The position numbers and the translations under genes are program-made. Positions 1 through 64,000 of a stretch of DNA of 64,000 nt are shown here, in pieces. Within the stretch, counting starts at the first letter, position 1, and each line of letters starts with the position of its first letter. The DNA lies in NCBI GenBank assembly GCA_965178125.1, contig OZ237747.1, positions 744,001 through 808,000 on the forward strand. The letters run 5' to 3'. This stretch comes from Bilabrum cf. latius. Taxonomy: Eukaryota. The notes under the pieces are model-generated. The model worked only from the letters and a program-made list of their open reading frames with translations, was not told the origin of the DNA and did not search any database.

Positions 1-2909
1 GAACCGGGCACAGACACAGACCCGGACGGTCGTCTCGAGCCAAGCTAGCTGCCGCGAGTGGCACTCCGGCGGCGCGCTGACGCCTTGGGAGCCATAAGTC
101 TAGCCTTCTGCCGACTGTCGGCCGGCGCAGTAGCTACAGATGCCTTGCCTGTGACGCCAATGCGGCCGACTCTGCCTGTGGCAACAAGAGGATCGGGCAC
201 GCTGGCCGACGGACCACGCGCGCTGAGGCGGGCACGACTGCTCTGCTTGGATGTCCTAGATGCCTGCGACCTCTTACTGCTGCCTCCTGCGCTCCTTGCA
301 ACGGACGCCACGGATCGCGCCTTTCTTTGCGATGATGATGATGCTCGACTGGCTCCGCCGACCGACCCAGCTCTGCTCCTCCTCGCCGCGCTGCTCACGG
401 ACCCAGACCTGCTCTTTGACGCAACGGGTAGGCCACTGCTGCTTTTCGAAGCCTTCCGCCTGCTTGCTACTGAGCCGGACTTGCGCGATGCATTGCTAAG
501 GCTGCTCCGCCGCGGTGGAACTGAACTTGTCCGGTTCCTGCTGCCTCGCGAAGAGCTAGCTGATACCCTGCTGCTAGAGACCGCTTTGGAATGGAGCGGC
601 GGTCTGCTGCTGGATCGGTTCACGGTTCCTGCCCCTGCATGCTTCAGACCCGTTTCTTCGTCCGAAAAGGAGGCGCTCCTACCTCTCCCACTTTCACCGC
701 TGCCACTGCTCGGCGAGCTCAAGGCGGAGGCAGCACCTCGGACGGCCCACCCGCCGAGCTCGAGGTCACGGCTGTCACCCTGCAGGTCGTCCTCGTCCTG
801 CTTCTCGTCCTGTCGTGCATCGTGTTGGCTACCCTGCAACCCGTGACGTGTCTCGTCACCTGCCCCGATCGGCGCGTCGCCCGATCTAGCGCCCATGTCT
901 GGGATAGGCAAGTCGGGCCGCTGGCGAATCAGCAAACCTGGCGGGATGCCAGAGCTGTCTGAGGACTGCCCAGGCGAGGAACGCAAAGACACAAAGTGGG
1001 AAGGCTCCGCAGAGGCTGGCACAAGACCGCTCAGCGCATCTCTCGCGACATCAACCTCTTGCCTGTCATTTGCAGGGCTGGTCGCGTGCTGGGACTTGAC
1101 GTTTGCACTTTCTGGGGATGACTGCTGCTCACTCTTCGCTTGTTGCGAGCTACCATCCGCTAGAGCTGGTGGAGTACCAGTATCAGAATTACTGGGCCTG
1201 CCTAGGCTGCCGTCAGCATCAGCACCGTGCTAGCGGTCACTACCAGGGGAAGCATCCTCCTCCTGCTCGTGCTCCTGCAGCTGCTGAAAGGGCGAATCGC
1301 AAGCAAATCCAGAGGCAGCCGCTAGAGCAATGCGAGCTCTTTCTGCGTCAGATAGGAGCCGCCGACCAGCCGGTGACTCGGCTCCAGGCCCGGCAACGGA
1401 TGCTGACGCTCGCCTGGACCTCTGCTTGTGGGAGTTCTGTGTTTGTGCCTTGCTGCCATGACTTGGTGCCGCGCGGGGTTGCTTTGGTGATACAGTAGCC
1501 TTCAACCACAGCTGTTCCTGTCGGCTTACCGATTTCCGGCTTTTTTTGGATTGCTTTCCGCTGCTTATCCGGCTACGGACGGATGTGGAGAGGCTGTGGC
1601 TCCTTGCTTGTCTCGCCACCCTGCTGTCCTTCCGGCCTGCGACAGACGACGAATCTCCGTCTGATTTCTTGCTCTTTGACCTGCTTGAGATGCTCCTGTG
1701 GCTATTTGTTTCATTGATGATGCCAACGGGGAAGCCGCCAGGTCCCAGTTCCGGTGACTTGTGGCTGCCACGCGCGCTGCCATCCACACGCATGCCCCTG
1801 CGGCTGCCTCTGCGACCGCTGCCACTGCCACTGCCGCTGCTTGCCGTGCTCCTCTCACCTCCGCTGCCGCCATTGCTCCCTCCAGTCGACGGTGCACTGC
1901 TGCCACCGCCACGGCTGACGGCCCCGCCGCTCTGTCCTCCGCCCTACGCGGAGGCAGCAGCAGCCGAGCCAACGCTCGCACCACCGTGCTGAGGCAGACC
2001 CGCCACCGCTGCACGGACGGAGGCAGGATGCGGAGGCCTGCTCTGGCTATGAGCGTCATCGATTCGAGAGTCCCAACTCGGAGCACTTGGCGCCTACGCG
2101 TTCCCCCTGCAGTGCGATGCACCTGACGCACTGCCGGCCATCGGTGCCGCGGCCAGCAGGGCTCCAGCCTCCTGGCCGCTGCTAGAGGACCCCGCCGACT
2201 GCCCCGCTGGAAACACGCCACTTTGGGCTGAATACGCTTCTGGTGGAACGGTGGCTGGTGGTGTCATGCTTTGATCGTTGTGTGCCTGCTGTCCTCGTTG
2301 CTGTGCGAGCAGGGCGGCCTCCTGCTCGGTCAACGCACCTCGCTCAGGCACTTGCCCGCCGTGTAGGCTTGGGACTCCCTCTTGCTGCTATAACTACACA
2401 TGCAGTGCCTCGCCGGCGTACGATGCAGCAGAGCGGGTGTCTTCGTCGAATGCACGCTGAACTTCACCCCCCCGCTCCGGGCTGGCCCGCCTCGAATTCG
2501 GAGGAGGGGCGAATGTGCGCTCGTACCGCCGATCTCCGGCCCTCCATGCTTCATCAGGTAGCATAGGACCCGATAATGACGCAAATTTTGAACCGTGCGA
2601 CCTTGCAGAGTGCCCCAAACGCCGTGCTAGAGCTCGGCGGTTTCGTTCTGACTGAAGCTGATCCGACAAATTTACTCGGGCGGATACGTGAGGCCAATCG
2701 CTCAACAACACAGCAGTAGCAAACTGCTCTGAATTCAGGTCAATGCCTGTATCAACCTCGTACTTGTCACTAGGGGCGTCTTGGCGTGCAAGTGCGGTTT
2801 CCACTGCAAGATCTAGTTCATCTCTTTCCATGTCAATCACGCCATTCTATGTGACATTATCACCTATTGCCTGTGCAACTCTGCTATCGAGGGAAGATGG
2901 GCTGTTCAT
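1..2909 (-). CDS. Hypothetical low-complexity Ser/Arg/Gly-rich protein, 3' end outside the window (TAG=Gln)
   Basis: ORFs 2394-2840, 2094-2351, 1230-1793 and 45-1022 share one frame and are separated only by TAG (2847, 2394, 2388, 2094, 1944, 1230, 45). The first ATG after an upstream TGA is at 2909 (MNSPSSLDSRVAQ). One TAG pair lies in a Gln run: V-TAG-L-TAG-CAG-CAA-E. Confidence 0.7.
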
Positions 2910-3007
2910 GATAAATGTTCGATATCACGGTTTCAACGAATGGAAATCCGAATTTCCGCCCGCCAAAAGACTCGTTACAAGTACCCCGATCTTGCCGGGT
3001 GTCCGAC

Positions 3008-6000
3008 ATGCATGTGCAGCAAGAACGCCTGGTTTGGGACTATTACGTCAAGGAATTCGGGTAGGCTACAAGTGCAGTCCGCGACATCACTCATTGTGTG
3101 CTCGACGCAATTCGCGACCTCAAAAGCTCGACGGGAACCTCGGCTGACCGAGAGGCTGCAGGGCAAGCGGTTACGCAGGCCGTGTCCTCCGTCAAACTGC
3201 TTCTGCAAGGATGTTTCACGGCAGCAGCCGAGACTGTTACAGGCCGACAAATGGCAAACACCGGCCAGGCCGGGCACGTAGAAGCGTCACGCAAGCGCCA
3301 CCGCAGGACCTGGGCGGCACGGACGAGATGGGCTGAAACGTGGGGAAAAGCCCATGCCAGCCTCAAGGCCCTTATCGCGGGACCAACCACGGAACAAGCT
3401 CTTTCAGAGGCCAGAACATGCTTGGCTGCACATCGCCGAGCCAGCCTGCGCCTCGAAGGGCGACAGCGGGGGCTAGATGGACGGATGCAGGCAACACTCT
3501 GGGGGAGCACAGAGGTGAACCAGTAGGCCAATGAGGGACAGGAGTACTGGACGATGCTCCTTGCCAACCTGGACCATGATCGACGGGCTGTTTTCGAGAC
3601 CACCGAGCGAGGGGCACGCAGGACGGGCCACGCACTGCGGAACATGCTGGGAACAGCAAGTCCGAGGGAAGCCCACCGATAGATCGCTGATGCAATCTCT
3701 AGAAGGCAACGAGCTGCACCAGGACTGGAACCAATCACGAACCTAGGCGGAGAGGTGCTTACGGCCGTCGAGGATATCCTAGAGGCACACGCACAGCAGC
3801 TCTCTCACGCAGGTGGGAATGGAAGTGCGGATGTGGGCGGATTTATGGCCAGGATTGCGCCGCACATGCCCAGGGCAGCGACACCGCTCAACCTATTCTG
3901 CAGGTCGAACGCAGAGGTGGATCAAGCACTGGACAAGCTCAAGCACAACAAAGCTGTGGGACCTGATGGGATCAGGGCGGAATTGCTGACCAAATGCTAG
4001 CCATGCTCTGAGGAGGACGGGTGTCTGCGGCGAAGTGACGCTCTGTTGGACCTCCTCAGGGCCATTTATAATCTCACACTCTTCTCGGGGATTCAGCCTG
4101 AGGCCTTTCAGGAGGGGTTCATGCGGCCGGTCTCCAAGCGCAAGCAGGGCACAGGAGTCACAGGAGTCGACGAATTCAGGCCAATATGCTGGACCTCGGC
4201 TCTCTCGAAGGTCGTAAGCACCATCGCAAACCAGAAGGTCATGTGGTACTGCGAAAACCACGGACTCTTCGGCCAGGATTAGGCCGGATTTCGCATCGGC
4301 AAGAACTGCCAGCAGGCCTACTCAGCGGTGATGGAATGGATTACCCAACGAAGGGGTGCTGGAGGTTTTCTGGTATTCTTTGACATCAAAGGAGCATTTG
4401 ACAGTTGCAAGTGGAACATCATCGAGGCCATCATGACGGAGCAAGGATGGGGACGCCAGACGGTCCGCTTTCTCATGGCCCGCATGCAGGTGGCCATCCG
4501 CGTTCGAGACCCACTCACCAGGAGGGTCTCTACCAGAGTGCAGAAGACGGCGGGCACCCCCTAGGGCGAGATTCTGTCTCCCACCATCTTCCTGGTACTG
4601 ATGGGGGTTCTCCTGGAAACGCTGCGGAAAGAGAGGCTCCAGCACGGGCACCATCAAAGGATCGTGACCGACACCGGACGATACGTTGAATGTGGACAAG
4701 TCGGGTACGCAGACGACTACGTGGCACTGACGTCGAACTGGAACGAAGCAGTGGCGGTCATGAAGCTAGTCAAGAGCCTGTTTGCACTTGCGGGCATGTA
4801 GCTGGGAATCAAGCCCCTGACAGCATCGGGCCAGGGAACCAAGACAGCGATCATGGCCTTTGGCTACGCTCGGGACTCAATTCCTGGGGACATGCCAGAG
4901 GGCGTCGCATGCAGAGCAGCGGACGCGGGAGAGACGGATGGGGAGTGGACCATCCCACTTGCCTCATCCTACCTGTACCTCGGTCTACTCATTTCGACCC
5001 AACCAGTACGGATCAGCCCAGATGAAGTAGCTGGGCTGACGCAGGCGAGAGACATCTGGGTAATTGATATGGCACCCCACGTACGCAGGAGGATTGCGAT
5101 GGCGTACCGGGCGGCCAGGGACATCACACGAGCGGCGGTGAACGGCAACTGGGCGGTCTCCCTGCACGCCCAGCTGCTCCATGCAGGAGCAATCACGAGT
5201 GCATTCTACGGAGCAGAGGCAGCGGCATGTGCAACAGGATGGGACACCTTGTCAGGATTAGGATATGGTTCCCAAGTTTTCTACGGGATGGAACTGAACC
5301 TGGAAGTCCTCAAGATGCTGGACAAATTCCTGCTAGATACGCGCTGGATGATTGTCAGCGGATCGACACAGGTAAGGCCCTTCACCATGGGCGGCCGATA
5401 CGTGCCAAACCTTGCGATGGACACTGAGCTGCTGACGGCATCGGCAGCAGGGCGTGTTGCTATGGGCCTGCTGGACCTGATCGAGTGTCCCTCGAAGAAG
5501 GGCCTTGATGTTGCGGCCAGGTTCATCCACCAGGGCCGATTCCTGCAGGGACCACCAGTACAGACAGGCCCACTCGGGGCCGCGCTGGCACTGGGATTCA
5601 GGATCAAGATGGCAGGGTGGACCCACCGGATCGATGACGCGAAGGACTGGCTGGGATGCCAGGAGACTGCAAAAAAAGTCACAAAGTGGAGGAAATCCAA
5701 ATCCGGAGCTGCTGACCGATCGTTCACAAGCCTGAGCCTGGGATGCTCGCACGATCCGGCACTGTCGGATTGGGACCGGGAGAGAGCTGCGCTCGGAGTG
5801 GTCATGCTTAACCGGTACGCAACGAAGGGACGGTATGCCTTCGGACCAGGAGCCATGCCAACAGCAGCGGTGGTGCAGGAATACGGCCACCAAGGAAGAC
5901 GAATTCTGCGCATCCGAGCTGGACAATACCCGCAACAGGGCACGCCCAACCTTCAAGTGATGGGCACCGCGGTAGAGCAGATGGAGCGGGCCGAGCATGA

Positions 6001-6595
6001 CCATCATGCCGGAACGAGACCGTGGCAACCCGATGATGCGGATCAGAATAGAGGGAGGTCCCCTGCCTCTCTCCGGAAAGCATGGGCGAAGACAGCTCTC
6101 GCTCAGGACCCTTGGGACGAGAAGCTGGAGCGCACCAGCAGGGCCAAGCCAATCGTCGAAGACGCACTCACTCGGATAGAGCGTACGATTGCACGGTCAT
6201 CGGAACGGACAGCTGTCAAGGAGCTGGCCAACCGAGTGGTGCAGGTGATCAGGAACCAGCTGCGCTAGCAGGAGTAGCTGACGTGCAGGCAGTGGATGCG
6301 AGGCGATGCGGCGGCTGCTCTTGCCGCCACGGCCACGCAAGAGCTGATAGCGGCAACCAATGCGAACGCTCGGCTACAGCGACGGATGTTTAAGCCCCAC
6401 GGCTTGCTAAGGGACATAGAGAGGCAATGGGCCAAAGGCATGAGCGCGTGCATGCTAGCCTCTCTGAAGGATCGTGAGACGCAGAGACGGTCATGGAGGA
6501 GGAAATGGTGGGTCCCGGCAGGGGACCCTGATGTGGGACTGGACCGCGCTTTGTGCCGGGCACATGCTCCGCACCTGTATGCTTTCTCCCTGTGA
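3008..6595 (+). CDS. Non-LTR retrotransposon reverse transcriptase (~1,195 aa with TAG=Gln)
   Basis: One frame with 9 in-frame TAG, ending at TGA 6593-6595. Motifs: KAVGPDGI, FRPICWTSALSKV, D(TAG)AGFR, FFDIKGAFDS, GTP(TAG)GEILSPTIF, YADD, YLYLG. Confidence 0.9.
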
Positions 6596-6803
6596 AGGCA
6601 TCAGGCTGAGGGCTTGTGGGGGACCACATTGATGGCGAATAAAGGGGACTCGGCGGTGTAGGCTGAGATTGGGGGGCCTTTGGCCTGAAAGGGTCGGGGG
6701 TCTTGTAGTCCTTGTTTGAGGACTCCTCTGGATTCAGGTGATCACTCGAACTCCTTCGGGGGCAACGGTGCATCTGGGTGCTTGTGGAATCTTTACCCAA
6801 CAA

Positions 6804-6826
6804 TGTATTTCTGTATTTCTGTATTT
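6804..6826 (+). repeat. (TGTATTTC)x3 tandem tail at the retroelement 3' end
   Basis: tgtatttc tgtatttc tgtattt seen directly. Short tandem 3' tails are typical of CR1/L2/RTE-type LINEs. Confidence 0.75.
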
Positions 6827-6866
6827 GCCAGCCGTCCTTCCGGCATTCTGGCAGTGTCGACACATC

Positions 6867-9800
6867 ATGCGGTCATCCCTTCAGCTTCTAACTAGCCTCA
6901 TCGTATCGGTGGGGCTGGCATCCGCAACCATTTCGCTACCGAAGATCTTCGGTGACCACTGTGTGTTGCAGACCAACAACGAGTACGGGGCGAGAAGCTT
7001 CATTTGGGGGCAAGCCGAGCCAGGCGAGCTAGTTACGCTTAAACTCAGCTCCGATACCTATCAGTCGCTTGCAGATGCTAAGGACGGAACTTGGAGCGTG
7101 CAGTTGAACCCAGGGCGAGGGACGGCAACTCACACTGTAACAGTCACGGGCTCAGTTAGCACGAATACCGTTCAACTCAACGATGTTGTCTTCGGAGACG
7201 TTATCCTTGTGTCTGGCCAAGTAAGTAATAGCTGTACCTCTGAAGCACTGCAATTGCACACTGACTTCTGCTTGCGTACGACGCCCTACGCAACAGCGAT
7301 CCTTTCGCCGGACCATTTCTCCGCCCGCAGTCAAACTCCGTATTTCCCGTGACCAACATGTTCGGAAGAGACGAGATCCTTGCGAAGGCAAATGACCCGA
7401 AGATCCGCCTGTTTAACGCCGCGATGAACTACGCCGAGCAGCCGCAGTACGACCTCAAGAACGGGACGTGCGGCTGGTACAGGAACTCGACCTGCAACAA
7501 GTGGCAGCTGTCGACACCGGAGGTCGCTAGGGACTTTAGCGCCATCGGATTTACTACGGCTCTCAACTGGAAGCAGATCTTTGAGGGAGACGGGTACATC
7601 GGCGTCATCGAGTCCGCAGTCGGCGGAACCCCCGTCTAGGACTGGATGCCGGCTGCCGCTTTCAAGTAGTGCCCTGGCTCCAACGAAGAGGCGGAGCACG
7701 CCAAGGAGACACTCCCGCGCATGGCCAAGCCCTGGCTAGGACACGCAGAGCACGACACCATCGCACCGGGCAAGGACGCCCGCGCGTACAACAAGCTGCT
7801 GAAGCGCAGCCCCCTCGCAAACGAAGTCGGCCCAGTGGCCGGCCGCGCCGCCGCCATGCAAGAACACGTCCTGCCACTTGTGCAGGCGGGCGACATGGAA
7901 GCTGCTGCTGCAGCCGAGGAGGAGGTCGCAGCGCAGTTCGGTGCAGGCGACAAGGACTCCCAGCTGTACAACGCCATGATTGCACCCATCGCTGGGTACA
8001 GCATCCGGTATGCTCTCTGGTACCAGGGCGAGCGCAACGCGGCCGAGGGCACTGGCGAGGCGCTATATTCGTGCTACTTTGGCGCCATGATCGAGCAATG
8101 GCGCAGAGCTTGGGGGATCGGCGACTACGCCTTCGTCTACGCTCAGCTGGCCCCGGTGCTGGCAACCTCCAACTTCACGTCGATCCGTTTGGCCCAGGAC
8201 GACGACAGGGCCAAGAAGGGCGGGCGGATGTCTACCACCGGCATGGCGGTGACCATCGACCTCGGCGACAAGTCCTCCCCCTACGGCTCCGTGCACTCGA
8301 GGAACAAGACCGAGGTGGGACGCAGGCTCGCACTGCAGGCCCTTTGGGCCCAGCGCGCAATCCTGCCCCCCCAGAACAACTTCAGCAGCCCTTTGACCCT
8401 GGGACCCGCGGTGCAGACCGGCAATGGGGCAGTCAACGTGCCTCTGGACCCTGCCACCCTGTACGGCGGGGCGCCTGCCTTCTTCGGCACGAGCGAGTGC
8501 ACGGAATGCTGTGCGGGCGCCGTCGATCTCTTCCAGGTGACGAGCGACCCCAAGGGGGCCGAGGGGTGGGTGAACGCCACTTCCTTCTCGGTGGGTACTG
8601 ACGGCGCCAGCATCAACGTGGGCGTGCCGTCGACCGACGGGGCATACACGTACGTCCGCTTCTCTGCGCAGAACTACCCCGAGTGCACGCTGCACAACAC
8701 CGAGGGGATCGCCATGGGTCCCTTCATCCAGGCCATCGGCAGCACGGCCAAGGAGCTTCAGCGGGGCATCGGGGAGCAAAAGTAGGCGGAGCGCGCCGCA
8801 ATCCGGGCCAAGGTGTCCAAGACAATCACCCGCAGCAGCGTCGGTATCTCCGAAAACCCCACCCGTGAGTCTTGTGATAACGCACCATAGTGCTGACTGC
8901 ATGGTATGACTGTCCAGTCGTATGCGTCTACTTCTGCTAGATTCAATCTGTCATTTTTTGTTTCGATTTGGTGCCCCACGCAGCTCCTATTGGTCTCAAC
9001 ACCTGGAACCTTGCGTGAGTGCTAGGGGGCGTCCTGGGGGATACTGATACTCCAGTGCTTATCACGTCCTGTTCGGAAGGATATACACGCCCATAGATCT
9101 TGATATTTCCTAGTTTCTCCTAAACGCAGCCACTGTAACACCGGCGAGCAGTACAACGATTTCATTGGACAGGCATTGTACGAGACCGGCCTGTCCCAGG
9201 TGAAGACCATCATCAACGATGACTGCTGGCAGGCTGCCCGCAACTCCACGGGGTTCATCATCCCTGACCCCGCCCGCTTCCCCAACGGCTACGGAGCTGT
9301 TGTGCAGAAGCTCAAAGACTACAAGATCGAGAGCGGCCTGTACACCGCGCGCGGGTGAGAGTTGCTCGAGACCTGCTTTGTGCATCGCATTGCATTGCAT
9401 CACATCGTCCTGCTGCAAGCCCACAATCGAACGACTGTAGGGGCCTGAGTGGCTGCGCATCGTTGCATCTGCGCGAGCTTCATGTGTTCTAATTTGAATG
9501 ATTCTTTCCGCAATGATCGCAGGAGCCGCACGTGCCAGGGCCGCCCCGGGTCCTACAGTTTCGAGGCGCAGGACGCTGCCTACTACTGCGAGATCGGGCT
9601 GACGTTCACCAAGACCGACGCGTGCGGTGGCACCGAGTGGCCGCAGGTAAACACCTCCTGGATCCGCTTCGCTGAGGGCTTCGAGAAGTGCAAGCAGGAG
9701 ACGGGCCGGTCGATCTTCACGTCGGTCGAGTACTGCAAACCCGGGGAGGAATGCCTCGACTGGGTTGGCAACCTGACCAACATGTGGCGGGACACATCCG

Positions 9801-10357
9801 ACATCCAGGCCAACTGGGACAAGGTGCTCTACAACGCGGACCAGAACATCATGGAGGCAGGTGCCCTGAAGCGTGCCCAGTTCCCCGACCCTGACATGCT
9901 GGAGGTGGGCCAGATCGGCCTCGACTACGACGAGCAGAAATCGCACATGAGCCTCTGGGTGGTCATGACTGCCCCACTGCTGATCTCGGCTGACCCCACC
10001 CGCATGGACCCGGAGGTCCTGGAACTGCTGAAGAACGATGAGGTGTACGCTGTGAATCAGGACCCGAACGTGGTCATGGGGGTGCGGAGGTCGCCTTCCA
10101 ACGCGACGGGCACCGAGGTGTGGAGCAAGCCGCTGCAGGACGGCAGCGTTGCGGTGCTCCTGCTCAACCGCGGGGAGGATGCTGCCGACATCACGGCCGA
10201 TTGGTCGTTCGTGGGTCTCCCCGCCGGCGCTTCGGCCGATGTGCGTGACCTGTGGGAGAAGAAGGACGCTGGCACCCACTCGGGCTCGTACACCGGCACC
10301 GCCATCCCGAGGCACGGGTGCGAGCTCGTGCGGGTGACGCCGAAGAGCGTCGCTTGA
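6867..10357 (+). CDS. Secreted sialate O-acetylesterase-like (SGNH) domain fused to GH27 alpha-galactosidase
   Basis: Signal peptide MRSSLQLLTSLIVSVGLASA. Exons 6867-7220, 7331-8864, 8984-9014, 9130-9354, 9523-10357. Esterase motifs: GQ|SNS, GGTPV(TAG)DW, LYNAMIAP, WYQGE, VHSRNK. GH27 motifs: TPPIGLNTWN, DDCWQ, KTDAC, WRDTSDI, DPDMLEVG. In-frame TAG at 7637, 7667, 8783. Ends TGA. Confidence 0.85.
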
Positions 10358-10715
10358 ATGTGATTACTTAACGCATTCGTGGCGATGTGTGCATGCGGTG
10401 AATGTGCCTCCTGATGATAGGAGGTGGTGATTCGACCGACTCGGGTGGGGTGGGTGGCTTGTCGTCCAGCTTGTGCATTGCCGGAATCACCACTCATGTA
10501 TCCGATTATCATATCGACTAATATATCTTATATGTAAGAAGTAGGTCAAAGTCAAAGCAATAAACGGCAGCAGTGGATAGACCATTGCACCCCGTTCGCG
10601 CGTGGGCGGATCCGAAGCGACTAGATAGCCCGTGCGACGTGATCTCAAAAACACTATCGAGATGGCGCAATAATCCAGCCGATCATCCTATCGACTGTCT
10701 GCAGTTGTGCTGACC

Positions 10716-11508
10716 TCAGCAGACCTGCGTGCAGCCTACCGGCCTCTAGAAATGGGAGGGCTCCGGCTGGAAGAAGGAGATTGACTCGACATCCCACTGC
10801 TTCAGTGCGCTGTGCTTGGTTTCGTTGTACCGCACCATTTCCTGGTTCCTGCGAAATAAAACGAACAAATTGGGGCGCTACCATCATGGGTGTGTTTTTG
10901 CGTCACGGTGGTCCAACCGCCATCCTCAGTGGCTGAACACTCTCTTACTCGTCCGCAGTGACCCAGTAGTGGTTGGCGTCGTTGCCGTACACGAGCCACC
11001 CATCGACAGCACGTCCGTTGATATCGCCCCGGCCTAGATAGGTCGGGTTGTTTGCCTTGAGGAAGTCGGATCGGATGGCAAGGTTGGTGGTCCCAAATGC
11101 CTGCTTCACCTTGGCTGAACAGTCACAGCAGCCAACTTTGTCAGGTGCCATATCCCTGGTGGATACGCCTGCATCAGTGGCTGGGCTCGATGCGTTGTCG
11201 TACTGGATGTACACGCCCTCCAAAGCGTTGATCACCGAGCATGCCGCCCCGGGGACGTACGCACTGCCGCCGCAGTAGACACAGAGCTCATCGGAGCCAC
11301 CGGCGTGGTGGTCGTAACGATCCACGGCAATCTTTCCGGTTGAGTCGTAGAAATAGTTGAAGAACCATTCAGGGTGTGCAGGCTCATCGGCGGGATCTGT
11401 CATGTGAACCATGCCTTCCCAGAACTTCACGGAGCTATTCCCACCCCAGTTCGGGATTGATGGGTCTGCGTTCGCAAATGCGATCGAAAACAGCAGGACG
11501 GAAAGCAT
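10716..11508 (-). CDS. Secreted Cys-containing protein, ependymin-related-like
   Basis: Signal peptide MLSVLLFSIAFANA. Intron 10849-10948 (gtaaga...cgcag). Motifs GCC, YLG..DINGRAVDGW and C-terminal PEPSHF(TAG)RPVGC resemble ependymin-related proteins. Ends TGA. Confidence 0.6.
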
Positions 11509-11654
11509 TCTCGTACCGGATTTGTACCAGAGTCTTGTGCGGGGTGAATCCACGAGTGTTCGATGTGGCGCTGCGCAATGCCTGTGCGGAACCAGCTCAT
11601 CAGCAATGTCATTTCTCTTTCTATCTTACTTATAGCAGACTATGCCCTCCCTTG

Positions 11655-14600
11655 TTAAAGCTTGGCCACGCCAGGCGACTTGCCCTTCCTCGCGCCAGCT
11701 CGCATCAACTCCAGCGTCTAGAAGGCGGCGGCCATGGTTTGACTCAACTGGCGTGCATGCCAGTGCACGTGCCCGTGCACCGTTCTTTGGCGGCGATCGA
11801 CCACCCACCGCCGAGGAGAATCATTGCCTCCAGAAGAAGCAGACATGCTCATGTTCTCCAACGAACGAAGCCGGCGCTCCACTGCCTAGCACAGTGCCTT
11901 GTGCATTGCATCGCCCATGGAACCCGGTGGAAACCCCGACCCTTCCCCTATCCTGCCGCGACCGTCAGCTACAAAGACGAATTGCCTCAGTCCGTTCGCC
12001 TTGAGGTCGAGGGCGCCGTGCCGCCGCAGCACGGCCATGGGCAGCTCGCACTAGTCACACTGCAGCACCACGAAGCAGGCGCCGTGGGCCGGGTGCAAAG
12101 ACTCCACCCGGGCCCTGGTCTGGTCCCGCTCGTCACACCACCGCACCAGCATCCTGCTGGCCGCTCGGCTGCTCCGGTCAGCCCCACCGCTTGTTCCGCT
12201 GCCACCGCCTGCTCCGAGACGTTCCACTCGACGAGTCACCACTGGCATCGGGTCTCCACTGGCAGCGATGTCGGTACTTCCCGCCTTCGTAAGCCCTTCA
12301 GCCACGCCATGGCTGGTACTGCCAGCAGCACCTGCTTCATCTCTTTCTTCTCTAGCTTTTACACCCCTTTCTGAGACAGCCTTGCTCGTGCTTGGGTCCG
12401 GAAACAGGCCTTGCTCAGGCTCCACTCCCAGTGCCCTGTCAAGAGTCGTGGCAGCGGGGCGACCACGGGCCAATGGCACGGTACCACCCCTCGGATCCCG
12501 GTAGATGAACGAGGAGGAGGAGGAGGAGGAGGAGGAGGAGCCTGCGCCGCCCTTGTGCCTTGGCACGAACCTCAGGTACTCGGCTGCCGAGTCGAAGCCC
12601 CATCGCACCACTGTGTCTCCCGGACTCGTGCCCAATGATGCCTCTCCGCTAGGCTTGATCATGATATTAGGCCACTGCCATCGGTCGTATCCGACGCAGA
12701 TCCAGCGCGTGCGCCGGTGCAGACGGCACAGATCGCAGCCTTCAATGTCGGCAAGCTGCGATCGGAACCCGCGGTTCGGCCGGATGCATTTTCGTGATGT
12801 ACGTAGCAGCTCGGTGGCTTTCAGTGATGACTACAACCCGCGTCGCATGAGAAGATACGCAATGCATGTCGTCGCTGACCGCGACACCCCGGCCGTGCAA
12901 TGGACGAGCACGGCTCCAGTGCGTCCGTTCCACGCGAGCCCCTCGTCGATGAAGTCGCATACAGCGTGAAAGTGCTGACATATCTACTCGTCAGAAGCAT
13001 CATCCAGCTGCAGCGACAAACAACAGCAGTCATGCGGAAAGAATGGACGACGCCGCAACGAGTTTGTGCGAATTTCACCGTTGCAGGCGATGACATGGGT
13101 TATGCCAAACTTTCTAAAGAACGCAGGATCCCGGGCAGCAAGTGTGCCTGAAATGTAGAGCCTCTCGACGAGAGGTACGCTGTGCATACCAGCAAGCCCG
13201 CTCCATTTGTCTTGCAAAAGCTGCACCAGCTGTGTGGACATCGGCATCTCCTAGGCTTACCCCCGGTTCGCGTCTTCTATCAGAACCATTTCTTCGGCCT
13301 AGACGAAAGAAGCGACGGCACCTAGGGCTAGTCTGGCTCTCGTTGTTGCCAGAGGCGCGCTCTGCTTGTCTTCCGGTTTATTGCTCTGGCAGCGGGCAAG
13401 CCACGGCGCAGCAGCGACCATTTCCGATGCGTCGCACTGGTCCGCCCATTCACGCTATCGGCCACTGCTACTCGCCCTATGAATCGCGGCTGCGAGAGCG
13501 TCACCAGCCACCCGCCCCATGGCCGCTTCGAGGCCGTCACCAGCTCGTGGACTGCCCTGCCCTTCCCTAGTGCAAACAGGCCCGGATGCGCGAGCAATTG
13601 CATGTGCGAATCGTGCTGGTGGTACCAGCTTAGCCTACATTCCCAAAGGAGCTGTGCCGCCATTGGGAGCGCCTACTGCGGCAGAGCTGGCGGCGGAAGC
13701 TCCACAAGGCGTGCTAGGCGCCGTTGCTGGACCATCGACGCTTGCGCTCGCGCCCTCGGTGACCTAACCATTGATCCGATCCCACGATTGATCCACGTCG
13801 TCATCGCCCCACCCGCCCCCTCCACCCTCCTCCCAGTGCACCGTCCTCGATCCCCACGTCCTGCCCCACCCGGTCGCCTCCGACCGCCTGGCTCGCAGCT
13901 GATCCACGGCGCCTGCCGCGAATTGATCCACGGCGCCCAGCGCATCCAGCCGCCTGGACTTCCTACTTCCGGTTTTGCTTCCCCGCCCGACGGGCGCAGC
14001 TGCTTCGAAGGCGCCCGCGACGGCGTTCAGCTGTGCCTGCCTCAGCTCCCCAAGGCGCATGCCCATCGGTCCCAAGCACTTGCTCGCCTCACCCACCGGG
14101 GATGCTCCCCCAACTCCAGCTGGTGGATCTGCCCCGCCGCTTGCCAGCAGATTGTCGCTGCTCACTGTGGCTCGAGCACCTGCTCGCAAAAATACCGGAA
14201 GTGGGTGCTCCTCTAGACTGGTCGCTCTCTTGCTCCCCACGTTGGCCGTGGGGCAGCACTCTATGCAAACGCCGTCTCGAACCGCCTGGGCTAGCAAATC
14301 ATCCTGGCGGTGCACGAGTTGGATGCCGTGCCCGATTCGGTCCACGCCCATGGAGAGAGCGAGCGCGAGACCCTCTTGCGATTCTTGCCCGGGCCACTCC
14401 CCTGAGTGCACGGTCAGGCCGATCGCAGGATGCTTCGCGGCTAGTCGCTTGACTGAAGATTCAAACAGATGCAAAGGCCACTTCTGTTCGTCGCCGGCGA
14501 TGTCGAAACCGACGACGGCTGCACCGCCAAGAGGCGAGAGCAGCGCAGCTGCGCGTCCGGGTGCCGCCGACCAGCCACTCCTATTCTGCGTATCAGCGCG

Positions 14601-15140
14601 CGCACCTAGTCCTTGGGTCAAGAGCGCCAATTCGTCTACGTGGCCGGGACCCAGATGGCGCACAGCTGTTACAACGATCCCTGCGCTCGGCAGCTCCGAG
14701 TTGCGGATGCCTGAACGAACTGCTTCGATTGCGTCTTCCTCCGTCAACCGCTCCTAGCCACCCTTTTGCAAGTGACTTCCGTGAGTGTGCAGCGTGGGAC
14801 AGAAGCGCAACTCGGCGTGCTGAACGCCTTGGCTTGCAAGTCGGTTGCACACGCTCCGAGCAGCCTCTTTTAAATCTGATTCTGTCTGTAGAAACTGGCA
14901 CAACCAGTCGAACACGCCGAGGCTTGTTCCCATACTGCGTCTATCTCGACTTCGGACGGCATTGGCAAGCTGCTGAGGACCCTGGATCGCAGCTTCTTCG
15001 AGTTGGGTGTTTCCAGTTGCGCCGTGTGCGAGCCCTTTGATGCGTGACTGCAGCAGGCTTAGAGGAAGAGACCCGTCGAGGTGAAGATGCAGCTCCACTT
15101 TTCTGATGAGCCGGGCCAGACGTTCCCGAACAGCACCCAT
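11655..15140 (-). CDS. Adenosine deaminase + dual-specificity phosphatase + HIT-like domain fusion (~1,134 aa)
   Basis: One frame with an 81-nt intron at 13180-13260 (gtaagc...cacag) and about 10 in-frame TAG. ADA motifs: ELHLHLDGS, GFDIAGDE, HSGE, RIGHG, SSDN. DUSP motifs: LYISG, VLVHCTAGVSRS, IRPNRGF. C-terminal CDLC, CD(TAG)CELPM and HGHVHWHAR. Ends TAA. Confidence 0.75.
12511..12540. repeat. (GAG)10 microsatellite encoding poly-Ser on the minus strand
   Basis: gaggaggag run seen directly, inside the ADA-DUSP-HIT gene. Confidence 0.9.
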
Positions 15141-15313
15141 AGCCGCAATGTTTACAGTTTTCAATCGACGCAGTCATGCAGGAGAGGGAGGACAAATCAA
15201 TCCTCCGGCTCGGGCCTCAATGAATCATTATATGGCCGCCTTATCCAAGGCTAGGCCTACGTGGAAGTAGAAATTGAACATGCACATGTGTATTTTGACA
15301 GTCACACTTCAGA

Positions 15314-18300
15314 TCACGACTCCTCCGCCGCCAGCTGGATTGCCGCGATCTCAGCCAGGAGGTCGTCTTTGGCGTCGGGCACCGCTGCCTCGGCCTGCTG
15401 CTGCTGCTCTGCCTGCAGCTGCTTTTCCAGCGCGTCCAGCTCGGCCGCCTTTGCACCAGTTACCGCCGCCTTGGGCGACCCTCGCCTCGTCGCTCCAGCC
15501 GCACCGGCACCAGGGGGCGACCCGGCGTCCCTGTTGGTGAAGCCGTGGACGTGGCTCGAGTAGACAGAGCTGGCGACGCTCCCGTTCCCCGCCAGCTTGG
15601 CTAGGGCGGCCCTCTCCGCCTCTCGCCTCATCTCAGCTGCGGGATCCCTGGACTCCTCATCGTCATAGTCTCCCTCGCCCTCCTCCCCATCGCCTTCCTC
15701 CTCCTCGTCCTCGGCCTCACCGCCAGCACTGATCGCCTGGTCGCTGATCATCCGCTGCATGGCCTGCTCCCGCATCTTGGCTTCCTTCGCTTCCTGCTCC
15801 TTCCGTTCCAGCTGCTGCCTCAACGCAAGCACCTCCGCGGATTCCCCTGGGGCACTCCCCCCGCCTGCGATGGGGGAAGGTTCTCCTCCCCCCCGGCGAG
15901 AGCGGCCCCTGCCTCTGCCCCTGCCTGACGATGCCAGCCTCGAGCGACTGCTGGCCCGGGCAGGCCCGCGGCGAGCCGCCTCCTCCTCGTCGATTCTCCG
16001 CTGCGACATGCTCCTCCTCGAGGCCCTCCTCCTCATCCTCTTCGCCTCCTTTGCCTTGGCCTTCTCCTCCGCCTCGATAGCCTCCTTTCTGGCCCGTGCC
16101 GCTGCTTCCACTGCCTGCGCCGCGGAGATCTGCATCACCACAGGGTCGGGCTGCGCCGTGTCGTCCGTCTGTTCGGCGAATACCGCGCCCCAGTTGCGCC
16201 TAGAGTCGCGGCGCCTCATTCTCTGCTGCTTCTGAGCCACTGCCTCCTTTTTGCTGACAGGGGAGGCGCTGGGCTTCATGCCGAAACTCGAGTCCACCGC
16301 AAGGTCTTCGGGGAGCGCCTTGGCACTGGCACCGCGGGGGGATGAAGACGACCTGCGGGAAGACGACCGCCGCATGGAATGAGAGCGGGGAGAAACCCCT
16401 CCAGACACCGAGGCCCGGGGTGAGGACCCAGGCCTGGCCACTGTTCCCTCGCCCCGCCTGCGGGACATAGAGGCGCTGCGGGTGGGCCGGGGGGCCGAGC
16501 CGCCTGGCGACCCTGCCTCATCGCCCGTAGGCAGAGCCACCGGCGATGCGCTGTCACCGCCTCTCTGCGCGAGTGCGCCGAGCTGCTGCTGCAGCTGGGC
16601 GAGGACCTCTGCCGCTGCAGACGCCGTCACCTGCTGCTGCGGCTGCGCCTTCTGCTGCACCCTTGGCGGCGGCGGTGGTGCCACCCGAGGCGCCTCCCTC
16701 GAGTTGTACATGTCGCTGGACTGCTTGCGCGCGGGTTTGGGCGCGCCACCTCTTGACAGAGACCTCTCCCTGGCCGCTGCCTCCTCTCCCGAAGATGCAC
16801 CGCTGTGATCGGCGCTGCCCAGCGGCCTAGTGTGGGCAGACGGGCTGCCGGGGTCCACGGACTCGTGGCCGAGCACGGGCTGGGCCGGGCCCCTGGCTTG
16901 TTCCCTGGCAGATGTGAAAGACCCCGAGGAGGCGCTGGACACCACTCGGCCCCTGAATGAAGACGTCGGCGACACCTGCGGCTTGCTGTCCCTGAACGAC
17001 CCCTTAGAGGCCAGGCCCAGGGCCATCAGCGCGCTCGGTCTCCGCTTCAGCAGGGACTGCTGCTGCTGCTGCTTCCTCGCTCCGCCGGGGGATGCCGCCG
17101 GCTGCTCTGGTGTCTCGGACTGGCTACCGTGCGGCAAGCCCGCCCTGCGCATGCTGTCGCTCGTCTCGGCTCTGCCGATGGCCGCGTGGTCTACGCGACC
17201 CGCCACGCTGCTGACCAGCTGGGCGAGGGAGGGCTGCCTCTTCGCGAAGCGCGATCTGCGCTCTGCCACCTCGGCGATGGCCCGACCCTCGGCTGAACCC
17301 ACACCGGTGGGAGGCATAGAAGGACGCCTCGCGCCCTGGTTCTGCCACGTCTGCAGCGCGCCATCCTGCGAGGCATCGTCGCCGTACCGGGGACTGCTGG
17401 ACGGCAGCCCGATCGCCGTGGGGCTGCCTCCAACAGACCCAGTCCCGCTGGCGTTCTGCTGGCGCCTCAGCTCGTCCGCGACGTGCCGCGCCTCTGCAGC
17501 GGCCCTCTGCTCCTCCTCGTACTTGCGGCTGATCTTCCTCAGAGCATCTTCAAGCTCCTCGTTCCTCTTCTTCTCGTTCTCGAGATCCTCCGAGGCGCGG
17601 GTGAGCCTGGACTTCATCTCGGCGGCCACGCGGAAGCCGTGCGAGGCCTCCCGCAGGTCGTTCGTGGCCTGTGCCTGTGCCTCGCGCGCCTCGTTCAGGC
17701 GCTTCTCGAGCTCCTGGCGCTGCTCCTCCTCCCGCTTGATGGCTGCGGCCTTCTCCTCCTGCACTCGCTGCACGGACTGCTGCAGCCGGCTGCGTGCCTC
17801 CTCCTCGGCCTCTCGCAGCTTGCGGTCTTCCTCCTCTCTCGCCTCTTTGAGCCTTTGCTTGAGCTGAGCCTGCTCGTCTGCGGCCCTCTTCTGCGCATCC
17901 GCGGCTTCCTTGAGCTTCTCCTCGCGGTCCTTCTGCGCGCGCTCGATCTCGGCCTGCAACTTCCGCTGCTAAGACTCGTGCTCCTGGGAGAGAGCCACCT
18001 GTTTCTCGCCCGCGGCCTCCTCAATCCTCTTCTTCTCCACCTGGGCCGCCTCCTTGAGCGCGTTCATGCGGTCCTCCAGAGCCTTGGCCTCGCTCTTCAG
18101 GCGCTCTTGCTCCAGAGCGGCGGCTTCCTGTAGCTCCTTGCGGCTCTGCTCCGCGCGCTGCTCGGCGCGCTTCCGCGAGTCCTCCAGGGCATCCAGTGCC
18201 CTCTGGTGGTCTTCCTTGTCGAGGGCCTGGCGCTTCTCCAGGTCCTCGATGTCCCTCTTGTGCTTGGCCTCCGCTTCGGCCTGCTGCCGCTTGGCCTCAT

Positions 18301-21300
18301 CTCGCACCTCTTGCACCTGCCTGCTGAGGTCATTCGCCCTGCGCTCGGCGGCCTCGGCTCTCTGCTTTGCCATGCGGAGCTCTTCCTCCCTCTATGCCAG
18401 CTGCAGTCGGTGCTGGGCCCCCAGCTCGTCCTAGACCTCTCGGCGAGCCTGCGAGGCAGCCAGAGCCCGCTCCTCCACGGCCCTCTGCTGCAGCTTCCTC
18501 ATGGCCGCCTCGTGCTTGGAGGCCTCCTGCTCCAGCGTCTCCTTGGCCGTGGTTGCGGCCTCCTCTGCCTTCTTGGCCCTAGATTGCGCCTCCTGTTCCA
18601 CCCGCAACTTCTCTTGAGCCGCTTTCTCCATGAGCGCGCGCATCTCGTCCCGGGCCGCGGACAGGTCCTGCTCGGCCTTGGACTTGATCTCCTGGGACTC
18701 GCTCCGTGCCTGTTCCCGGGCCGCGGACAGCTTGGCCTGCGCCTCCTTCATGGCGGCGTCCAGCTCCTGCTGCCTGAGCTTGGACTCCTCGGCGGCGCGC
18801 TGCTCAGCCGCCTTGACAGCTTGCTGCCCCTTCTTGACGGCCTCGGATTGCGCCTGAACCGCTTCCTGCCACTGCCTGCGGTGCTGCTCCGCCTCCTTCT
18901 GCAGTCGGAAAGCAGTCCGAGCGTGCTCCCGGATGGTCTCGCGCCTCGCTGAATCCGCGAGTGCAGCAGTCTCCTCCATCTGGAGCCGAGCGTACTCCCG
19001 CTGGCGGCGCTCACGCGCCGCTGCCTGCCTGGCTGCCTTGGCCTCTGCCCGAAGCTGCTCAATCTCGCTGCGCTGCTTGGCGGCCTCCTCCTCCTGCTTG
19101 CGCATCTTGTCCCTTGCCTCGGTCTGCATGCGCTCGAACTCGGCCTTGGCTTCGGTCAGCGCCTTTTCCCTCTGCTTGCGCTCCTCGTCCGCCGCGATCT
19201 TGGCCTGCTGTACCTCACGCATCTGAGCGTCTGCCTGCACCCTGTGCCTCTCGGCATCTTCCATGGCCTGCTTCTGCAGCTGCTGGGCCTTGGCTTCCGA
19301 GGCGGCCAGCTCCGCGGCAACACGCTTGGCCTCGGCCTCTGCCCGTTCAAGCACCTTCTTTTGCTCGTCCACATCGGCGCGCGCCTTGCGGGCGGCCTCT
19401 CCCTCGGCAGTGGCACGCTTCTCGGCTGCCTCGCGCTCCTGCATCTCTCGGGCGATGCGAGCCTCGGCCTCGGCCACGATTGCGGCCGCTTCCTCGCGCA
19501 GCTTCGTCTGAGCGTCTTCCTCGGCCTTCTTCGCCTTGCGCTCGGCAAGGGCGGCCTGCACGCGGGCGTTCTCGGCCTCCAGCGCTGCCTTCCGCTGCGC
19601 CTCCGCCGTGCGCCGGTCGGCGTCGAGCTTGGCCTCTTCCGCCTGCCGCTTGGCTTCTTGGGCAAGCCTGTCTGCCTCGCGACGCATGGCAGCCACCTTT
19701 TGCTCGGCATCGCGCGCTTGCTGCCGAGCATCTTCGGCGGCCTTGGCGGCCGCGGCCTCGGCTGCTTTTGCCTTCTTCTCGGACTCCTCGGCGGCGGCCT
19801 GGGCCCGCGCGTCGGCCTCTGCGGCGGATCGTTTCGCCCTCTCCTCCGCCTCCTTGACTTTCTGGGCAGCCTCCTGCCGCACCGCCAGCTTCTCGCGCTC
19901 TTCCCGCCTCAGCCGGACCGTCTCACGCTCGGCAGCCTGGGCCTCCTTCTCTAGAACAGCCTTGGTGCCGAAGCGGAAGCTGCCGCTGCGGGCCAGGAAC
20001 CCGCGAGCGGCTGCCTGCATGCGCACGGCGGCCGTAGCTTGCTTCGCCTAGGCCTCCTGCCTGTTACGCTCCCTGCGCAGCGCGGCCACGAGTCCCGTCG
20101 GGGACCTCGCACGGTGCCCGCGCACCGTGGCCTGGATGGCGACGGCCGCATCGTCCTGCTTGCGCAGCCTCTCTTGCGAGGCCCTCGCACCGCTGATCAT
20201 CATCTCTGGGCTTGAGGAAGCGCGGCGCATGGCGCGGCGCATGGCTGCCTGCAGTCGCATGGCGGCCTCTTCCTCGTACTTGACCTGCTGCTGCCTGAGC
20301 TTCTCCTTGCGCTCCCGCTCCGCGGCCCGGCGACTGAGCATGCCGCGAGTGGTGGCCTGCAGCTTCACCGCAGCAGTTTCCTTCTCCTCCATCAGGCGGG
20401 CGCGCTCCACCTCCTTCTTCATCATCTTGAGCGTGCCGGTCGGCGAACGTACGAGGAAGCCGCGCGCGGCCGCCTGGATCTTGGTGAGAGCCTGCTCCTG
20501 GTCCTCCTGACGGCGCCTTGCCCTGGCCCTAGCCTCTGCCTCCTTGGCCATGAGCTCGGCGCGGCGGATCCTGGCCTCCGTCTCCGCCCGCTCCTTGGCT
20601 ACCTCGAGCTCCTCCAGGCGCCTGGCCTCTTGAAGCCTAGCCATGCGGTCGGTTTCCTCCAGCCTCGCGCGAGTGTCTGCCTCTGCCTTGGCCAGTGCCG
20701 CTCTCCGCTGCTCAAGCTCCTGCTGCAGCTTCTCTTCGGCCTTCTTGAGCTCCTCCATCCGGACCTTTTCTTCCTCCTTGAGCTTCTGCTCGCGCACCTT
20801 GAGCTTGCGCTCGCCCTCCTCCTGCTCCTTCGTGAGTGCATCCTGCATTGCCTTTGTCCTGGCCTCGATCTCAGCACGGCGAGCCTCCACCTCCTTAAGA
20901 AGCTCGGCCTCCTGCCTCTTGGCCTCCTCGTCCACCTACATGAGCTCCTCCTTCTTGGCGGCCTTGGCTACCTCCAACTCGCGGCGGCGCTGCTCCGCGC
21001 GCTCGGCGATGGCGTCCTCTGCCTCCTTGAGCGCCTGCCGCTGCTGCTCCACCTCGGCCGCGGCCTTCGAGGCAGCGGCCTCCTTGGCGGCTGCAGCTCG
21101 CTGCTCCGCGGCGGTGTTCTCCGCTGCCTCGCGCCGTGCCTCCTCGGCGGCCTCTTCCTGCCGCTTGGCTAGCCGCTCCAGCTCCTGCTTCTGTTCGTCT
21201 TCGGCGCGCTTGCGGGCCTCCTCGATCCTCTCGAGGGCGGCCTTCTCAGCTGCCTCGATGGCCTGCCTTCGCTTCTTGGCGTCCTCTTCGGCGCGCGCTT

Positions 21301-24300
21301 GCGCGGCTGCGATGCGGGCGTCTCGCTCTTTCTTCTCCGTGGCTTCGCGCTCCGCCACCGCCTTGGCCACTGCGGCGTAGTCGTCGGCCTCCTTCTGCAT
21401 CGCCTCGGCCTGCTCCTGCAGCTGGCGAGCCTGCTCGGCTGCGAGCTCCATCTCGGCGCGGTGCTCTGCGACAGCGGAAGACTCGCTCCTGGACCGCTTC
21501 ATGCCGGGAGGGCCCTGGCCGGAGGAGGCCGAGGCGCTGCTCGACGTCCGGACACGGGCACTGCTGCTCGACGGGCTCTCTTCCACGACGGGCAGGTCGT
21601 CCAGGGCACCCTTGCCCTCTGCCTGCTTCTTCTGCTCGACCTTCTTCTTCACGCGCATGCTCAGCCGGCGCTTCAACGGAGACATGCCCTTGCCCTTTCC
21701 GAAGGCAGACTTCATTGCCTAGCGCACGTCGCCGGCAGCGCGAGAGGCGCGGCGCGCCGCCACCGAAGCCACCTGCGCAGCAAGCTTGGCCTGCTCCTTC
21801 TGCTCGTCGTCCGCATCTGCGCTGCTCGAGATCTCCGAAAGGCGGGTAGATGCTGCCCTGGCCTCGACCGCAGCTTCATGCGCGTTCTCTCGGGCAGTTT
21901 CGGCGTCCTGCCTCGCCGCGTCTACGTCCTCGCCTGGGTCATCGGCGCTGCCAGCAGCCGCGGCGTCAGCAGCCTCGGCCGTACCTTTCCCGGCGGCGGC
22001 GGATTTCTTCGATTCGAGATCCTGGACCTTCTTGGCAGCGGCCTCCGCCGCCACCACAGCTTCAGCCGCGCGGATGGCCGCCTGCTGTGCCTTGCGGGTC
22101 TCCTCGGCCCACTGCTGCACCTTTTCGCGATCCACGGCCTTGAAGCCGGACGGAGCCTTGACCACCCCGACGGAGCTCCTTCGCCTGCGACGAGGCCCGC
22201 TGGCTGCCTGGCCGCTGCTCTTTGAGGCATCATCCGGACGCGCGCGGGGTGAAGCCAGCAAGGCCTCCTTGGATGTCCCCGGCTGCACCTTGCGGAACGC
22301 TTGAGGCCTGCCCGGCTGTCCTGCCGCCGGATCCTTGGCTTCGTTCGACACTGAACCGGCCCCGACCGCTCCAACCGAATCTCCGGCACCACTGCCAGAG
22401 TCTCCCGAAATCTGAGCAAGCCCCACAAGGTGCGGCGTGCTGCCTGAACGGCTCGGCGGAGGCGTACCCGACGGAGACGTGGAGGCAGCCTGCAGCGCGG
22501 CGCGTTCGGCAGCCGCACCCAACGAGCTTCGCCTGCGCTTGCGTTGGCCCTGTTTCTTTGGGGACATCTCTGCAGCTGTCCTGACCTCCCCTAAATCAGG
22601 GTCGCGCGGGCTCGATGCACCTCTGACCCTGTCAATGGGAGATTCAGGCTTCTCGACTTCGTCTCCTGTGGGGGCAGAGTCTCTCTTCTTGGGGAAGGTC
22701 TGCTGCGGGGGCGCCGGCGCCGATTTGATCTCGACGAGGGGCTTGCCTGGAGCAGGCAGCGGAGCCTTGGCCACCGCCGCACCAATAGGCGCGAGCTTGC
22801 CTGCCACGTCATCCTCATCCCTTGCCGGAGTTTCTTGCAGCGCGGCAGCGAGCCGAGAAGCAGGCGCCTTCTTCGTCTGCTCGGGTGGATCGTCGAAGGA
22901 TAAGGGGCCGCGCGGGGACGTGGCTGCGCTGGGTGACACGGGCGGCAGCGCCCTGCTCATGCCTGCGCTGCCATCGTCGTCCTCTTCCCCTGGCTAAGCG
23001 ACGATGGAGAGCGGTGCCAGTTTGCCTCCGCTCTTTGGCAGGGCAACGCCTGCTGCCTGATCCTGTTTCTTCTCTTGCTCCTGTAGCAGCTTCTTCCTCT
23101 TCTCGGTGATCCTGCGCTTCGACTTGCGGCCGGGCTTGGCACGGTCTGGCTTAGCTGGAGACATGTTGCCGATACCGCCGAACTCGCTGGGCTTGGCAAC
23201 AGGCACTGGAGCCGCGACCTTGACAGGCTCTGCGCCTGCATTCGCCGGGGGCGGCGACGTTCCTTCCTGCTTTGTGGGAGAGAACGCACCCTTCCGCGTG
23301 GCCATGGGCCTCACAGCAGCCGAGCCACCGGCCATGCCTCCAGACATCTGCGAAGGCCCATCGCTTTGCCTGCCTAGGTCCTGCTGTGGTGGATGTGTTG
23401 CTGAGTTGAGCGAAGGTGGGGTGCTTCGGCCGTCCATCGCAGATGCGCCAGCCACCGGCGCCGGTACGAGAGTAGGCATGGCCACAGAAGACCCTGGTCC
23501 CGAGGGTCCCGAGGGCGGGGACAGGGGCGCTCCGCTGATGTGAGCTGCTGAAGGCAGCCTGCGGAACTTCTTCTTGGTCTGGGCAGAACGAGACACTGCT
23601 GGTGCCACGCCTGGCTTGAGGAAATCCTCGTCCTTCGCTGGGGCGGGCTTTGAAGCAGTGGTTCCCGCGCTGTTCTCTTGCGCTGGCCTGGGCTTGAGTC
23701 CAGGGGGTGCGTCCTCTTGGACGGGTGCCGCGCCAGACTCGTCTGGCTTGGAGAAGTTGGCAGGCTCCGAAAGGTTGGGCGAGTCTGCCTTTTCGGCCTC
23801 CTTGGGTGGTGCGCCACCGTCATGTCCCTACGTTGACTTCTCCTCTGGCACGGGTGGTGAATCGACGTCTCCGACTCGAGTATCGACCGCGAACTTCCGT
23901 CGAGACGGCTTCGCCGCTGGGGGTGCAACTTGCATGGGGGCCGAATCAGAGTCGGTGGCCTTCTTGGGCTCCGGTTGGGGCTCCGGCTCTGGCTAAGCGG
24001 CTGGTTTTTGGGACTCTGCGATCTCAACGGCACTTGACGCTGCGCCGACTGCCTCTTTCGCAACATCAGCGGCCTGTTTGCGGATCTCATCGGCAAGCGC
24101 AGCGTGCGCGTGCCTCTCAAGCTCTGCCTTCGCATCCGCCTACTGCTTGGCAGCCGCTTCAGCCTCCTTTGCTGCAGCAGCTGCCTTGGCTGCCTGCTCC
24201 TCCTCCAGACGACGCTGCGCCGTCAAGCGAGCCTCGGCTTCCTCCGACAGACGCGGGCGGGGAGATGCCTGGCCGGCCGTGCGACCCACCCAGCTCCGAG

Positions 24301-27300
24301 GTGACCCAGGCGGCACGATCTTGAAAGGCGCCTTCGCTGCAGCAGCTGCCTTGGCTGCCTGCTTCTCCTCCAGACGACGCTGCGCCGTCAAGCGAGCCTC
24401 GGCTTCCTCCGACAGACGCGGGCGGGGAGATGCCTGGCCGGCCGTGCGACCCACCCAGCTCCGGGGTGACCCAGGCGGCACGATCTTGAAAGGCGCCTTC
24501 GCTGCAGCAGCTGCCTTGGCTGCCTGCTCCTCCTCCAGACGACGCTGCGCCGTCAAGCGAGCCTCGGCTTCCTCCGACAGACGCGGGCGGGGAGATGCCT
24601 GGCCGGCCGTGCGACCCACCCAGCTCCGGGGTGACCCAGGCGGCACGATCTTGAAAGGCGCCTTCGCTGCAGCAGCTGCCTTGGCTGCCTGCTCCTCCTC
24701 CAGACGACGCTGCGCCGTCAAGCGAGCCTCGGCTTCCTCCGACAGACGCGGGCGGGGAGATGCCTGGCCGGCCGTGCGACCCACCCAGCTCCGAGGTGAC
24801 CCAGGCGGCACGATCTTGAAAGGCGCCTTCGCTGCAGCAGCTGCCTTGGCTGCCTGCTCCTCCTCCAGACGACGCTGCGCCGTCAAGCGAGCCTCGGCTT
24901 CCTCCGACAGACGCGGGCGGGGAGATGCCTGGCCGGCCGTGCGACCCACCCAGCTCCGAGGTGACCCAGGCGGCACGATCTTGAAAGGCGCCTTCGCTGC
25001 AGCAGCTGCCTTGGCTGCCTGCTCCTCCTCCAGACGACGCTGCGCTGTCAAGCGAGCCTCGGCTTCCTCCGACAGACGGGGGCGGGGAGATGCCTGGCCG
25101 GCCGTGCGACCCACCCAGCTCCGGGGTGACCCAGGCGGCACGATCTTGAAAGGCGCCTTCGCTGCAGCAGCTGCCTTGGCTGCCTGCTCCTCCTCCAGAC
25201 GACGCTGCGCCGTCAAGCGAGCCTCGGCTTCCTCCGACAGACGCGGGCGGGGAGATGCCTGGCCGGCCGTGCGACCCACCCAGCTCCGGGGTGACCCAGG
25301 CGGCACGATCTTGAAAGGCGCCTTCGCTGCAGCAGCTGCCTTGGCTGCCTGCTCCTCCTCCAGACGACGCTGCGCCGTCAAGCGAGCCTCGGCTTCCTCC
25401 GACAGACGCGGGCGGGGAGATGCCTGGCCGGCCGTGCGACCCACCCAGCTCCGGGGTGACCCAGGCGGCACGATCTTGAAAGGCGCCTTCGCTGCAGCAG
25501 CTGCCTTGGCTGCCTGCTCCTCCTCCAGACGACGCTGCGCCGTCAAGCGAGCCTCGGCTTCCTCCGACAGACGCGGGCGGGGAGATGCCTGGCCGGCCGT
25601 GCGACCCACCCAGCTCCGGGGTGACCCAGGCGGCACGATCTTGAAAGGCACCTTTGTTGTTTCCGTCTCAGGCTCGGCAACGACATCTACTTCAGGCTTT
25701 GTCGCGGCATCTTGTGGCGTAGATGAGGCACTGTCGCCAGCTGATGGCACCGCCACAACCTCAGGCATGCTGGCTGCAGCTTCTTCCGGAGGTACATCGA
25801 CGATGAGGTCAGTGCGGAGTGTTGGCTTCTTGCCGCCTGCAGTTGCTGACGACAAGATCGGCATGCCTGCCTTACCAGTGCTGGAGACAGACTGCACTGC
25901 TGCGGCAAGGGCAGACTGGTCCTGCATCGAGAAGATTTTCTCTAGAGCCGCGGCTATGTCTGCCCCGCTAGATGGCTTGGCGGCACTCTCGTCAGCAGAG
26001 CCAGACGAGTGAACGAATGCCAATTCCACCTCAAGACCGCCTGCCTTTGGAATGGCCAGTCCGGGCAGTCCACTCCCAACAGAGGCACGCTCCGCTGCAG
26101 TCTTCCGCTGCCGGTAGTCCCAGCCGGAGAACCCACGATCCGAGCCGCCCACTGCGCCGAGCACGGGCAGTTCCTTCGCCGGGCCATCCTCCCCGGCTGC
26201 AGAGCGCAGGAGCGCACGCATTGCCGGCGACTGCATGTCAGGCGGCGGTGGAAGGCCGGTACGCAGCATGTCCACGTTGGCTCCGACCTGCTTGGAGAGC
26301 TGCTTGGCCGACGGAGCAACTCCGTCTTCGGCTGCATTGGCAAGCACGTCGATGGTGACGACGATTCCACCACTGGATGAGCTCGCTGAGACATTGGCCG
26401 ACGCGCCAGCATCAGCACGAGCACCCTGCTTGGTCTCCTTGGCCGGTGCACCGGCAGCTTGCTTGCTCACTCCGATGCGTCCAGAGCGACGCGCAGCTCC
26501 AAGCACTGGACCCGTGGCTTGCTGCAGCTCTCCGCGGTATGCACCGTCGAGGGAAAGCAGACGTGTTGCTTCCGGGGAATGCATAGTAGCTGAGCTGCCC
26601 TTGCCATCTGCAAGCAGCTCGAGCTCCACCTCCAGGCTCCTGCTCCTTACCTGCTCCAGCTCTGTCACTTGCGCCACCAGGCCGTCCGCAGCGATGAGCT
26701 GCTTTCCCTGCAGTTGCCCCGCTGACACGCTACCGAGGCCAGAGTCGACCGCCCTGGCCAGCTCCATGCCGTCGGGTTCCTTGCTTGACCCCGCGCCCAG
26801 CACGTCCACAGATACGGTGACACCTGCAGGAGCGGGCGGCTTCGTAGCCACGTGCGGTGGCTGCACAGGGCCTTTCGCGGAACTCTCGGCAGGCGAGAGT
26901 GCAGCAGCCTCTTCGCTGGCAGCTGCTTTGGCTGATGCCGGCTCCGCAACTTCCACCTCAGTCACGCTCCCGATACCATCGCCCTCCTTCGACGATGCAG
27001 CTGAGGCGCCGAGGACGCCGTTCGCGTTCACGTCATCCTTGGCGGCCGTCTTGAGCTTTGACTGCACCTGCTGCACCACATCACCGCCAGCTGGCTCGTC
27101 AGCAGCAGCCTTGGCAACAGCCACTCTTACGTGGACGCTTCCTTGCGGTTTCGCGGCGGCTGCAGCTGCTGGCTTGGGCTCAGGGGCCTTGGGTTCCTCA
27201 GCCTTGGGGGTGGCAGCCTCTTCGCTGGCAGCTGCTTTGGCTGGCGCCGGCTCCGCAACTTCCACCTCAGTCACGCTCCCGATACCATCGCCCTCCTTCG

Positions 27301-30121
27301 ACGATGCAGCTGAGGCGCCGAGGACGCCGTTCGCGTTCACGTCATCCTTGGCGGCCGTCTTGAGCTTTGACTGCACCTGCTGCACCACATCGCCGCCAGT
27401 TGGCTCGTCAGCAGCAGCCTTGGCAACAGCCACTCTTACGTGGACGCTTCCTTGCGGTTTCGCGGCGGCTGCAGCTGCTGGCTTGGGCTCAGTGGCCTTG
27501 GGCTTAGTCTCCTCGGGCTTAGCCGCCTCGGGCTTAGTCTCCTCGGGCTTAGCCGCCTCGGGCTTAGTCTCCTCGGGCTTAACCGCCTCGGGCTCAGTCT
27601 CCTCGGGCTCAGTGGCCTCGGGCTTAGCCGCCTCGGGCTCAGTGGCCTTGGGCTTAGGGACCTTGGGCTCCGGATCCGGCAGAAGATCGACCTCTTGCGT
27701 AGCCACGTCGAAGTCACCGGCCTTGGCCCTGTCCTCATTCACGTCGTGGATCTGCAGGACCATGTCAGAGGCCTGGCCTATACCCGACCCAAGCACGGGC
27801 CCCCTTGCTCGTCGCGCCCTGTTTTCTGCTTGGGCTAAGGACAGCAATTCTAGGACCTGCAGATACCTCCGTCGGTACTCCGGGTCACCCTTGCTGATTC
27901 CCGCGGCCTCTGGAGACACGATTTCGAAGTCAATGGCCACCTGGTTGCCTTCGAAGACCTGTAGGCTGCCGAGGTCCGGCACCTTGTCGGCACCCTCTGC
28001 CACGGCAGCATCGGACAGTCGGAAGCAGGTGGCTGCATCGCCTGTGGCACTGGTTGCAAGCCCGGCCTGTAGAGAATCGACGCCCTCCAGAGCACGTGCC
28101 AGGACGGGATTCTTGGGGCAGTCCTTCTCGTTGACCCAGAACGGGTGCTAGCCGATGGCTAGCTGCTGAGTAAACTGGTTCGTAGCTTTGAGAAGCTTGA
28201 TGGTGCTGTGCGACTCTCCGGGTTGAGGCTTGAGCAAGACCAGCTCGACTGCAGTGCCGAGCTTCCCGGTCGGAGGTCCAGTGGTGGCAGGGCTCGAGGC
28301 ACCAGACGCACTACCAGGCTACGTAGAGCCGTTCTCCTCCCTTTTCTTGCTTCTAGATGGGCCCGCCCTCTGCTGCGCGGCGGCCACGGCTGCCTGGGCA
28401 GCAGATAGCGCGTCCTCTACAGACGAGGGGGCTGACTGCTGCTTCTTGGGGGGCGCTGCAGGAGCCTCATCGACGTCCGGCTGGCTGGAAGCCTCTGCAG
28501 CGGTGGTGGTGCTGGCCTTGGAACTGGGCGCTCCGCTGACTTTGCTGCCCGCACCCGGTGGAGGCGGCGCATTCTGTGCTTTCAGTTTCTTGGTACCTGC
28601 CTTGGTCGGCGATGGGGGCGGCTGCGCGGGACCCTTAGAGGGTACTTGGTCGCTGGGCTGCTGCTCTTTCACGTCCTTGGCGCTGACTTCCCAGTCATCG
28701 TACTTGTACGTGCGCGCTGCAGCAGTCAGCACGCTTGCCGAACGCGGCACGCGCGTCTTACCCTTCCGAATACCGCGCACGGCACCCTGAACGCGGTCCA
28801 CCAGCCGACCGGCGGCCTCCTCTCGGCTGGGTGTGGATCCTGGCGGTGCTCGCAACACGACAACCTCCACAGAAGATGTCGTCGACGCCAGGCGGGCGCC
28901 CTTGATTGCCTGCAGGGACACGGCCGAGGCCTGGATGGGACCCGCGGTAGCAGCCGCGGAAAGAACTTTCTGCCTGCTGCTTAGACTGGCCTTGTTCGCC
29001 CCATGAGCCTTGTTGGCCGCTTGCTAGGCCACTTCGCCCGCAGAAGCAATCGCTGCAGCGCCCGGCCTCGGAGGTGGCAGCTTGGAGGAGGCGCCCACTA
29101 GGATTTCCACCTGAATTCCTCGCTTGATGCCTGGCTTGGTGCCTTTCTTTGCAGCTCCAGCACCGGGAGGCGGGGGTGCCGATCGGCTAGGGGAAGGGGC
29201 AGAGGCGCTGCTCCTTTTTCCGGACGGCTTGCCGCTACCTGGGGGTGGTGGTGCGCCAGTGCCTTTTCCAGACTTTGATGGGGGCGGGGGGCCGCTGCTG
29301 GAGCCGCCCTTGGATGCCTTCGATGGGGGCGGGGGGCCGCTGCTGGAGCCGCCCTTGGATGCCTTCGATGGGGGCGGGGGGCCGCTGCTGGAGCCGCCCT
29401 TGGATGCCTTCGATGGAGGCGGGGGGCCGCTGCTGGAGCCGCCCTTGGATGCCTTCGATGGAGGCGGGGGGCCGCTGCTGGAGCCGCCCTTGGATGCCTT
29501 CGATGGAGGCGGGGGGCCGCTGCTACCGGCCTTACTCTTCTTTGCTGGTGGCGGGGGCCCAGATCCGGCAGGAGTTGCTTTCGAACCTGCCTGCATACTG
29601 CCCTTGGCTACCGTACTCTTAGCCTTGCTTTTCTTGGCTGGTGGGGGTGGCCCCGATGACTTTCCAGCTATGCTCTTCTTGGCTGGAGCTGGAGGGTCGC
29701 CACTCTTTGCAACTTTCGCAGAGGACTTTGTTGTCTTGACTCCACCAATCTTGCTTGCCTTGCTAGGTGGCGGGGGACCCTCGCCTGCCTTCGCAGATGC
29801 TGTTTTCTTCACCCCACTGGACTTTCCAGCGAGCTTCTTCTTGGCGGGAGGTGGAGGCCCACTATCAGAAGCCACGGTAGACTTCTTATTTCCTGCAGTA
29901 GACTTCTTCTTGCCAAATTTCTTCTTGGCTGGTCCAGGTGAAGCTGCCGACGGGCCGGCGGCTGCTTTCGCTCCAGCGGTTCCAGTTGCTGCTGACTTGA
30001 CCTTCTTCTTCTTCTTCTTTGTTCCAGACGCTTTGGCACCCCAGAGCTTCTTTGCGTCGGCAAAGGCGCTTCCTGCGAATCGAAAGTTGGTGGTGGGGCA
30101 GGCAGTGAATGAAATCAGCAT
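15314..30121 (-). CDS. Giant (~4,900 aa) repeat/coiled-coil protein with IQ motifs and Pro-rich N-terminus
   Basis: Ten ORF-track pieces (ends 15314, 17969, 18431, 20048, 20936, 21719, 22994, 24140, 28319, 29024) are in one frame and joined by TAG. Ends TGA at 15314. Five IQ-like motifs at about 19980-20500 (e.g. KIQAAARGFLVR). The true 5' end is uncertain; there is a probable splice acceptor at 30073. Confidence 0.8.
24169..25653 (-). repeat. 165-bp coding tandem repeat x9 (55 aa APFKIVPPGSPRSWVGRTAGQASPRPRLSEEAEARLTAQRRLEEEQAAKAAAAAK)
   Basis: The anchor ttgaaaggc recurs at 24321, 24486 ... 25641 with exact 165-bp spacing. Units are nearly identical. Confidence 0.95.
26904..27670 (-). repeat. 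309-bp coding duplication followed by 15/30-bp KPEET/KPEAA repeats
   Basis: The block starting gcagcctcttcgctggcagctgc occurs at about 26904 and 27213. Short repeats follow at 27485-27670. Confidence 0.9.
29274..29525 (-). repeat. 45-bp coding repeat x5-6 (GPPPPSKASKGGSSS)
   Basis: Tandem units seen directly. Confidence 0.9.
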
Positions 30122-31911
30122 CTTGTGCCTCTCCTGCTGGCTTTCCGATCTAGATGCGGTACACGTAGACTATTAAAGCACATTTGTGCACATACATATC
30201 TTAACAGACAGTTCTGGTGATCAATGCGGCATTGGGTCCGACACGCAGATCCGTTCTGATTGGATACCGCGCAATACGCCATGCTAGTCGCGCATGGACA
30301 GAGCTCAGGGGTGCAACAGAGTCAACAAGCCAAAACTTTTAGCATGCAATTAATGCAGACGGAAATCGAGTGGCTCGTGTCCTGTCACCTCGAGCAACAG
30401 GCGCAAAACGCATGAGTCCGCGAAAGCGTCAAACACTCCTGGACTCCACCTGACCGACATACCGGCCACCAGCCTATGCAGCAATACACCAGACGATACT
30501 TACCTTTCGAGGCCATCCACGGGATGGAAACAAGTCTTTGGGTTCGTAGCGCAGAGAGGCTGCACTTCGCCCGGCCACGAATCTGGGTGGTCGCGGTGCC
30601 TCGAGTGGTCGCAGGCGCCGCGCGTTGGTTCCGCTGCAGATCGGATCAACCTAGTAATCTGTGATATCACGCAGTACCGACTCTGCATGCAGACAAAACA
30701 ACCTCAGAATTAGAAAATGCCTAAAACTGTTATGGCGGTTCGAGAAGGGCAGCCTGGTACGTCCCGCAATACCTGTGTCGCTGCCACTTCTTTTGAGCGC
30801 AGCGAGGCTGCCAAAGCAAGGTGTGCCGGTGCAACGCGTAGATCTGACCATTGCAAGCCCACCCCAGAACTAGCATTATTCAAGACATGTCGTACGATAG
30901 CGCCCCTCTTTTCTTGCGGATCGCTCATGGATATGACATCGCGGCAGCCATTTAAGACCAGCCGTGTCGGGACACGTCAAGGTCATCGAGTACTGGGTGG
31001 AGGTGCAGTACCAGTGGAGCCACAAGGGTTAAGAACTGTCGGTCAGATGATCTCCCAACTACAATGTCCCATGGCCATGCGACTTGGTCTGGGGTGGCCA
31101 TTTGTTGCAACGCCAAGCTTTTTGTTGTAGACCCACGGCCCAACCAGCCTGTGCGGTGCGGTCCGGGATGATCTCATCCGCTCTGTTTTCTACCAACAAC
31201 CCCTTGTGCAAAAGGAATGGCCATCCCAAGTATCATGCGCTCATCGAGGACATGCGCCCGCGCAGCTGGCCTTACCCAGGCTAAATCGCAGTATACCACC
31301 TGGCCGCCACACGCCAGTCGTCGCTCGACAGCGGCTTGCGTTCGGCGACTGATCGGCGATCACACCCGGTCATTCCTTGCCTTCGAAGGCCAAGCCCAGC
31401 CGCAATTCTACATAGCTGTGGTGTTCGTTCCACTGTAATCACGTTTTCCGAGAGGCAAGCTGAAAGTTACCTGCCAGGCGCAGCTTTGTAATTTTTTTGC
31501 TAAACGGACGACAAGCGGCGATCAAGGCAAAGCTGTTGCTACCACGCATCGGGCATTCGAATTCGAGTTGCATCTCAAATTAAACTTCAAGTATACAAGA
31601 TTGGCAGTGCCCGTATCCGGCTAAGACGCCCAGCAAGTGCCGTTCATATTCAAGGAGGTGCATCCATAGGGTTGTCGTCCGCTAAACTGGCTTCTAGGAA
31701 GACTGTTGACAGGCAGCCTGATTTGCGTTGAGACGATATATTCCTTTCCTGCTACTCTGTTGCCGCTTGTGAGCTTGAACGCCACATAAGCTTGCTTGAC
31801 TGGCTGTTCGGCGCAACGAGCAGAGCCCGCGTTTGACCTTGGGACCGTTCGCGGCACCAGACTTAGGGTGCTACTAGCCGGCTACGTGTCTTCTCATTTA
31901 ATTTTGAGAAG

Positions 31912-34031
31912 ATGGCCCAATCTGGATTTGCAGACGCCGGGATACGACTGGAGCTGGCGGCAAGTCGAAAATAGGCAATCACTGCTGGAAGTCGCAGGCC
32001 GCGGCAGTACTTTCAGCACGTAGCTGGAAGCCCTGCTAAGAAGCGTAGCAGAGTAATTGGTAAAGATTCAGGCGTTTCTGCGTCAGGTACTTCGTCGCAA
32101 AGCTAGCCCAAGTATCACGGGTCGAAGCGAACCGGCCTGCTATCGACGACTGCCAAGCTTGATGTAAGTGACAGCGACATCGACGGAGGCTCTCCATGGT
32201 CCTCATCCGCTATTGGTGGAGGAGACGGTGGAGCAAGCGGTGCGTAGCGGGCTTCGCAGAAGTCGTCCGCGGGTCGTGCGAAACGCAACAGTTACCGTGG
32301 TCGAGGCAGAGGCCGAGGGCGAGGCAGAGGCGGATCCCGTGCCCAAGGTCGTTCAACAGGATCGGGCGGTACCCGCGGGTCTAGTCTTCCGGGCTCTCCC
32401 GAAGCAATGGGCGGTGGCGAGAAGTTGTTGCAGCTGAAGGACGCCCAAGTCAAGGTCATCTACAACCGAACTACGGAGCGAGTAACGATCGGTAGCGTCA
32501 GAAATGACAGTGAGTACTGGATGTGTTCACAATACCTCTCATTGAAACCAATGAATGCCAGCCACCTGCAATTGAGCATGCCATGCTGCCCCAACGCGAG
32601 TCCCCTTTTGCCAGTGTCCCGCTCGCCTGCCTTGCCATCGCAGCGTACTGCTTTGCGTGCAAATCGAACATATTTGAAGAGGACATATTGCTGTGCGATG
32701 GTTGCGATGTAGAGTACCACAGGCGGTGCTTGACGGTTCCACTCAGCACAACTCCAGAGGGGGAATGGTACTGCGTCGACTGCATGGCTGACAAGCTCTT
32801 TGGCGACAATCTAGAGACCTTCTTTGAGCCTCTTGATGCCAGTAGCACGTCCAAGAAATCATTGGATAAGCGGGCGGAATAGCCCGCTGCAGCCGGCTTG
32901 CCCCATGCAGCCTCAGGTGGGAGTACGCAACGTTACCGCATCCATGCAGCATTGGACGCGGTGGCGGCATCCGAGCGAGCTGCTGACGATGCATCGTGGC
33001 ATTCGTTCAGTCAGACCCTAGAAAAGCCATACTAGGGGTCTAGCTTGCACGGAGACTCGATCAGCGGTGCGCTGAGTCGAACAACAACCATCCCGCCGGC
33101 CGCCGGCACGACATCAAGCGTTGCCACAGACTTGGCCGTCAAGTCTGGCGAGCCAGCATCTGCCTTGGCACCAGTCTCTAGCGCGCACCGTCCAGTGGGA
33201 GGAGGAAGTCCTGCAGGTACTTCTTCCGGCTTGAATTGGGACTCTGGGGTGTCTTCCTTAGCCGGTGCTAGCTCTGGCAGTGCGCTGCCGCCGGGAGCAT
33301 CGATGGGTTCATCTGTCACGGGAGCACCTAGCTCTAGTTCATCCGCTGCTGCATCAAGTCAATTGCCTGATGCCGTGTCGATGTGGGCTGGTAGTGCGTT
33401 TGCCCCGACTACTCGCCCTCAGTTCCCAAGCAGTCATTTGGCACCGGCGGGGAGCAAGTCTGCCAATCGGCGCGTCAGCGTGAGAGCCAGCTCCCCGTCG
33501 ATGACGGATGCTACGACGGACGAAAGCTCCGACGAATGCAGTGATAGTGATTCGGGTGGTAGCCAATGTCTCGATTCAGGAGCGAAAAGACGCATCGTCG
33601 TACGAGCACGCGCCCCGTTTGGCAGTCGGGCAAGGTCTAGTCGCAGCCCGACCGGGATGCCGTCGATTCCTAGCCGCCGAAAACGCTCGGATACTTCCGA
33701 GGGCAAGCCAAAAACGCTAAATATTGCGTCGGGCGGCACTGTGTCTGGTCCTGATAGCAATATCGGCAGTGCGGTGCGGGGTAGCACAGGTCCGGGCCAG
33801 CTGCTTTCGTCGGGCCAATCGACAGTTCTGAAGCAAGCAAGTGTGGGGTTTTCGACGATAAGCGGGTCTAATCGGTAGATTGTGATCGAGCTGAGCGATT
33901 CAGAGAAGGATGAACCCGATGACGGCTGCATAGAGATGGAGTGGGACTTGTATGCAGAACCGGAGCAGGGAGGCATTACAGCACGTTCCCGCCATGAAGA
34001 GCAGTCTGCTCGCTCGGTGATGCTGCTTTGA
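31912..34031 (+). CDS. PHD-finger protein with RG-rich N-terminus
   Basis: Exons 31912-32509 and 32644-34031 (gtgagt...cgcag). Splicing gives ND|TYCFACKSNIFEEDILLCDGCDVEYHRRCLTVPLSTTPEGEWYCVDC (C4HC3). RGRGRG tract, 6 in-frame TAG, SIM-like IVIELSDSE. Ends TGA. Confidence 0.8.
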
Positions 34032-34413
34032 TCCATAACTTGACACCTTCTGCCTTTTTGGTGCCTATATTCACTGCTGTGCCGCGCATTCCTGCGGGTT
34101 TTGTGGTTTGGGTCTCAATGATGTAGCGCGCACATTTGATATTCCAAAAATTGGCAGCGCAAAACCTGCACTTTTCTAGCGCTTACCTTCGACCTTTAGC
34201 GGTTCTTACGAGCTTATTTCTCAACAAACCGTAAGAAATTATAGTACATAATCGCATCGTATGATAATTTGGGCATTGCTGCGTACATTTGCGGCCAAGA
34301 CTGCAGCCTTGATGTGTTGCATTCGTTTCTGGATCGACGCCGAGAAACTCTCCATCTGCTTGCACTTGCCCTACACAGAGTGGTTCCAAGCAACTTACCG
34401 TAACTTGGAAGCT

Positions 34414-37400
34414 ATGAGGCTTGCAGCTGGCTGGTCTCTGCTCGCGCTGGTGCTATCAACTGTTGCGGTTGCCCAGCGACCAGGCACGGCTGCCGCTGGT
34501 CGCCCACACGAACGCAAGATCGACCTCAGCTCCGCACAGAAATTGCTCGATTACAAGCAAAACAACACTCGCCACGATTCCTGCGCGTCCTGCGTCGACG
34601 TGGACCTCTCAGATGCCGACGAAGGCGGCAGCCTGCGAATCGAAGCTACCGAGGCGGTCAAGGACGAGAACATCCGGGTGCGAATCCGCTCAGCGGCCGC
34701 CGCAGGAGGCGGAAACTCTGCTACTTCTCGTGTCCGTCTATCTGAAGTTGTAGTCACGAGCTCTCGCACGTGCGAAACGATCGAGGTGGACGCGAGCGGA
34801 CGCGCTGGCTCTTCAGACGACGCGAAGTAGCAGGCGAACACTGCCACAAGTGGCAGCAGCAGCGGCGACAGCTCTGGTCGAACCGGTAGATTGCTGCAGA
34901 GTGGATCAGGTGCAGACGGTGGCTCATCCAGCGGCTCCTCTGGTGACAGCGGGAAAGACAGCACCGCCACGGGCCGTTTCTCTGACCTCCCCGAGGACCT
35001 GCGCGCCCGCATCCCTGACAGGTGCAACCCAGTCTCCGACGACGCGCCCGAGAACGTTAAAGATTACTGTATGAACCTGATTCGGCAGCTGTACCGGATC
35101 TCTGCCGAGCGCCAGGCCGCTGCCGAGGCTCGCCGGAAGCTGGAGGAGCGCCTGGCTGCCAGCGCGGGCGGGCAGCAGCAGAGCAACACCCAGGAGACTC
35201 TCAGGAGAACCGTGACGAAGACCGTGTGCACGGAGGCAAAGCCAGTCGAGGTTGTCTTCGAGGAATCGGCAGACGTCACCGGCAAGGTCCAGCTCGGGTC
35301 CGGCAACACGATCGAGATCAAGAGGGGTGGCACCTTCCAAGGCGGCCTCGAAGTCGGTACGGGGGCAGAGGTGCGGATCAGCGGCAAGGTGTGCGCTGGT
35401 CGCGAGGCTTCTAGGCGCTGTGCTCAAATTGACGGACGCGAATTTAACTCCACGGAGGATGCGTCCACGGACGGCGACGAGGAGGACAAGGGCATCCGTG
35501 TGGACGGCAAGGTGATCGTCGACGGGGATGCAGAGGTTAAGGGAACCATGGAGCTTTCAGACAACGGCAAGATCGAGATCAACGAAGGGTCCACGCTCCG
35601 ACTATCGCCCCCTGGCCGTTTCGCATCGGCTCGCGCGGGACGGACGGACCTGCTGCGACGTTCGAGGGACGCCAACAGCACCACCGACGCGGCTAGCAAC
35701 AAAGACGAGAACAGGCTCAGCTCGGGCTCGCTGGTGCTCAAGCGCGGCTCCAGGCTGGAAATTTCAGACGATGCTGATTCGGATGAGGCGGGGCAGGGCT
35801 CGACTGGCGGTGCTGCGGGCGACGAGCCGCGCCCTCGGTCCAGGCGCAACGCGACTGAGCTTCGACTGGCCGTCGGCTCGATCGAGAGCGAGGGGCGCGT
35901 AGAGATAAAGGGCCGCAAGGTCAGGCTAGAGGCGGGCGCTGTGGAGCTCAAGGGCAAGGAAGGCAAGCTGGAGGTTTCCGGGGCCTCTCGGCTGGAGCTC
36001 GACGCACCCGTGCTCGGGACAGGCGGTGCCGGAGTTGTCGTGCGCGAGGGAGGCCGCATGGTCTCAAGGCCCCTGTGGTCGTCTGCCTCTGGGCTTACGG
36101 CGTCTGCTGATATTGCGCTGCGCAAGCGGCCTGGTCGCACCAAGTACAAGAACGTGAAGCTGTCGGGCAGGGCATCGGGAGCCGCCGGCGACGACGACGA
36201 CGATGACGACGGGATCTCAACTGGAGCATCAGCCGCCCTGTCTGCTGGAAACATCTTTATCGGTAGAGCAATGTCCAGAGAGGTAAGCCGCATTCACAGC
36301 AGCTTTGCATCGTCAGACGACAACACCACCCAGGTGGGGATCACCACCTCGGGCGAGCTGGTGGACCTCAGCGGCAGCGGAGCATGGCGGCCCACGATCG
36401 AGAGATACCTCGAGAACTCCATGACGTTCAAGAACGACCCTGAATACCGGGTGTACCCGTCTACCTTTCAAGACCGCTCGTGGGGGTGGGGACGGGTGGC
36501 AGGCGACAGCGCGCCCCAGCCCTACGACTGCGGAGGCAACTGGGCCGGGACCAACTCCACCCTGCAGGAGGCCGCCCGAGCCATGGCCATTTCTGTTCGC
36601 CTTACTAGAGCTTGCGTACGAGCCATGGGTGGCGAGCACAGCATGGAGCAGCTGAATCAGCTGGCAGAGGCGGCGAACGGCATGCTTCGGTCGTGGGGCT
36701 TCAAACTGCACAACGCGGAAGCTGGTCTCAGAACGGTAGAGGTGTGCGGAGCGCTGGCGATCATGAAGGAGATGCACGGGCAGGCGTACGATGCCGTGCG
36801 AAGCTCTGTGCTAGCGTCCAGCAGGACGTCTGAGGATCGTCCCAAGCTGTCCTGGAAGGCGGCAGCTGCGCTCGTTGCCACGGGGGCAATCGACCACGCC
36901 GTCATGTCGGAGACAGCACCTGTCCGCCAGCTTCTCTCGGCTGATGTGACCCCGCCGGAGCCCCTGTGGACGGATGACCACTGCGAGGTGGCAGCGAATG
37001 CTTCTGCCAGGGCCGGAGATCGCGTGTTGTCTGCTGTGAGGCAGGTTCAGCTCGTGCACAACATGGATGCCTTCGCGGCCGTGGCACACGCCGGCATGGG
37101 CATTGCATTCCAGCATATCGTGCGCTCTGCCGGCCGCGCCGTTGACGTGGACGGAGAGGTTGAAATCGAGGAAGGTGCCGTGCTCTCTGTAGAGTCTGGT
37201 GTTGCCACCGGCGGGCTCCGTGTGAGACCTGGCGGTGCCGTCTACGGCGACGTGCCTAAGACCCTTGTGGAGGCTGCATCCGGCCGCCTCAACGTATACG
37301 GTTACAACCGGACGCGGCGTGGCACCAACAACAGCAGCTCCAACAGCACCACAGCAGACGATGCCGTGGATGCCATCAACGCGGAGCTCCGCCGCCCGTC

Positions 37401-40400
37401 ATCGGTCCTCCGCTGGGCCATGGGCCTCAGCAGAGAGGGGGAGGAAGACGGCACGCTTGAGATCGACATTCGGACCAAGATGCCCGCGGGACGCTTCTCT
37501 GGGGGTGGAGACTGCGACGACGATGACGACACCGTGGAACCACCCATGGACGGCGTGGCCGGTTCGACCAGCGCAACAGTGGTGGTGGACGACGGATCCG
37601 TGGTGCGCGGCAGGGTGCTTCTGGATGGCGGGGGCAAGCTCCGCACCGCATCCAGCGGTGATGGGAAGCCCAGGTCTGCTGCTTGCAAGCGCAGGTTTGA
37701 TCAGAAAGCGGAACAGCGTAGGGCAGAAGGCATGCGCCGCAACCGAACTGAGCCAGCTGTTGGTGACGACGAGGACATGGAGCTGCGTAAGCAGAACCGT
37801 AGGCTGGCGGCACGGATCGCAGCCAATCTGGCCTGCCGCGAGCTCGCAGTCAGCTTTGGAAACGCCACTATTGACTGTGCCCAGCTAGCTGACGATGATT
37901 CAGGCGAGGACGCAATGGACTTTGAGAGGCCGGGCTTCGACCCTAGCTCTGCCGGTCGCCCGCCCATGTCGGGAGCAGCAGGATCTTCCGACGAAGCCAA
38001 CGGTGACGAAGACGGCGAGGCTCCGGAGGCTACCCGCGAGATGCTCGCTATGGCGCGCGGGATACTGCCTGATGAAGACAGCGACTTGGATCGCGAATGG
38101 CCGCGTGCTCACGATCGCGGAAACGATCACGACGACGCAGCCGGCTCGGACGCGCGCAAGCTCTTGGATGGGGGTGACGGATCCGACGGTGCTTCTGGTG
38201 GGGGTGACAACAAGGACGCGGATGACGACGAGGCAATCGAGACCAGGCGCAGGGGTCTGCGTGCATCGCTGTTTGCGATGCGGCTAGCGATCCCTTTCCT
38301 GGGTCCTTCCCTGTCTGAGGACGACCTCGCGAGCGAGAATCGGACTGCTGTGGCCACTGTGGCTGCCGCTGCGATCAAGAGGCTTGACATGGCCACACCT
38401 GGCTGGTTCGACCGAGCCATGTGCGGTCGCGGTGAGATCCGCGGCAATGGTACGTCCGGCGGTGACAGTCTGGACTGGATGATGGAGGCCCGAAAGAAGG
38501 CAGCGGCACTCAGTGTGACTGCTGGGTATGCGCTGCTCCGTCAGTGGAGCGGGCGAGTGAGGCTGCTGCCCGGCAGGATTGACAAGGCGACCCCTCTGCT
38601 TGCCCAGCGGAGGCTGTCTGATGGCGAAGACGGCGAGATCACCGCGCTCAGGCTGAAGATCAAGCGGCTGGACCAGACAACGCCGCTAATCCGGAACTTC
38701 ACCGATAGCGATGACGCCTTTGATGTGCCCGAGGGCTACGCGCGTGCCGAGCTCGTCCACATGGGGCGCAAGGCTTGGATGGCTGTCTCGGCCATGGCGG
38801 CGAGGTGCCCCGAGTCGAGAGAGACTGCGGCTATGCTGGCCTTCCAGGCAGCTGCCATGGACGCAGATGCCAGGCGGCTCGAGTCCGACATTGCTGTTGA
38901 CGGCGAGGACAATGACTGTGACCTGATTGTGGACGATGGCTCGTCCATCGACCTTGAGGGCGGCGCCCGGGTCGGTGGTGCGATGCAGGTGCGGGGCTAC
39001 GCTCGCATGTCCGGGGGCACGTTCGACTTCAGGCGCTCGGTGTCTTCTGAGAACGGCAATGAAGAAGCTCGCGACACGGGCGGCCTCGAGGTGTCACCTG
39101 ACGGGCTGCTGAGCACGAATCACGACAGTGTGCTGCTCGCCGACAGGGTGGAGACCAAGCCCGGTGCACGCATCGTGGGCGCATCCAGCAGGGCCAAAGC
39201 AAGGATGGGCGAGAGCAAGCCACAGCATGACGACAATGAGAGCGATGAGGGCGATTCAGGCAGCCGGGATGGTGGGAGCCGAGCCAAGGCGGTGCAGATC
39301 CGTGGCGACGAGCGCTACCCTGAGGAAAAGGATTCAGATGAGATTGTGCGGGAGTCTGTCGCAGCCGAGTCGGCCGAGCACGCTTTGCAACGGGTCGGCG
39401 ATGACATCGCTGACGCTGATGCCGACCTCGAGGACCTGCGGGAGGCCCGCGCCGCTCGACGCATGGCGCAGCTGCTCGGCAACCGCACGGAGGCAATGAC
39501 GCATCGCCTGGTGTCCAAGAAGTCCGACCTCGGGATTGCTGGCAGGGAAGGCCAGGAAGACCTGCCCAGCGCTGCCAGGGAGCGTTTCCTGGACGCACTT
39601 GTAGAGGCCATGGACATGTGCATGGGCGACATTGGGCCCGGTGGCGACGGTTCCGATGACGAGGGGGCTCCTACCGGGAGCGAGGGCGGCTCCCCGAGGC
39701 GCATCCTGGCCGGCTTCGCGGTCGGGGGGATTGGCACGCAGCAGAACGCCCTTCGAGAGGCCTTCAAGCTTTAGTTCATGTCCGACCGCGTGTCCGGCTC
39801 GCCCATGTCGGATGCCCTGAAGCTTTGCCTGTGGGATCAGGCGGGTCTCAGTGCTGCGGATCTCAAGGCGATGGCGCGTGCATCTGGACTGCGAGGACCG
39901 AGGGACGGTGACAGCTCTTCAAGTACCACTGCCGCCCGAGTGCTTCAGGAAGGCTCCGACCAGGAAGATCCCTCGGCAGATCCCGCGATGCTGGCAGAGC
40001 TGAGCGCGCTTGCGGCCCGCGCAATGCGCAAGCACAGGCACAGGTACAACGCAACCGGCCTGCACAGGCGAGACATTTTCACCCGCGAGGCCCCGATCGG
40101 GGAGTCTAGTGAGGCGGCATCAGAGGCATGGCAAGCCGTCAATGACCTCGTTGCGGGCTGGGAGTCTGAAACAGCCTATCGGGGCGGCGGTGGCGGAGGC
40201 GGACGCATCTCCTTGCCACCTGCCTGCATGCTGTGCCCTAGGCCTACCCCGGAGCAGGGCAAGCGCGCTCGCGAGACCATGAGAAACCGCACCATGCTAC
40301 GCGTTCGCACTGCATCGGAGGAAGCGGTGGCCCACCTCGCATCCAAGGCGCGTCTCTCCGTGATCGAGATGGAGGCATGCAGCCGCTGCGCGGATCAGCT

Positions 40401-43400
40401 CGCCGAGTACAAGGCCGCCGTGGCGTGGGATGGCACTCTAGACCTGAGGGGCGACGTGCAGATCGACGGTGACTTGGACCTGAGGCCGGGAGCTGGGAGC
40501 CAGGGAACAAGGGCCCGGGATGGATCGGTCACCATTGTGTCCGGGCAGGTGCGCGTACGTCCGACTGGAGTCGAGCCTGTGGATGACGACAGCGATGGTG
40601 ACGGTATTGATGACGGTGGTGATGACGGTGAAGTCGCCGATCTCGAGTCCGATTCGCCTGGCTGCTTCACCGTGGAAGAGGGCTCCGCCGTTGCTGTTGT
40701 GGCCTCCATTGCAGGGAACAAGAAGCCGAAGGTAAAGGCGCACTGCAACTGCACGGGCCACGGAGTGTGCATGTTCGGGCAAGCCAGTTGTAGCGGGGAT
40801 AGCTGCAACAACAAGCCACCCACCTCGGGCGGGCCTCGGATCGACGGCACGCTGCTGATTGGCAGGGGGGCCGAAGTGCAGATGGATGGGTCAGATATGG
40901 GCAGCTATGATTCAGACTCTGGCCGTGCCGACTCCACTCCGCCTGGGCGATTCTCAGCGGGGCGCTTCTAGCCCTCCGCGATGTCTACGCCCCCCGGCAG
41001 GTTCAGCGCCAGCCTGCGCGCCGAATAGGAGGCTGCTGTGCTCGGCATGCTCGATTCGAACGGCATAGATGATGATTGCGACGGCATTGCTGATGCGGAC
41101 GAGGCTATCGTGTGCAGGGCAGCCTTCGACGGCAAGGATGACGACTGTGATGGGATCGCAGATGAGGACTTGGCCGGCGAGTGCCGAGCTCGTGTTGCAA
41201 GCAACGTGGACGACGACTGCGACGGAAGTGTGGACGACGATACCGCGTGCGCGGCCGTCATCGATGGCCGAGATAATGACTGCGATGGCCTTGATGGCAC
41301 TTCGTCTGAGCTGTGCCGGGCCGCAACCGGCGGACTCGATAATGACTGCGACGGCATTTGTGACGAAGCAGACGGCGATGTCTGGGGCGATGACAACGAT
41401 CGATTCGTTGCCGGCGCGTGCGACGGAGTTGACGAGGATTGCAACGGCAAGACGGATGACGATGAGCCACTGGTCATTTCTGGGGGTGCTTCCGGCGAAC
41501 ATGTTGATTCTAGCCCGCTGACCAGGGCTCTCCGCGAGAGGGGGGACTCCACCAGGCGCGGCGCCGGCATGGGTGGCACGGGCGATGGCGGTGATGACGA
41601 TGACGATGACGATTCCTCCGACAGCGACTAGGATTTGATGTCAGAGGACGAAAAGTACGCAAAGCTCGCACGGTATGCCAAGCTGGAGGGCCTCTGCAGA
41701 GCACACCTGCAGGAGAACCGCCGGGGCCCGCTGTGGCGCGTGTCGGCGGCATTCCGTGGCACTTACAACATCTCGAGCGCGATATTTCCCCCTGCCGAGA
41801 ACAGGTACTGGTATGCGCTGCGGATGTGCGCCGGACTGCGGGTCGCAGCTGTGGCGGGTTCTCGGATCAAGCGCGCAGACGGGAGTGCTAGGCCTCTCGC
41901 GAACTCGACCACGGCTGAGGTGATCGAGGTGATCCGTCGCCTTGCGGGCGAGCCCACCGATGGCAGCTCCACCGCAACCCTCCGTGAGATGATCGCAAGT
42001 CTTGCAGATAGGGCAACCCACCTTATCGGGCGGGTGGCCTCGGCTGCCAACGATACTGAACCAGACCGAGACGATGCCTCGATTCGGAGGAGGGAGCAAG
42101 CCGGTATCTCTGGCCAAGCGGGTTCCAGGCTTGAGCTGACAGCCGGCGAGCACACCATCAGCCTCGGTGGAAAGAGTCGCAGCAACACCAGGGTAGACAC
42201 CACCGCAAGGGTCATGTCCGGCAAGCCGAATCGTGACGACTCGAACGACGAGTCTGAGGAGGAGAAGAAGCGCATGGAGGCGGAGGAGGCCGTAGAGGAC
42301 ACGGTCGAAGAAGACACCACAGGCTGTCCCGTGCGCGACCGGGACGAAATCACGAGCGTTTCTCATGCAGACGACTGGAACGAGTGCATTGGCGGGCTGA
42401 GGTGCCGAGCCTCGAGCGGAGATGCCGGCAGCAGCGGGTCCGATGCCTCGAGGGGACGCATTCTCCTGGATCCCCACACGCTCTCGTTCGATAACTTCGA
42501 CAGCGACTCCGACGGAGACGGCCTTGGCGACGGCACGGAGGCGGACATGGAGATGATGTTCGATGCAGTGGGAGATGATGGAGCCCGTCCAGACTCTCGC
42601 TGGAACGTGCCCACGTTCCAGCACCTGCTGTCGATCCAGAAGCAATATGCGCTACACGTGCAGCGTGCACCAACGGAAGGATCCGGTGAGCGCCGCGACC
42701 GACCCTCGAAGAAATGCTGTGTCGTGCACAGCTGCGGCAAGGGTCCGGACGATGCATCAGCAAGGTGCCTTGGGCCGGTGCTGGACGCCGAGAAGGACTG
42801 TCCCACAGGAACTGTGGTGGATCGGCCGTGCGACGAGACCTGCCCCCAAGCTCGCTCGCCTTGGTTTGACACTGCGCACCAGCTTGACCCGTCAATGCAG
42901 AACCGGACCGACTCTGGCTCTGATGGAGGTGTAACCAGCCCGGTCGGAGATGGTCCAGGCAGCGATGACGGTCCAGGTTCCGGCGGTGCTGGAACTGGCG
43001 GTCCTGCCGGTGATGATGACGGCCCAACAGGCGGGTCCGGAATCCCTGGCGTTGACGGTCCGGGCTCCGGCGGTCCTGGAACTGGCGGTCCTGCCGGTGA
43101 TGATGACGGCCCAACAGGCGGGTCCGGAATCCCTGGCGTTGACGGTCCGGGCTCCGGCGGTCCTGGAACTGGCGGTCCTGCCGGTGATGATGACGGCCCA
43201 ACAGGCGGGTCCGGAATCCCTGGCGTTGACGGTCCGGGCTCCGGCGGTCCTGGAACTGGCGGTCCTGCCGGTGATGATGACGGCCCAACAGGCGGGTCCG
43301 GAATCCCTGGCGTTGACGGTCCGGGCTCCGGCGGTCCTGGAACTGGCGGTCCTGCCGGTGATGATGACGGCCCAACAGGCGGGTCCGGAATCCCTGGCGT

Positions 43401-46311
43401 TGACGGTCCGGGCTCCGGCGGTCCTGGAACTGGCGGTCCTGCCGGTGATGATGACGGCCCAACAGGCGGGTCCGGAATCCCTGGCGTTGACGGTCCGGGC
43501 TCCGGCGGTCCTGGAACTGGCGGTCCTGCCGGTGATGATGACGGCCCAACAGGCGGGTCCGGAATCCCTGGCGTTGACGGTCCGGGCTCCGGCGGTCCTG
43601 GAACTGGCGGTCCTGCCGGTGATGATGACCTGCTCACCAGTGGTCCGGGGACTGGCGGTCCTGGTCCTGCCGCCGATGATGACTTGCTCATGGGTGGTCC
43701 GAACAGTGACGGCGGCGTTGGTGCGGAGAACAAGAAGAAGTGTGCCGTATGCAGCGCCACAGCCTCGGTGTTTGCCAAGGCGCTCAAGGCAGCCGCCAAG
43801 CGCGAAATGATCAACAGCCGAGACGGAATGTGCTCGGCATTGCAGGTGACCGACGGCGGCTCGGATGCAATGTGCAGCGCGATTGCCGTTGCGGCAGGCC
43901 TGGAACAAGGCAGTGATGAGTGGAAGCTCTTCTCGCACGTCTGCGTCAAGGCTCTGGATGACCATCCCAGCATCTTAGATGCCCTCAAGTGCATTTGCAG
44001 CAACGTGGGCGACCTGAAGCTCCGCATCCTGTGGGAGCTTCTGTCCCGCATCGAGTGCATTATTTGCAAGGAGCACTGCATGGCAGCAGGCGTTGACATT
44101 TGCGAGCCCATGCGATCGCTGCAGTTGGACGGTAGCTGGCGTGAGACGTACTACAGTACGTGGAGCTCTATCCAGAGGTGCATGTAGGCTGCTAGCGATG
44201 GTGGGTCGATTCCCGGGCGGCAGCTCCGCGGCTCAATTGCTCGCCCCTAGGTGAGGCAGCTTCAGCAGACTGATTTAGGAGAAGGTGATATCATCGCAGC
44301 CATCCAACAGAGCGGTGGCGACGGGGGTGCATCCTCGGCCTCTGAGACGGTGGTGTTCGGAGAGCTGGTCGGCTGCGGTGAGGTCAGCTCTGGCGACCTT
44401 CGTATCGCTGGGGGTGGTATCCTGGCCCCGGGTACTGCAGACCCGCTGACTCCTTGCCAGGCATACGTGGCCGGCGAGCTCACCGTGGAGGCCGGTGGTG
44501 AGCTGGCAATCGACGTGTCTCCTGCAATGCAGGGCACGGCCGCTTCCTCGGACAGCGTGCACAGTGGGGGCATCGCATTCCTCGCGGGTGGATCCGCGGT
44601 GGCAGCGACTTCGACGCAGTCTGATGGGGTTCTTAGCTCCCTGCCGCTCGACCTTGTTTCTTCGGACGTGCTCGCAGGAATGCCCAACGACCAGTGCAGC
44701 GTGATCGGGTTCGTGATCGACAACAACCAGCAGGTGACTGGGCAGTTCTCTGTTGTAGAGAGCCTGGCCGGCATCTCTGCTGTCCAATTCGCGGGGTCGG
44801 TCTGCGCACCTTCGGGCCCATAGCCTTCACCATCCAGCTCGCTGGGCCCATAGCCTTCATCGTCCAGCTCGTTGGGTCCATAGCCTTCACCTTCAAGCTC
44901 GCCAATGCCGATGCAGGGTAGCAACTCCCCGCAGCCGTCCAGTCCGGGCCAGGGCAACGGGTCCCCCAGCCCGATCCCATCTTCCAGCTCGTCGGCGAAC
45001 CCATTTGTGTCGTCTTCTAGCAAACCCGCGGACCCGACTCGCAATCCTGAGCCCAGCATCATGCCCAGCAGCTCACCCTTACCCGCCGCCGCGACCCCTA
45101 CTCCGTCTAGGCAGCCGGGTGCATCGGCCTCCCCATCGCCCAAGCCACCACGCCGCGACGTCTGCGCGCCGAACGGGAGACAAGTGTGCCAGAACAACGC
45201 AACCTGCACGGTTGAGATGTCATCCACCGGTGGATTCGCGGCCGAGTGCTCATGCAGGCTCGGCTTCACTGGCGATCGCTGCACGGTCGCGCCGGTGAAC
45301 CCCTGCGACGGCGTATAGTGCGGCAATGGCGTGTGCGCTGCCGGTGCTTCTGGGAATCACAAGTGCTTGTGCAACGCCGGGTTCGTACCTAGCCCCGAAG
45401 GCGTGTGCAACCTTGCGCCAGTGGAGCCGACCTGCAACGACGGTTTGCAGAATCTGGACGAGTCGGACGTAGATTGCGGCGGCGGGTGCGATGACAAGTG
45501 TGCGTCGGGACTTACCTGCTACACCAGTGCGGACTGCGACGGCGATCTCGTGTGCGGTGGCGAAAACGATGCCGATTCTGGCGTGTGCATGCCGGCCACG
45601 CGTCCGGCCGGCGTGGTCGCTTCCTTCAACGGCGTCGGCTTCCGCGGTATCACCAAGCAGCAGTTCTCCAGCGCCTTGAGCCAGGCCTACATCGATTCGC
45701 TGGTTCTCAGCATGGATGGGGCCAAGGATGCCAGCATCATACGAGTGAAGGATATTCCAAGCAGCTCCCGCAGGCAGCTGCAGTCCACGAGCGCGGGCAT
45801 TGTCGTTGACTCGGAGGTGATCTTCCACGAAGACGTCTCTGAGCAGGACGCCAGTGCGCAGGTCACGGCCACCACGGCAACGCCCTCGTCTGGTGGGGGT
45901 GCATCTGCGCTTTAGATGGCCGTGCAGTCCGCTGCTGAGCGTGCCGGACTCGGCTCTGCGGTTCAGGTGGACGTTTCTGCTGTGCAGACTGAGACGTCGA
46001 CCCGCACCACTGTGATCAGTGCCAACGAGGTCAGCGCTTCCAACCCCAACGCGCCCGGCGGCGGCGGCGGTGACGACGACGACTCCGGGGGAATCGGACT
46101 TGGTGCGATCATTGGAATCATCGTGGGTGTGCTGGTTGTGGGAGGAATCGCCATCGGCGCCATGATGATGTGCCGCAGTCCCACGAGGGCGCCCAGGCAG
46201 TCGAGATCAAACGACATTGGCCAACAGGCTGCCTCCAAGGCTGACGGCAGCTTTGGCACGCAGAATCCCATGCCGGTCGGGTTCGCCTCGAAGTCTGCAG
46301 AGGCTGTGTAA
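34414..46311 (+). CDS. Giant (~3,965 aa) single-pass cell-surface/adhesin-like protein
   Basis: Signal peptide MRLAAGWSLLALVLSTVAVA. One intronless frame with 12 in-frame TAG. Contains beta-strand-rich segments, DDDCDG repeats, a Gly/Pro repeat, a saposin-like Cys block, EGF-like domains, a TM helix (GLGAIIGIIVGVLVVGGIAIG) and a QNPM tail. Ends TAA. Confidence 0.85.
42967..43628 (+). repeat. 87-bp coding tandem repeat x~7.5 (GPGSGGPGTGGPAGDDDGPTGGSGIPGVD)
   Basis: The anchor ggtcctgccggtgatgatgac recurs at 43000, 43087 ... 43609 with exact 87-bp spacing. Confidence 0.95.
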
Positions 46312-46650
46312 GGTGCCGTGGGGCGGCAATACATGATGTGTTTTGAATTCAACTCCAAGTGTGGGCAGATATCCGCAGCGCCGTCGTGCTGCTGATGGTC
46401 ACTTGCCAGTGCACCACAGCCTCTCAGCTCCATCAGGAGCAAGCACTGCCGTGGACCACACTTGGACCTGGATACGGCATGACACGGGGATTGGGCTCTG
46501 GGCCAACTAGGCGGTTCACCAGTCAGCAACTCCGTAGCGTGTCGAATTCAGTGCTTGTTTGCTAGCAATACTTCGCACTTTTTGTGCAAGACTTGTGTGT
46601 ATTTTGAACAGCCACAGCAACGCAATCCGGAATCCGGATGTGAGCCCTGG

Positions 46651-48862
46651 TCATGCAGGATCCACCGCATGAAAGCTCGCGTGTCCGGCCAAGATGGCCT
46701 CTCGGACTACTTCCGGCTTTTGGCGCTCCGCCTTCGAATCTCCAACCTTGTCACAGCACAGTCTCACCGCACACAACAACAAGCGCTTCCCTGCTTGCCT
46801 AGCGCCACGCAAAGCCGCAGCAGCGTGCAAATTCTTTGAGAAAAGTATCCCCACATCAGCACCAGAGTATCCATCGGGCAGGTGCAGCGCTACCTCTGCA
46901 TCACCACCCGGTGTCATCATAGAGCCCACCGGGACCACCAACACGGACCACGTAGAGTGCACCTCACCAGGCATGCCGTCATATGCCATAAAATCGGTAC
47001 CAAACACCGCACCGTCCTGCAGCGTCCATCCCTTGCGCATCAGGGCAAGAGCTCCACACGCTCGGTGCCACACAAGAGAGTCGCTAGCTTGCAATCGGGA
47101 CAAGAGGAAATTGAGGGAAGCTGTGGGCTTTGATGTTCCACCCTTTTGCGCGTCACCCGCTCTGCTATCACTAAATGAGGCTCCAGAGGCCGTTTCACCG
47201 AAAGCTCCCAACAAACCCTGCCCCCCTGCTGCAGGACTCGCGGCGCCGGTGTGCTGTGCAGCCTCTGCCTCTGCTGCAGCCCCGGGTGTTCCAGCGCTCA
47301 TAGCCTGCAACCTCAACGCGGGGTATCCAGGCACCAGCCCAAGTGCAAGTAGAACACACTCCGGAGTTGAAAGATCAACTGTGCATGGGCTGTCCTGCCA
47401 GGCAGCACAGACCTCCGGTTGCATTGCAATAGGAGGGGCGTTTCCTTGACTTCCTGCAGCGGCTTCGTGTGGGCTCTCTTCCAGAATTCCATCTCTAGCG
47501 GAATCTTCTGTAGGCTTTCCGGCAGCTTCCGATTCATCCACCGTTGCAACGAACAGCCTCGATCGAGCCCAAGAAGTCCTGGCCTTCCAACGTGCAACTG
47601 GCTTTGCTTCCGCCACTCTCATGGCCTTTGAGGAACTCAAAGCAGTGCTACGTTCGTCGGAGCCAGCGATTGCAATGGATGGGCCCGTTGCAACGCCTTT
47701 CGTCGTCGTTTTCTTGCAGACTTTCCCTAGTCTGTGTGTGAGTTCAGCAGCTGCATCCCAAGAAGTTTTTGCAGCACCCGCATGGCCTGCTTTGCGGCCG
47801 CTGTGCGCTTCAGAGCTACCTGCAGCCCCATGAGCTTCTCTTGCTTCGCCAACAGAACTTGTTTTTGCCGGAGCATGGGCGGGTAATGCAGCAGACCCCG
47901 ATACCCGCGGAGAGTCCAGTCCCGGCACCTGAGACGCTGATGGATCTATTACACTTACAGCTGAGCTGTTTCGCTCGTGAACCACCTTTTGAATGGTGGA
48001 ATGCAGGCGCTTCTGGTCAATGGTTGCGCTTCCTGGCACCACTGGTACCACAACGACGGCAAAGTTGGATTCGTATGGCTGCTTGCTTCCCCTGTGGCAA
48101 GGTGCCGGGCCTGCCGCTGGCTCTGTTGGGCTGTGCGTAGTTTTAACCACAACGACAGCAACCCTGGATGCAGCCCCTGTGAAGGTCTAGAATGCATGCT
48201 CTATTCTATCCAGGAATCTATTCGTGTCGTGATGCCCTAGTTTAGCGGCAGCTCGTGCCGGCTCAATGCGGATGTCAGTTCGAGGGGGTATTCGGCGAGA
48301 TTTTTGGCGACTTCTGGTGGCAGTATCGATGCCTGACCAGGCATCTGATCCAGCGTTTACCCAGTCAACGTCAGCTACTTCGCTGGATGCTTCTATCGGA
48401 TAAGATTCGTGCACACACGCATCAGCGAAGCCCAGCTTGCCGAGCCTAGCACTGTCAACTACAGCTTGCCATGATAGACATTCAGATTCCTTAGAAGGAG
48501 ATACAAATGGAGCATCAGACGACGCTGAGCCTACAATATCTACCTAACTTGTGCTAAAGTCCATGGTACTCGCAAAGATACCTGCAGAATTGAAGCACTT
48601 CGCAAGTGCAACAGCCGCAGCCCGAGACAGGATCACGTTTACTTGGGCGGAAATTTGAGAGCCAGAGGACACATCACCAATACACTGATGCTAAAGCGCC
48701 TGCGCGGTTCAAGATATGCACCGAAGAGCGACCAAGCGTACCAACAAATGCTCTTGCATTGCCTCCGTCTTCAAATGGCTCGCTTACGTGCGCAACATCT
48801 CCGCACTTTCCAACGAGCTGGGGGCGCACAACACCCTTAACTTCTTGAAATGCGACTTCCAT
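46651..48862 (-). CDS. SEN2: tRNA-splicing endonuclease catalytic subunit, Sen2-like
   Basis: C-terminal DLSTPECVLLALG ... GWTLQDGAVFGTDFMAYDGMPGEVHSTWSVLV ... RQAGKRLLLC retains the Tyr/His/Lys triad. The frame extends upstream through TAG at 48187, 48544 and 48691. Putative intron 48700-48787 and start at 48862 are less certain. Ends TGA. Confidence 0.7.
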
Positions 48863-49043
48863 GCTACATTTGCTGACTATTGTGCTGTAGAATTCGCTCA
48901 AGCCCTCCCACTGGCAGCGGTTGCAACCTCTCTGGCAGTCAGTTCGTATTTCTGTTTTCATATTGCGAAATTGCAGTATCTTTATCATCAAGATTGTTAT
49001 GTAGGCTGGAAATAAGCGACCACGAGGCGAAATAGGCGCAGCG

Positions 49044-52000
49044 ATGGGCGACGGCGACGATGCAAGTAAATCGAAAGAAGGACCTAGCAAACTTGCTCGA
49101 TTTCGGGCTTGGCGCAAACAGCAGTCTGCTGAGGACGCAAAAAATGTCTCCTCCAACCCCAAACCGGGATAGGCTGCTGAATCTAGCCGGGGCGCTGCCG
49201 CTTCAAAGCTCAGTCGACTGAAGAAACTGGCTGAATGGCGCAAGAAGAAGCATGGCTCAGGAGTTGCGACAGGATCACAGAAGGAAGCAGCCACCATTCA
49301 GGAAGCCCCACCACCCAAGAAACGCAGAATTTTAAAGTTCAAAGGCTTCAAGTCCAGGCAGCCCCGGCTCGCGCGCAAGGGATTGGGTCTGGCTGAGCCA
49401 AAGCAGGATCAGGCGACCAAGAAGCTCTCGCCAAATCTATCGTCCTTGAGTGGGCTTGCATTGGCGTCAACTGGTTAGGTTGATAGCCCAAAACAGGCCG
49501 CAAGTCCTGCCCCGGCCGACCTGGATTCCTATCTGGCCTCGATCGGCGTTCCAGCGGCAGGCAGCGGCAGCCAGCCGATGGAGGAGGAGTAGGACAGCGG
49601 CACACTTGCCGATAGAGGAGGCACGATCAGCGCTTCGATCGAGTCCGATTAGACTAATCGACACGGACAGCAGATAGCAGCAGCATCCGGCCAGGCAATT
49701 TCAGCTGAGGACCTTGCAAATCAGCTGGACGATGGCGCCGAGGACCAGGCAGCAGGTGGAACACTAGGTGGTGAGAGTGGCCTTGCAGGCTCCGAGAGTT
49801 AGCAGCAAGAAACCGAGGAGGAGGATGCATACCACAGTGCATTCCTCAAGCTGGCTGCAGCCCCTGCTGCTCCCAGCCTGCCACCTGGCCCCACCCCTGT
49901 GACAGCTTTGGCGGGCTCCTCTTCGTCGTCATCCTCGTCTGCGTCTGCCTCAGCAGCATCGACTGCACCATCCTCATCCTCAAGCAGCAGCAGCAGCAGC
50001 AGCAGTGCACCAGCAGGTCAGCCTGAGGGCAAGCCAGGCCTTCCATTGGGCCACCAGGCGAGCTCTGGTCTCTCCGCTGAAGCCTCCTCTTCCTCCGGTG
50101 CCGGGGGCATGCAGACTGGTGAGGACCTCCTGGATTCACTCTTCGTCGGGAACGAATGGACGGGGGCAACAGCTGCTTCGGGTGCCTCCTCGGGCACAGC
50201 CGTCCTGAAGGCGTTCCAGGACAAGCAGGCCAGAAGACTTCACATTGTGGCCGGGGGGGCCGCGAGTACGACGCCTGTTCACAAGAATCTCTACAAGCCG
50301 GCCACCACCATCGCGCGCAAGGCGCAACACATCGTGCAGAACGAGAGGGCCGAAATGGGGCTTCGAGTTCGCGGGCGGGACGTGCCGGCCCCCATCGACA
50401 GCTGGCACCAGTGCGGTGTCAGCAGCGCATTACTCAGGGCCCTTCAGTCCTCTGGATACGAGCAGCCCTTTGCGATTCAGAGGCAGGCAGTGCCATGCAT
50501 CATGGCGGGGAGAGACGTGATCGGCGTTGCCAAGACTGGGAGCGGCAAGACCCTTGCTTTCGTTGTCCCTGCACTTAGGCACGCCCTCGCCCAGCCAAAG
50601 CTGCAGATCGGCGACGGCCCCTTGGTCGTCATCCTGGCACCCATGCGAGAGCTAGCTATGCAGCTGTTCGAGGAGACGAGAAAGCTGGGCTTGGCAGCTG
50701 GATTGCACGTCGTACCCGTGTATGGCGGGGCTCCCATTGCGGAGTAGATCGCTGGCTGCAAGTCGCAGCCTCACGTGGTGGTGGGCACGCCTGGTCGCAT
50801 GATTGACCTCATGGCGCTGAACGGGGGCAAGGTGTTGCGATTGAATCGAGCGTCCATGCTGGTGCTAGACGAGGCGGACAGGATGTTCGACATGGGGTTT
50901 GGCCCGCAGGTAGAGCAGATCGTGGGACTCATGCGTCCCGACAAATAGGCCGTTCTCTTCTCCGCCACGTTTCCCGAGCACATCGTGAAGCTGGCGAGAG
51001 AGATGCTGGTGGACCCGGTGGAGGTTGTGGTGGGCGGGGGCAAGTCCGTGGCGTCCGATGCCGTCAGACAGAAGGTTGAGGTGCGCAGCCCCAAGACCAA
51101 ATTCGCTCGGCTGCTGCAGCTGCTCGGCGATTTCGTGTCCAAGGGACAAGTGCTCGTATTCGTGGACACCAAGGAGGCCTGCGACGACATTTTCACGTCG
51201 CTCATGGGCGCAGGGTACGAGCCCCTCACGCTGCACGGCGGTAAGGACCAGCAGGACAGAGATGAGACCTTAGACGAGTTCAGGAAGGGCGAGTGTGAGC
51301 TGCTGGTGGCGACGAGTGTGGCGGGCCGAGGGCTTGACGTGCCGGGGATCTGTCTGGTTGTCAACTACGACTGCCCGACGCATCTAGAGGACTACGTGCA
51401 CCGCGTTGGACGGACGGGCCGCGCCGGTCGCAAGGGCGATGCCGTGACCTTCGTGCAGCCGGACCAGGCCGAGCTGGCGCCTGACCTCGTGAGAGCCCTC
51501 ACGGATGCAAACCAGATCGTCCCAGACGCACTGCAGGCACTGGCCGACGACCACAAGGACAAGGTGAAGCGCGGAGAGGCCAAGAAGAGACGAAGCGGAT
51601 TCTCGAACCGAGGAACGAAGGTGGATGGCACGGAACTTACTGAGGCGGGCATCGGGCAGCAGATCGAGAAGCTGAGGATGCAGTCGCAGCAGGGGCAGCT
51701 GGACGAGGACACGTTCCTTCGGCTGGAGGCAGAGCTTGAGGCTAGGCTCGCAGAGGTTCGTGATGGCAAGAGCAAGAAGCAGCAGGAGAAAGAAGCGGCC
51801 AAGGCAAAGGCCGCTGCGGCTGCTGCCGCCGGCCCGTTGCCCACCGCGAGCGAGCTGGCAATGCTGCGGGCGAAGGCAACCGCAGCACAGTCAGCCATTG
51901 CTCAGGGTCGCGGCAGCACAGAGGGAGCCAGGGAGGCGATCGCGAAGTATGCAGCCGCGGAGGAGGCCCTGGCCCTTGCCAGTGTGGATGAGGGTGCCAT

Positions 52001-52433
52001 GGCGGACGCGAGGGCCAGGGCCTAGGAGGCCATGGCAGCTGTGGGTGCCGGGGGGACAAAGGCCAAGTTCTCGCAGGAGCTCGGAATCAACGAGTATCCC
52101 AAAGCGGCCAGAGCCAAGGCCTTGCGATAGGAGACGATCCAGAACATTGCGGAGTGGTTCGGGTGCGGGGTGATCAACACAGGCATATACGTGCCTCTAG
52201 GAAGGAAACCTCCTACCGGAGAGCGGCCGCTCACTCTAGTGATCGAGGGAGAGAGCGAGATCAACGTCCGCAGGGCTCGAGCGGAGCTTAGGCGACTGCT
52301 TGATGAGGCGACCGAGGCTGTGGACGCAGAGAGGTTTTCTCTCGAGTCGGCGCTTGCGGGTGGGAACGGCATGGCAGGGAGCGGCTCTGCTGGTGGCGCC
52401 TTGGCTGAGCTTGGGCAAGGGTACGGCACGTGA
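49044..52433 (+). CDS. DDX46: DEAD-box RNA helicase DDX46/Prp5 (~1,129 aa)
   Basis: Motifs [24 protein letters not shown](TAG)[21 protein letters not shown](TAG)[25 protein letters not shown]-terminal Prp5 KH-like region ELGINEYP ... [11 protein letters not shown]. About 9 in-frame TAG. Ends TGA. Confidence 0.93.
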
Positions 52434-52608
52434 TACTTGAGCATTGAGATATGGTGACAAGATGGAATTGATGAATTTTGTGCAGTAGCATTAAAAAAGC
52501 AAGATTCTAGCTGTCAGTTTGCGATCAAAATGAGCTATCTCGAACCTTGCGACCCACAGTTGCACGGCCCTGTGAACACCAGCCGAGAATCTCGGATCAT
52601 AGTCAAAA

Positions 52609-55600
52609 TCAATCCATGTCATCATTATCATCGAACTCGTCCTCAGACTCACCCTTCCCTGCCCCGGCCTCGAGGCTTGTGCCACCTGAAGCAGCGCCTG
52701 CCGAGCGCACCACAGGTTGCAAGTACTCCTGCTGCTGAGCCCTCGTCACACTGGATACCACCACCAACCTACTCTCCTCCTCGCGGATCAACGTCAGCTT
52801 CACCTGCCGCAAGGCGTCGTGTAGCCCAGCCTCAGCCCCCCGCTGCGCTGCCGTGGCCGGTGGCAATGGAGCGGCCTGCTGCAACTCATCGCACTTCACA
52901 CGCCCCATCTGCACCTGGCATGCTGGCAGCACTCCATCAGCCTTGGCCTGAGCAACACCCCTGATCTTCCGCAGCAGCTCGTTGAATACCTCCTCGCTCC
53001 CGTCTGCCAGACAGACCTCTCGCATGGCCCGCAGGCACTGCACTGCCCTCGCGTGCTGCGCTGGGTCGCGGGCCAGGTACGCCACCACGCCCACCATACC
53101 GCACAGCGCGGCGCCGAGGTGGTCCTTGTCCTTCCTTGCGACCATCTTGCGCATGTCTCCGATCGGATCAACTGGCCCCACCCGATCCACCAGTGGGTGG
53201 TCAGCACTAGCGCCTCTCCCCTTAATCCTCGCGCCTGCCAGCACGGCCTGCTGCTGCTCGCTCACAGCACCTCCGAGGCCCACCAGCTCGAACACAGCAT
53301 CGCCTGCAGCGTCCACACGGGCTCTCTTCTCGGCGCTGGGACCCGCACCTGCAGCGGCTGGTTCTCCGGCTGTTCCCTTGCCGGCGCCGCCGTCGGCACC
53401 TGCAGCGGCTGCCAGCCCTGCCATTTCCGCCCTCCTCTTCTTGCCAAGCAGGCCAGCCGCTCCCCCCGCAGCAGCGCCCGCACCGACACTCGCGGCAGTA
53501 GCCGCGGCTGCCCTGGATGCGCCCAACCCTGTGCCCGCATCGCGTCTCTCAAGCGGGAAAACTCTGACAAACTGCTGGAGCGCCGCTTGCTGCCGCCTTA
53601 CGATCGCCCTGGGCATCTCTAGCTGCTCTCGGACGCTCGAGTGAAGCTCTCGGAGAGGCGCATGGGGGTTCATGAGGCGATCCAAAACAGTTTTATTGAC
53701 CCTATTATTTACTGGGTTGAGCTACAGCTCGGGGAGCAGGGCTTCCTCGGTGGCACCGCCGGCACCACTTCTGGCCGCACGTTGCTCTCCTTCTTGCCCC
53801 ACCTCCCCAACGGGCACGTTCATCAGGTCCATCGAGTCCACCAGTGCAAGGGCAGCCTCCTCCTGCTCAGTAGTGGGAAAAGCGTCGGGCTACGTGTCAA
53901 AAGGGTGAAACCTGTAGTCCCTGAAGTCCTCCTCGCAGGGCAGCTGGTTGAAGAAGAGGCAGTCGTACGGCGGGTCATCTGCGAAGGCCGTCCGCGTCTC
54001 GGCCCTGCCCGTGGATTCGGCCGAGGCGGCGGCGGAGGCGGGGCACAGGTGCGGGGTCAGGCAGCCCAGCCTTGGGGTCGCGCCCTTTACCTTGATGAAG
54101 CGCACGAGGGCCACGGCGTCCTGCTCGTGCAGAGCCCTTGACAGAGAAGAGAGGGCTCTGCAGGAGGCCGTGCTCTCTGGGTCAGGCACGATGGCGTCCA
54201 CTGTGCCCATGAAGTGGTGCCGAGGAACGTTCGCTCGGGGAATAAACCTGATGACCCGGAGGCTCTTGAAGCCCTTGATGGTCATTTCCTCGCACTGGCA
54301 CTCCTACATCTGCACCACGTCCGTCCCGAACTGGAATGCGGAAATCTTGTCCTTCCTATCCACCGGCTCGTGGGTGTCGGCAGTCACTTTCTTGCACTTG
54401 CGCTTGACTTCAACCAAGTGAACCCATGCAGCAGTATCAATTGCGCGCCCACTTCTATCTTCATTCAAGTCCTCGTCCCCGCCCTCGGTGGCGTCATGGT
54501 TCATGTCATCTTCATCTTCATCTTCATTGGCGGCTGTCCGATTCCCGTCCCAGTCGTAGCCAGCACAAGGCAAAACACACTTCACGGAGGGCCGGGTCTA
54601 CCCCTAGGTGAAGGCGAATGCCATCACCTTGATCTTGATGTCCCCAGCAATGTCCAGATCGCCAGCAAAGGTCCTCGCCACTTTTTTGGTCCTGCCTTGT
54701 ACCCTGGAAACCACCTCGATGGCGCGGCTGGCAGGCAGCACGTGACCCCCTACGAGCCTGGCGAAGGTGGCGATGGCCGCTTCATTGCGTCGCTTTGAGT
54801 CGAGCATCGCGGGGTCTAGCCTCATCGACTGCGGGTGTACGGCAGCTGCAGCACAGGATGACGACGACGATGCAGAAAATGGCGAACATGAGGAACTGCT
54901 AGCGCTGCTGCTGCTGCTAGCCATACCAGCCGCTGGAGCGCCCCGTTCGGCAGCGCCTGCGCCCACGCAGGCGTCCGCGCCTCCGAAGTCCACTCCAATC
55001 ACGTCAAGCGCAATTTTGTCTCTCCTCATAGTGCGAACCAAAGCGTCCATCACCATAGTGTGCGGATCGATTCTATCGTCGCTATTTCCACCATCGGATC
55101 CACTACTTGAGTCAGAATCTGAGTCACTGTCTAGCTCCATGTGCTGGCTAGCGGCACCTCCCGCGGCTTGGCTTCCGTCTGTTTGGCCACAGCCTTCCGC
55201 GGCTGCTCCTCCAGCATCGGGCACTGGTGGCGCGAGGGTTTCCCCAACAGCGTCTGTAATCATCATGATTCGAATGTGGTGCTTATTCGGCTTCTTGTTT
55301 GGTGGCTGGCGGATTGCCCTGGCGATACCATAGCATACGACGAGAGCGTCTTGGAAATTCCCGTGCTGAGTCTGTTGCTAGTGCTTACGGAGGGCGGCCA
55401 GGGCATGCAGGTGCCGAACGCCAGGTTTCTACCTTTCTGGTTGCAGCACTTTTACGTGTTGATACTGATCGACTATGCCATTGGCTGCAAACTCATCCGC
55501 AATTGCATTGTGAGTATCTGCGCTTTAGGGCGAGTCGGATTTGATAAATAGGTACAACCGTCAAATCTCGAGAGCTCAATGTAAGCGAATATGCTATTCG

Positions 55601-55805
55601 TAGATTATTAGCAAGACTAGAAGGGTTAACCGACGGTTCTCTCACCGTCAGTTCCGAAAGTGACGATGGTGATCGTGTCTTCCTTGTATTCGCTTGATAT
55701 CTTCTACATGATTAGCATTTCCACACCTTCGAGGACTTGCTGTAATTTCCTGCCATACATTGACCGTCCAACGTCTATGGCAAGGATGAATGCCTCAGCT
55801 GCCAT
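52609..55805 (-). CDS. KU80: Ku80 (XRCC5) DNA end-binding protein
   Basis: Exons 55646-55805 and 52609-55517. vWA start AFILAIDVGRSM ... LIM(TAG)KI ... IVTFGTD|DTHN ... DQYQHV ... NFQDALVV. Core FQFGTDVV, ALSSLSRAL, QLPCEEDFRDYRF. C-terminal VGPVDPIGD ... FNELL and acidic tail DDMD. About 8 in-frame TAG. Ends TGA. Confidence 0.9.
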
Positions 55806-56581
55806 GATTCTGCACTGAAACTCGCTCCACAGGTAATTGCTCGCTTTATGTGTCTCCTCAAATTCAACAGGATGAAGACTTTCAAGGGGCAGCCTAGCTT
55901 AATGAGTATTATCAATGTTATCAACAGTATAAAGTAATGGGTTTGGTCGCTTCGCACCGTCGCTAATTTGTAAATATAGTCTAGTTCTTGCTTGGCTTGA
56001 AAGGAACCTTCACGAACCTGATCGGAACATCCGGGTTGGCCAGTGGCCGACAACCTACACCACTGGCAATGCCCAATAATTGTCCAACCGTCCACCCTAC
56101 GGCCACTTGTCACATACTTTTTCTGCCCGTCCGTACTGAATACGATCTTTATATTTAACCAAATCCGTAACTCTGACACGGACATCGAAGCCATCTCGAG
56201 CGGCGCAGCTGTGAGCTCGGCTCTCGCCCCCGGCTTCACGAATCTGCACAGTTGCGTGCATCTTGGGCCAGGGTTCGCGGTAGGACAAAAATTCAGGGGT
56301 GTAGGTCGTCGGCCAAACCGGTGAGGTCACGAAAAGGTACTTCTTGGTAGTGGCCGACGATGGAGTCTCTGCGTGGCAGCTACGACTGAAGGTCAGGGCA
56401 GCTGGGCACACGCGGTGGATCAGCAATCGAGTTGAGCCCAATCTCAGTCACCTCCCGTTTTGCATGTCGATGATCGACCAATTGCGTGGGATGTTACCGT
56501 AAGTTCGACTAGTGATATACCGAAACACACATCTGGGAACAACAAAGACAGGGGGGCAGCACTCCTGCGAGCAAGTCACAG

Positions 56582-59500
56582 TCACATCGTGAACGAGGTG
56601 CCCAGTACCTCCACAAGCAGCTCCTCCGTGCGCACCGTGTCCTCCCTACCACTCGGCCCGGTGCACCCAGGCAGCAACGCCTCCCGCTCGTCCAGCCTCA
56701 GCTCGAACCCGGCGGACTCGATCGCGTTGGCGGCCGAGTCCAGGGTGATGAGGCCTCGGCTCGGGCGGCCGTACAGGCTGAGCACCCGCCGCAGCTGCGC
56801 TCCTCTGAACCGGAAGAATTTCCTCAGGCGCTCGAGCACTTGTTCCCTGGTGGTGCCCCCGGCGACGGTCTGGCCTGCGGGTGGCGGCATGGGCCCCTCC
56901 TCGGGGTCAACTGCCACCCCGTTCTCGTCCGCGAAGGCCGTCTTGGGCTTGTGAGGTGCCATGGGCGAGGAGGACACGCCGATGGGCAGGCGGGCGCGGT
57001 CTGCCCTCGCTGCTGCAGCGTACCAATCGGCCTCGCTTTCATTCGCAGGGTCCTCTCCATCATCGTCGTCGACGTCCTCCACCTTGATGTCGCTGGCATC
57101 CACCGTCCTCTCCGCGTCCTCTGCCTCTGCATCCCTCACGCTCTCCCTCGCCAGCACCCCCCTGAATCCCTCCCTCCTGTCCCTGTACGCAGCCACCTCC
57201 TTCTCGTTGAAGGGATCCAGGCCCCATGCAGAGCCCCTGGGCCGGTGCTCGTACACCTCGGGGGCAGTGCCGGCGCCGTCCTCCAGAGGCTTGCCGATCC
57301 CGGCCACGAACCGGATGTACTCCTCAACTTCCTCGGGCTCCACCGAACCGTCCTCCGCGCCGAGCAGCGTCTCGACAAACCCGCGCCAGGACACCGCGGG
57401 CCCCGAGTACCCGCCCTTGCCGTCGATACCCGCCGCTGGGAACCTCTCCATGATGGCCTCCACGTCCTCCTCCTCGAAGCCCACGTCCAGGTGGTGGCGC
57501 CGGAGCAGCATCCTGAACTCGTCACGCGTGATGCAGCCCGGGACCTTGCGGCCCAGCTCGCGGAACAGGCGCCGCGCATGCGTGCGGGACGAGAGCAGGG
57601 ACGATCTAAGCTGCTGGATCACGCGCTCCTCCCGGGCGGTGCGCGTGATGTCCATCTCCTGGGAGCGCGAGAGGGCATCGCAGAGGCTGTCGTAGGCCAC
57701 GCCAAGCACGACCGTGTCGTCGCCTGCATCCGCATTGCCCTGGCCGGGGGATCCACCAGCCGGTGCAGAGTACCTGTGCCGCTGACGGCGCTGCCTCGTC
57801 ACTGCGTGGTCGCTCAAAACCCGAGTGACGTCAGCGTCTTCCACCGCGGGTGGGGCGGCCCCGTAGCTGGCCATCGCGGACAGCGCGTCGTCCAGAGACA
57901 CGAAGCCCTTGCTCATCCTGTCGCTCCGACGCATGTACTACCTGAGGCTTTGCACGCAGCCGAGGAGCACGCGGCCGACGCGGCCCGTGTGCGGTCTCGA
58001 CGCCAGCAGCTGCTGCCGACGGACCGCAGCCGTGGGCTCCGCAGGGGCGCCCTTGCCACGGCTGGAAGAGCCATCGCCGCTCCCTCCTTGGGTGGCGGAG
58101 GCGGCCCGCCCCGCGATCCAGGCGCCCGGCTTGGTCACCACACCCATGGCCATCGCCCGGAACTTGGAGTCCGCTTCGGAGACGGGCAGCTTGGTGGGGT
58201 CCACAGCCTCTTCCCCCATCCCGAGCGAGTCCTGCATGTACTGCCTCGTGAACTCGTCGCAGTCCAGCAGCCGGAAGCGCTGCCCAGGGCTGTGCGCGAA
58301 CTCGATCTCCTCGCCCAGCGCGAAGTCGGAGGCCCTGAAGTGCCTCGGCGGCGGCACGAACCGGGACCGCTCCCGGATCCCCACCCCTCTCGCCCTCGCC
58401 ACCCCGGTGGGGCCAGCCGCCACCCTGTCCTCCTTGGCGAACGCAGTCACGATCTGCCCCTGTCCTGTTCCCTGGTCGTACCCGAACCGGTGACCCATTC
58501 CACCGAACCTTCGCTCCGCCGCACGAAGCTGCGCTGTGGCCGCCTCGCGCCTGGCTGTCGAGGCCAGTGGGTCGGTCGCGATGGCTCGGAGCGTGGACCT
58601 GCCGAGCCCCGCCATCTCCGCCTCCAGCTCCTGGGTCCTGTCGCCAGCCTGCTGCCCGAAGTTGTCCGGCTCCGCGTTCAGGTTTCTGTACCTGCCTCTA
58701 TCCAGGAAGGCCCCCTTCGAGAAGCCGCTGTTGCTGGCCGCTTGCTCGAACACGCTGACCGTGTCGTCCTCGAGATGAAAGTTCACTACAAAGACACGCG
58801 CCTCGTCCGCCACCTCGGCACGAGGACCCACCAGCCGTCCAAGGAACCTCATGACCTTGCCTCCCCTCCTGTACAGCCTCTCGATGTCTTTCTGGTGCCG
58901 GAAGGTGGGCACCAGCTTGTCCATGTTGCGCCTAGTCTCCTCCTCGTCTCCCAGCGCAGCCATCCCGTCGAAGGGAACAACCTCGGGCCTCTTGCCGGCG
59001 TGCTTGGCCCTGTCCCACGGACCTCCCGCTCGACGTGCAGCAGAGGAGACCGGGTCTGCGCTGCCCAGGCCTGCAGAGAGCGCGTGCCGCGCCGAGCCTC
59101 CCATGAATGTGCCGCCAGTCACGGCGGCAGCTGCGGCGACGCCCGCCCTGGCTGCCTTGGATCCGCTCAGCTGGCCCGCGATGTCTCCCCTTGGCCCATC
59201 GGCAGGCGAGCTCTGGTCCACCCCCAGGCTCTCTGCGTACCACTTCTGCGTGAACTCGTCAGCCCGTCGGATGGTGAGTCGCTTGCCATACAGCATGAAG
59301 GTGGTACCCACCCTGAGGAGGTCGGGGGTGACGTGGTCGATGGGCGCGACTGGCACGCCGCGGCTGTCCACCTCGATCTGATGAGCAGCAGCGCCGCCGT
59401 CTGTCTCATGTCCACGTCCGGTGACACTAGCGTACATGGGCATCCCAGTGATCGGAGACACGAACGTGCCAGCCCACGATCCGGGGCCTTTCTTGTAGCC

Positions 59501-61248
59501 ACCTGCGGACCGCTGTTCCCTGGAACGAGGAGGAGTGCTCCCCTTGCCCGGACTGCCACCCGCGGCACCAACCCTGCTCTTCCCACCACCCTTCCCGAAG
59601 TCCTCACCGGGGCTGCCGTCCCCCTCCATTTCCTCCTCCTCCTGTGCGTCTGCCAGACCGGTCCCTGCCACCGGCACGCGCCCCCTGCTCAGCAGCTTGG
59701 CTCCGGCCCCTCTGCCCGCGTTGGTCCCTGTTCTAACCACTGCCTCCATGGTCTCGTCCTCGAGGTAGTAGTGGAGGGCAAGCAGCTGCAGGTCGCCGAA
59801 GGGCCTTCCCCGGTCGTCCCACACGCACTCGAATCGAAGGACCTTCTTGTTGTTCTCGTTGAAGCGCCCCCTCGTGTCTGGTGCCTTGCTGTAGAACCCA
59901 AGGGCGGCGTTCATCTCGAAACCCCGGTCGGTGCCGACCGTGGTGGGCTGTGAGATGGGAGAAATGGATGGATGGGCGAGTGCAACGATAGCCAATGGCT
60001 GCAGGCATTCCTAGATGTCGCTTCGCAAGTTCTCCGATCTAGGACTAGGCTAGCGATAGCTGAGGCATGCAGATAGTTCCAAGGCGCAAATAGAGAGAAA
60101 GGCAATCCGCAGAGACACGTTTCTGCAGCCCTCACGCGAGCGATGTCGTGTGCCTGCATGGTGGGCTCATGGTGCCACGTCGATGGGATGGGTGCGGGCT
60201 CGCCGAATTCCACGCCCTTGTTCTTTGATAGCCAGCGTCGGGTCTGCGATGGGTGAGAGAGATGGTAAGCGCGCGCACGGGGACCGGGCATGGCATTTGG
60301 TGATGCATTTGGTGATGGGCAACGGGTAGGCCAAACACCGTCGTCCGCTTGCAATCAGTCTCATGGTCCAGGCCGTGTGCAGGCGGCATGAAACTTGCAA
60401 GCCCTCTTGAGATTACAATCGCTTCTCACGAATACGTCTGCGTCCGCGACCACGAACTCCCTCCCATGCACGCGGATGGTACCTCCAGCGCTCGCGATGG
60501 CGTCCAGCTTGAGGGGGGCGCCCTCGGCATCCACGGGCCTGTGCCTCTTGGCGAAGTCGCCGCTCCAAAGTCCAGAATTGTCCTCTTCGGGTTCAAATAC
60601 CCGGATGCTGCCGTCTTGCGGAAAGTATTCCAGAGTCATGACGCGCACGCGCTCGCTCTCAAGGTCCGAGTGAAGCACCCGCTCACCGGTGTAAATGAGG
60701 AAACGCAGTCGCTGCGAGCACGGGCAGAAGACTTAATAATGATCATTAGTAATCGGTAGCCCGATAATGTTTCAGATGCTGCGAGACAGACGCCTTGGCT
60801 CACCGTGGATTCCTTGGCGTACTCCATGGCGTTCTGCTCGAACTTGTTGTCCTTCGAAGAGACAAATCTGCGACGAATCTTCTCCCTGGGGTCAGACACA
60901 GGGCTCAATGGTTCCCCTCGGGGGAAAATCAGCGTTGCTTCTCTGTCTTCAGTTCGGACTTGCCCTCGAGAGTCTGTCAAGCCAGACACAGCCTCCGAGC
61001 CTTTCGGGTACTGAAACAGCTAGTCTCGGCGAAAATCAGGTTCCTGCGAATTATCATTATTTGAATGGAAAAGCACCCGGGTTGAGACCTTTGTGCTTCG
61101 ACAAGGATGCGCTAGGACTTGCATTTGGATTCGATCAGGACGTTGCAGCGCTCACTCCTTGCTGATGCAACTTTCGCTCGTATGGGTAGGAACTCATGCT
61201 CATTGTGAGCATCTAAGCTCCAGAAGGAGGTTTTATAGGATCGTACAT
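56582..61248 (-). CDS. EFHC/Rib72-like axonemal protein (three DM10 domains plus EF-hand region)
   Basis: Exons 61156-61248 (start uncertain), 60804-61043, 60430-60711, 60136-60243, 56582-59947, all phase 0. DM10 motifs: EYFPQDGSIRVFEPEEDNSG, HYYLEDETM, NFHLEDDTVSVFE...NSGF. EF-like GCITRDEFRMLL. TAG at 57938 and 61020. Ends TGA. Confidence 0.85.
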
Positions 61249-62146
61249 GCCGGTGCGGCGCAATGCCTCAGCTTGAGCCTACATATTTGCCCTCAAACTA
61301 ACAGCCGTTTGAACATCCGCAGTTGCACTTTGCGGAACCGCTTGCGCGGCGACAATGATAGTGGTTGCAACCAACAAAACATTCTGCACGGACAATTCCA
61401 TTACTGCGCAACGAATGTCGACAGAAACTAGTGAATAGCCTCTGTTTATCGTAGCAAAGGGGTGGGGCTCCAGCGAGTGTCAAGGAAGATTAGCTGCGTT
61501 TTCTTCAAGAACAGCACGATTTGGAACCGGCGCAGTTGCTGCAGCAGCTTCTCGTGACCACGGCCAATCGCGGCAGGATGCCGCGGCAGTCGCAGCTGAT
61601 GTCGAAGTACCCGAGGTTGGAATTTTGGGGAGCATCGCTGCAGAGGGAATGCCATCCAAGCGACAGGAGGAAATCGCTGCGACAAAGGCAAGACTAGCCA
61701 CCAGCGGTCAATCGGCCAGCAAGTTTTCGCCAATGACGTCAGCGGTCCTGTGCTCGATGGATGCGTCAGTCGAAGCTAGCTAGCGAAAGCGAGCCGCTGC
61801 CGGCTCTGCACCGCGCGCTATTGATGCAGTTTTCAGCGACCTGCCGGACAGGTCACCGCTGCCGCTGGGAAGGATGCTTGATGCAGCGGTCGAGATGCAG
61901 AGGAAAGCAGAGGCAGCAAGATCGCTTCCACAGTCGAGCGGCAGATCCATGTCCCGAACACCAAGTTAGGCTCCTACCGGTGGCTCGGGCTCGCAAGGCG
62001 TCACGTGAGCACCGCCTGCCGATCGGAACCACTTGCACTTGCTAGTCGATGCACGCACTACGTGCGTGCGTGTTTGCTTGCTTGCATCGGATGCGTAGCA
62101 CATTATAGTGACTTATAATTTAATGATATCTGCACCGCACCATGCT

Positions 62147-63329
62147 TCAGTCACTGCCATCCATTGGCGCGCTGCCTGTCGCAGACCCCGCTCCCTCGCC
62201 CTCGTCCTCGCCCTCGTCATCCCCGACCAAATCACTCAGCAGCTGCAGCATAAAGGCTGGCCCCGAGCTTGCATCGAAGTTGATGGTGTTGGCATCGTGC
62301 CCGTGCATGAACTCAGGCAGGACCTCCACACCCTTCAGCACCTGCACCTCGATCAGCCCAACGTCGTCCTCGTCCTCCCCAGATGCATCGGCAGAGGCAC
62401 CGGATCCTCCCGTGCCCTCCTGGTCTGCTGGCAGCAGTCGGATCTCCATCTCGGCTTCGCCGTCCTCCGTGTCAAGAGAGCAGCGGAACGACTTTCCATC
62501 AGCCCCCACAGATTCGGGCCAAAGCCCCGTGAATCGGTTGAATAGCTGCTTGATGGCCTCCAGGTCAGCAGAGGCCCTGCCAGTGGCAACTGTACCTGTG
62601 CCAGCGGCAGAGGATGCAGATGAGGCAGAGGACGAGGAGCTACCCTGCGAGTCCAGCACTTGCATCAATTCCTGCTTTGTTCTCTCTGAGTGCTCCAGCT
62701 TTCCCTAGAGGTCTTCCGCTCTGCTGCGCCACCTGCTCGCCTCGCCGTCGGCGCTTTGAAATAGTGCCGTCGACCGAATAACAGCTTCTGACGGGGCCGG
62801 CGGATTCTCCTTCAGCGAGCGCAATTTATGGGATGTCTTGGCAAGCTTCTCTCGCGTCTCTTCCAATTCTTGTCGCAAAGCATCGACTGCGGCGCGTTCT
62901 GCTTCCCGCTCCGCCGAAACAGCAGCTTCAAGTTCAGCTAGCTGCTCGGCTGCCTTTGAATTCTTCAAAGAGCGAAATTCATCTATTCCTGACTTGACAT
63001 CTTCAGATGCTTTAGCATACTGCAGATGGAGTGGCATACATACTATGCGATTCGGGATGGGGTTTGTGTACGATGTTACCGCGAGCAGACCAACGCAGCG
63101 TTTCGCTCACTTTTTCCGTAACACCCGAGGTATCACAAAGATTATCAAGCACAGATAGTGCTCTTTCGTGATCAAAGCCTGGCAGCACCGACGCATCACC
63201 AGCCCTTCCAGCCTTCGGAACCTGAGCGAGCATTCGCCCATCGCCAGCAAACACGCTCACCCCCGTTGCATCTAGCGCATTAGGGATAGACTCAGCGCGA
63301 GACGACTTCTTACCGGCTTTCTTCGGCAT
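62147..63329 (-). CDS. Coiled-coil plus RWD-like protein resembling monopolin subunit Csm1/Pcs1/TITAN9
   Basis: Exons 63111-63329 and 62147-63019 (gtgagc...tgcag), TAG at 62705. A coiled coil is followed by LFNRFTGL ... FRC ... LPEFM ... TINFDASSGPAFMLQLLSDL, the pattern I recall for the Csm1 C-terminal domain. Ends TGA. Confidence 0.55.
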
Positions 63330-63444
63330 AGCACGGAAAGTCTGCATCTTGCAGTTCGTCGATGAAACGGTCGGCAACTCTTTTCAAAAGTGCACGCTAC
63401 CCTGCACAGTTGCACGTGGGCCAAACTACGGCAACAGCAGGGCC

Positions 63445-64000
63445 ATGTTTGCAGCTCCGCTTTGGTTATCATAGCTAGCAGGTAAAACTACTGGTGTTCT
63501 TGCCCGGCACAAGCAAGGGTTCTTTAATCTGTTTATTGGAACGAGTTGCATCGTCCTATCAGTCCGGAGTATCTCCAAGGAGGTAAGATTCGACTGAGCT
63601 GGAGACTCGTACGCCGTTTAGATTTAAGGAATGCACGATCAATGCGTGCTTCTATCCAATTACCCCGACGCAGCATAAAATTGCCAAGCTAGAGAGACGA
63701 GTAGCCCAACAGAAGGAGGAGGCAGCATACTTGAAGCACCTCCTTTGCGACGATAGCAGCGAATGGTCAAGAAGATTAGGAGGCGACTCACTAAGCGTAA
63801 TTCAGTACATTCGGTCGGGCTTCTAGCTTGCCGAAGCTAGAATTTAGGACGACGGTCGCGCCGTCAAGAGCATAGGATTCGACTACGATCGCGGCCAGAC
63901 GATTGAAGAGAAAGAACTCGTCCCTTCGCGGCCCGCTGGCAGCGCCCTTGGCCTATGGTAGTTGAGTAGCGAGGAGGATGAACAGGCTGGTGCCGTGGAG
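63445..64000 (+). CDS. Hypothetical protein (hydrophobic segment plus coiled coil), 3' partial; absent from the standard-code ORF track
   Basis: Exon 63445-63582 (MFAAPLWLS(TAG)LAGK...FFNLFIGTSCIVLSVRSISKE), intron 63583-63673 (gtaaga...cgcag), exon 63674 to window end open with 3 more TAG. Confidence 0.6.

Follow-up and report, generated by a model that had tools for sequence, protein, structure and literature searches.

A GC-rich protist genome that appears to read UAG as glutamine and to end its genes at UGA and UAA

The stretch of 64 kb analysed here (referred to as the window) is best explained as nuclear DNA from a protist that is rich in GC and poor in introns and in which UAG is read as glutamine and genes end only at UGA, in most cases, or at UAA, and we give this reading a probability of about 0.9. 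The presence of UAG in frame within conserved protein-coding genes was confirmed, with protein alignments crossing the TAG codons. A code of this type is already known from Iotanema and a few ciliates, and the window is a further case. In the mechanism we propose, UAG would be decoded by a tRNA-Gln with a CUA anticodon, one base from that of the normal CUG isoacceptor and charged by GlnRS, and eRF1 would either not recognise UAG, with recognition of UAA and UGA kept, or be outcompeted at UAG. CAG and TAG would then interchange as synonyms, given that a C-to-T change converts CAG to TAG. ARAGORN found no tRNA genes in the window, no Rfam matches were obtained there at gathering scores, and the eRF1 gene is absent from these 64 kb.

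Reading frames, TAG codons and gene ends

Frames were read from stop to stop with TAA and TGA as the only stops, and this gave 13 gene frames with 17,675 codons (Table 1; the EFHC/Rib72-like frame was cut at its intron). Under the standard code the longest stop-to-stop frame is 1647 codons, compared with 4952, 4019, 1226 and 1194 codons for the longest frames when TAG is taken as sense, and taking TAA as sense brings no gain in frame length. The 4952- and 4019-codon frames contain no internal TAA or TGA and cannot be accidental, because in the two off-frames of the same genes these triplets together account for 1.6% and 2.6% of all codons. We counted 82 in-frame TAGs (about 0.46% of codons; TAG accounts for about 10% of the Gln codons), in good agreement with the figure of roughly 80 given in a preliminary description of this DNA, and 77 of them lie downstream of the first ATG. 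That description also placed TAG in every gene, which holds for 12 of the 13 frames but not for the 303-codon melibiase frame, and the individual TAGs that it named are all in frame (50745 and 50946 in DDX46, 4280 and 4562 in the reverse transcriptase (RT), 55704 in Ku80 exon 1, and 61022–61020). The base following TAG (A.16, C.30, G.43, T.11) shows the same profile as the base following CAG (.17,.34,.39 and.09, in the same order). The GC content of the window is 0.56–0.68.

Table 1. Features of the window, with their in-frame TAG codons and 3' ends.
Feature	Position	Strand	In-frame TAG	3' end	Domains and remarks
Low-complexity frame	3..2924	-	7		runs off the window
Non-LTR retrotransposon ORF with RT domain	2915..6595	+	9	TGA	Pfam RVT_1
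SASA-type carbohydrate esterase	7265..8896	+	7637, 7667, 8783, 8888	TGA	Pfam SASA
Alpha-galactosidase (melibiase) exon, 303-codon frame	9449..10357	+	none	TGA	
Dual-specificity phosphatase (DSP) frame	11655..13256	-	6	TAA	Pfam DSPc
Adenosine-deaminase frame	13257..15173	-	5	TAA (13259-13257)	Pfam A_deaminase
4952-codon frame	15314..30172	-	14	TGA	coiled coil, IQ motifs, tandem repeats
PHD-finger frame	32514..34031	+	3	TGA	
4019-codon frame	34252..46311	+	12	TAA	secreted or membrane-type repeats
tRNA-splicing endonuclease, exon 2	46651..48698	-	3	TGA	Pfam tRNA_int_endo
tRNA-splicing endonuclease, intron (88 bases)	48699-48786	-			X6 joint, GT..AG
tRNA-splicing endonuclease, exon 1	48787-48873	-			X6 joint
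DDX46/Prp5 helicase CDS, one exon	48999..52433	+	10 (49002 to 52128)	TGA	Pfam DEAD, Helicase_C, KH_12; first TAG directly after first ATG
TAG in DDX46 helicase core, aa 633	50745..50747	+			Q column
TAG in DDX46 core, just before FSAT motif, aa 700	50946..50948	+			Q column
Ku80 exon 2 frame	52609..55524	-	7	TGA	Pfam Ku, Ku_PK_bind; human Ku80 match
Ku80 exon 1 (MAAEAF...FGTDG)	55644..55805	-	55704-55702		GTGAG donor follows
EFHC/Rib72-like main exon	56582..59947	-	57940	TGA	Pfam DM10, EF-hand
EFHC/Rib72-like intron, upstream of main exon	59948-60135	-			X6 joint, GT..AG

Twelve 3' ends are complete, with nine at TGA, three at TAA and none at TAG; the absence of TAG had been reported before, but the accompanying counts of ten TGA and two TAA need to be corrected. 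The view that UAA and UGA are still stops, with neither found inside exons, has stood up, as there is no internal TAA or TGA in any of the 13 frames: the three in-frame TAAs and nine in-frame TGAs are last codons only, compared with 247 and 399 TGAs in the off-frames. CAA and CAG occur 145 and 607 times (a ratio of 0.24), from which 19.6 in-frame TAAs would be expected for 82 TAGs, and no more than three are seen, all of them terminal (P(≤3) = 4.6e-6), which supports the conclusion that TAA is used as a sense codon nowhere near the rate expected if it specified Gln. The TAAs closing the 4019-codon and DSP frames are followed by AT-richer sequence with more stops. The remaining TAA, at 13257–13259 on the minus strand, is the sole codon between the adenosine-deaminase and DSP frames, which share one reading frame; it sits within the donor-like site GGTAAGCC, and an in-frame 81-base candidate intron with GT..AG ends is present for this region. 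We regard this TAA as doubtful as a gene end, and TAA may occasionally be read as sense, since it splits two domain-bearing frames that are in the same frame.

No gene in the window needs TAG as a stop, judging from 12 ends, which is a small sample that includes two to three genes with known transcript ends. TAG lies 14 codons or fewer from the end in three frames. One of these is the esterase, where P0124, a protein 94% identical to it, has the same C-terminus at the TGA, two codons past TAG 8888. Homology with human DDX46 also extends beyond the last DDX46 TAG. In the off-frames, TAG makes up about 23% of stop triplets.

The residue at TAG codons

The DDX46 TAGs at 50745 and 50946 had been said to fall on conserved Gln residues, and we found both columns to be Q in 120 of 120 homologues and also in human DDX46 and yeast Dbp2. 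The alignment of the DDX46 frame with its human counterpart spans 700 residues and crosses four TAGs, and there are no gaps where alignments cross the DDX46 and esterase TAGs. A homologue search with the RT region returned nothing at E 1e-5, so the RT residues were judged against solved structures instead, and in these the earlier claim of conserved Gln was again upheld: TAG 4562 corresponds to Q in all four solved reverse transcriptases, and TAG 4280 to Q in two of the three aligned, which are the L1 ORF2p entries; the third, a group II RT, has S there. At TAGs 7637, 7667 and 8783 P0124 has Q, and at 8888 it has G.

Two other sites named in the preliminary description proved less informative. 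The Ku80 TAG at 55704 had been suggested to lie on a plausible conserved Gln, but it does not fall on one: it aligns with Arg in human Ku80, with Gln on either side, in a weak match (all five solved structures matched by exon 1 are Ku80, at an E of about 1.2), and the TAG columns of Ku80 exon 2 are variable among relatives. The TAG at 61020, attributed to EFHC, is in frame but the surrounding frame has no match among solved structures, so that it is at best a putative EFHC exon; the EFHC/Rib72-like frame itself is matched by EFHC1, EFHC2 and RIB72 structures. The alignments at 55704 and 61020 thus failed, but stronger ones took their place.

A likelihood comparison of the 11 TAG columns for which 30 or more homologues were available placed Q first (log-likelihood −30.0), ahead of S (−35.8), A (−36.7), and K and E (both −40.0), so that Q leads Ser by 5.8 nats and E by 10, with Leu and Ser well below Gln. 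As a control, 200 samples of 11 were taken from the window's own CAG/CAA columns, and the test gave the right answer for 177 of them. On average, Q has a share of 0.257 in the TAG columns, compared with 0.298 in the CAG/CAA columns. Individual columns with a residue other than Gln include esterase aa 125 (of 120 relatives, 88 have E and 21 have Q), Ku80 aa 601 (where 70 of 99 have T) and aa 407 (where 57 of 142 have S), and DDX46 aa 1094 (K or R in relatives), and in a second contig, which is about 90% identical and haplotype-like, the Ku80 TAG at 53892 is replaced by GAG (Glu). The assignment of UAG to Gln that had been proposed is thus supported by DDX46, RT, P0124 and the likelihoods, and when we looked for another residue predominating at TAG, it was Q that ranked first.

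The letters of the window were also compared with contigs from three studies besides the possible source, and 0 differences were found over the compared genes, which deals with the concern that the TAGs might be assembly errors. An X5 contig covers 49140–54000 and a 3495-base contig from X6 extends from 48978 to 52472, ending 39 bases after the DDX46 TGA, both without a single difference. Other X6 contigs join 46600–48698 to 48787–48873 with 88 bases skipped, and extend from 56525–59947 across 59948–60135 with 188 bases skipped, again with 0 differences. At both joints the skipped stretch is bounded by GT..AG on the gene strand (minus), X1 is colinear through the joints, and the 88-base splice brings the exon-1 ATG into frame. 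From these two joints we infer that the X6 contigs are RNA, in which case UAG would be present in mature mRNA without editing, the spliced, mRNA-like contigs carrying 14 TAGs unchanged, with the qualification that contigs drop rare variants and partial editing could hide. X6 itself carries the label 'RNA? (probably DNA)', and a search of sequencing runs listed no RNA data set with this sequence. Another four X6 joints, whose sides are 21–24 letters long, were taken as noise. Coverage of parts of Ku80 and of the spacers is sparse or absent in X6 and X7.

Alternative readings of the TAG codons

UAG could be ambiguous, specifying Gln inside genes and acting as a stop at some gene ends as well. 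There are only 12 ends to go by, and finding none at TAG when TAG has a share of about 23% has a P of about 0.04, which is suggestive rather than decisive; the TAGs within 14 codons of the end in three frames would also suit such a code. We consider it quite unlikely, however, as no window gene needs a TAG stop, P0124 reads through the position of a near-terminal TAG and ends at the window's TGA site, the base downstream of TAG is as that after CAG and indicates no special context, and the DDX46 contig ends 39 bases after the TGA with homology passing the last TAG. It is very unlikely that UAA and UAG are both Gln (NCBI table 6) with UGA as the sole stop and TAA scarce through high GC, even though UAA and UAG nearly always change together according to the sections available of PMC11687900, GC3 is high and A-ending codons are therefore rarer, and the TAA at 13257–13259 lies between two same-frame domain-bearing frames. 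Such a code is at odds with the deficit of TAA already described (19.6 expected and at most three seen, all terminal, P = 4.6e-6), with frames of 4952 and 4019 codons that contain none, and with the AT-richer, stop-bearing sequence that the TAAs of the 4019-codon and DSP frames precede; the doubtful TAA is in a donor-like site with the 81-base in-frame GT..AG candidate available, and the loci L001 and L002 provide a contrast with their many in-frame TAAs in Ku80.

A sense UAG with another meaning, whether Glu, Ser, Leu, Tyr, Lys or pyrrolysine, seems extremely unlikely. Two DDX46 columns with Q in all 120 homologues, an RT motif with Q in four of four, Q at three of four sites in P0124, and the lead of Q in the likelihoods (5.8 nats ahead of S, 10 ahead of E) outweigh the esterase column that is mostly E (88/120), the Ku80 columns favouring S or T, the GAG at one TAG in the second haplotype-like contig, and the use of UAG for Leu, Ser or Glu in other lineages (PMC11687900, as excerpted); a special use of the pyrrolysine type is a misfit with TAG making up 0.46% of codons across unrelated genes. 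There is a negligible chance that the TAGs are artefacts of assembly errors, U-to-C RNA editing, pseudogene lesions or missed introns, for which no support was found beyond the fact that contigs can hide rare variants: contigs of three other studies have 0 differences, the spliced X6 contigs keep 14 TAGs, the frames are interrupted by TAG alone and never by TAA or TGA, and the alignments across TAGs are gapless.

Known codes, affinity of the organism and significance

Changes to the nuclear code are few, and separations of UAG from UAA fewer still. Ambiguous stop/sense codes occur in karyorelict ciliates, Condylostoma and Blastocrithidia, and 'non-canonical genetic codes' are reportedly found in Heterolobosea, going by the title of work by Panek and colleagues from 2025. 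Apart from a handful of ciliates, the relevant sections of PMC11687900 name a green alga and two non-ciliates in which UAG and UAA have separated. In Iotanema spirale (Fornicata, Metamonada), UAG is Gln and UAA and UGA are stops (Panek et al. 2017, via PMC11687900; report PMC5304391), and as far as the excerpts of these sources go, the window is alike in having the identical three assignments and UAA and UAG uncoupled, Iotanema being a non-ciliate flagellate. Unlike this fornicate, the DDX46 protein here is nearest to those of stramenopiles, which are a different supergroup. The evidence presented here is 64 kb of GC-rich genomic DNA. UAG alone is Gln (the table 15 pattern) in Hartmannula sinica and Trochilia petrani (Phyllopharyngea) and in Protocruzia tuzeti, and in the UAG-only ciliates 58–70% of internal UAGs are at conserved Gln positions and C-terminal alignments end almost only at UAA (PMC11687900, excerpts). 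The window resembles these in that UAG is Gln and closes none of the 12 complete gene ends, but differs in having TGA at 9 of 12 ends and a GC-rich composition.

The UAR = Gln code (NCBI table 6) is given in excerpts of the same source (PMC11687900) for many ciliates, Hexamita, Streblomastix, ulvophyte algae and Amoeboaphelidium, and is similar in that a stop of the UAR pair has been captured by glutamine, presumably via tRNA-Gln anticodon variants. In contrast, TAA is not sense here, and L001 and L002 illustrate a UAR-sense Ku80 with many TAAs. Other changes limited to UAG with UAA kept as a stop are those of an uncultured rhizarian (UAG = Leu) and Scotinosphaera (UAG = Ser) (PMC11687900, excerpts), which are alike in the reassignment of UAG alone but differ in the residue, which here is Gln.

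The best named relatives of DDX46 are from stramenopiles, a placement that comes from one gene with a long branch in a quick tree. Judging from these relatives and a GC content of 0.56–0.68, the genome is not ciliate-like, in keeping with the GC-rich, non-ciliate-looking genome of the preliminary description, and the single-gene placement suggests that the code change may have an independent origin, probably in a new lineage. Literature searches found no report of a stramenopile nuclear code with UAG = Gln. We tentatively propose, at somewhat below even odds, that the window may represent the first change of the nuclear genetic code in stramenopiles, in which UAG split from UAA independently in a GC-rich, TGA-terminating genome, and that it is perhaps shared by a wider environmental clade.

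In relatives at 51% and 64% identity, the Ku80 fragments stop precisely at a window Gln. A further fragment, P0315, also ends before a window Gln and was dropped; its end is probably a contig end, because the 90% cluster to which it belongs includes a complete ORF of 738 residues. P0244 (78% identity) ends before Glu and not Gln. No DNA of close relatives was found in a first scan of metagenome contigs, and a second scan of such contigs returned loci at 28–34% identity only, two of which, on AT-rich contigs, have TAA as well as TAG in frame and are therefore from an unrelated organism. The loci L001 and L002 are ciliate-like.

AT pressure is the route usually invoked for code change, and a GC-rich genome runs counter to this. 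An apparently independent case with genomic DNA makes it testable how eRF1 keeps UAA and UGA yet spares UAG, and also whether the capture of stop codons needs AT pressure, as this genome is 56–68% GC with TGA as the main stop. Annotation of the organism, or of metagenome bins containing it, with the standard code would cut nearly every gene in pieces, and such cutting is already visible as fragments in public protein sets. If the code change in stramenopiles is real, a whole assembly would reveal the eRF1 changes that separate UAG from UAA.

Reading frames and gene content

No stop-to-stop frame in the window exceeds 1647 codons with the standard code; once TAG counts as sense, the longest ones reach 4952, 4019, 1226, 1194, 1194 and 1145 codons. 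Reading TAA as sense leaves the longest frame at 1647 codons, and reading TGA as sense gives a longest frame of only 1187 codons; many spurious frames do grow in that case, since TGA outnumbers the other stop triplets in the GC-rich window (56–68% GC). The 13 gene frames, read with only TAA and TGA as stops, total 17,675 codons when EFHC is cut at its 188-base intron, and contain 82 in-frame TAGs (77 of them downstream of the first ATG), 607 CAGs and 145 CAAs; two TAGs first counted in EFHC were removed with this intron. These counts confirm the in-frame TAGs of the preliminary description, which had placed those at 4280, 4562, 50745, 50946, 55704 and 61020 correctly. TAA and TGA occur in frame three and nine times respectively, each only as the last codon. 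The 12 complete 3' ends are nine TGA and three TAA, where the preliminary description had ten and two. In the two off-frames of these genes TAA is found 36 and 54 times and TGA 247 and 399 times, which shows that frames lacking both over thousands of codons are genuine.

Pfam supports the long TAG-bearing frames as genes: a DDX46/Prp5 helicase, Ku80, an EFHC/Rib72-like DM10 protein, adenosine deaminase, dual-specificity phosphatase, tRNA-splicing endonuclease, SASA-type esterase, PHD-finger protein, non-LTR reverse transcriptase (RT) and three long low-complexity proteins, together with an alpha-galactosidase whose frame has no TAG. No tRNA genes, and no Rfam families at gathering scores, were found in the 64 kb. 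The two giant genes have no Pfam family beyond IQ motifs and encode tandem repeats that are nearly perfect (a ~55-residue unit present nine times, and a ~29-residue Gly/Pro/Asp-rich unit present seven times); the product of the 4019-codon gene also contains EGF-like modules, D-x-D-C-D-G repeats rich in Cys and a membrane anchor at its C-terminus. Both the esterase and alpha-galactosidase domains occur in a single protein in P0125, a 629-residue relative at 39% identity. The few introns are short and have ~52% GC, their donors being GTAAG or GTGAG and their acceptors CAG; the observed 3' UTRs measure 39 and 57 bases. A further DM10-like exon lies upstream of the EFHC intron, and there are therefore more EFHC exons between 60136 and about 61100.

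Features of the window and contigs of sequencing runs (X1, X5, X6) aligned to it
Feature	Position	Strand	Detail
SASA esterase and alpha-galactosidase	7265-10357	+	adjacent, same strand
Candidate deaminase–phosphatase intron, region	13120-13290	-	81 bases, GT..AG
TAA between deaminase and phosphatase frames	13259-13257	-	within GGTAAGCC
Giant single-exon gene	15314-30172	-	4952 codons
Giant single-exon gene	34252-46311	+	4019 codons
Endonuclease intron	48699-48786	-	88 bases, GT..AG
Intron	about 55525-55643		~120 bases
EFHC intron	59948-60135	-	188 bases, GT..AG
DM10-like exon	60364-60732	-	…LEYFPQDGSIRVFEPEEDNSG…
X5 contig	49140-54000		0 differences
X6 contig	46600-48698 joined to 48787-48873		0 differences, 0 gaps
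X6 contig	48978-52472		0 differences, 0 gaps; DDX46 frame and 39 bases past its TGA
X6 contig	56525-59947 joined across 59948-60135		0 differences, 0 gaps
X1 second contig	53011-53133; 53845-53906		~90% identical, similar depth

The residue at TAG

Human DDX46 aligns over ~700 residues across four TAGs of the window's DDX46, and Gln lies opposite the two helicase-core TAGs in both human DDX46 and yeast Dbp2. When the 120 best homologues are aligned with MAFFT, these two columns are Q in 120/120, which bears out the earlier claim of conserved Gln at 50745 and 50946; the other two are variable (one mostly gap, M or A, the other K in 80 and R in 26). The same claim for the RT is upheld at 4562, where the TAG in the motif G-x-x-Q-G-x-x-L-S-P faces Q in all four sequences compared (R2, a group II intron RT and two entries of L1 ORF2p); at 4280 the two ORF2p entries have Q and the group II RT has S. 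The claim does not extend to Ku80, as the TAG at 55704, thought plausibly to be a conserved Gln, faces Arg in a weak match to human Ku80.

The most direct evidence for TAG as Gln comes from P0124, a protein of 425 residues predicted on a Logan contig. It shares 94% identity with the esterase of the window, carries Q at three of that esterase's four TAG positions and G at the remaining one, and has its C-terminus at the residue where the esterase ends with TGA. This protein set is assumed to have been translated with a standard-type code, so that Q in P0124 would represent CAG or CAA, and TAG and CAR would then interchange between near-identical sequences as synonyms would.

A Codetta-style likelihood over the 11 TAG columns of DDX46, Ku80 and the esterase (P0124 left out) that have 30 or more aligned homologues scored Q highest at -30.0, followed by S (-35.8), A (-36.7) and K, E and T (~-40), and samples of 11 drawn from the window's own Q columns returned the right residue in 177/200 trials. 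Individual sites count against Gln, including esterase residue 125 (E in 88/120, Q in 21/120) and Ku80 residues 601 (T in 70/99) and 407 (S in 57/142), and the Ku80 TAG at 53892 is GAG in a second contig ~90% identical to the window. Such sites are variable positions, and the Gln codons of the same genes behave alike. The mean Q share is 0.257 at TAG columns versus 0.298 at CAG/CAA columns.

Transcripts, termination and alternative readings

The stretch 48800-55600 is present in runs of four studies, one of which (runs X1–X4) may be the source of the assembly. Over 46600-60200, several short X7 contigs also match with no differences, and two of the three long X6 contigs skip 88 and 188 bases, respectively, at stretches that are GT..AG on the gene strand and through which X1 contigs are colinear; the 88-base splice puts the exon-1 ATG in frame with the endonuclease. 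We infer from these joints that the three contigs are probably mRNAs (the run is labelled 'RNA? (probably DNA)'). They retain 14 TAGs unchanged (ten in DDX46, three in the endonuclease and one in EFHC), and, if X6 is RNA, complete U-to-C editing is therefore ruled out. We note that the first AUG of the DDX46 mRNA-like contig (48999) is directly followed by UAG, giving a one-codon ORF under the standard code and a possible true start (MQAGNK...) under UAG as Gln. The second contig of ~90% identity, seen in X7 as well as X1, may stem from a co-occurring sister strain or from a second haplotype that has diverged strongly; P0124 may have the same origin.

If TAA also encoded Gln, the CAA/CAG ratio of 0.24 would predict 19.6 in-frame TAAs, and GAA/GAG and AAA/AAG ratios give numbers of the same order; finding three or fewer has a probability of 4.6e-6. 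The TAAs ending the 4019-codon and phosphatase frames have AT-richer sequence with further stops downstream. The TAA after the deaminase frame is the sole codon separating it from the phosphatase in a common reading frame, and may be a real gene end with almost no spacer, may be read through, or may lie inside an intron of an unusual fusion gene; its surroundings are donor-like, resembling the proven intron donor GTAAGCG, and the candidate intron would fuse the two frames in frame. Occasional termination at TAG may likewise occur at some gene ends, as with only 12 ends its absence has P ~0.04 at the 23% share of TAG among off-frame stop triplets. Against this, none of the 12 complete ends in the window requires TAG as a stop, and the base following TAG (A.16, C.30, G.43, T.11) mirrors that following CAG (.17,.34,.39,.09). 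Homology to human DDX46 extends beyond its last TAG, and P0124 reads through the near-terminal esterase TAG. Homologue columns, likelihood and terminal-only TAA and TGA thus support the preliminary interpretation, and we put the probability that UAG is Gln with UAA and UGA as stops at about 0.9.

Affinity, decoding and known codes

The best named DDX46 matches are stramenopiles (Cafeteria, Chrysoparadoxa, oomycetes, ochrophytes and Mucochytrium, at 42–53% identity), with no identical protein in the collection searched. A quick ML tree of 29 rows, which gave composition warnings, placed the window's DDX46 on the longest branch (2.46) with Cafeteria and one further sequence (SH-aLRT 98), where attraction is possible because both genomes are GC-rich. 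We lean towards a stramenopile, and with less confidence towards a relative of the bicosoecids.

Ku80 fragments from protein sets hint, from where their sequences end, that the code is common to a wider set of relatives. P0291 (64% identical) stops at ...CLFFN where the window continues with Q, and P0282 (51% identical) at ...GAVTEQ where it continues with QQ; P0247 continues the gene of P0282, with a source contig of equal size recorded (4052). Two of the three ends kept thus precede a window Gln (~5% of residues) and the third, P0244, precedes Glu; a fourth fragment, P0315, was set aside because it probably stops where its contig does. No DNA of these relatives was found in metagenome contigs. 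Two AT-rich metagenome contigs (32% GC; L001 1-2539 and L002 1-2096) have numerous in-frame TAAs and TAGs in their Ku80 frame, and are from an unrelated organism, probably a ciliate, which reads both as sense.

UAG is a sense codon for Gln here, with UGA and UAA terminating; by analogy with suppressor tRNAs and other lineages with reassigned stops, a putative tRNA-Gln(CUA), one anticodon change from tRNA-Gln(CUG), would decode UAG, and eRF1 would no longer be efficient at this codon. The cases named in PMC11687900 include UAG as Gln with UAA as a stop, matching NCBI table 15, in Iotanema spirale, Protocruzia tuzeti, Hartmannula sinica and Trochilia petrani, as well as UAG as Leu in an uncultured rhizarian and as Ser in Scotinosphaera. 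The code itself is therefore already known. The literature searched contained no stramenopile case, and what appears to be new is the lineage, together with the GC-rich setting and the predominance of TGA at gene ends.

Follow-up and report, generated by a model that had tools for sequence, protein, structure and literature searches.

A LINE family in a genetic code reading TAG as glutamine, and a probable 5'-truncated copy between two host genes

Transposons resident in a host with a variant genetic code are expected to use that code, as has long been known from ciliates, where the ORFs of the Tetrahymena REP elements, the Paramecium LINEs, the Oxytricha TBE and the Euplotes Tec elements make use of the stop codons reassigned by the host. 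Among LINEs at large, the tails of the CR1 type resemble the 8-nt repeat tail of the element described here. The LINEs of Paramecium and Tetrahymena form a clade of their own and end in short repeat tails (PMC5405496). In Iotanema spirale (Fornicata) UAG encodes Gln and UAA is still a stop codon (PMC5304391), and within the literature found, Iotanema and some ciliates are the only organisms with a described reassignment of UAG alone to Gln. A further paper (PMC12480563) has a plastid code as its subject, while transposons are not treated in PMC12153298.

The window analysed here is a contiguous 64-kb stretch with intron-poor genes from a host genome of ~60% GC. Six host ORFs, those of Ku80 and Rib72 among them, contain 636 Gln codons, 53 of them TAG, are free of in-frame TAA, and terminate in TGA (four) or TAA (one) or run off the window (one); of the seven ORF ends examined, TGA forms five and TAG none. 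No in-frame TAA occurs in ~13,000 host codons, against ~11 expected were TAA to behave like TAG, and therefore only TAG has been reassigned. In a DDX46-like helicase, two TAGs (residues 629 and 696) stand where human DDX46 and yeast Dbp2 have Q in the alignment, and TAG as sense is needed in five further host genes recognised by Pfam (SASA esterase, PHD-finger protein, tRNA-splicing endonuclease, dual-specificity phosphatase, adenosine deaminase). These ORFs show that the host is a GC-rich eukaryote which reads TAG as Gln while TGA and TAA remain stops, matching the pattern of NCBI table 15 (TAG at conserved Gln positions, TAA/TGA never sense). Rfam and tRNA scans of the window gave no matches, and no gene for a suppressor tRNA-Gln(CUA) was found in it.

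The element is inserted in a gap of ~126 nt separating two divergently transcribed host genes (Table 1), with the ATG of the right gene 40 nt past its tail. The contig unique to the locus covers 1-3025 and the next runs from 6800 (both including k-mer overlaps), and the shared high-depth contigs begin at 2996. The coordinates 3008..6595 assigned in a first-pass annotation thus hold for the ORF and not for the element, which the contig breaks put at ~2996-6826 (+), 3' UTR and repeat tail included. In another copy of the element, a longer and slightly varied run of TGTATTTC follows 6816, as seen in contigs. Self-search of the 64-kb window revealed no second element copy and no repeat of the element's ends, i.e. 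no LTRs. When a target-site duplication was sought by eye, only GC or GCC was common to both edges, and no empty-site joint across 2995/6827 was seen in the four sequencing runs. The 3' UTR of the window copy folds no better than shuffled sequences (z -0.03) and that of a metagenome relative (L002, below) mildly better (z -2.0), and no 3' stem-loop is claimed.

Table 1. Features of the LINE copy and of the adjoining host genes, in window positions (L001-L003, metagenome relatives)
Feature	Position	Strand	Basis or remark
Left host gene, Ser-rich, 7 in-frame TAG, reading away from the element	3..2909	-	ORF; RNA-derived contig over 16-2907
5'-truncated multi-copy non-LTR (LINE) retrotransposon copy (probable)	2996..6826	+	Contig breaks, summed depth
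Remnant ORF, 1,195 codons + TGA stop	3008..6595	+	Open only with TAG as a residue
TAG, Q50, variable position	3062..3064	+	Codon count, family alignment
TAG, Q204, variable position	3524..3526	+	Codon count, family alignment
TAG, Q256, variable position	3680..3682	+	Codon count, family alignment
TAG, Q362, variable position	3998..4000	+	Codon count, family alignment
RT core, RVT_1	4166..4804	+	PF00078, E 1.3e-17, residues 418-630 of P0001
TAG, Q of the QAGFR motif (G-Q-D-[Q]-A-G-F-R)	4280..4282	+	L001 CAA, L003 TAG, L002 TAG
TAG, Q of the PQG motif (G-T-P-[Q]-G-E)	4562..4564	+	L001 CAA, L003 TAG, L002 CAG
TAG, Q629	4799..4801	+	Divergent subfamily CAG; L003 and L002 CAG; L001 CGG
TAG, Q1118, variable position	6266..6268	+	Codon count, family alignment
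TAG, Q1121, variable position	6275..6277	+	Codon count, family alignment
3' UTR	6596..6803	+	Highest abundance within the family (DNA run); summed depth 11,760, bin 6401-6800
3' tail, 2.9 copies of TGTATTTC	6804..6826	+	Sequence, repeat analysis
Right host gene exon 1, signal peptide then SASA esterase (PF03629)	6867..7220	+	Spliced contigs, Pfam; intron 7221-7330

The frame 2915/3008-6595 (+) contains no TAA, nine TAG and one TGA, the latter being the terminal codon (6593); the other five frames across that stretch hold 9-42 TGA and 2-8 TAA, with 22 TGA in each of the remaining same-strand frames. The ORF continues without frameshift to a C-terminus common to a relative, and its ATG at 3008 lines up, in the alignment to the relatives, with a Met inside the full-length protein. 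The element's CAA (20), CGA (21) and TGG (29) codons could become TAA or TGA by a single transition and none has done so, whereas TAG is present at 9 of the 48 CAG/TAG sites. On these codon counts chance or plain decay is an unlikely source of the TAGs (0.81^41 ~ 2e-4). TAG makes up 13% of the Gln codons in the element, a rate similar to the 8% in the host. Several statements of the first-pass annotation are borne out here, namely that all nine interruptions are TAG (with 0 TAA and 0 internal TGA) and no frameshift exists, that two TAGs lie in the QxGFR and PQG motifs, where they are found at 4280 and 4562, and that the element uses the recoded UAG of its host, TAG also being carried at invariant Q positions by host genes in the window.

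High-depth shared contigs have TAG at 3062, 3524, 3680, 3998 and 4280, and most of the contig depth has it at 4562 and 4799, the TAG state in other copies being seen directly at seven of the nine sites (6266 and 6275 excepted). At the QAGFR site (4280) the TAG is matched by Q in P0168 and aligns to Q of R2. Q is likewise found at the PQG site (4562) in all seven protein fragments spanning it, and the codon there is CAA in a divergent subfamily of the same runs. Across the family, the Q of both motifs is encoded by CAA, CAG or TAG only. In the four-member family alignment, Q stands opposite TAG in 36 of 151 non-TAG comparisons, 4.5-fold above the overall Q frequency of 5.3%, and TAG is paired with TAG in 20 further comparisons. 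An example of a TAG common across families is that of the QAGFR motif, found in the window copy, L002 and L003.

The element protein includes the RT motifs QAGFR, FFDIKGAFD, GTPQGEILSP, YADD and YLGL. R2 and LINE-1 ORF2p were matched by the element RT in the PDB (E 2e-6 to 6e-4), with R2 the best sequence match over the RT fingers and palm (E 1.9e-6), although these E-values do not discriminate LINE clades. The LINE-type RT identified by PF00078, the R2/LINE-1 matches and the motifs agree with the earlier designation as a retrotransposon. Pfam detected no endonuclease domain in the window copy, no ORF1, RNase H or zinc-knuckle domain in the element or its relatives, and no C-terminal CCHC finger or PD-(D/E)xK endonuclease in the ~600 residues after the RT.

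Four relatives (L001-L004) were obtained by profile search of metagenome contigs (alignment A4); the profile of another alignment (A3) had no matches in the metagenome contigs, and no element relatives were found by profile search in viral or prokaryote genome contigs. Full-length relatives have one ORF that spans at least 2,781 aa; ~1,600 aa lie ahead of the start point of the window copy, ~1,300 residues precede the endonuclease and ~600 follow the RT. Residues 187-1069 of P0001 align to 1781-2680 of the L001 ORF. The APE-like domain of the relatives ends a few tens of residues before the window copy's start. While the Pfam match of this region to Exo_endo_phos is under the cut-off (E 0.0066), its top 12 Foldseek matches are endonucleases of LINE-1 and TRAS1 (E 4e-9 to 3e-7; AlphaFold model with a mean pLDDT of 43.9), suggesting that the relatives carry an APE-like endonuclease upstream of the RT. 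A PDB sequence search with the full relatives matched the RT alone, a profile of the APE region recovered its own cluster only, and a search for longer proteins related to P0001 found none, which is weak evidence. L001 and L003 share a Cys/His motif pair and hydrophobic segments in the N-terminal ~1,300 residues. L002 ends in (ACTT)n and is a copy of the L003 family truncated comparably to the window copy. Among the matches listed, the nearest long database proteins are of the APE+RT(+RNase H) type at 25-34% identity. Of the 150 best-listed matches in a set of 1.84 billion representative proteins, all those with at least 40% identity to the element protein are short fragments, as expected of gene calls broken by TAG, and none of the 150 is a close standard-code relative. 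The fragments give the single hint towards the first-pass ideas that the code might bar transfer to standard-code hosts and that the element might help to date the reassignment.

In 6,041 codons the relatives hold 38, 38 and 15 in-frame TAG and no TAA/TGA, the TAGs being situated mostly at sites other than those of the window copy; for the window element and the relatives taken together, there are 0 TAA/TGA in 7,236 codons, with CAA counts of 20, 52, 42 and 22. L002 and L003 (92% aa identity) share four TAG and are distinguished by seven TAG<->CAR exchanges and one other difference. Compared with the divergent subfamily, 27 of 36 differences fall at third codon positions and 27 of 32 changed codons are synonymous with TAG read as Q, TAG>CAA and TAG>CAG included (both counts from the same sample of 40 of 368 differences). 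On these codon patterns the family has clearly diversified inside the TAG=Gln code. The first-pass annotation had proposed that the family is a long-standing resident of this code, which is supported by relatives that carry 15-38 TAG, mostly elsewhere, and no TAA/TGA. It had also named CAG at all these sites in active or consensus copies, with C-to-T decay in this one, as evidence that would speak against its reading; the high-depth shared contigs were instead found to carry the TAGs.

In the DNA run X2, summed depth climbs from 40-49 in the flanks through 405-767 over 2801-4400 and 4,182 over 6001-6400 to 11,760 over 6401-6800, so that the element reaches 9-260 times the flank depth, summed contig depth not being equal to copy number. 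The contig graph breaks exactly at the element edges, joints from 6816 lead into copies starting at 5743 and 3328, and the 5' starts vary among copies (2996, 3328, 5743) while the 3' end is common. The family is a real multi-copy LINE. Upstream of 2996, other copies extend for 1,103 nt (X5 contig) and 438 nt (X8 contig), and the 30-letter consensus there is identical in X2 and X8 and, by eye, in frame without a stop. The analysis recovered no full-length copy of the window family itself, whose architecture is modelled on this 1.1-kb upstream contig and on the relatives at 31-39% identity. Runs X5 and X7 contain spliced contigs of the neighbouring gene, with four GT..AG introns removed, as well as element contigs; the element sequence thus appears to occur in RNA-derived assemblies, the RNA origin of X5 and X7 being deduced from the spliced contigs only, with no run recorded as RNA.

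The segment 2996-6826 is very probably a young, 5'-truncated, dead-on-arrival LINE copy between two host genes, in a TAG-Gln code. With an ATG 12 nt inside the 5' boundary, 1,195 open codons and all RT motifs, the 3.8-kb unit might also be regarded as a complete, autonomous RT element without an endonuclease, its ORF intact from ATG 3008. This is unlikely, given that other copies share one sequence for at least 1,103 nt upstream of 2996 and that the relatives add ~1,600 upstream residues including the APE-like domain, and the first-pass claim of an intact ORF fails on the same two observations. The climb in depth to the 3' end, as in 5'-truncated LINEs, the copies starting at 3328 and 5743 and the comparable truncation of L002 within the L003 family further argue against it. 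The multiplied depth, the graph breaks at the element edges, the repeat tail and the joints from tail to truncated copies leave next to no probability for a domesticated, single-copy host RT gene in place of a transposon, a reading to which the tight packing between two host genes and the open frame would lend themselves.

As regards the TAGs, a dead relic of a standard-code element, with nonsense mutations produced by C-to-T decay, would account for nine interruptions that are all of the CAG-to-TAG type, in a copy that is non-autonomous anyway. This explanation is hardly credible, as none of the CAA, CGA and TGG codons has turned into TAA or TGA, the TAGs recur in high-depth shared contigs, the host genes need TAG as sense and the relatives accumulate TAG without TAA/TGA, while true decay looks different, for instance the CGA-to-TGA change in the truly decayed relative L002, read by eye against L003. 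It is very unlikely that TAG, as a sense codon, specifies anything but Gln or that it serves, depending on context, as both stop and sense. Opposite TAG, R (21) and E (15) follow Q in frequency, and the ORF ends examined number seven; R and E are, however, the usual substitution partners of Q, which is itself enriched opposite TAG, the invariant positions (QAGFR, PQG and the helicase motifs relative to DDX46/Dbp2) show Q only, and none of the seven ends is TAG.

For the truncated LINE copy favoured here, full-length members would encode one polyprotein of ~2,800 aa with the domain order N-terminal region, APE-type endonuclease, linker, RT and long C-terminal domain. Replication would proceed through target-primed reverse transcription starting at a 3' UTR with a short tandem repeat at its end, and an early stop of reverse transcription would yield 5'-truncated copies like that in the window, which would have kept the linker, RT and C-terminal domain and lost the endonuclease and all before it. 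Because CAG-to-TAG is a synonymous transition in the host, TAGs probably accumulate and swap with CAG/CAA under purifying selection, and their build-up would therefore make the family's ORF unreadable under the standard code.

The phenomenon is an ordinary one, encountered here in a new family. The element provides independent, selection-tested evidence for UAG, and only UAG, as Gln in a GC-rich eukaryote, and represents a natural test case of whether a code change isolates mobile elements. The family may also serve as a marker of recoded lineages in environmental sequence data, in which its ORFs are fragmented by standard gene callers. A more far-reaching proposal, tentative and rather doubtful, is that of an undescribed LINE lineage with a giant ~2,800-aa ORF, confined to and co-diversified with a clade of UAG-only=Gln eukaryotes, and with the ~160-nt high-depth 3' module as its SINE partner. 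Were the lineage so confined, ORFs with up to 38 TAG would be locked to the TAG=Gln code, and cross-family TAGs at invariant sites would bracket the age of the reassignment.

Compared with known systems, the host resembles Iotanema spirale in its UAG-only reassignment, but TAA is the primary stop in the latter, whereas TGA ends five of the seven ORFs examined here. Ciliate mobile elements are likewise resident in recoded hosts; in ciliates, however, TAA and TAG (or TGA) are reassigned in AT-rich genomes, as opposed to TAG only in a ~60% GC genome of non-ciliate style. R2-type LINEs provide the best PDB match to the RT, but no restriction-like endonuclease or CCHC motif was found here and the APE-like domain of the relatives lies on the N-terminal side. 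With the APE-type LINEs (LINE-1 ORF2p, TRAS1, CR1-like) the element shares the RT match, the predicted endonuclease fold of the relatives, 5' truncation and a short tandem-repeat tail; it differs from them in the giant single ORF of its relatives (at least 2,781 aa) and in a frame that needs TAG=Gln.

Translation of the element region with table 11 yields only a series of short ORFs, and reading TAG as a residue gives a single open frame from an ATG at 2915 or 3008 to a TGA at 6593-6595. This frame contains nine TAG codons, no TAA and the terminal TGA, with between 9 and 42 TGA codons in each of the remaining five frames, and its 1,226-residue product carries an RVT_1 domain at residues 418-630 (Pfam, E 1.3e-17). 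The top solved-structure matches are reverse transcriptases, those of R2 and LINE-1 ORF2p (E 1.9e-6 to 5.7e-4), and the TAG codons at 4280 and 4562 provide the Q of the QAGFR and GTPQGE motifs, both aligning to Q of R2. The first-pass annotation was therefore correct in describing a reverse transcriptase frame interrupted by TAG alone, twice within its QxGFR and PQG motifs.

In-frame TAG codons also occur in the long host ORFs of the window, three of the five coding for a DEAD-box helicase, Ku80 and a DM10/EF-hand flagellar protein, and in the SASA esterase, dual-specificity phosphatase, adenosine deaminase, tRNA-splicing endonuclease and PHD protein genes. The helicase is a DDX46/Prp5 orthologue, and opposite its TAG codons (residues 629 and 696) both human DDX46 and yeast Dbp2 have Q. 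Over six host ORFs, 53 of the 636 Gln codons (8%) are TAG, versus 9 of 68 (13%) in the element. At TAG-like usage, TAA should appear ~11 times in these host ORFs and 4.6 times in the element; it is found in frame in neither, and TGA terminates four of the six host ORFs and TAA one. The host code is thus TAG to Gln only, with TAA apparently not read as Gln, and the proposed sense reading of TAG applies to the host genes as it does to the element. The host genome is that of a GC-rich (~55-68%), gene-dense and intron-poor eukaryote in which TGA is the commonest stop. Two of the host ORFs are giant and intronless; by eye, the larger contains nine near-identical ~70-aa repeats and long coiled-coil and IQ-like stretches, and the other Asp/Cys-rich and EGF-like repeats and a C-terminal membrane anchor.

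Features of the LINE element and host ORFs read with TAG as Gln (further host ORFs are present)
Feature	Position	Strand	Detail
In-frame TAG codons of the element (starts)	3062, 3524, 3680, 3998, 4280, 4562, 4799, 6266, 6275	+	
3' tail of the element	6804-6826	+	2.9 copies of TGTATTTC
Host ORF	15314-30121	-	4,935 aa, 13 TAG
Host ORF	34261-46311	+	4,016 aa, 12 TAG
Host ORF	48861-52433		1,190 aa, 11 TAG
Host ORF	52609-55449		946 aa, 7 TAG
Host ORF	56582-60118		1,178 aa, 3 TAG

An alternative reading is that consensus copies carry CAG at these sites and that this copy alone has undergone C-to-T decay. High-depth shared contigs in the public sequencing runs X2, X5 and X8 show three differences from the window over 2996-4155, none of them at a TAG, and no differences over 4161-4560, while in the DNA run X2 TAG is retained in ~740 of 910 depth at 4562 and ~857 of 1,026 at 4799. 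A divergent subfamily (75 differences over 559 nt) carries CAA at 4562 and CAG at 4799. With TAG kept in the shared contigs and no in-frame TAA or TGA in the 7,236 codons of four elements, decay of this copy therefore does not account for its TAG codons. In a sample of 40 out of 368 differences, 27 of the 36 that separate the window from this subfamily fall on third codon positions and 27 of 32 changed codons are synonymous with TAG as Q, so that in both lines the protein has been under selection.

The family lives in a code in which TAG is Gln, and the long residence first proposed for it is supported by relatives carrying 15-38 in-frame TAG codons each and no TAA or TGA. In the family alignment, 36 of 151 comparisons place Q opposite TAG, versus 5.3% Q overall, with R (21) and E (15) next; another 20 set TAG against TAG. 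The QAGFR codon is TAG in the window and in two related metagenome loci, L002 and L003, and CAA in a third, L001; the PQG codon is TAG in the window and L003, CAA in L001 and CAG in L002. L002 and L003 have four TAG codons in common, with seven exchanges between TAG and CAG/CAA and one other change. CAA is present 20, 52, 42 and 22 times in the four elements.

Contigs of the four runs were aligned to window positions 1-12000 and word depth, which does not equate to copy number, was summed per bin. In X2 this depth is 40-49 in the flanks, 405 at 2801-3200, 644-767 at 3201-4400 and 1,058-1,320 at 4401-5600, and nearer the 3' end reaches 2,038, 4,182 and finally 11,760 (6401-6800). Such a 3'-ward climb is typical of LINEs, and the element is a mobile multi-copy LINE. 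Locus-specific contigs cover 1-3025 and 6800 onward and shared contigs start at 2996, which, with the 31-mer overlaps, bounds the element at 2996 to ~6826. At two joints in X2, position 6816 is followed by at least a few letters of the TGTATTTC repeat and then by copies starting at 5743 and 3328, which are further 5'-truncated copies. No second copy was found within the 64-kb window, and no clear target-site duplication was seen at the element edges, at most GC or GCC being common to both. The last ~160 nt (6670-6826) have a summed depth far above the rest (67,863 at 6798 in X2), and at 6670 X2, X7 and X8 all join it to the same alternative upstream sequence; this highly abundant stretch may represent a SINE or another family with the same 3' end as the LINE.

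In X5 and X7, contigs of the gene to the right lack its four GT..AG introns and so are RNA-derived, and both runs contain element contigs at a depth similar to the adjoining genes. The family is transcribed, in transcripts assignable neither to strand nor to the window copy, whose own expression they do not show. The element occupies a ~126-nt gap (2909-2995 and 6827-6867) between the start codons of two divergent host genes, with its tail 40 nt short of the ATG of the SASA-esterase gene on the right, and both neighbours are still present in RNA-derived contigs.

The ORF had been considered intact, a claim contradicted by contigs that run on upstream of 2996 by 1,103 nt in X5 and 438 nt in X8, and by relatives encoding ~1,600 more residues, which the window copy lacks. 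The copy is 5'-truncated, and the interpretation as a whole stands on the code and falls on intactness. X2 and X8 agree in all 30 letters preceding 2996, which by eye continue the ORF frame without a stop. The matches listed from 1.84 billion representative proteins include, pieces of the element itself aside, fragments of at most 410 aa at 42-55% identity, with cluster members of up to 628 aa. Some of these lie in metagenome contigs, and a scan recovered four related loci (L001-L004). Read with TAG as Q, L001 has a single ORF of at least 2,781 aa, still open where its contig stops, and L003 one of at least 2,231 aa, each with 38 TAG codons; L002 encodes 1,029 aa with 15 TAG codons and the same kind of end as the window ORF. 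Residues 187-1069 of the element protein match residues 1781-2680 of L001 (35% identity, E 3e-143). L002, 92% identical to L003, belongs to the L003 family as a copy that is itself truncated and decayed; it shows, by eye, a CGA-to-TGA change relative to L003, stops at TAA and has (ACTT)n as its tail.

The element copy starts a few tens of residues past a region of the relatives with motifs conserved between L001 and L003, which we take to be of APE type. Exo_endo_phos in L003 falls under the Pfam cut-off (E 0.0066), and the AlphaFold model of the region is poor (mean pLDDT 43.9); the first twelve Foldseek matches with this low-pLDDT model are LINE-1 and TRAS1 endonucleases (E 3.8e-9 to 2.7e-7, TM ~0.5-0.6). 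No endonuclease was found in the window copy with Pfam. Upstream of the putative endonuclease, L001 (761-4627) and L003 (93-3479) encode ~1,100-1,300 residues only 21% identical to each other and without a Pfam match. Common to both are a conserved G-x-C-A-V ... H-[YF] motif pair, possibly of cysteine protease type, and, around residues 260-310, hydrophobic segments. Family fragments (99% identity) and second-family fragments (~49%), P0015, P0016, P0171 and P0179, occur on ENA contigs of 10,228 nt each, possibly a single contig, in which case one genome would carry two diverged families of the lineage.

Among the 150 best matches listed from these 1.84 billion proteins, no long standard-code protein reaches 40% identity to the element, which would be weakly consistent with isolation of the LINE family by its code. 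The transposons of ciliates are written in ciliate codes, and a resident element is expected to use the variant code of its host. LINE clades specific to ciliates, whose tails are short repeats, are described in passages that do not discuss the code (PMC5405496). In the passages of the literature searched, a UAG-only Gln code is described for Iotanema spirale alone (PMC5304391), alongside UAG-only changes in some phyllopharyngean ciliates (PMC11687900).
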